A stretch of DNA of 34,078 nt, taken from NCBI GenBank assembly GCA_900128585.1, contig LT642205.1:1-34078 (forward strand), given 5' to 3'. This stretch comes from Stramenopiles sp. TOSAG23-3 (taxonomy: Eukaryota). This document shows positions 1-34,078 of this stretch, piece by piece. The notes under the pieces were generated by a model. That model was not told where the DNA came from. It ran no database searches and saw nothing but the letters and a program-made list of their open reading frames with translations. Numbering within the stretch: position 1 is the stretch's first letter; every line of letters begins with the position of its first letter. The translations under genes were made by a program, and so were the position numbers.

Positions 1-127
1 CGTACGGGAAGGGTGAGTTTCCTCCGTTCATCATGTCTTGAGCTGGTGCGCCGGGTTGTTGTCCCCACGGTTGTTGAGGAGCATCGGAATCGTACGGGAA
101 GGGTGAGTTTCCTCCGTTCATCATGTC
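1..127. repeat. 90-bp-period coding tandem repeat (30-aa unit DMMNGGNSPFPYDSDAPQQPWGQQPGAPAQ), truncated by window edge
   Basis: Bases 1-37 are identical to 91-127. Confidence 0.9.
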
Positions 128-790
128 ACGTGCTTTTTTTTTGACCTTTTTCATGAATTGTTTTTTGTTGGCACGTCGAGGGTACTTTTGAGGACCCTTG
201 TACTTTGAAGGTTCCTGCTTCCCATCGGACATCATGTCTCCAGTGAAAAATGGAGCTGGCCGCCACCCTTCGCTTTCGCCGTCAGTCGCGGAGTCCGCCG
301 ATCTTCCATTGGCCTCGCTCTCCCCGTTGGTGTAAACCACCGTAGATCCCCTCTGTACATGTCCTCCCACGCCTTGTACTCCTCGACGGATATCCTGAAT
401 ATACGTGTCGTACGTGTCAAGCTTATCTGCCTGGAACCTTTTAGGAACGGGTGAACGGGAGCGATTCCCCTTTCCCTTAACTCGACCTGCCTGAGACCTT
501 TTAGGAACGGGTGAACGGGAGCGATGGCGCGATGGCTTAACTCGGCTCTTGTGCGTCTTGCGCGATGCCTTAACTCGGCTCTTGCGCGATGCCTTGCGCG
601 TCGCTTTGACGACGGGTGAATGGGAGTGATAGTGCGTCGCTCTCTGTAGATTGTGGTGGGGGGTTTGGTGTGTTTTTACGGAATTTGAAGCACGCTGGAT
701 ATCACCAGTGTAAATCGCGCCTTCGGCCTGCAGTGCGTGCAGGGCGAGTAGTCCAGATGCGGTGAGAAGCTTTGAATTTGACGTACCCAT
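1..790 (-). CDS. Partial (runs off left edge) repetitive, Arg/Lys/Ser-rich protein with N-terminal hydrophobic segment; function unknown
   Basis: Manual translation from ATG at 790 stays open to base 1: MGTSNSKLLTASGLLALHALQAEGAIYTGDIQR...KATRKASRKSRVKASRKTHKSRVKPSRHRSRSPVPKRSQAGRVKGKGNRSRSPVPKRFQ...KKARDMMNGGNSPFPYDSDAPQQPWGQQPGAPAQDMMNGGNSPFPY. The GC-rich block starts at about the ATG, AT-rich spacer lies upstream, and the internal DNA repeats have periods of 60 and 90 bp (multiples of 3). Absent from the ORF track, presumably because there is no stop in the window. Confidence 0.85.
   Translation of the reverse strand, partial: MGTSNSKLLTASGLLALHALQAEGAIYTGDIQRASNSVKTHQTPHHNLQRATHYHSHSPVVKATRKASRKSRVKASRKTHKSRVKPSRHRSRSPVPKRSQAGRVKGKGNRSRSPVPKRFQADKLDTYDTYIQDIRRGVQGVGGHVQRGSTVVYTNGESEANGRSADSATDGESEGWRPAPFFTGDMMSDGKQEPSKYKGPQKYPRRANKKQFMKKVKKKARDMMNGGNSPFPYDSDAPQQPWGQQPGAPAQDMMNGGNSPFPY
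427..600. repeat. Coding repeats: 60-bp-period pair (RSRSPVPKR) plus short KASRK/KSRV repeats
   Basis: 427-465 vs 487-525 differ at 2 positions; CTTAACTCGGCTCTTG and TTGCGCGATGCCTT recur in 537-600. Confidence 0.85.
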
Positions 791-1275
791 GGTGAAGTAG
801 ATTGAAATACTTTTGTTTTTCTTTTGTTTTTATTATATTAAACTTGTTTTTGGTTTAATTTAAACCATTTCCTTCTATTTACGTTTGATTCTATTTTATT
901 TACACACTTATATGGGATTGATGTTGGTATGGGAAAGAGAAAGAGGCCGGGTAGGGGCGCTAGCTCGGTTGAAGATGTATTGGTTTTTACTATCGTATAG
1001 ACAAAGAAGAGAAATGGTAGATAGAAAGTAATAAAAAAAGTTGGGGAGACTTCAACATTTTTTTCTTGTTTCACATAGAAATAATGGGGAGAGTGAAAAA
1101 GAATATACTTAAATTGACTTTCCAAAAAAGATATACCTGTCGTCTATTTTTTATTAATGCTGTGATCCTCCTGTGAATAGTAAAAAATGTTGAAGGAACT
1201 CGTTTTTTATTTAATTTAATAAGTAGTGGGTATAATACATATATTCTATTATAGTAAAAACTTGGAAATTCGAGA

Positions 1276-1344
1276 AGTGACCCAAACCGTACTGAAAATA
1301 GTGACCTAAAAAACCTTCATTAGCAAAAAAGTGACCTAAACCGG
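1276..1344. repeat. Three direct copies of AGTGACCYAAA in the divergent intergenic region
   Basis: AAGTGACCCAAACCG (~1275), AGTGACCTAAAA (~1300), AAGTGACCTAAACCG (~1329). Confidence 0.6.
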
Positions 1345-1856
1345 AGTTTTCCCTTATACAATTATTTCCTCTTTTGTCAGTAAGAATACTAACTAAGTGT
1401 AGTATATTAAAAAATAGGTTCCTATGTGATTATTCAGTTGGTAGTTTTATTAGTTTGGTAAAGAAGATTTTAGATTAAATTATAATAGTGCGCGTCCAAA
1501 ATTTACTGTAATTGTATATTAATACCGTACGGTATAAATAAAAAAATAATAATAAATAATTGAAAAAAAAAAAAAAAAATAATAGCAATATTAATAATAT
1601 ATGCAGCACATATATGTGCATATAATATTTATTATATTCATCATGTTGCTATTATTTCATCAAATAATTATTATTAATATTATTTACTACTGCACTAGGC
1701 TTGATCAAAGCCACGAAGCCGCCGCCACGAAGCACATTGATCAACAGAGTTGTTCTCTGCTTGACCAGATCAGGAGTGTCGGCGCACTCTGGATTGATCG
1801 GCCCTAGAACCCTCAACAACAACAACTTATTGATTATTGATTGCTTTTGGTGCTGG

Positions 1857-2630
1857 ATGAAGCGCTCGCATTCAACAAAAGCGACGGCGGCACCCAAAAA
1901 GAGGCGTCGGCGAAAAAATTCAGAGCCTTGGCTGCCTTTTGTGGGGGAATCCCTCCGGCGCATCGATCTGGACGCTGCGTTTGCGCACCTTGCCTCGGAC
2001 GAGAGGCTGCGTCCCTCGTTGGCATCATTCGTTTCGAGTCCTGCGGCCCTCCTCGACGGCTTGCCCAAAAGCCTTTTCCGCGGGCTGTGCGAGAAGATCA
2101 TCGAGACTCGAGTCACGGTCAAGGCTGCGGCCGGGGCCAAGGCTCGTCTCTGGAAGCGTGCCGGTGCCGATGACGCGGCGGCCGCAGCGTGGCTGCGCGA
2201 CGAGGCGCTCGAGAGGCTCAACACGAAGAGCGCAGATGGCGGACTGGGCGTCGGCAACCAGAAAGCAACATTTCTGAAATCACTCGGCACCGCATTTGCC
2301 GACACCGGTCCTCCTGGTGGAGCTCTGGTCGCTGAATCGCTGCAGACCTTGAAGGATGCCGACCTCGTGCGCCACAGAGGACTCAACGCGCTCAAAGGCG
2401 TCGGGCCCGCGACTTTGCAGACCATGCTCATCCGCGTCTTTCGCCGGGCCGACGTGCTCGTGGCCGATGACAATCTCGTGCTCAAGTTCCTGGGACTCCT
2501 CGATGATTTCAAGTCGGATCCCGCGGCCGCGAGGGCAAAGGTCGCGGCTGAGACCAAAGCTTGGAGCCCGCACCGCAGCGTCGCCAACCTGCTGATATGG
2601 CATTCATATAATAATTTTAATAAAAATTAG
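1857..2630 (+). CDS. HhH-GPD superfamily DNA glycosylase, AlkA/MAG1 (3-methyladenine glycosylase)-like
   Basis: HhH motif LNALKGVGPAT, then RADVLVADDNLV (GPD/Asp loop) and C-terminal WSPHRSVANLLIW (family W.P.RS.A...W). First in-frame ATG is at 1857, followed by an NLS-like PKKRRRRK. Confidence 0.85.
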   Translation: MKRSHSTKATAAPKKRRRRKNSEPWLPFVGESLRRIDLDAAFAHLASDERLRPSLASFVSSPAALLDGLPKSLFRGLCEKIIETRVTVKAAAGAKARLWKRAGADDAAAAAWLRDEALERLNTKSADGGLGVGNQKATFLKSLGTAFADTGPPGGALVAESLQTLKDADLVRHRGLNALKGVGPATLQTMLIRVFRRADVLVADDNLVLKFLGLLDDFKSDPAAARAKVAAETKAWSPHRSVANLLIWHSYNNFNKN

Positions 2631-3859
2631 TTAGGTATTCCTACTAAGTACAGCAGCCAGCAGCATATTTTTTTTGGTTGTCCTTTTTTTTTTTGGTGGG
2701 TTCATAGTGTCGCTGCCCAGAATAATTAGCTGAGAGACGACTCGAAAATAACCTAATCGTAACCAACATTCATCACGAAATCCAATGTTTTTTGTACTTG
2801 TCATAATAATTTCCTATATAACTGCGTAGAGTGAAAATAAAATAGAACTTTTTTTGGTTAAAAAAATAATTAGTTTTTTCTTCATTTTATTATATGTTAT
2901 TCAATGTTATTTTCGTAACACTAACTCGCTGCTAGTTTTTTAGTTCACTCACATAGTATCCTCCCTCGTTCCCTCGTTCACCTCACCCCTCCCCTCCTCT
3001 GGTCCTCTGGCCTCTGGACACAAAATCGGATAATAAGTTGAAAACTATACAAATTATATATAATAAATAAATAAATAAATAGGGATGATATTATTATATA
3101 CAGTAATAAATTAAAATAAAATCCAACGAATTGAAAAGGCTGTCTGTTTGGACTGTTGTCAATCCAACTACTCGTACGTACGGTATTAATACTATACCGT
3201 GTACCGTGCCAAGTAGAACACAATTTTTAAGTATTACGGTAAGTACACTATGAAGATTAAATATCTATTTTTTTAGTAAAAATAAGAGAAGAGTACATCC
3301 ACCCAAAATCACTTTCTTTCGGTCTGACAAAGGAGAGCTTATAATGTACAATAATATTTAACCGGTAAATGAAATACTGTAAGAGGATTGAACAAAATAA
3401 ATTGATCATATGATATAGATATCATATGAAGATAACGTTAGGAAGGTATTTTTAATAAAAAAATAAGGGATTAATTATATAGAAGGAAGGAATTGTATTA
3501 AATAATAGCAAAATAAGGAGACAACGGGGTTGATTCGTAGAAGGCTATTATACTGTTGGTACTGAGTGCTGAGGATGTTCTGTTATTTTATTATAATAAT
3601 TTTGTTGACAAGTGTACGTTGTTGTATTTTTAAAAAAAAGAATATTATTACTTTTAAGAGATATGATATTTTTTATTATTGTTTTAGAATAGATGAATGA
3701 AGGAATAAAGGACGAGGGGAGGGGAGGGGGGGGGTGTTAGGGGGAATGTGGCGTTTTGGAAGGCAAGAGAAAATTCTGATCAACCAATCACCGATATCTG
3801 AACGGAATTTTCTCTTTCAAACAGGATATATATATCTTTTAAAAAGAGAGAGAGACGCG

Positions 3860-4921
3860 ATGGGCGCGTGTGGCTCCAGTATGACTCCCGAAGAGCGAGA
3901 GGCGAAGAGAAGGTCGCGGGCCTTGGAACGGAGAATGAGCTTAGACAACAATGTTGAGGAAGAAAAGATAAAGCTGCTCCTTCTTGGGGCTGGCGAGTCT
4001 GGGAAAAGCACGATTTTCAAGCAAATGCGAATCATGTATGGTGACAAAATGGGAGAGAAGGAGCTGAAGACCTTCGTATCGATTGTCCGCTCCAATTGCC
4101 TTAGCTCCATGGTGCTTGCCGTCAACTCTGCCCCCGATATCGCGGCCGTCGTGGAGGATGATGTATCCGCAGACAAGATAAAGGGGTTGGATTACACTTC
4201 GGAGTACACGCCAGAGATCGCGTCCGCAATTAAAAATTTATGGGCTGACCCGGGGATTAAGAAAGTGTTTGAGAACAAGGCAAAGTTCCAGCTGAACGAT
4301 TCGGCAGAGTATTGGTTTGAGAACCTCGATAGAATCAGTGCACCGGATTATGTGCCGAGTCAGCAGGACGTCCTCCGAACCCGAGTCCGCACGAGCGGGA
4401 TTGTCGAAAATTCGTACACCATCGATGGAGTCCCCTTCGTTATGTACGATGTTGGCGGCCAGCGCAACGAGCGTAAAAAGTGGATCCATTGCTTCGACGC
4501 GGTAACGGCGATTATATTTGTCGCCTCGATAAGCGAGTACAACCAGGTACTGTTCGAAGACCACAATACGAATCGGTTCGTAGAGGCGCTGGATTTGTTC
4601 GAAGAAATAGTCAATTCTAAATATTTTGTGGAAACTTCCATGATTTTGTTTTTGAACAAGAGAGATTTGTTTGCGAAGAAAATTGCAAAGACCCCTATTG
4701 AGTCTTGCGGAGGGTTTTTTAGTGACTGTACTGCAGGCAACAACTACGACAACGGCGTAGAGTATTTGAAAAATAAATTCCTAGACCGGAACCGAAATCC
4801 TCTGAAGGAAATATATCCCCATGTCACCTGCGCTACGGATACAAACAATGTCGCGGCGGTGTTCAATGCCTGCAAAGACATCATCCTGAAGCAAAACCTA
4901 AAAGATAGCGGCCTGTTATAA
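3860..4921 (+). CDS. Heterotrimeric G protein alpha subunit
   Basis: MGACGS N-terminus (myristoylation Gly2, nearby Cys). G1 GAGESGKS, G2 RVRTSG, G3 DVGGQ, G4 NKRD, G5 TCATD. Start set at ATG 3860 rather than the track's non-ATG start at 3734. Confidence 0.97.
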   Translation: MGACGSSMTPEEREAKRRSRALERRMSLDNNVEEEKIKLLLLGAGESGKSTIFKQMRIMYGDKMGEKELKTFVSIVRSNCLSSMVLAVNSAPDIAAVVEDDVSADKIKGLDYTSEYTPEIASAIKNLWADPGIKKVFENKAKFQLNDSAEYWFENLDRISAPDYVPSQQDVLRTRVRTSGIVENSYTIDGVPFVMYDVGGQRNERKKWIHCFDAVTAIIFVASISEYNQVLFEDHNTNRFVEALDLFEEIVNSKYFVETSMILFLNKRDLFAKKIAKTPIESCGGFFSDCTAGNNYDNGVEYLKNKFLDRNRNPLKEIYPHVTCATDTNNVAAVFNACKDIILKQNLKDSGLL

Positions 4922-5249
4922 AGAAACGAGCTGCGGATCCACGCGGGGGGGAGGCGTACCTGTGTAGTTACTACCACTGGATGGTCGCTCGCTTGAAAAA
5001 TACCACGCGATTTGGGAGGGAAGACTTTCCACCTGAAAGGTTTGGTAAACTAACGAAAATTGGTCGCCTCTGTTTTCAATTTAAAACACGCGCACAAAGG
5101 AAAATATAATATGATATCGGTAAATTAAAAAAAGATTAATTTTATATAAAAAATTACGAAGTATATCATTAGTTTTTTTTTTTATATTACGAAGTAGTTT
5201 ACGAATAGCATATAAAAAATTTTGTTTCTTGAAAAAGAACTTTTTTTTT

Positions 5250-5305
5250 AAAACAAGAAAATTGGCTGTTATTTAAGTATGATAATTATATTTAGCTTCC
5301 TCATA
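5250..5305 (+). repeat. Dispersed 3'-spacer element, full-length copy
   Basis: AAAACAAGAAAATTGGCTGTTATTTAAGTA...TTTAGCTTCCTCATA; first 30 bp match 25697-25726. Confidence 0.9.
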
Positions 5306-5486
5306 ATATTTTTAAAACTTTAAAATTCCAGAAAAAAATAACTCTCATTAACCCTTACGATTCAACTTGGCTTGATAAAATCCCTTCGGAGGATCCCCCC
5401 CTCCCCACCAAATTCAGGTCCCGTTTTCAAAACTTTACATGGTCCACCGACGAACGGCTTCAGAAAAATAGCGCCGTCCCAGGGGA

Positions 5487-6776
5487 TTAATTGTACACCA
5501 TGTACTTTGGTGTTGCACTGAACTTTTTGTAACCTTTGATAACCTTGTTCACGGAGTCTAGAAAATCTTTCTCACTCACGGACTTTCGTCTACCACGGAT
5601 GGCATACATTCCCGCTTCGGTGCAAACGGAGCGCAGCTCGGCCCCCGTCGTGTTCGGGCACAGCCGTGCGATCAATTCATACCGAATGTCACGGTCGCAG
5701 CTCATGCTTTTCGCATGGATCCTCAAAATTTGCGCGCGGCCTTCCAGGTCGGGCAGACCGAATTCTACTTTACGATCGATACGCCCCGGACGAACTAACG
5801 CAGGGTCCAGGGTGTCCGGTCGGTTGGTGGCCATCAAAACTTTAACATTTCCACGCGCGTCGAAACCGTCCAACTCGGTCACGATTTGAAGCATGGTGCG
5901 CTGCACTTCCCCGTCGCCTTCTCCGCCACGTGAGCCGCCGATGGCGTCGACCTCGTCGAAGAAGATGATGCAGGCCTTCTTTTGGCGGGCCATCTGGAAC
6001 AGCTCTCGGACCATTCGCGCCCCCTCACCGACGTACTTCTGTACCAATTCACTACCAATGACACGAATAAAGCAGGCGTCCGTCCTGTTGGCCACCGCCC
6101 GCGCAGACAACGTTTTCCCAGTCCCCGGGGGGCCGTACAACATCACGCCTTTCGGCGGGTCAATACCGAGGGCAACGAAGCGCTCTGGGTGAAGCAATGG
6201 GATTTCCACAACTTCCCGGAGCTGCTGGATCCCTTCCTTGGCCCCGCCGACGTCGTCGTACGTGACATCCGGTTTCTCCTCCACCGTCATCATGGTAACG
6301 GAGGGGTCAATCTTGGGTGGCAAGGGGATCTGGATAGCGTACTTCGTGCGGTCGACGCCGACGCGCATACCCTCCTCTACGTCCGTGGGTGCAACCTTTT
6401 CGCCCAGTCCGACGACAAACTTTGCAATCTGCTTCACGTTAATCATGTACTTTGCATCCTCCGTCTCGGCATCAATGATCTTCGTGCACCGCGCCACCTG
6501 GAGCGGCTGCTCCTCTTGCATCATTTGCTTGTCCGAAACAAGGTCCCAGGTCGACGGGAGGGACAGTCCCGTGTCGCTTTCCTTGACACCGCAGAGCTCC
6601 TTGATGCTTTTGTGGATCTTTTCGGTGGAGTCTTTCAGCTCTTTAAGGCGGCGACTGTACGGCCCTTGCCCATACGTCTGCAGGAGGGCGATATCCCCCG
6701 CGTCCAAGACCGTGACGTCCTCGTCGTCGTCCTCCTGCTTGGACGCCTTCGCTTTCGCTTCCCAATCCTCGGCCAT
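5487..6776 (-). CDS. RPT1: 26S proteasome AAA-ATPase regulatory subunit 7 (Rpt1/PSMC2)
   Basis: [23 protein letters not shown], Walker A GPPGTGKT, pore loop [10 protein letters not shown], Walker [32 protein letters not shown], and the Rpt1-type C-terminus [11 protein letters not shown]. Confidence 0.97.
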
Positions 6777-7147
6777 ATTCCTTTACGATTTGTTCTCACT
6801 TTCTTCTTTTAAAATACCAGGAAATATGAAAATCTCCTATGCCTTTTTTCTCTCTCTTCCAAACTGTGCTTTTGATTGAAGGTAGAAAAATTATCTATGT
6901 TCATACGCTGCACACCTTTCCCTTCGATTATTTTTGTTCTTCCGGTGACTCTGTTCGTCTTTTTTGAATTAGCTTCTCTCCCAAGTTTGATAGTAGTACC
7001 CTTATCCCTTGTATTATTATCGTGTAGTATCCTACGACTATTTTTTATTTATTAATAAAAAATATTACACAACGCACAGGACACAGGACACAGGTCGGTG
7101 GTACATTATTCTTCTATCGATCAATCATCAATCAATCAAATAATCAA

Positions 7148-7232
7148 AAAGGAAGGAAGGAAGAAAAGGAAGGAAGGAAGGAAGGAAGAAAAGGAAGGAA
7201 GGAAGAAAAGGAGGAAGGAAGAAAAGGAAAAG
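7148..7232. repeat. Purine-only (GAAG/GAAA) low-complexity tract
   Basis: About 85 bp of only A and G, largely (GGAA)n. Confidence 0.9.
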
Positions 7233-7614
7233 AGGATACAATGAAACAGTACAGCAGTAGTATCAATTTTAATATTATTTTTAAAATTCAATATAATAAA
7301 GAAGAAGAAGGAATTTAAAACTAAAACTGATACAGTATTAATAATCATCTACAGTGTACGAACTACAGTATAAAAAGTCGTCTAGATAAAATAGAACAGA
7401 ACGACTCTAGCATGGAATCCATATTTAGTCTAAGAAGGAATTTAAGAAGGAATTTATGAAGAAAGAAGAAGGAATTTCATTCTTTTTAATGTACTTGTAA
7501 TTGATATAGTTTAATATATATTTCCTATTTATTATATTTCTTCCAAAATTAAAATTAAAAACAAAACCTGGGTATTTATTTATTACTAACTACCGGTTCC
7601 GTACTTTAGCACCA

Positions 7615-7631
7615 GTAGTGTCCGGCCTATC
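7615..7631 (+). repeat. 17-bp motif GTAGTGTCCGGCCTATC, copy 1
   Basis: Identical to 10282-10298. Confidence 0.8.
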
Positions 7632-8630
7632 AAGAAGCAATCGACCGAGGAGAAAATCATCATTTTTTTTTCAAATTTTTTTTCTTCATTTTTTGGTCGT
7701 TATAAATTGTGTCATCAATTAAGTATATTTAATTCGTATACATTTTTATTATTCCTATCAATAAATTCACTATGTAATGTATTTAATCCATCCCTTTCTG
7801 TGTCCAGTACGTATTTGTTCTATTTTTTTCTTCTTCTTGCAGTGGCTTAGCTATAGTATGAATACATAGGAAACGGTCATAGTCTAGTATATATTAAGTA
7901 TAGTCCTATTAAAATATCAAAGTCACGCACAGAGAGCTCTCTGTCATCAATAGCAACACACACACACACAGTATGTAAATAAAAAGTATTGTAAAAAGGG
8001 ATTTTAATAGGTTGTCTTTGTACTTGTTTTTTATACGATAATATTCCATATTATTAGATCCAGTTTATTGATTGAGATACATTATTATATAGGTATTTTC
8101 TTCCTAGACTATTAGAATCAAATTTGTTTTTCATCGCATTTTCAAAATAAATATTGAATTACATTACACAGCATTCTGCCGTTGTGGTTTTTGCTCTTTT
8201 TGTTTTGCACTACTCGCAGCTCAAAAGAATCAATCATGCTGTGAACCTGTTTATCTTACCTTTTTAAAAGAAATTTTGTTACTACGAAAAAACAAAAAGA
8301 AGAAGTGTCGTCGGTCTATACCCATCATCATTTTTTAATGTTATTTCTATGTATTATTATCATCATCGCCTTATTAATAATAATTAATAAAAAATAATAA
8401 TAATAGAAAGTGCGAGAAAGAAAAAGAAGACGAAGAAAAAAGGAAGAAGTGCTTCATACCGGTAGTATTTTCAAAATAATACATATAGAGAACCAAAAAG
8501 AGATTTGTACTAACAGATTTTAAAGTGTGAAAAGAAACACTACGGTTATTCGCGCACCATATCGTAGTGATTCTTTACTGTTTCGGACAACGTTATTTTA
8601 AAACACACAACACACACAAAAAAGTCTGAA

Positions 8631-10109
8631 ATGAGCGCTTCACCGTTCGAAGCAAAGCTTGAAGCCAAGTACCGCAAGTTAAAGCAGCGCGCGGTCCAAT
8701 TGGAGGAAGAGCGGGACGCCGCAGAGGAGAGGGAGCAGCGCTTGCGCGACACACTGGAGGAGGAAATATCTCGAGCGCTTGTGCGGCGGAGTAAAAGCTT
8801 GACGGAAAAGGTAAAGGCCGCTGAGGCGTCCACCAGCAGGGCGAGAAAGGAGTCCTCCATGCTGAAGAAAGAGCTACGCGACACGCACGAAATGTTCAAG
8901 ATCAAGCTCAACAAAGAGCGAAACGTAAAGATGACGGAAGTCTCCCGCAACGAAAAGGTACACTCTCAGCTGGAAACGGCCAAAAAGGCCATTTCTCGAC
9001 TAAAGTCCACGCTCGCGATCCAGGAGCAAGAGTATGCCGAGCACAAGGAGACGACAGACTCCCTGCTGTCCCAGGCCCAGGCTGAGCTGCGGTTGCAAGC
9101 TGCGAAAATCGAAGAAATGGTAGTGAGCCATAAGGAAGAGTTGACCAAGGAAAAGGAGGCCCGGTTCGCCGCGGAGGCGAAGAAACGGACGGCGCTTCAC
9201 AAGCTGAGAGACCTGAAGGAAAAGCTGGCCCACTCCATAGAAGATCGGTCAAAGAACGATTTGAGGTTTTCTCAGCTGCACGAGCGCCTGAGCAAGGCCA
9301 CGGCGCAGGGAAAGCAGCGCCTGGCCATGGTCAAAACTGCACAGAGCACGGTGAAAAAGATGCAGGAACAATGCGACAAGACTGTTGCCGCGAAAGAGAA
9401 AGAGTTCAAAACGGAGATGCGGGGGCAAAAACAGAAAATATCGAGCCTGGAGGCAGAGAAAAGGGCCATCGCCACAAAGTTCGCCGCGATGAAGGAGACG
9501 ATAGAAGCAGAGAAATCGAAGGACGAAGAGTTTAGGCGGGAGCGCATAAAGATCGAGGAGGAGCGCGACGAGGCAAAATCGTCGATAGAGAAGTACGTTG
9601 ATCTGGCGGAACGCTGTCAGCATGAGGTGGCCATTGCTGAAGACAAAATCATTGTTATGAACGGCAAGCTGGAGGACTCGAGGAAATGGAGGCATGAGTT
9701 GGACCTCAAGATCGATGACCTGGAGGGGAAATTGACACTACAAGAAATTAGATACGCAAGTTTGGCAGAACAGCTGGACGAAAAGCAAAGCGACTACAAC
9801 GAGCTGAAAGAGGCCCTTGCAAAAAGGGGAATATCTCTCGATTTCGTTTTGCAAACTGCGAAAACCCACGATGCAGCAAAAGAGAACGCGGGACCTGGCA
9901 CAGACATTTCAAGGTCCCCCGCACGAGGCCCAAAACTGCCGAACAAGAGCAAGAGTGTCACGTCGACAAGAAGAAACACTCGGTACAGCGAAAGTCCAAA
10001 CACCCAGAACAAGAACATTACCCGTTTGAGCTTAGAAGAGCTGCAAAGAAGTCGTGATGGACCGACTCCCGAGGACCTAAGCACCGGTGTTTTATGGAAG
10101 CACCGGTAA
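8631..10109 (+). CDS. Long coiled-coil protein of unknown function
   Basis: 492-aa ORF with about 400 aa of E/K/R/L/A-rich heptad-like sequence and a Ser/Thr/Pro-rich tail; GC-rich block bounded by AT-rich DNA. Confidence 0.88.
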   Translation: MSASPFEAKLEAKYRKLKQRAVQLEEERDAAEEREQRLRDTLEEEISRALVRRSKSLTEKVKAAEASTSRARKESSMLKKELRDTHEMFKIKLNKERNVKMTEVSRNEKVHSQLETAKKAISRLKSTLAIQEQEYAEHKETTDSLLSQAQAELRLQAAKIEEMVVSHKEELTKEKEARFAAEAKKRTALHKLRDLKEKLAHSIEDRSKNDLRFSQLHERLSKATAQGKQRLAMVKTAQSTVKKMQEQCDKTVAAKEKEFKTEMRGQKQKISSLEAEKRAIATKFAAMKETIEAEKSKDEEFRRERIKIEEERDEAKSSIEKYVDLAERCQHEVAIAEDKIIVMNGKLEDSRKWRHELDLKIDDLEGKLTLQEIRYASLAEQLDEKQSDYNELKEALAKRGISLDFVLQTAKTHDAAKENAGPGTDISRSPARGPKLPNKSKSVTSTRRNTRYSESPNTQNKNITRLSLEELQRSRDGPTPEDLSTGVLWKHR

Positions 10110-10281
10110 TCGCATGAATTCAATACTCGCATCTTTCACTCAGAAGAAGGTAGAGAAGAGGTGACGGCGCGGAGCCCCACCATGGATGAATGGAATGAAT
10201 ATAAGTTAATAATCCCACTTTTCACGATTAATTCTTTTGTACAGTACCGTACCTGGTACGCACCACCAGGGAAAAAAACTG

Positions 10282-10298
10282 GTAGTGTCCGGCCTATC
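10282..10298 (+). repeat. 17-bp motif GTAGTGTCCGGCCTATC, copy 2
   Basis: Identical to 7615-7631. Confidence 0.8.
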
Positions 10299-10568
10299 TA
10301 TCTATCTCCCCGTACCTGTACCTATTCCCACTCCCACACAGCCACCAGCTCAACAAAAAAAAAATATTTATATTATAATATCGATCTGTGATTTTGTTTA
10401 CGTAGAATCCCCGTAAATATTGTTGTGGGGCAAAATATTAATTTGTCCTTTTTGACCAATCGGAAGTCACTCCCAGAAGTAAAAGCGAAGACCAGGACAA
10501 GTTAGTTAAATAGGAAATTGCGGACAGTGCCCGCAAAGTAAACACGCCTTGAACGGTCGTAGAATCTG

Positions 10569-12989
10569 ATGAACTTGGCCGCAGCAGCAGGTTCACCAAG
10601 TGCTTGCATTCGTGCTTGTTGTGACAGATATCTGGAGGTCGTTCGGAATGGCAGCAGCGATTCTTATTTTGATGTTATCGTCTTGACTGCCACCGATGAA
10701 CGGCAAAAACTTCTGTACGAGAATTTTGTTCGTCAGCGTGTAGGGCTGCGACAGATACCAAAATCGACGAAAGTTCTAGTTATCGCGGATCCACCCCCCG
10801 TGGGTCACAGAGTTGGAAACGGGGGGGCTGTTCTGAACTGCCTTCGCGTATTGAAAGCGCACAGTTTGGACTGGACAGAAAAACGTATTTTTCTAGTTTT
10901 ATCTGGTGGTTACAGCAAGCGTTCCCCAAATTTGGCCGCTGCAGGGAAAGCGTTTGCTCCGATCCCATACGATTTGCCTTTGGGGTGCCCTGTGCCCACC
11001 GTTTTTGACTTAAAGTTGGCTTTGTTTGCTGCGTACGGAAAGAAAAGTAGCAGCCCGGCCGGTATTTTGGTGGCGGCAGGGGATATCTACGACGTCATGG
11101 ATGGACGTAACTTTGCTCTATCCTCAACGGGCATAACTGCGCTCGCCCACTTTGACTCATGCGAGTATGGATCCAATCATGGAGTATTTGAAACGTCGAC
11201 AGAGCCTGCAAGTAGCGCCAGTGGGCACTTGAAAAGGGTAAGTCGCTACCATCAAAAAGAGAAAAAACAAGTTTTGCAACAGATTGCCAATGAAGACCAC
11301 CGGGTTCTAACGGACGGCGATTTTTTTATGGCAAGTGACGTCTGCGAAGCGTTGTATGAAGCAACGGCCTCGTACGATCTGCCTTTGCCGGAGGGCGAGC
11401 TCTGTTGCTGGACACATTTTTTCGATGCCTGCACACCCGCTAGCAATAAAAACAACCGTGGCGATATTGAAGGGTTATTCAAGGCGCTTGAAAAATTTGA
11501 GCTGTTTGCACTGGATGTGTCGTCCGACCCATCTCACTTTTTCTCACACGTTGGCACGTTACCGGAATACTTATCCTTATTCACGGGGATGGGGAAAAAA
11601 TTGCTGGGGTCTATTCTGAGAGGGGAAACGGTGTGCCCACCAACCTCTCTTGTAGAATATAGCAATCTCTTCGACTGCACAATTGGCGACCATGCAATAG
11701 TCAGTGGGGTGGTCGCTTCCGGGCATCATTTCCCGGAAGCCACAGTGACACTAGGGTTACATTTCAACAAAGACGGCAGGGAAGAGTATGCCCTTTTCCA
11801 GTACCCATTAAAAGGGGACATGAAGGCCGTGTTTGCCACCAAAAGTGCCATTGACAACCCTATTACATTGGCAGATGCGCTTGAATTCAAATCAGTTCAA
11901 CCAACGCTTGCTAGTTTCTCTGTGGCATTTGACAGCAAACGAATTATCTTGGGAGCGGCAAAGCAAGTTACTCAGAAGCTTCCCGGTCTGGGGGGGAAGA
12001 GCTGGGGTGAAAGTTGCTCGGCAGAAATCAATCTGCCAGTGAGGCTTATTCTTGCAGGCGGCTGGAGTGATACACCACCAATGGCGTTGGTCCATGGTGG
12101 ATCGGTCTTCAACCTGGCGGTAAAGGTGAATGGGGAACTACCACTACGTATTTGTGTGGAGAGCTCAGACTCTTGGTATTTTGAAAGTGACGGCAAATCG
12201 TCCCTCAACATGGAAATGGAGGAGAATGATCCATGCGCACTCATCAAAACTTGCTTGAAAGTTTTAGGGCCGAATTTTACTGCGCGTCCTCTGAAGATTA
12301 TTACACGCAGCAGTCTGCCAAATGGAAGTGGCCTTGGGACGTCCAGTATATTAATGCTGGGCGTCTTCCGAGCTGTACTTCAGGTGTATGGTCTGTCCAT
12401 TTCCCTTGAGGAGGAAAGCGACCTGGTGTTAGCGACGGAACAGGCGCTTGGAAGCGGAGGTGGGTGGCAAGATCAAATTGGAGGAGGGACCTCTGGAGCA
12501 AAGTTTGTGTCGGGAAACTCGGGAGGGAATCTTCAAGTCGTCCCCATTAAAATCTCGCCGAGTGTGCGGTTCTTGTGTTTGAACTCACAAATTAGGCGAC
12601 GGGCCAAAGTGGTGCTAGACAAAGTGGTCGAAGGATACAAAGAAGGCCGCAATGTTGATATCTTTGCGACGGCTTTGCCAGCGAACGCACGGAGAATGAA
12701 AGAGGCTTTCGAGCACAACAATTTGGAGGCAGCCGGCACAGAGCTGCAAACATACCTCTCCTTGTGCAGTGCCTTGGCCCCTAATTTTATGCCCCAGGAG
12801 TTGGAACCAATAATGGCTTTTTGCAAGAATTACTGTTATGGCGAGGGGGTCAATTTAATGGGGGCCGGTGCAGGGGGGTTTATCGTTGGTATTTTGAAAA
12901 AAGACTTTGATCTAGAAATTGCCAAAAAAATTGCCAATGATGTTGGGGTCGACGTTCAACTAAATCAATTAAGCATTTTTGCTGAATAA
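10569..12989 (+). CDS. FKGP: Bifunctional L-fucokinase / fucose-1-phosphate guanylyltransferase (GDP-fucose salvage)
   Basis: N-terminal FDVIVLTA, DPPPVGHRVGNGGA, SGGYSKRSP..GKAF and NHGVF (pyrophosphorylase-like). C-terminal GHMP kinase motifs LAGGWSDTPP, PNGSGLGTSS, GGGWQDQIGG, GAGAGGF. Confidence 0.9.
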   Translation: MNLAAAAGSPSACIRACCDRYLEVVRNGSSDSYFDVIVLTATDERQKLLYENFVRQRVGLRQIPKSTKVLVIADPPPVGHRVGNGGAVLNCLRVLKAHSLDWTEKRIFLVLSGGYSKRSPNLAAAGKAFAPIPYDLPLGCPVPTVFDLKLALFAAYGKKSSSPAGILVAAGDIYDVMDGRNFALSSTGITALAHFDSCEYGSNHGVFETSTEPASSASGHLKRVSRYHQKEKKQVLQQIANEDHRVLTDGDFFMASDVCEALYEATASYDLPLPEGELCCWTHFFDACTPASNKNNRGDIEGLFKALEKFELFALDVSSDPSHFFSHVGTLPEYLSLFTGMGKKLLGSILRGETVCPPTSLVEYSNLFDCTIGDHAIVSGVVASGHHFPEATVTLGLHFNKDGREEYALFQYPLKGDMKAVFATKSAIDNPITLADALEFKSVQPTLASFSVAFDSKRIILGAAKQVTQKLPGLGGKSWGESCSAEINLPVRLILAGGWSDTPPMALVHGGSVFNLAVKVNGELPLRICVESSDSWYFESDGKSSLNMEMEENDPCALIKTCLKVLGPNFTARPLKIITRSSLPNGSGLGTSSILMLGVFRAVLQVYGLSISLEEESDLVLATEQALGSGGGWQDQIGGGTSGAKFVSGNSGGNLQVVPIKISPSVRFLCLNSQIRRRAKVVLDKVVEGYKEGRNVDIFATALPANARRMKEAFEHNNLEAAGTELQTYLSLCSALAPNFMPQELEPIMAFCKNYCYGEGVNLMGAGAGGFIVGILKKDFDLEIAKKIANDVGVDVQLNQLSIFAE

Positions 12990-13302
12990 ATAATGTTTTT
13001 GTAATTATTATGTTCTCTAGAATATCATTATTATTCTCTATCAAAACAAAACACAAAACGGAAAAAAAGAACAGTCTGAGAGGAGGGAAGGACGGACCTT
13101 TTTTATTTTAAATAATAAGAATTAGAAGAAGAAATAGGTCTAATTTTAATAAAATTGTTTTTTTTGCATTTACACAGGAGGTTTGAAGAAACAAACAGCA
13201 AAGAGAAATAAGTTTATCCCTGTGGGAAACGGATACAATTTCTTGCAGAAAGAAACAAAGTGAAATTAAAAAATCCATTTTAGACATTTGATTTCATAAA
13301 CG

Positions 13303-13983
13303 ATGTCGCTGTTTGAACAATACGAAGAGGAGTTTTTGAACACCTCCAGGGGGGTGTCTCAGCGTATTGGCCAGTTCAACTATAACAATGGTGACGCCGA
13401 AGCCCAAAAGGCACTGAATGCTGCAAAGCAAGGTGTGGAGGAAGCCCGTGGTCTGCTAAAACAGATGGAAGTGACCGCCCGAAGCTTAGAGCCTGCTGTT
13501 CGGAACCAGGTACGACCGAAGTTAGCCCAGTATAAAAAGACGCTGTCGGGGCTGGAAGCTGACTTGTCACGCACCGACCGTTCCACGCTGTACGGGAGGA
13601 ACGACATGACCAGCATGTCAATGGACCACCGGGGAAGAATGATGAGTACTACAGATAAATTGCGCCGTCAAGGTGACACACTTTCGAAAGCGCAGAATAC
13701 TCTTGCAGAAACAGAAGAGGTAGCATTAGGCGTGATGGACGAGCTGGATCGTAACAGGCGAACGATCAACTCTGCTCGCAACAAAGCCTCGCGTACAGCT
13801 AATATGACCGACAGGGCACGTTGGTTGGTCCGGGACATGCAGCGAAGAAATACTAAGCACAAAATCTTTTTATGCTTTGTAATTCTGGTCGTGTTTTCCC
13901 TCATAGGTGTGATTATTTGGTGGCTAAGCAGTAATGGGGTAAAGACCAACGACAGTGGGGCGCCATCGCCAAGTCCTAACTAA
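13303..13983 (+). CDS. VTI1: Qb-SNARE Vti1 (vesicle transport v-SNARE)
   Basis: N-terminal LFEQYEEEF and LLKQMEVTARSL Habc domain; SNARE helix LAETEEVALGVMDELDRNRRTI; C-terminal TM IFLCFVILVVFSLIGVIIWWL. Confidence 0.9.
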   Translation: MSLFEQYEEEFLNTSRGVSQRIGQFNYNNGDAEAQKALNAAKQGVEEARGLLKQMEVTARSLEPAVRNQVRPKLAQYKKTLSGLEADLSRTDRSTLYGRNDMTSMSMDHRGRMMSTTDKLRRQGDTLSKAQNTLAETEEVALGVMDELDRNRRTINSARNKASRTANMTDRARWLVRDMQRRNTKHKIFLCFVILVVFSLIGVIIWWLSSNGVKTNDSGAPSPSPN

Positions 13984-14222
13984 ACTAGCAGCCAGCAAAA
14001 GCTCGAACAGTTTTGGAAAGGAAATCGCACAAAACTTTATTATCTTGCCCGTGTGTGGTTAGCACGCGAAATATCTGTAGCTCTACTACGCGTCTGTACG
14101 AAGCCTTTTCGTGGTCATATATTTCTTATTATTACTCTTAAGTTCCTATAAATATTATGGAGGTTTCTCTAAGAGAGGTAAAAATTCGTAACCTATAAAA
14201 CAAACAATTTCTACGCCCCCAC

Positions 14223-17008
14223 CTACAGTATTGCAACCCCTCTGGTAGCCAAAGGCAACGACTTTTCAAGAACTAAAACATGCCGGTTTGGGTCGATGTT
14301 CCACATGTGTGAACCAAATCCCAAAAGCTCGTTTCTGTTGTTAAACAATAATGAACGGACGCCTACATTGGCTTTGGGTCCCACGATGATTGCGTCTACG
14401 TGGAACTGGCGGTTGGCCCATTTCATACAAAAAAGGCCGACCTCCTCAACCCAAAAGTAAAAGATCGTTCCTCCCCATGGCCCTCCCTCTAAGGGAGGCG
14501 AGGCGAGTGCGGTCACGTGCGTTTTGTGTGTCTCTGCGACAACTTCGCATGTTCCCGATTTTATATCAATGCATACGATGCAATCGGAATACAGGGCGTC
14601 GTTTGCAGCCATGACCCCATACAGGGCCTCTCCCTTCTCCAACCACATGCCAAACGACAGCGAAGTAATCACCACGGTGTCGACCGTATACTTTGAGTCC
14701 TTCAGGGTCAATTTTGCTAGATGAAGGTAGGTCCCGTCGTTGGGGTTTATTTTGATCAAGGAACCATTCAAAATACCAAAGCACTGCTTGCCGGTTGACG
14801 CGCAGATAGTCCTGAGCCCAGGGATTGGTGAACCGACATGTTCCAGATTATCACTTCGAACGTTGTACGCATACAATTGGCCCGGAACAGTGCTCAAAGT
14901 TCCACCAGAAATGCTTCCCCTGTGGCGCCCCGATCCTAGCAAAAAAAGCGTGTCCGAGCGGCCAGCGGTCCAATCGTTAGTGGAAAAATCGTGGAACGTG
15001 TCGGCATACGTCGTAGAGTCATGCGCCGTCGATCCCATTACACCAGAGCCTGGACCCTCTTGCGAAATCAGGGCGCCAATGTTGGTGTTCCGCCTCTGCA
15101 TTCTGTTTCGCACCATACTGTCCCGCCTTGAGTATTGCCGCACGTCGACCCCTTCTGTTCTCAACGGAACGGCGGAAGAATTATGCACCGTGTCCGCGTT
15201 GCTGCTGCAGACGGACGAAGTCTCGCTAGATCCCTCCGCGTCGACGTTTCTGGGGTGGGCGTAGGCGTGAACGTTAGAACTAGCGCCCCCCGGAAAAAAA
15301 TGGGCGTCAAAATCGTCTGCGCGTGGCGGGCTAAAAGACGATGCCCTGCCACCAAGTGCTAATTGCTGCTGCGCCATGCGCTCGACCACTGCCCCCAATG
15401 CTCGCTGTTGATCAAGGCGATCGCGCTCCAATTGGTACCGCTGGATGTCCATTTGAGCAAAATAGTAATGCTGCATCCATTGCCATGCGTACGCCTCCGC
15501 CTGCAGTCGGCGCTCACGCTCCGCCAACACGAACTGCCACGGATCTCGCCCATTGCGCAAGTTGCCTGTTCCGGGCGGAGCTTGTCCCAAATGATTCGTG
15601 GTATTTTCAAAAACGGGCGTACGAGCGGTTCGAAGGGGACTGGTCTGGGGAACCCCGGGGGGGGCAGCGACTTCTTTCGGTGGGGACGGGGGGGGGGGGG
15701 CGGCGGCAGGGGAACTTCTTCGACTTGAATCGGCCGGGGATTTTGTGCCATGCTTTCCCTCTCCCAGTTCGTGTGGGCACTGTGGTGGTGCCGGCGACGG
15801 TGGTGGTGCCGGCGATGGTGGCGACGGCGCCGTGCCGGCCTCAGTTCAACGGGATCGTGGTTGCCATGAACGTCCAGGTCTCCCTTCGTTTCTTCCGTCC
15901 TCTCTTTTGACCCGGGAGAGGATTGCCGTAATTTAAGGTTCGTTATATAATCGTCGTCTTGAAACATGGAATTCCCCGACTGTGGGGTTTTGTGGATAGT
16001 CGCCGCGCCCCTTGGATTCAACGGACGTTCCGACCGTCTGTCCACGTCTTGTTTTGGGCTGCCTTCGCCAAAGTTTGGCGTGCCGAACGATATCAAACTG
16101 TCCCCGGCAACGCCGTACAGTTGGCCGTCCTGGTTAAATTTCAACGAACTCAACCGTCGCTTCGTTCCCTTTCCTATGCGCGACATTATGGTCTCTAATT
16201 TGTCCCGTTTTACTCTAACAGATTCGATCGCGTTGTTCCCAAACCAGTGTACCCTATGTAACCCGATCGAACTGGACCAAAACAAAAATGCAACGTCTTT
16301 CCGGGGGCCTAAAGCCCTGTGGGGGGATGCCAAAGCTTCGACATCGTGAACGCCGGAAGCAAGTATCGGCCGAACCCCAAACCCTCCAGATTCTTCTATT
16401 TTGCAAATGCTATCGGTTTTCCACAAAGGGTACTTTTCATTATGCCCAATAACCCCGTACAGCAAACACTTCCCATCCTCCATGCAAGTGGAGTAAGTAA
16501 GCGCCTTAATTGCGAAATCAGTAGTCTTCAAATCAAAGGACAGTCTGTTGCGGCCAAGGTAATGGGACGGTTCGTTCCTGTCCAAGACAACCAAGACACT
16601 AACACTAACCTCTCCACGGGTTTGAACCTCAACGCCAACAAAGTGGCCGTCGGACGGTCGGATGGTGATGCAGGACAAAATTCGCCTGCTCTTTCCGACG
16701 CATTTCCATTCGTTTCCACCCAAACAAACATGAATCCCGCAGAAATCGTCCACCTGCACCATCGTCGGTGCACCCCCGTCCCGGTCCTCCGCACTCGAGA
16801 AAGACTCCTCCTCGGGCAAGGCATCACCAAAAAAGTCAAACCCATTTTCCTCCATATCCAACCACTCTTCTAAACTAACCCAATGGGTTGATCCGTCCGA
16901 CTTAAAATTTGCTGCGAACGGTATATCGCCATCTTCGATTTTATCTTTCAAGATCACCGTTGAATACGGACCTTTGGTTCTACCCCCTGGAAGCCGCACG
17001 TGCCACAT
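14223..17008 (-). CDS. GYF_2-like domain protein with two homologous beta-rich (propeller-like) domains; one gene split by a frameshift
   Basis: N-terminal WHVRLPGGRTKGPYS...W (GYF_2/DUF4339-like). Both ORFs carry a related module (LYGVIG..DSICKI..VEALASP..FLFW..IGL..LSSLKFN vs LYGVMA..DCIVCI..VTALASP..FYFW..VGL..VRSLLFN). The downstream frame is open back to TGA at 15848-15846, so both frames span the G13 run at 15688-15700. Adding one base gives about 928 aa. Confidence 0.75.
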
Positions 17009-17056
17009 CAATAATCATACGACCTTGCAGCTCTTCTCCCTTTTTTTCCAACTTGC

Positions 17057-17063
<7 letters not shown>

Positions 17064-17096
<33 letters not shown>
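17064..17096. repeat. (TG)16 microsatellite
   Basis: Perfect TG run about 55 bp upstream of the minus-strand ATG at 17008. Confidence 0.97.
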
Positions 17097-17100
<4 letters not shown>

Positions 17101-18023
17101 TAAATATTATTTATTCACACTGTTTTCATGTTATCTTTACCTTTATTCTTCTATATCCTCATGTTTATCATAGTCAACAGTTGGATCCAAACATTAATTC
17201 ATTCTGTTGTAATAACTGATCATTTTGTTCAGGTAATTAATTGTACTAAAACTAGTTCTACTACCAAATTCAAAATCATCATCAATAATAATCACATCCA
17301 TCAATAATTTTTTTAATTATTTTTTAAATAGTACCACCAAGTAGACGACTATTAGCAAATATTATAAACGACTATGAAATAAATTATACTATAAAAAATA
17401 ATAATAAATTTTTTAAAAAAATTAAAAAAGGAGGAAGAAGAAGAAGAAGAAGAGGAAGAATTTGTATCTGGAGGGATGACATTATAATTTAGTCGGTTCT
17501 AATCTCTTGTATTAATATTTGCTGTGTGACTGTGTATAATAAAGAGGTTTATTATTGTACATTAATATTTCTCTAAAATTTTATTAATTTAAGACTAGTT
17601 TCACTTTTTTTACCAATTATTATTTAGTCGTATAATAATAGTATTTGTATTTGTATTAAATATTACAGGTACCACCTGGTATTTACCTATTATTATTATT
17701 AGAAGAGTTTTTCTGTATTGTTTTATTTACTCGTTGTTATATTGCATATATAGACAACTATTTTTTTTCATTTTTTTTTTTTTTTCCTCTTTTTTTTTAA
17801 TTATTTTTTTCTCTCTTTTTACTTACTCCTGGTAGCAATTAATCTAAATACTATTTAGTCTGCATGAAAACTGACAACGATAAAATGCTACAACCAAACC
17901 CAAACAATCAACCTGTAGCTGGGCTTGATACAATTTTTGCACTGCTATATAACCCACGGGAGAGAGAGAGAAAGAAAGGTTTTAGCAGAGATTTCACTGG
18001 TTGCCCGTTGCAAGTAGGTATTA

Positions 18024-21000
18024 ATGGGCGCTTGTAAAAGGCAGGCGTCGGTGCCTTGCGGGTCGCTCCTCCTCTTCGTACTAGCGGCGGTCGGTTCTTG
18101 CGTTAAATTGGTGTCTGGAATAAATGATGTAAATAATATTCGCTTTGTAATTGCTCCTTTGGGGACAAACGGGGTCTCTCACAGTACTTCGTGTGGGCAC
18201 TACGGCATGGACCCAGCCGAGCCTGGAAACGGTGTGTTGGAATGGAACGAAACTTTGCTGGCGAGGGTAGCGGCCAACATGTCCTACACTTCCATTGGAA
18301 AGGTAGGTTGTTGCGCACGGTCTGCTTGGTGCGACAGGGATACGCGCGAATGTTTTTCTACAGGATTCGGCTCGGGGGGGTATGAAAATTTAGGGTGGAA
18401 AGGCCCTGTGGCAAACATGGCGAACACTCGCCTGGGCCTGAAAAGTGTTGCCCCGGTGTATATGTGCGTTCCGAAACCAACACCGTTGGTGGGGAACGGT
18501 AGTGCGCCGCTGCCGCCGTTGCGGGTAGACGTTGCCCGCGTGATAAATAGTGGCGCGCGCGTGGAGATTTTGGGTAGGAATTTTGGCAAGGACCCATCTG
18601 TGATCAAGATTTTTACGGGAGACCATCGGTGCACGGACATTCAAATATGCAGCTCTGTGTGCCAGACCTGTTCGTCCGACGACGACTGCGGGTACGACGA
18701 GGAGTGCCTGAAGCTGAGTGGGTCTCGCGGGGTTTGCTTGAAGCCTTGTAAGTTTACTGCGTCTGGTCTTGACAAGCAATGCCCATGCGAGACGGAATGC
18801 CGAAGGCTGTTCACGGACGGAAGGTACAAGAGGTTCTGCATGAACAAAAACGTTTACACGATCGCTGATATTTGCTCCAAGCCTGTAGACTCGCGTTTGA
18901 CCGGACAGGTTGATTCGAAAGTCTCCTGTGCTGTGCACTCCTTGCATCGTGTATGCCCGTCCAATGCCCCATTTTCGTTGGCCCCAGGCTTAGACAGTAT
19001 GCTGAGCAATGTGTCGATTTCTATTGACGGTGTTTGGGCCAACGCCGATGGCTCGAATGTCCTGACGATGACAGACTGCGGCGTGGATGCCGATTGTGAC
19101 GACAACGATCCGTGCACGGTGGACAGCTGCACCGTCTCGTCCGGGGGAGAGAAATGTTGCGAGCACAATGCTTCACAGTTTTGCCAAGTAGGAAGTATTC
19201 TGCCCCCGTCTCAGCGCGAGTTATCTTCGGACTTCTACGTGATGGTTGATTCGAACAGAGACGACCCGTCGGTACCGACAAAGGAGTTGTTTGGTAGCAA
19301 CGCTGCGCCACCGGATGCAGGTGCAGCGCTTGAAGCCAACGGGTTTAAACGATTGTCCGCCTCGGATGTGGACGACAGCCCGCTGGAAGAAGTGGAGATG
19401 AGTTTTGACTTTCCCTATCTTTTGGGGTACCAGTCGTTTCAAAAAATCTACCCAAATCCAAACGGGGCAATACAATTTCAAAGTACGTCCCCGTGCGGTT
19501 CATCGTTTTCATCATACACTTGCGGTTTGTCGAACGCGTATTACAATTTGCTTGCTCCTTTAGTAACGGATTTCAATCCAAAATTCACTAGGCACGCGCA
19601 AATTCTTGCGAAAACAGAAGCGACGAGGACGGATGTTGTATTTCTCAACCTCCCAGTGTATAGGGCTGGGGGGTACGTACCAAAAGCACCGCATTATACG
19701 TTTATGGCAAGTTTATACAAAGACGGGACCGTGCAATTTTTTTACTTGGATGTGACGCTCCCCGTCGAGCACACCCCGCAAATGCTAGGAATGCGAGGTT
19801 TGCATTTGCACGGGAATGATATTTTGTTGAATGGGATTGGGGGTGCAGACAGTATTCGGACCGGTGCGGTGGTTACCTTCTGTCCAACGGCCAACTTTGC
19901 TTGCATGGACACGGTGTGCGGGGCGTCTGGCACCAGAATAAGATTTTCGTTATTCAGACCATTGAGCTGTGGAAATGGGGATTTGATCAACACTGCAGCT
20001 CTGCAGTGCGACTTCGAGGGCTGGAAGTCAACAGCAACATACGCCAGCGATGGGGGAAACAATCATTGGGTCGAGTGCAGCGTTCCAAGCGGTACAAACA
20101 ACGCTAACGCAACCGCTGCCCCGAATACGACCAACGCCACGGGTACTGTCGCAACGCCCTTTGGAAACGAACGATTGCCAAATGAAACGTATCTATCCGT
20201 CTCTCTAGAAACAACTGATGGCGTGAAAATCAATTTCCATGGGGCCCGGAAAAGCTTAAACGGCAGTCTCAGTGCGCACCCGCTTGTCTTTAAAGTAGAC
20301 AACCGTGCAGGAAGCAACTCCCAGTGTTCTGGTATGCCCGTGCCGCAGTGCAACTCCTGTCAAATTGATGGGCCGGAAGGAGAGGGGAAAGATTGTAGTG
20401 GGACCTGTTTTGGAGGTGCCATTGAAGACGCCTGCGGCGCCTGTACCGGAGGGAGCACAAATGTAGAAGTTGACCAGGCGCTTGATTGCGCTGGAGTGTG
20501 TCATGGCACAGCGGAAATAGACGCTTGCGGAACATGTGCCGGGGGCTCGACGGGGAAAGTTCCAGTACAATCGGCATCCAAGTGCGTGACGTACTGTGCG
20601 CCTGGCGTTGCCCTAGACGATTGCGGGGTATGTGGGGGCAATAATAGACTGAAAGACTGCGATGGGGTTTGCTATGGATCAAACTTCGCGTGCCGAGATG
20701 GCAATGATGGAAAGGGGTCGACAAAGGGTTCAGGAAATGGCAACTCCGACGATGTCACCGAAGAGGAGCAGAGGCGAGACACCTACATGATCGCTGCCAC
20801 TGTTATTATATTGTCAGGATTGTTATTTTATAACTGCGTTCGGAGCTGGAGGAGATTTGCAGAAGTGGGCCAGGCGCAAGAAGTGGCTCAAAGAAATAGG
20901 CCGCAGCGTATTGAAGCCGATGTTCTGGCTGCAATGCCCACAACCACGTATTGTAGCGATGGTCCTGAACTCCAGTTTGGGGGAACCATGTGCGCCATTT

Positions 21001-21347
21001 GTATTTGTGATTATGAAAACGAAGATATCCTGCGAAATCTTCCTTGTGGGCACCACTTTCACCAAGAGTGCATCGATAGGTGGTTTGGAATGAATAGACT
21101 CTGCCCGGTGTGCAAAGCTGATGCTTCAGGGGAGGCACCTGCTTCTGAAGAACGCGCCGCAGTGACCATCGAAATGGCCCCTAGGACAAATCGGGTGTCG
21201 CCACGGCCGCCTCCACCACCACCACCACCACGGAATTTCCATCCTCGAACCGTGCCGCCCCCGCCGCCCTCGCGGCCCACGGAAGCGCAAACTGCTGACA
21301 ATGGTCGGTACTTTGCGGGTATTAGGCGTGCAAGCCGTCATGTATAA
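18024..21347 (+). CDS. Type I membrane protein with large Cys-rich ectodomain and cytosolic RING-H2 (putative receptor-like E3 ubiquitin ligase)
   Basis: Signal-like LLLFVLAAVG; IPT/TIG-like SGARVEILGRNFG; DCDDNDPCTVDSC; NIDO/PLXDC-like FDFPY..IYPNPNG..LAPLVTDFNP..FMASLYKDGTVQFFY; DCxGxCxG..DxCGxC repeats; TM YMIAATVIILSGLLFY; RING-H2 CAICICDY..LPCGHHFHQECIDRW..CPVCK; Pro-rich tail. Confidence 0.9.
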   Translation: MGACKRQASVPCGSLLLFVLAAVGSCVKLVSGINDVNNIRFVIAPLGTNGVSHSTSCGHYGMDPAEPGNGVLEWNETLLARVAANMSYTSIGKVGCCARSAWCDRDTRECFSTGFGSGGYENLGWKGPVANMANTRLGLKSVAPVYMCVPKPTPLVGNGSAPLPPLRVDVARVINSGARVEILGRNFGKDPSVIKIFTGDHRCTDIQICSSVCQTCSSDDDCGYDEECLKLSGSRGVCLKPCKFTASGLDKQCPCETECRRLFTDGRYKRFCMNKNVYTIADICSKPVDSRLTGQVDSKVSCAVHSLHRVCPSNAPFSLAPGLDSMLSNVSISIDGVWANADGSNVLTMTDCGVDADCDDNDPCTVDSCTVSSGGEKCCEHNASQFCQVGSILPPSQRELSSDFYVMVDSNRDDPSVPTKELFGSNAAPPDAGAALEANGFKRLSASDVDDSPLEEVEMSFDFPYLLGYQSFQKIYPNPNGAIQFQSTSPCGSSFSSYTCGLSNAYYNLLAPLVTDFNPKFTRHAQILAKTEATRTDVVFLNLPVYRAGGYVPKAPHYTFMASLYKDGTVQFFYLDVTLPVEHTPQMLGMRGLHLHGNDILLNGIGGADSIRTGAVVTFCPTANFACMDTVCGASGTRIRFSLFRPLSCGNGDLINTAALQCDFEGWKSTATYASDGGNNHWVECSVPSGTNNANATAAPNTTNATGTVATPFGNERLPNETYLSVSLETTDGVKINFHGARKSLNGSLSAHPLVFKVDNRAGSNSQCSGMPVPQCNSCQIDGPEGEGKDCSGTCFGGAIEDACGACTGGSTNVEVDQALDCAGVCHGTAEIDACGTCAGGSTGKVPVQSASKCVTYCAPGVALDDCGVCGGNNRLKDCDGVCYGSNFACRDGNDGKGSTKGSGNGNSDDVTEEEQRRDTYMIAATVIILSGLLFYNCVRSWRRFAEVGQAQEVAQRNRPQRIEADVLAAMPTTTYCSDGPELQFGGTMCAICICDYENEDILRNLPCGHHFHQECIDRWFGMNRLCPVCKADASGEAPASEERAAVTIEMAPRTNRVSPRPPPPPPPPRNFHPRTVPPPPPSRPTEAQTADNGRYFAGIRRASRHV

Positions 21348-21487
21348 AAATATTTTTAAATTTCTACACTACGAAATCTTACTTTGCTACTTTTGAGGTA
21401 ATTTAAAAAATTTAAATGAAAAGTAAAAGTTCTTAAGTTACCGTTAATAAAGAAGATCAGTAAAGTTTAATTACTTTAATTCAATTT

Positions 21488-21608
21488 CCGATTCATGCAT
21501 CATTGGGGTACAGTTTAATATGAAAATGATTAGTCAAGATTAAGTGACAAGGAAAAAATAACAGCCAATTTTCTTGTTTTTTTTAAGTGACAAGGATATA
21601 TTGTTTCC
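21488..21608 (+). repeat. Second dispersed repeat family, copy 1 (interrupted by a 29-bp insert and a 14-bp duplication)
   Basis: CCGATTCA...GTAC...AATGATTAGTCAAGATTAAGTGACAAGGA[insert]TATATTGTTTC is collinear with 23761-23835 (CCGATTCA...GTAC...AATGATAGTCAAGACTAAAAATGACAAGGGTATATTTTGTTTC). Confidence 0.7.
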
Positions 21609-21652
21609 TTGTATGAGCTGTTATTATATAAAATAACAGCCAATTTTTCTTG
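21554..21652 (-). repeat. Two reverse-orientation core copies of the dispersed 3'-spacer element
   Basis: AAATAACAGCCAATTTTCTTGTTTT at 21556-21580 and AAATAACAGCCAATTTTTCTTG at 21631-21652. A partial opposite-orientation GCTGTTATT at 21617-21625 makes a hairpin with the second copy. Confidence 0.88.
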
Positions 21653-22034
21653 GAATCACACACAAGTAGAGATCAATTACTCGCAGCACATTAATTTTAA
21701 TTACTAACCCTAGCCCTAATCCTACCTGTGGACGAAATGATTCATTTCAGTGAGTTGTTGTTTTTGTCCGTTCGGTACTAATCCATATTTATGCTATGTA
21801 ATGTAAATTCTGTTTTCCCCCACTTCTTTTTTATCATTACGAAAATTAGAACTGGTGCATACAACAAACAAAAATGGAACCCCCATTGATATAGATAAAC
21901 GATTTGATCATAAACAATGGACACCCGCACATTTTTCAATGCTGGTGCAGATGTACCTCTACGTTCGGTTTTGCTGGAATTTCGTTCGAAGCAATTAATC
22001 ACTGGGAAGCCATGCCATTTAGAAGTACGCAACG

Positions 22035-23531
22035 ATGAGTAAAAACGAGCACTGGGCAGACAAAATCGATTTCAATGTGCCCCGCCAGCACTACGAAACT
22101 TTGCTGAAAAAACCAACGAAAGAGGTCAAATTGTTGATCAGGAAGGAAGCGAAGCGACAAACGGAGTGGTCGAAATTGAAAGCGCTGCATGGAAGAAGAA
22201 TAGCGGAAAGAAACGAATGGATAAAACGGACGAAGCGGAAGAAGAGAACGCCTTTTAGCGACCAAAAGTACCTACATGAAAGGAATGAAGTCATCAATAT
22301 ATTTGTTCAGTTGAATCTTCTTAGCCCTACCCTGAAAACAAAGATATGCAATAAGCTTGCAGAACTCAATTTCCGCATCCAGTTTCCAAGTGAAGCTGTA
22401 GCAGGCGCTGGTGCGCAGTCAAACTGGACGTGTGCCGTTTGCAAAGGCGAAAACATCCAAGGAACTGTTCTCTTTTGCCCCGTATGCTTGACGAAGAAAG
22501 CAGCCCATTCAACTACAGCGCAAATTAGACCGGACCACTTTATTGGGCTCGTAAAAACCTTAGATTTACTGATATTTTTTTTAGATTCCGTCAAGTTCGA
22601 GCATCCCAGCGCAAACGCTGTAAAGAATAGTCCAAACAAGGAGTACCTTACCTCGGAGCATCGACTTAGAATTAGATCTTGCGATTGGTACATTCTTGAA
22701 GAATATTCAAATTACGATGTCGTGCCACCCCGTCGTCATGAAATAGTTGCACGACGAAAGAGGAAGGTCATAGACGTTGAGCCAAACGGAAATTTGGCGA
22801 GCGGGACGGTCCTTATCAACCGAGCAAAATCATGTGTTTGCTCTGTACCGAATGTTCCCGAAGGAAACAGTGAGGTATGCACCATCTGCTACCAGCAAGT
22901 TTCACGCTTGGTAGAAAACGGGAGACGATTCAACCCGAAAATGCCACACGTAAAACCGGTCAGCAACCTTGAAAAAGAGACCGAAAAAAATAGAAGAAGA
23001 GAAGAATACAAACGCGCATTAAAGTTAGTGCCAGCTGCAAGAGGGGCAAGTTCCAATCCGATGGTGGAGACGAGTCCATTGCGCCTTGCCACTACCAGAA
23101 ACCCTCACTGGAAGTACAAGAGAAAGAACTACGGCAAATCTTTGGTTAATAAATCAGGCAAAAAGGCGCAACAAGAAGACACTGGCTCCGTGAGGCATAC
23201 AGATGAAAAATTGCAGGATCTTTTCAAATTTCACCGGAAGACGAATGAGGATGAAACGATAGACCAAGAACCTAAAATACACTGGTGGTTACGAAAGCGC
23301 CCGCCGCCGCCAACGACCGAAGTGATCACAGCGACGAAAGACACGCTTGCAATTCTGGGGGGAGAGCATCTGGTAGGCAACGGAGATTTTTTCAGAAACC
23401 GAATTGATTTTACACGAGACATTATCACCATACAAAAGGAGAAAATTAAGCTGAGGAAGATGAAACGCGCGAAAGACACCCAGCGGAAACACCTTGAACT
23501 GTTGAAAAAGACGAGGCGCGCGTTGAGGTGA
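22035..23531 (+). CDS. Basic protein of unknown function with a RanBP2-type-like zinc finger
   Basis: 498-aa ORF; WTCAVCKGENIQGTVLFCPVC resembles W-x-C-x2-C-x3-N-x5/7-C-x2-C; a second possible Cys cluster CVCS...CTIC; K/R-rich termini. Confidence 0.8.
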   Translation: MSKNEHWADKIDFNVPRQHYETLLKKPTKEVKLLIRKEAKRQTEWSKLKALHGRRIAERNEWIKRTKRKKRTPFSDQKYLHERNEVINIFVQLNLLSPTLKTKICNKLAELNFRIQFPSEAVAGAGAQSNWTCAVCKGENIQGTVLFCPVCLTKKAAHSTTAQIRPDHFIGLVKTLDLLIFFLDSVKFEHPSANAVKNSPNKEYLTSEHRLRIRSCDWYILEEYSNYDVVPPRRHEIVARRKRKVIDVEPNGNLASGTVLINRAKSCVCSVPNVPEGNSEVCTICYQQVSRLVENGRRFNPKMPHVKPVSNLEKETEKNRRREEYKRALKLVPAARGASSNPMVETSPLRLATTRNPHWKYKRKNYGKSLVNKSGKKAQQEDTGSVRHTDEKLQDLFKFHRKTNEDETIDQEPKIHWWLRKRPPPPTTEVITATKDTLAILGGEHLVGNGDFFRNRIDFTRDIITIQKEKIKLRKMKRAKDTQRKHLELLKKTRRALR

Positions 23532-23565
23532 GCAAGGCGATCCTAAGGTTGGTGCAACCAAATCG

Positions 23566-24017
23566 TAAATAACAGCCATTATTCTGTTTTTAAGAATATA
23601 ATAAATAAAAACAAAAAAATGGCAGTTGTTTAAAGTAATTAAAATTTAGCTTCCTCATAGCCTCTCTAATACCGAAACTACTCAGCATTGTCGTAAATAA
23701 AAGCCCCTCCCGACACCTCAACCCACAAATGACAATTCTTTGACTGGTTTACAAGACAGGCCGATTCAGATCATGAATGGAGTACGTCAGGGAATGATAG
23801 TCAAGACTAAAAATGACAAGGGTATATTTTGTTTCAGTAAAATCACAGGAGCACAGATACGTTCGCAGTACAATAAACAATGTACTCAAAAGAAACGTAA
23901 ACCTTTCATGGACAAAAGGAGCAGATTCATTTTCGCGGTACATGAGGAAGATTCTCTCTTATTTGTAATTACTTTTTGTACCTAGTACTTAAATAACAGC
24001 CAAATTGTTTTGTTTTT
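23566..24017. repeat. Cluster of three copies of the dispersed element; 23607-24017 is MITE-like (inverted copies at both ends)
   Basis: Reverse copy at 23566-23591. Forward copy at 23607-23659, including TTTAGCTTCCTCATA. Reverse copy at 23986-24017, preceded by ATGAGGAAG at 23942-23950. The interior holds the second repeat family (23761-23835). Confidence 0.75.
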
Positions 24018-24083
24018 AATATAATAAAAGCTGAAGATATGATGATGAATGGAGGATGTAGGATCGATCGTAATTAACATACA

Positions 24084-25343
24084 TTACTCTTGAGGAGTAT
24101 ATGGCGACTCGTCGACACAGCACACAGCTTCTGTTAAGTGTTTCCATCGGCATGCCTCTGGCAATCTGGATAGCACTTTCAAATAGCCCAGTGCAATGGT
24201 GTTGTTCGATTCAATCTGCAACACCGCAGTAAAGGCCTTCTCGGCCTGCAGCAGGGAGCCCATTTTGTATTGTCCAAGACCAAGGATGACGTGGTTGTAG
24301 GGAATCTGTGGTGCCACGTCAATTGCACGAAGCGAGTACTTGACCGACTCCTCGTACTGCGCAGCGTTGTGGTAGTGGGTAGCGAGCAGCTGCAACGAGC
24401 CGCCGTGCTTGGGCCGAAGATGGATTAATTCTTTGGCGTACTCGACACCTCGGCCGCCATTCTTGTAAGTTTTCAAGGCGTACTGGTACGTTAGCTCAAC
24501 GTCAACGGTTGGATAAAACCACCAAATTTCACCCGCCCCCCAGCGGTATAGCTTCCGTGTTGCAACGGCAGGTCCTTCCCGTTCCATCATGGATTGTGCC
24601 AATTCGATCTGGCCTTCGTTGGCCGCTTTTGTCGCCAACAAGACCGTGGCGGACACGTTTGACTTTCTTCTCAGCGCCACAAGCCCAGGGCCACCTTTGA
24701 CATGCTCAATGACGTCGTACCACCGCAGGGCGGTTTCGTAGTATTTGCGCCGTACGTCATCCCAATCGTGCACCAAAACGACGGACCCCTCATCCCGTAG
24801 CAGAGGCAAGACTGCCCAAGCGCACTGTGGGCGAGCTCGCCCATCTATAAATACCACATCGTAAAAACCTCCTTTGGACCACTGTCGTACCTCCCGTCCA
24901 GCAATCCGTGCTGCCGAGTTTATGTATGTTTGGTATTGCAAATAACTGCTCCTGGCACAGTGGGGAGGGAGCCTGCCGTCAGCAATACGAGGCAGGTCTG
25001 GCTCGACACAGTGCAGCTCCACATTTGTAATACCTCGCCTCAACAGAGTCGAACGAACTTTTTTGCACCACGTCCGATTATGCTCAATGCTGTATAATTT
25101 GGAAACCATGGGGGCAAAGTAGCTGGTGCTCCCACCAGACCCAAACTCCAGCATGACCTTCCCTGGGCCCAAGAATGTCCTGAGAAAAACTAGCTCGTCA
25201 TCACTGATCCAAGGCTTGCTTGGAAAATCTTGCTCTGCTGCTGCTGCTGCTGCTGCCAATGAGGTTTTATCGAAGCAACTTACTAAACACCCTACTAACA
25301 CGAAAAAAAGAAACCGAACAAGTCGACATTCAGGCCTACCCAT
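24084..25343 (-). CDS. Signal-peptide-bearing class I SAM-dependent methyltransferase with C-terminal TPR repeats
   Basis: Hydrophobic N-terminus FLFFVLVGCLVSC; MLEFGSGGST (motif I), YSIEH, YDVVFIDGRAR, VLVHDW; TPR-like LATHYHNAAQYEESVKYSLRAIDVAP and LGLGQYKMGSLLQAEKAFTAVLQIE. Confidence 0.87.
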   Translation of the reverse strand: MGRPECRLVRFLFFVLVGCLVSCFDKTSLAAAAAAAEQDFPSKPWISDDELVFLRTFLGPGKVMLEFGSGGSTSYFAPMVSKLYSIEHNRTWCKKVRSTLLRRGITNVELHCVEPDLPRIADGRLPPHCARSSYLQYQTYINSAARIAGREVRQWSKGGFYDVVFIDGRARPQCAWAVLPLLRDEGSVVLVHDWDDVRRKYYETALRWYDVIEHVKGGPGLVALRRKSNVSATVLLATKAANEGQIELAQSMMEREGPAVATRKLYRWGAGEIWWFYPTVDVELTYQYALKTYKNGGRGVEYAKELIHLRPKHGGSLQLLATHYHNAAQYEESVKYSLRAIDVAPQIPYNHVILGLGQYKMGSLLQAEKAFTAVLQIESNNTIALGYLKVLSRLPEACRWKHLTEAVCCVDESPYTPQE

Positions 25344-25695
25344 ACTTTAACCGTATGCCCCGCGGCCACGGTCCCCGAACGAAACTCTTTCAAACTATGG
25401 TTTTGTTGTATCTGAAGAGAACGTGCAAAATTAGCAGCAATTGAATAAACTAGTGTATAATTAATAGATTGTCTGAAATAACAGCCACCATTATTATTAT
25501 ATTATTATCAATATCTATATTGGATTGGATTAATAAAACCGCCGCCGAAGCCATTCTGCCGCTGTTGTGCCATCATCATCACAAATTTACGATAAAATTG
25601 TACTTATTTACTGTACCGACTCTATTATTATTTTAAATTAGACAACACAGAATTGGGCACGACTCGACGTGGTGACCTCTCACACGTAAATTAAT

Positions 25696-25843
25696 AAAAA
25701 CAAGAAAATTGGCTGTTATTTAAGTAATTAAATTTAGCTTCGTCGTACCCTTATATTTTTTATTAATTTTAGAGTCTTAAAACATACTATTATATAATTT
25801 TTTATTAATTTAGTTCATAAATAACCGCCAGTATTTTGTTTTT
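25696..25843. repeat. Inverted pair of the dispersed element directly downstream of the FGAM synthase stop
   Basis: Forward full copy 25696-25747 (AAAAACAAGAAAATTGGCTGTTATTTAAGTAATTAAATTTAGCTTCGTCGTA); degenerate reverse copy 25818-25843 (TAAATAACCGCCAGTATTTTGTTTTT). A further 12-bp core AAATAACAGCCA lies at 25476-25487. Confidence 0.8.
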
Positions 25844-25846
25844 AAT

Positions 25847-28800
25847 TTAGTTACCTCCATCGCACCACTCGCGAACGTTTTGAAACATCTTCAGCCACGG
25901 TCCTACTCCATTGGATTTGGCTTTCATTTCAGGGGGCATGAATGGCCACTGCCACGCATTGATGCATCGTTCCGGGTGTGGCATCATTGCCAAATGTCTT
26001 CCGTCTGGAGAGCACAGAGAAGTAATCCCAGCTTCGGATCCATTCGGGTTGAATGGGTATGACATTGTAGGCATGCCAGCGTCATCAACATATCGAAGAG
26101 GGACCACATTTTCAATTTTTACACTTTTGGCAACGTCACGGGTTGGAAAAAAAACTTTCCCTTCCCCATGCGCTACCCATACCCCGAGAACAGAACCCAC
26201 CATATCTTTGAACCAAATACCAGATGCTTGACTTTCACATATTTTTACGGTACTGAACCGGCTCTCAAACCGACCCGAATCGTTGTGAAGAAACCTGCAA
26301 TTTTCCCCCGCGACAGTGGGGACCCACCCCAGCAATGCCATAAATTGGCATCCATTACAAATGCCAAGCGAAAATGTGTCGGTTCTGTTTCGAAAGTCCG
26401 TGAATTTCTCTAACAACTCTTCGTTAAACTTAACAGTACCCGCCCAACCCTTTGCAGAATCAAGAACGTCCCCATAACTGAAGCCGCCCACGAAGACGAT
26501 TCCACGAAACTGGCTCAGATCAACCTTGTTGCTGAGCAAATCTCGCATATGAACGTCCCATGGCTCAAACCCCGCGGCAAAAAAGGCACTTGACATCTCA
26601 CGATCGCCATTGTGTCGAAATTTTTCCCTCACTGGTCCACGAAGGCGTGAATGTCAGACGAAAAGGTGGGCAGAGTCGGGCTTTTAACCCGTCTTTCTCT
26701 TGTGCAACGCATTTCGGGTCAGCCTGGCGTTTGTCCAACTCAAAACTTGTGGATTCCCAAACATCTCTTAGATCCGGTGTGTTGCTTGAAAAGACGGCGG
26801 AGCCTGAGAAAGAAACACTTAGCTCCTGACTCACTGTGGATTTGCCGATGTGGTAGCACGGAATGTTCGCCGCGAGAAATTTGTCCATGGTGTCGTTCAA
26901 ATTTTCGGCCGCGACTTCCAGAACAAACCCTAGCTCTTCGCTGAAGAGGAATCGAAGGATGGATTCCTTTTCTGGGCTTGCAACAAGTTCCGTTGGAAAG
27001 TCGACCCTTAGCCCGCAATTTCCTGCAAATGCCATTTCGAATAGCGTGGTCAGCAGACCGCCATCACTACGATCATGCCCCGCGCTTATGAGGCCAGCAC
27101 CGATCATTTCTTGGACAATGCCGAATGCCCTGGCAAGACTTTCTGGGTCCTCCATGTCAGGACAAGATTCCCCAAGCTGATTCAGCGTTTGAGCTAAAGC
27201 TGACCCCCCGATGCGGTTTTTTCCCTGGCCCAAGTCCACGAAAAGGATTTCTCCAGACACGCCCCCTCCGTTAATGTTGTTCCCGGGCTTCCCCGATGGA
27301 AGCTTAAAGTCCGGGGTCACTGTCAACGTGACGTCTGGGCATGTGCAGTAGCAAGACAAGACAAACGTTCCTGGCGATTTCACCGTTTCTGTGCCAACCT
27401 TTGCGGCCATAGACAAACTATCTTTACCCCCGTCAATCGAAATACCTAGCCTAGACATGCAATCTTCAATAGCCTCGCACGCTTCGTACATATTGGCTGC
27501 TTCTCCGGGAAGTTTGGCGGCCCACATCCAGTTCCCAGACCCTTTGACGTCACTCAAACACGTCACTTTAGCCCACACCAAGTTCAACAGCGCTTCCCCA
27601 ATGCTCATACGCACACCTGCAGCATTGGACAGGAGCCCCTTGATCGGTTGCTCTCCGACAGAGGTTGCGATTCCAGTGTACGTGCCAGTAGCTTTGGACT
27701 TGAAGTGGGATTGTGCCAAGACTGCGACATCGGCAAGAGGGGTGTGCAGCGGCCCAACACACTGCTGCTGTGCAACAAGGCCAGTGACGCTCCTGTCCAC
27801 CTTTGTGGTCAAGAACCTCTTTGATCCGACCGACAAGAGTCGAAGGACCCGGTTGACGGCTTCTTTCACCGCGTTATCGGTGGACTTCGTGGCGCCGAGG
27901 GCAGACATCTCAAGGGGCATCAACGTTTTTGGAGACGTCGAATCGACGAAAGTTTTCTGCGGCAATGAGCCCAAGACTTGGTCCAAGTCAACATCCACTG
28001 GGTTAGTGCCGTTCCAAGAATCATGAAGTACGACCCTTCCATCCCCTGTTACAACCCCAACAACAGAGAACGGGCAATTTTCACGGTTGCCAATCTCTTC
28101 GAACTTTTTCAACGATTCGGGCCTGATTAACATTGCATTGTTTTCCTGGTACTCGCTGCCCCATATTTCAAGAACCGACAGCGACTTGTCCCCAATTAAA
28201 AGATCGCGAATTTGCAGCACGCAACCGGCCGGCTCTGCGATCTCTTTCAAGACATTGCTGTTTCCACCGGCGCCTTGGTCGTGGATGGAAACGATCGGGT
28301 TTTCTTTTCCCAACTCAATACAGGCACGCACAACACGGTTTACTTTGTTGGCCATCTCCGCGTCACCCCTCTGGACGGCGTCGAAGTCAAGCTTCAGATC
28401 CTTCTCATCTTGGACTCGACTACTAGCCGCGCCCCCTCCCATACCAATACGGTAACAGGGCCCACCGATTTTCACAATCAGCATACCTTTGGCCGGTTCC
28501 TCTTTCTTCAAGTGCAAATCATCCAGCTGTCCAATCCCAGCCGTGAACATGATCGGTTTGACCCATTCCCTTCGATCTCCTGCGGGGGAACGAAGGCCAA
28601 ACGAGCGGGTAAACCCGGTCACGACCGGCTCTCCAAACTTATTTCCGTAGTCGGAAGCCCCGTTGCTTGCTTCAATCTCAATATCGAGAGGCCTTGCAAG
28701 GTTTCCAGGGTACTGGAACGAACTGTTCGACTTTTCCCACGGCAACTCGTACCCAGGTATGTTCAAATTTCCTACGCAGTACCCTGCAGTTCCAGCAATG

Positions 28801-29873
28801 CAGTGGGCGCCCATTCCAGTCGCCATCACATCCCGCAGCCGGCCCCCAGTCCCAGTGGTTGCACCAGGGAAGGGCGCAACTCCAGTAGGAAAGTTGTGCG
28901 TCTCGGCGGTCAATAAAGGGTGGTACGTGCACGTCTTTTGGTCCATCGGAGACGGCCTCCCCGGCACCGTCGGGGCGACGGTACAAATTTCAAACCCTCG
29001 GATAGCACTGCTGTTGTCGTGGAATGCAATGACGCTGTTGTCTTTGTCCGGGCCCCCACGCTTTTTTTGGCTTGTCTTTAACGTATTTTTGACCATACCA
29101 AACAGTGTTCGCTTCTTCTCCATTCCGTCAATGACCATTTTCCCACCAAAGAACCAGTGCCGCGAATGCTCGCTGTTCCCCTGGGCCATGTCAAAGCACT
29201 CCACGTCGGTCGGGTCACGCTTCATATCATTGCGAAACATGTTCGTGTAAAAGTCCAGGTCCCAATCGTCAAACCCAAGGCCCATCTCGTCACTTATCCT
29301 CTTCAAAGCCGCTTTCCCCTCCTTCATTACGGGAATAGTTCGAACCGGCGCGGGCGTCTCTGGAACCCCGAAGCTGTTGAAACCGTTGGGCAGAACCATT
29401 TCGGTCATGCGGTCATGGATACGCGCCACGAAAGTTTCCTTCTCCTCGTCGGAAAGGGCGGGTTTGGTTTTTTCAATTCCTACTTTGAACCGTTTTGTAC
29501 ACTCTATGCGCTGGACGCTCTGGATTCCACACGCGTTGCATATGGTCACAGCGTTCGTTGAAAAGGCCGACACGAAGCTCAAGCGTGGACCCACTTCGAC
29601 CACCCAGCCTTGGCCCTGGTCAAAAAAAGTCTCGGGGCCAGTTTTTTCAGGCTCGTACGTTTCTGACAGTAGCCAGAGTAACTTTTCCCGGTCTTCCTCG
29701 TTTAATTTTTTTCCCTCCTTCACCTGCACCAAGAAGCACATCTCCGTATCAACTGACTCAATCGAACTGCTCACATTAGTCTGCATTTCAGATAAGAGGG
29801 CCTGCGCTTTTGCAGCACCAAGTCCTGGGTGACGAAAATAACGCTCGAGTGGTGAGGCGACAATGGATGCCAT
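25847..29873 (-). CDS. PFAS: Phosphoribosylformylglycinamidine (FGAM) synthase, large type; frameshifted at ~26612 with apparent short deletion
   Basis: EVGPRLSF, NSEHSRHWFF, AETHNFPT, GATTGTGG, IHDQGAGG, DGGKDSLSM and GHDRSDGG in ORF 26598-29873. The glutaminase domain (NGDREM, GGFSYGD, LGICNGCQ, HGEG, MPHPER) lies in a different frame, 25847-26611. Confidence 0.93.
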
Positions 29874-30978
29874 GTTTGAATGTGTAACGGCGTATATTGC
29901 GGGCAGAAAACTTAAGGGTCGTTTTAAAGTTGGAAATGAAGGTAGGTTAAAAATCGACTGGTCTCTGATTTAGTGAGCAGAGAGATAGGAGAAAAGCAAA
30001 AGTTTTCACAAAAAGATTTCAGGACTGGACGACAGACAGGACTGCCAATTGTAATTCTGTTTTGAGATGTGATTGTTGAAAATCATCAAAAATAATTATT
30101 ATAAAAAATAAAAAAAGCACTTCAACTATAATAAGGTTATTATATATTTTACTGTATTATATTTATTTAGTTATAATATATTATCTAGTATATAGCCTAG
30201 TTTAAAATGTAATAATATCAAAATGTATTAATATGTAATTCCTTAAGTTTTGAAGCAAATCTTTAATTTAGAAGAAAGGAAGAAGAAAGAAAAAATTAAA
30301 AAAGAAATAGTAACCAACCAATTTTAATAATTAGAAATACCGGTGGTGGTTTTATTACGTAAATATTTAATACCTGTTATTTACATGTTATACCGTACCA
30401 TAATCAGCTGAAGAATGAAGAAGAAGGGGGAAGAAAAGATTATTATAATTTATTTAAAATGGGTATATAATTTTAAAATATTGAAGTTCGTGCTTGTGTT
30501 CTTGTTGTTTACAGAGAGAAGAAGAAAGAATACGAAGGAGGATGACGCACTTATTCCAATTATTATATAATATTCCAAAATCATAGACGACTATCCTCGT
30601 ACTACGTACCTCATAGTAATTCCTCGTAATATTATTTAATACCGGTGGTGTGGTGGTTCAGAGGGTAGAAAAAAAGGGGTTTTTTTCCTTCCTCCGTTCC
30701 TTAGTACTATTTACCTGTATTATACCGGTTCCTTACTGTGTTAATAATTATTATCAAGTCAAATTGAATGTAAGAATCAGCACAAGCTATCATCCACTTC
30801 TATCTCAGTTGAATGGAGTTTATTAGGGTTAAGAAGGACACAATACAGTAATTTTTTCTATGTCCAGGAATGCAAGATAAATGTACGTCCCTTGCTGTAT
30901 ATAGTTCTGGACGTTTGTTTCTGTGACCTTTGCGACCGTGTAGACCGTCTCAATGAACGCAGTGGCTTCCAACCAAAC

Positions 30979-32142
30979 ATGGCGAGTGCAACTGTTGGGA
31001 AACCGCACTCGTATAAGAAGTTGCGGAAGCGCCGGGAAAAAAATGTGACAAAAGACCGCATAAGGCTTGAGAAGTATGCAAGTGCGGCAATGACGCTGAA
31101 CGATGGTGTGGCAAGAACCCGTTGTGCCGCTCCTATGGACCGCCTTGCCGCCTACGCCGCGGTGTCCGGTTTCCAATTTCTGAAAAGCAAACTCCTTCGA
31201 GAATATCCCCAATATTGTGCCAATAATTCAAAGCTTGGAGTGGAAAACGATAAAAAATTGGTAAAATTCTTTTCGCAGATATCTCTGTTCGACGTGAAAG
31301 AGGCAGAGGTTTCGATGGCAGCAGACGCTTACGTGTTTGATAAGTTTGAGTCCCGGGCCGAAAGCATGTTTTTGTTTTTGTGTTACGCGCTTGTTGACAC
31401 AGACCGGCGCGAAGCGATCAAGGTTGCAGCCCCCAAGTTTGTCAACTTTACGTCAAAAGCAATGGCTCTGAAAACGCAGAGTTACGAAGAAAATTTTTAC
31501 GACAAAAAATCCATCAAAGTTGCTTCGGTCGGTGGTGCCTGCGGGAACGATTTGTTTGGCGCAATTCTGTTTCTCTCTTCCTTCGCTCCAAATCTACGTG
31601 CGATCCAGGCCTGCTCGTTTGATTTTAGCATGGCATGGCAAAAGCCTTGCCACCTGATCAATGGCATTGTTCAATCACCTGAGGGGGCAAGATCGTTACG
31701 TAGTATTTCCAAAGATCTCACGCGCCTCTTTATTCCAGAACAAGAAGTTAAAGCTTCAATAGAAGCGTGCGAAAAGCGAATCAGTTTGGACTTCGCGCAA
31801 TGCAATTTAAAAATGAAAGTGTGCGGGGAAGTCAATGAACGTTTACTTAATTGTGCAGAGACCTTTGGTATGTTCCTCTTTTCGTATGTTGTGTATGAGA
31901 GCAATGCGTGCAAGTATGAGCTGCTACCAGAACTGCTGAGGCGTAGCAAACCGTCCAGTATCTTCATTTTCTTGGATTTGCACCGACAGACTATAGATGA
32001 GATTTCCCAACTTATTTCGGGGTTAAGTCCCTGCAAGAAGGCTAATGAAGCAGTGTTCGGATCAAATGGTTTCGAGATTATCCGGTGTCTCTCCTCAAGT
32101 GTCTACCCTTTTAAAGGCTTAATAGCGTATAAAACAGGGTAA
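30979..32142 (+). CDS. Putative class I SAM-dependent methyltransferase-like protein
   Basis: First ATG at 30979. IKVASVGGACGNDL (motif I-like), SFDFS..W, MFLFSYVVYE and IFIFLD follow the order of a Rossmann MTase core. Substrate unknown. Confidence 0.65.
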   Translation: MASATVGKPHSYKKLRKRREKNVTKDRIRLEKYASAAMTLNDGVARTRCAAPMDRLAAYAAVSGFQFLKSKLLREYPQYCANNSKLGVENDKKLVKFFSQISLFDVKEAEVSMAADAYVFDKFESRAESMFLFLCYALVDTDRREAIKVAAPKFVNFTSKAMALKTQSYEENFYDKKSIKVASVGGACGNDLFGAILFLSSFAPNLRAIQACSFDFSMAWQKPCHLINGIVQSPEGARSLRSISKDLTRLFIPEQEVKASIEACEKRISLDFAQCNLKMKVCGEVNERLLNCAETFGMFLFSYVVYESNACKYELLPELLRRSKPSSIFIFLDLHRQTIDEISQLISGLSPCKKANEAVFGSNGFEIIRCLSSSVYPFKGLIAYKTG

Positions 32143-32215
32143 GGTGCAAAATGATTCGAGTTTTTTTTGACGACCGATTATATTTTATATTATTATAATT
32201 TAATTATTACTTAAA

Positions 32216-32229
32216 NNNNNNNNNNNNNN
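32216..32229. other. Assembly gap (14 N)
   Basis: Run of N in the sequence. Confidence 1.
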
Positions 32230-32555
32230 ATTTGGATATCTTGAGTTGGTAAGGAGGTATTATATATAGGTATAATACCAGGTATAAAACCTGGTATTGT
32301 ACTACTACAACAACAAGACACGACAATTATTATTATATTGTGCACAACGTCACAGCATAGCGGCATTATTAAAAAAATAAGAATTATTCTTCAACAACAA
32401 TCCACCGGGACGTGGTCCACCTCTTCTTCGCACGAGCAAGTTTTCTCGCGATGGAACTGAACGAAAGCGATTAAGGCGGCAAAGTATTTCTGAAATATTT
32501 TTTTTCTCTAAGTTTTGCTTGTTAGGGCGTTTCTGCCAACCGATTGATTTCAAAC

Positions 32556-33729
32556 ATGATGCAGGCCGTTCAATGCGTTAGGTATGCTTCGGCCGCCCGG
32601 GATGCTGTTGAAATTCGGCAAGTTCCTAGCCTTAAGCACAAGCGCCCTCGGAAAGGGATGGTTTTGGTTGAAGTTCTTGCGTGCGGTGTCGATTTTGTGC
32701 AAACATTGCTTATGCAAAATAAATATCAAATGAAGTTGCCGTTACCGTTTACATTGGGCGGGGAAGCAACGGGAGTGGTCATAGCGATCGGCCCTCAGGT
32801 TAGAGATATAAATGTCGGAGATTTGGTAAGTACACGATGCACGACCAATACACTTCTCACTAACACCACACACGCGTTAAGGCGCAGAAGTATAAATCAC
32901 TAACTCTCAATTTTTTTATTCGAAACAGGTTACTGGTGGTGGTTTCGGTTGTTTTACGGAATATTTAGAGCTCTCGGCAAATGGATTGGTCAAATTAGAC
33001 GGGCAACATAATTCAAATGCTTCAGCGACTGACCCAGCGAACGTACCGTCCCTCTATTCCTACCTGACGTCCCTGCACGCTTTAAAGTACAGGGCAAATC
33101 TCCAGAAGGGAGAAACGTTGCTCGTCCTGGGCGCCAGTGGGGGTGTTGGGTCTACAGCGATTCAAATCGGAAAGAATCTGGGGGCAACGATCATCGCTGC
33201 TGCTAGCACGGAAGAAAAATGCGAAACATGCAAGCGCTTAGGTGCGGATTATACGATCAATTACGATAAGGAAAATTTAAAACTAAGAGTGAGGGAAATA
33301 ACCAAACAAAAGAACGGCGTAAACGTTGTATTCGATCCAGTCGGCGATCGTTATTGTGATCCTGCAGTGAGATCGTTGGCGTGGCATGGACGGTACGTTG
33401 TCATTGGGTTTGCGGCGGGGACGATTCCGAGGGTTGCGGTTAACCTTTTACTGTTGAAGGAAGCGTCTATTTTAGGATCTGCGCTACGCGAGAGTGGAAT
33501 GCACGACCCAACTGGGTCGAAACGAGAACGCGAGGAGCTTCTTCAGATGTTCCATGACGGAAAGATTGTACCTTTTGTATCCACCGTTTTACCTTTAGAA
33601 AAAGCTGCAGATGCATTGACATTATTTCAAGATAGAAAAGTGCGGGGTAAAGTCGTTTTGGTCACCAGAGCATACGAAGAAAAGTATGGAAGGCCGTGGA
33701 AAGGCATAGTGAGGAGGGGTAAACTTTGA
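32556..33729 (+). CDS. NADPH:quinone oxidoreductase / zeta-crystallin-like MDR family protein; exons 32556-32825 and 32929-33729
   Basis: GroES-like N-terminal part (VLVEVLACGVDF, PLPFTLGGEATGVV) joins in frame across the intron (NVGDL|VTGGGFG) to the Rossmann part LVLGASGGVG, FDPVG, VIGFAAG, GKVVL. No catalytic Zn Cys/His set seen. Confidence 0.92.
32826..32928 (+). other. Spliceosomal GT-AG intron (103 nt, phase 0)
   Basis: 5' GTAAGT, branch-point CACTAAC at 32898-32904, T-tract, 3' ACAG. Removal restores the reading frame. Confidence 0.92.
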
Positions 33730-33948
33730 TTAAGTTAAGAGAGATTTACACCGGCAAAATTTATCACACACACCGTAAATAAAAGAAGAGGGGGGCACCG
33801 GTACGGCACCTGTACCAGGAACGAACCGGCGGTCCAAGGTTTGCGAGTGTTTCCCCTATTTAATTTAATTTAAAAGATCGAATTTTTTAAATTAATTTTG
33901 AGCATACTACAAACAGTATACTAATGACATTCCATTCGGCTTAACATT

Positions 33949-33976
33949 AAAAACAAGAAAATTGGCTGCTATTTAA
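33949..33976 (+). repeat. Dispersed 3'-spacer element, core copy
   Basis: AAAAACAAGAAAATTGGCTGCTATTTAA, one mismatch to the 25696 copy. Confidence 0.88.
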
Positions 33977-34078
33977 AGAACTTTCCACACAGTGTGTGTT
34001 TTTATTAAAAATAAAAACCTCGTAACTTTGCTCTTGTCTGCTGCTCAGAACGGCACCGTGCTAACACTTACAGTATCC

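Follow-up and report, generated by a model that had tools for sequence, protein, structure and literature searches.

Short repeats behind the genes of a marine stramenopile are very probably the truncated tips of a LINE family

Copies of the motif in the window

The window is a stretch of 34,078 nucleotides of Stramenopiles sp. TOSAG23-3 (assembly GCA_900128585.1, contig LT642205.1), in which copies of a short motif lie in the spacers between genes, including those for G-alpha, RPT1 and a zinc-finger protein. All ten copies listed in an earlier note on this DNA were present at the positions and on the strands given there, and its observation that the divergent spacers hold no copy was also borne out (0 window copies). 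The 12-nt core is matched exactly by 7 copies, with one mismatch by 2 and with two mismatches by 1 (23607-23659). A 25-column profile recovered 9 copies at a score of ≥ 15 and none in the reversed window, which served as a control; the core-only copy at 25476 scored 13.1, below the threshold of 15. The features are as follows:

5247..5305, minus strand: 5'-truncated LINE stub of about 56 nt in the spacer between the convergent G-alpha and RPT1 genes; subfamily A tail
21520..21552, plus strand: beginning of the subfamily B 3'UTR from an older copy (blastn against longer copies)
21540..21553, plus strand: left target-site duplication of stub 21556, 14 bp
21554..21584, plus strand: stub of 29-31 nt with a perfect tail and a long T run, nested within the older copy
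21583..21596, plus strand: right target-site duplication of stub 21556, 14 bp, starting within the T run
21631..21652, plus strand: decayed tail
21667..21705, plus strand: element piece from the 3'UTR of subfamily B, lacking the terminal motif (blastn)
23566..23591, plus strand: diverged stub of 26 nt, 36 bp past the zinc-finger gene
23603..23663, minus strand: diverged stub of about 57 nt with a subfamily A tail
23699..24017, plus strand: longest window copy, about 320 bp, rearranged, 3'UTR and tail, containing copy 23986
25476..25487, plus strand: 12-nt core alone, below the profile threshold; probably a decayed stub
25696..25754, minus strand: stub of 55-59 nt that matches the tail of L186, a near-complete element
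25805..25852, plus strand: diverged stub (25818-25843) flanked by 11-bp direct repeats (25805-25815 and 25842-25852)
33949..33976, minus strand: stub of 28 nt, antisense to the upstream gene

Four copies had been described as reading in the sense direction shortly after a stop codon. They do so, 36-213 bp past the stop, but they are a selected subset: antisense copies occur in spacers which also hold the sense ones (23607, 25476 and 25818), and copy 5250 runs antisense to the gene for G-alpha. The ~320-bp piece at 23986, the pieces at 21520-21552 and 21667-21705 and the repeats at 21556 and 25818 had been overlooked. Within the ~320-bp piece, comparison with the ORF ends of other copies identified 23763-23810 as the final codons and stop of a LINE ORF. 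Stub 21556 was inserted into the older copy piece 21520..21552, and the decayed tail at 21631..21652 is probably the end of that older copy. A scan of the window against Rfam gave no relevant family, with a chance match on a GT repeat at 17059 as the only hit.

A search for empty sites had been proposed, and one bridging public contig without copy 25696 was found. This contig, from run X17, matches 403 bases on the left and 844 bases on the right of the interval 25698-25767, where it carries 16 letters in place of the 70 found here. The presence/absence polymorphism is a single case on one contig from a run of unrecorded type, and the window assembly itself contains at least one probable error near 25698-25767. 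Contig joints which linked one copy to another were disregarded.

The element and its protein

In the whole genome we found 1,983 exact 12-mer cores (3 in the control) and 819 exact 25-mers (0 in the control), and the sequencing runs which contain the motif are marine. The opposite strand shows the motif to be a 3' tip, fixed and ending in T, of elements that are truncated at the 5' end: across the copies compared the 5' ends are ragged and the 3' end is fixed, and in a set of 86 the copies measured 20 to > 240 nt, with a median of 40 nt. The 3'UTRs fall into three or more subfamilies, which have only the last ~40 nt in common. Copy number drops steeply inward from the tail, from the cores and 25-mers given above to 15 and 13 exact matches to subfamily 25/28-mers and 6 matches in the reverse transcriptase (RT) region. 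Target duplications of 9-17 bp flank 17 of the 86 copies (null for ≥ 9 bp, 3.7%) and those of ≥ 12 bp flank 6 (null 1.1%); they vary in length and often begin inside the terminal T run, and at the remaining 69 copies no duplication of ≥ 9 bp was found. The flanks of the loci compared are unrelated and insertion is not tied to one fixed target. RNA folding of the tip was no better than that of shuffled sequences (z −0.7 to +1.1, 5 sequences).

The motif leads directly into a coding element. L186, a metagenome contig, carries a 1,748-aa ORF with non-LTR RT and restriction-like endonuclease (RLE) motifs, the stop of which lies 88 bp upstream of the motif. L186 is near-complete, with its 5' end open, and is present in the stramenopile's own assembly in pieces only, which tile bases 1313-5365 and are 89-98% identical in the RT region; no complete element was found in this assembly or in the metagenome contig. 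Near-intact ORFs are still present in the family. The stubs are truncated copies of this LINE rather than an independent element with a set length.

The Pfam RT domain (RVT_1) was not recognised in L186 itself, and searches of the PDB with the single L186 protein sequence or the N-terminal block described below found nothing; RVT_1 was however identified in 19 of 22 protein relatives. A profile of the family matched R2 proteins (E = 4e−45 to 1e−23) and LINE-1 ORF2p (E = 3e−20), and LINE-1 and R2 structures took ranks 1-14 in a search with the RT region as modelled by AlphaFold (pLDDT 75; E = 1.7e−11 to 1.2e−7). Searching the stramenopile's own genome for RVT_1 gave 8 matches, which we take to be Gypsy- or DIRS-like and none of which ends in the motif; the motif occurs once on an RVT_1-bearing contig, where it follows a downstream gene that is unrelated. 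In the available part of L186, which lacks the 5' end, no apurinic endonuclease, integrase or LTRs were seen.

The putative endonuclease reads C-X7-C-X8-H-X3-C-X8-PHN, followed by E 28 residues on, QAD, D and K..KY. In the available text of PMC12857005 the RLE consensus comprises a CCHC knuckle and RHD/N, E, PD and D/E..K motifs, from which our sequence deviates in having PHN for RHD/N and a gap of ~55 residues between AD and the next D. Both the CCHC knuckle and an RHD/N-type motif can be recognised in the predicted protein, and on these motifs the family belongs to the LINEs with a putative RLE. Pfam gave no informative match to the C-terminal pieces, and when the endonuclease region was searched against 1.84 billion representatives, 140 relatives were returned, unnamed and mostly short.

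An N-terminal block is conserved across three divergent relatives and, in a model built from these three sequences, residues ~20-100 fold as a five-stranded barrel (pLDDT 45-87). Structural neighbours of the barrel include Spindlin-4, TIP60, the RDM15 Tudor domain, BAH and KOW domains; the best match was a plasmid TraI domain at Z = 5.3 (rmsd 3.0, 67 aligned residues), where the tool's meaningful level is 8. Foldseek found no match to the barrel at E ≤ 0.001, and Pfam, PDB sequence and Atlas searches with the N-terminal block gave nothing. No relatives of 99-315 aa were found, and none in viral contigs, which is a weak absence. This predicted SH3-like barrel is a weak candidate for a targeting module. 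In a sister family from the same genome, ubiquitin lies just upstream of the barrel, and host proteases cutting at ubiquitin could release the working protein.

Position relative to genes

To see where copies lie, we used a sample chosen blind to the motif, consisting of 200 kb (the first 40 kb of each of five long contigs) with genes called by an intron-blind codon model. In this sample all 15 copies were found no more than 400 bp from a stop (P = 8e−8, counting copies); stretches this close to a stop make up 34% of spacer DNA. Spacer occupancy was 7/24 for convergent, 3/26 for tandem and 0/22 for divergent spacers (Fisher P = 0.01), and the 3' bias reported for the window was upheld outside it. 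Divergent spacers are the longest class (median 936 bp) and hold 39% of TTTTA-type sites, the density of which is equal in every spacer class (10-12 per kb), and yet contain no scored copy. The first 30 distinct exact copies comprised 22 in convergent spacers, 1 in a tandem spacer, 7 with only a gene end beside them and 0 in divergent spacers; in a wider set of 158 copies, 6 had only a gene start beside them and 45 had no called gene on either side. A first count which used a crude gene caller and a 16-mer pattern, and included the window, had placed 9 copies in convergent, 8 in tandem and 1 in divergent spacers (18 classified), and was replaced by the profile count at a threshold of 15. Confinement behind genes is not absolute: on contig C5998, around position 36700, an exact 16-nt core lies in a true, hand-checked divergent spacer, with a sub-threshold score of 11.6.

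Relative to the nearest gene, 19 copies were sense and 26 antisense (P = 0.37), a comparison which is confounded in convergent spacers by the geometry of the element; among the 8 copies from tandem spacers outside the window, 7 were sense to the upstream gene. As only 10 of the 50 stop-bearing spacers in the 200 kb contain a copy, the motif is not a general termination signal.

We conclude with high confidence that a family of RLE-bearing non-LTR retrotransposons (LINEs) resembling the CRE group is the source of the motif, which forms its conserved 3' tip. The element is of a familiar kind but in an unusually narrow niche. By homology with R2, it would move by target-primed reverse transcription. 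The element protein may bind the common tip of its own RNA and nick A+T-rich DNA, whereupon the strand ending in A residues would pair with the U-ending RNA and prime reverse transcription; synthesis would mostly halt at 20-60 nt, leaving stubs, some of them within older copies.

Other origins for the stubs fit less well. The earlier note proposed a tiny mobile element either drawn to 3' ends or tolerated there, and this stands in substance. Its suggested mechanism, a transposase or HUH nuclease acting on a REP-like sequence with matching termini, is wrong, as one end is fixed and the other ragged, the duplications vary and the motif continues into a LINE ORF. A miniature DNA transposon or REP-like palindrome would suit the small size and high copy number, as well as head-to-head pairs such as 23566/23607 which resemble inverted repeats; it is nevertheless extremely improbable, given that terminal inverted repeats are absent, neither copy length nor duplication length is fixed, the RT ORF is directly continuous with the motif and the inverted pairs, with their different flanks, are best read as independent insertions. 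The note's other suggestion, a lineage-specific 3'-end processing element, is not supported as an origin, given 40 of 50 stop-bearing spacers without a copy, copies in both orientations and one contig without a copy. Stubs of LINE origin might since have been domesticated, after the manner of the SIDERs of Leishmania (PMC2323293, in part), to serve in mRNA stability or 3'-end formation. Such a role would agree with their position within 400 bp of stops, with the sense orientation of 7 of 8 tandem copies and with a hint from RNA run X2, in which the motif occurs with unrelated flanks on many contigs and the silent zinc-finger gene has no coverage. We consider such domestication improbable: those same empty spacers, the common occurrence of both orientations and the polymorphic copy all speak against it, as do a tip that folds no better than shuffled sequence and near-intact ORFs, which the extinct SIDERs lack.

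The position of the LINE copies behind genes may reflect purifying selection that removes insertions from genes and promoters, an active preference for regions where transcription ends, or both. We lean slightly towards selection alone, and some real preference as part of the cause is a serious possibility which we stop just short of favouring. Active targeting as the main cause, with the LINE steered to the ends of Pol II units, possibly through the N-terminal SH3-like barrel, which might read a chromatin mark or transcription factor, is possible though somewhat doubtful. In its favour, purging of every 25-bp insertion from divergent spacers, the longest class and the holder of so many TTTTA-type sites, would be hard to explain, 22 of the first 30 exact copies are convergent and none divergent, and the conserved N-terminal block is predicted to fold as a barrel with Tudor/BAH/KOW-type neighbours. 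Against it, the best barrel match falls short of the meaningful level, with no significant fold or sequence match and a model built on three sequences, while assembled genomes would display surviving insertions only and selection should be efficient in a large marine population. The more specific proposal that a Tudor/chromo/KOW-like barrel aims the LINE at the ends of protein-coding transcription units, chiefly convergent ones, through a chromatin mark or the elongation/termination machinery is unlikely.

Active targeting is compatible with the LINE explanation and bears on the location of copies alone.

Annotation of this genome should treat the roughly two thousand stubs as remnants of LINEs and not as regulatory signals. 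A dispersed T-tailed LINE whose copies have a median length of 40 nt and are confined to a third of spacer DNA offers a clean natural test, within a compact genome, of targeting versus selection. If targeting were true, it would be a novel means by which a retroelement leaves genes and promoters intact, a safe-harbour strategy unlike those based on rDNA, tRNA genes, telomeres or promoters, and possibly a tool to insert DNA behind genes. Polymorphic stubs could also serve as population markers for an uncultured marine protist.

Comparison with known systems

Literature searches on CRE-clade RLE LINEs, Tudor-bearing non-LTR elements and Ambal in diatoms gave no matching description, and none of the papers listed on LINEs of marine stramenopiles (MAST) described such a family. 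Among the papers listed on a retrotransposon preference for convergent genes in compact genomes, none reported this by title or start of abstract.

The best solved relatives by profile (E = 4e−45), and among the best by fold, are R2 structures (PDB 9nl3, 9dou and 8gh6). R2 inserts at a single site in 28S rDNA and carries zinc fingers and a Myb domain at its N-terminus. The L186 family, in contrast, is not inserted at a fixed rDNA site, and no R2-type zinc fingers or Myb domain were found in the 290 residues available here.

The consensus of an alignment of 22 family sequences may resemble CRE-type RT motifs. The architecture is like that of the CRE group (CRE1/2, SLACS, CZAR, Cnl1, MoTeR and FoTeR), which has a single ORF with RT followed by a CCHC knuckle and the endonuclease motifs H-N, E, (R/Q)AD and D..K (PMC12857005, in part) and many truncated copies (parts of PMC12857005 and PMC4640811). 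CRE elements are "mostly" target-specific in the available text of PMC4640811, whereas copies of the L186 family are not tied to a single repeated target such as spliced-leader genes or telomeres and are dispersed at no fewer than 819 sites. The family also differs in ending in a T run and in having long ORF insertions, a barrel at the N-terminus and an acidic, low-complexity tail at the C-terminus.

As with LmSIDER1/2 of Leishmania, about two thousand short retroposon remnants are concentrated behind coding sequences (excerpts of PMC2323293). SIDERs are extinct, are longer than the stubs found here and have a shown role in mRNA decay; the L186 family, by contrast, has near-intact ORFs and a polymorphic copy.

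In its insertion habits the family is like EhLINE1/EhSINE1 of Entamoeba histolytica, which according to the available parts of PMC1635306 and PMC2996970 are non-site-specific, lie in intergenic regions near genes and produce variable duplications; confinement to gene 3' flanks is not described in these parts. A T-rich 3' tail is common to both systems, and for EhLINE1 its proposed pairing partner is an A-rich bottom strand (PMC1635306, in part). The abundant short form differs between them, being a SINE of 450-680 bp (EhSINE1) in Entamoeba and truncated LINE tips of 20-60 nt here.

Copies of the motif in the window and the genome

The window is a eukaryotic contig with many genes, few introns and A+T-rich spacers, and the sequencing runs which contain its sequence are marine. 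The ten copies of the motif listed in the earlier note were all found in their places: a motif profile detected nine copies at a score of at least 15 (0 in the reversed window), and the tenth is a 12-nt core only. Across the 28.4-Mb genome a 25-mer of the motif occurred 819 times (0 in the reversed control) and a 12-mer 1,983 times (3 in the reversed control). As the window profile and genome counts far exceed the reversed controls, the motif is no chance feature.

Some other features of the window were also observed. Positions 1-600 contain two direct-repeat pairs (approximately 90 and 60 nt apart) within the first, low-complexity ORF, and 10569-12989 encodes a fucose pyrophosphorylase/GHMP kinase fusion (Pfam). 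Two overlapping minus-strand ORFs at 14223-17008 had no Pfam match and are probably a single gene interrupted near 15360-15700 by a frameshift or intron. PFAS is split by a frameshift at 26596-26612, which looks like an assembly error because contigs from runs X18 and X1 carry ~41 extra bases at 26612 which would restore the frame.

Upstream sequence and encoded protein

We examined 86 copies of the motif, originating from the first 30 loci, a motif-blind 200 kb (the first 40 kb of each of five long contigs) and the window. Around exact matches at the 30 loci, one flank was unrelated between loci while the other held shared sequence of variable length. Read on the element strand, the motif forms a constant end which closes in a T run, with five T in 40 of the 86 copies and an A directly after the run in 72. 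There are at least three upstream subfamilies, which have only the last ~40 nt in common.

The reading of the motif as a LINE tail was tested by walking upstream through successively longer copies, and this walk led into an ORF. The metagenome contig L186, a near-complete element open at its 5' end, contains 1,748 stop-free codons ending 88 bp upstream of the motif, and another contig, L183, is organised in the same way. Bases 1313 to 5365 of L186 are tiled by pieces from the window's own genome, with 91 and 97% protein identity in the reverse transcriptase (RT) region, and its tail is matched by the window copy at 25696. A further window copy reaches into the coding sequence:

23699-24017: element copy of ~320 bp that retains the final codons of the ORF

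Three loci in the same genome (L209, L210 and L211, on contigs C301, C1928 and C791) represent a second LINE family with 45-51% protein identity to L186. The genome also contains what we take to be Gypsy-like LTR elements, whose ORFs are long and intact, as well as DIRS-like elements (L097-L103, L064). A near-identical LINE protein of 1,689 aa (P0176, MBT3565203.1) is listed at NCBI under a Gammaproteobacteria MAG; its 5.5-kb contig is probably mis-binned eukaryotic sequence.

The L186 protein was not recognised by Pfam; RVT_1 was found in 19 of the 22 relatives retrieved with its middle part. A family profile built from L186 and 21 of the relatives (P0155 was excluded for length) matched R2 proteins best among solved structures (E 4e-45), followed by LINE-1 ORF2p (E 3e-20), and LINE-1 and R2 structures occupied ranks 1-14 among the matches to the predicted RT-region model (706 aa, pLDDT 75, pTM 0.78). 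The RT motifs presumably resemble those of the CRE group (non-LTR retrotransposons such as CRE, SLACS and MoTeR). C-terminal of the RT there is a CCHC knuckle followed by putative restriction-like endonuclease (RLE) motifs, in which RHD/N has P instead of R and the second acidic residue is preceded by a long insertion. These motifs are near the MoTeR, SLACS and CRE consensus in PMC12857005.

Marks of insertion

The 86 copies ranged from 20 to >240 nt (median 40), with 13 of at least 100 nt. Direct repeats of at least 9 bp flanked 17 copies (3.7% in shuffled pairings) and repeats of at least 12 bp flanked 6 (1.1%). Within the window, the 5'-truncated copy at 21556 has 14-bp repeats on either side and is nested in an older copy, and that at 25818 has 11-bp repeats. 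A single contig from run X17 spans 25698-25767 with 16 letters (themselves unseen) instead of 70 and is thus 54 shorter, which is the length of the truncated copy at 25696. Another X17 contig, over 20800-21582 in the region of the RING gene, has 29 extra letters, about the size of a truncated copy.

Many of the direct repeats start within the T run. The nicked strand would then have A residues at its end, which could pair with an element RNA ending in U. A comparable pairing scheme was proposed for EhLINE1 (PMC1635306). In many copies (L017, L030, L058 and others) the tip is also re-duplicated internally over a short length, and insertions are stacked within one spacer, which suggests slippage or repeated priming.

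Position behind genes and comparison with known systems

The motif-blind sample, with genes from our own codon-model calls, contained 24 convergent, 26 tandem and 22 divergent spacers. Its 15 copies were found in convergent (n = 12) and tandem (n = 3) spacers and all lay ≤ 400 bp from a stop, a zone which accounts for 34% of the spacer DNA left unmasked (P = 8e-8 when copies are counted); when spacers are counted, 7/24 convergent vs 0/22 divergent were occupied (Fisher P = 0.01). The first 30 distinct exact copies comprised 22 convergent, 1 tandem and 7 where only a gene end was called, with none divergent. A further 137 loci, selected for longer copies, held 158: 47 convergent, 4 tandem, 56 with a gene end only, 6 with a gene start only and 45 without class, with none in divergent spacers or ORFs. 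The bias to gene 3' ends proposed in the earlier note therefore extends beyond the window. It is strong, not absolute: one true divergent spacer holds a 16-nt core, below the profile threshold. Relative to the nearest gene, 19 copies were sense vs 26 antisense; in tandem spacers outside the window, which give a clean measure of orientation, the count was 7 vs 1, a number too small for a verdict.

A general 3'-end signal is ruled out, because only 10 of the 50 stop-bearing spacers in the motif-blind 200 kb hold a copy. Sequence supply was also rejected as the cause of this location, TTTTA-type sites being equally dense in convergent, tandem and divergent spacers. Either selection which removes insertions from genes and promoters or a preference for transcription ends can explain the location, and the pattern in assembled genomes fits both alike. 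A preference is weakly favoured by the N-terminal 100 residues, conserved among three divergent relatives (L186, the protein P0149 and contig C229 of the same genome) and predicted to fold as a five-stranded SH3-like barrel. Structural comparison places this predicted barrel next to Tudor, chromo, BAH and KOW domains and likewise next to plasmid TraI and proteases; with no Z above 5.3, these neighbours show a common arrangement only. On C229, a 631-aa open frame (L234, 1-1893) encodes ubiquitin ahead of the barrel region and in frame with it. This ubiquitin looks intact (Pfam E 1.7e-25), ending in LRLRGG and then further glycines. The carrier is a LINE relative, since the region downstream of ubiquitin is homologous to the L186 N-terminus (E 4e-16) and to the RT-bearing P0149 (E 4e-11).

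The motif-bearing element is very probably an RLE-type LINE, and most features of this group which we tested were found in it. The L186 family resembles the CRE group but, unlike it, has no fixed target. EhLINE1 shares its T tail and loose targeting, and Leishmania SIDERs share the position behind genes, although SIDERs, unlike this family, are extinct and have a shown function. The N-terminal parts of related elements include zinc fingers, an Ulp1 protease and RNase H according to PMC4640811. We found no published description of the barrel in such elements or of confinement to gene 3' flanks in a search which did not cover subscription papers and Repbase. We regard this as a new family of RLE-type LINEs, unusual in its niche and extremely truncated.
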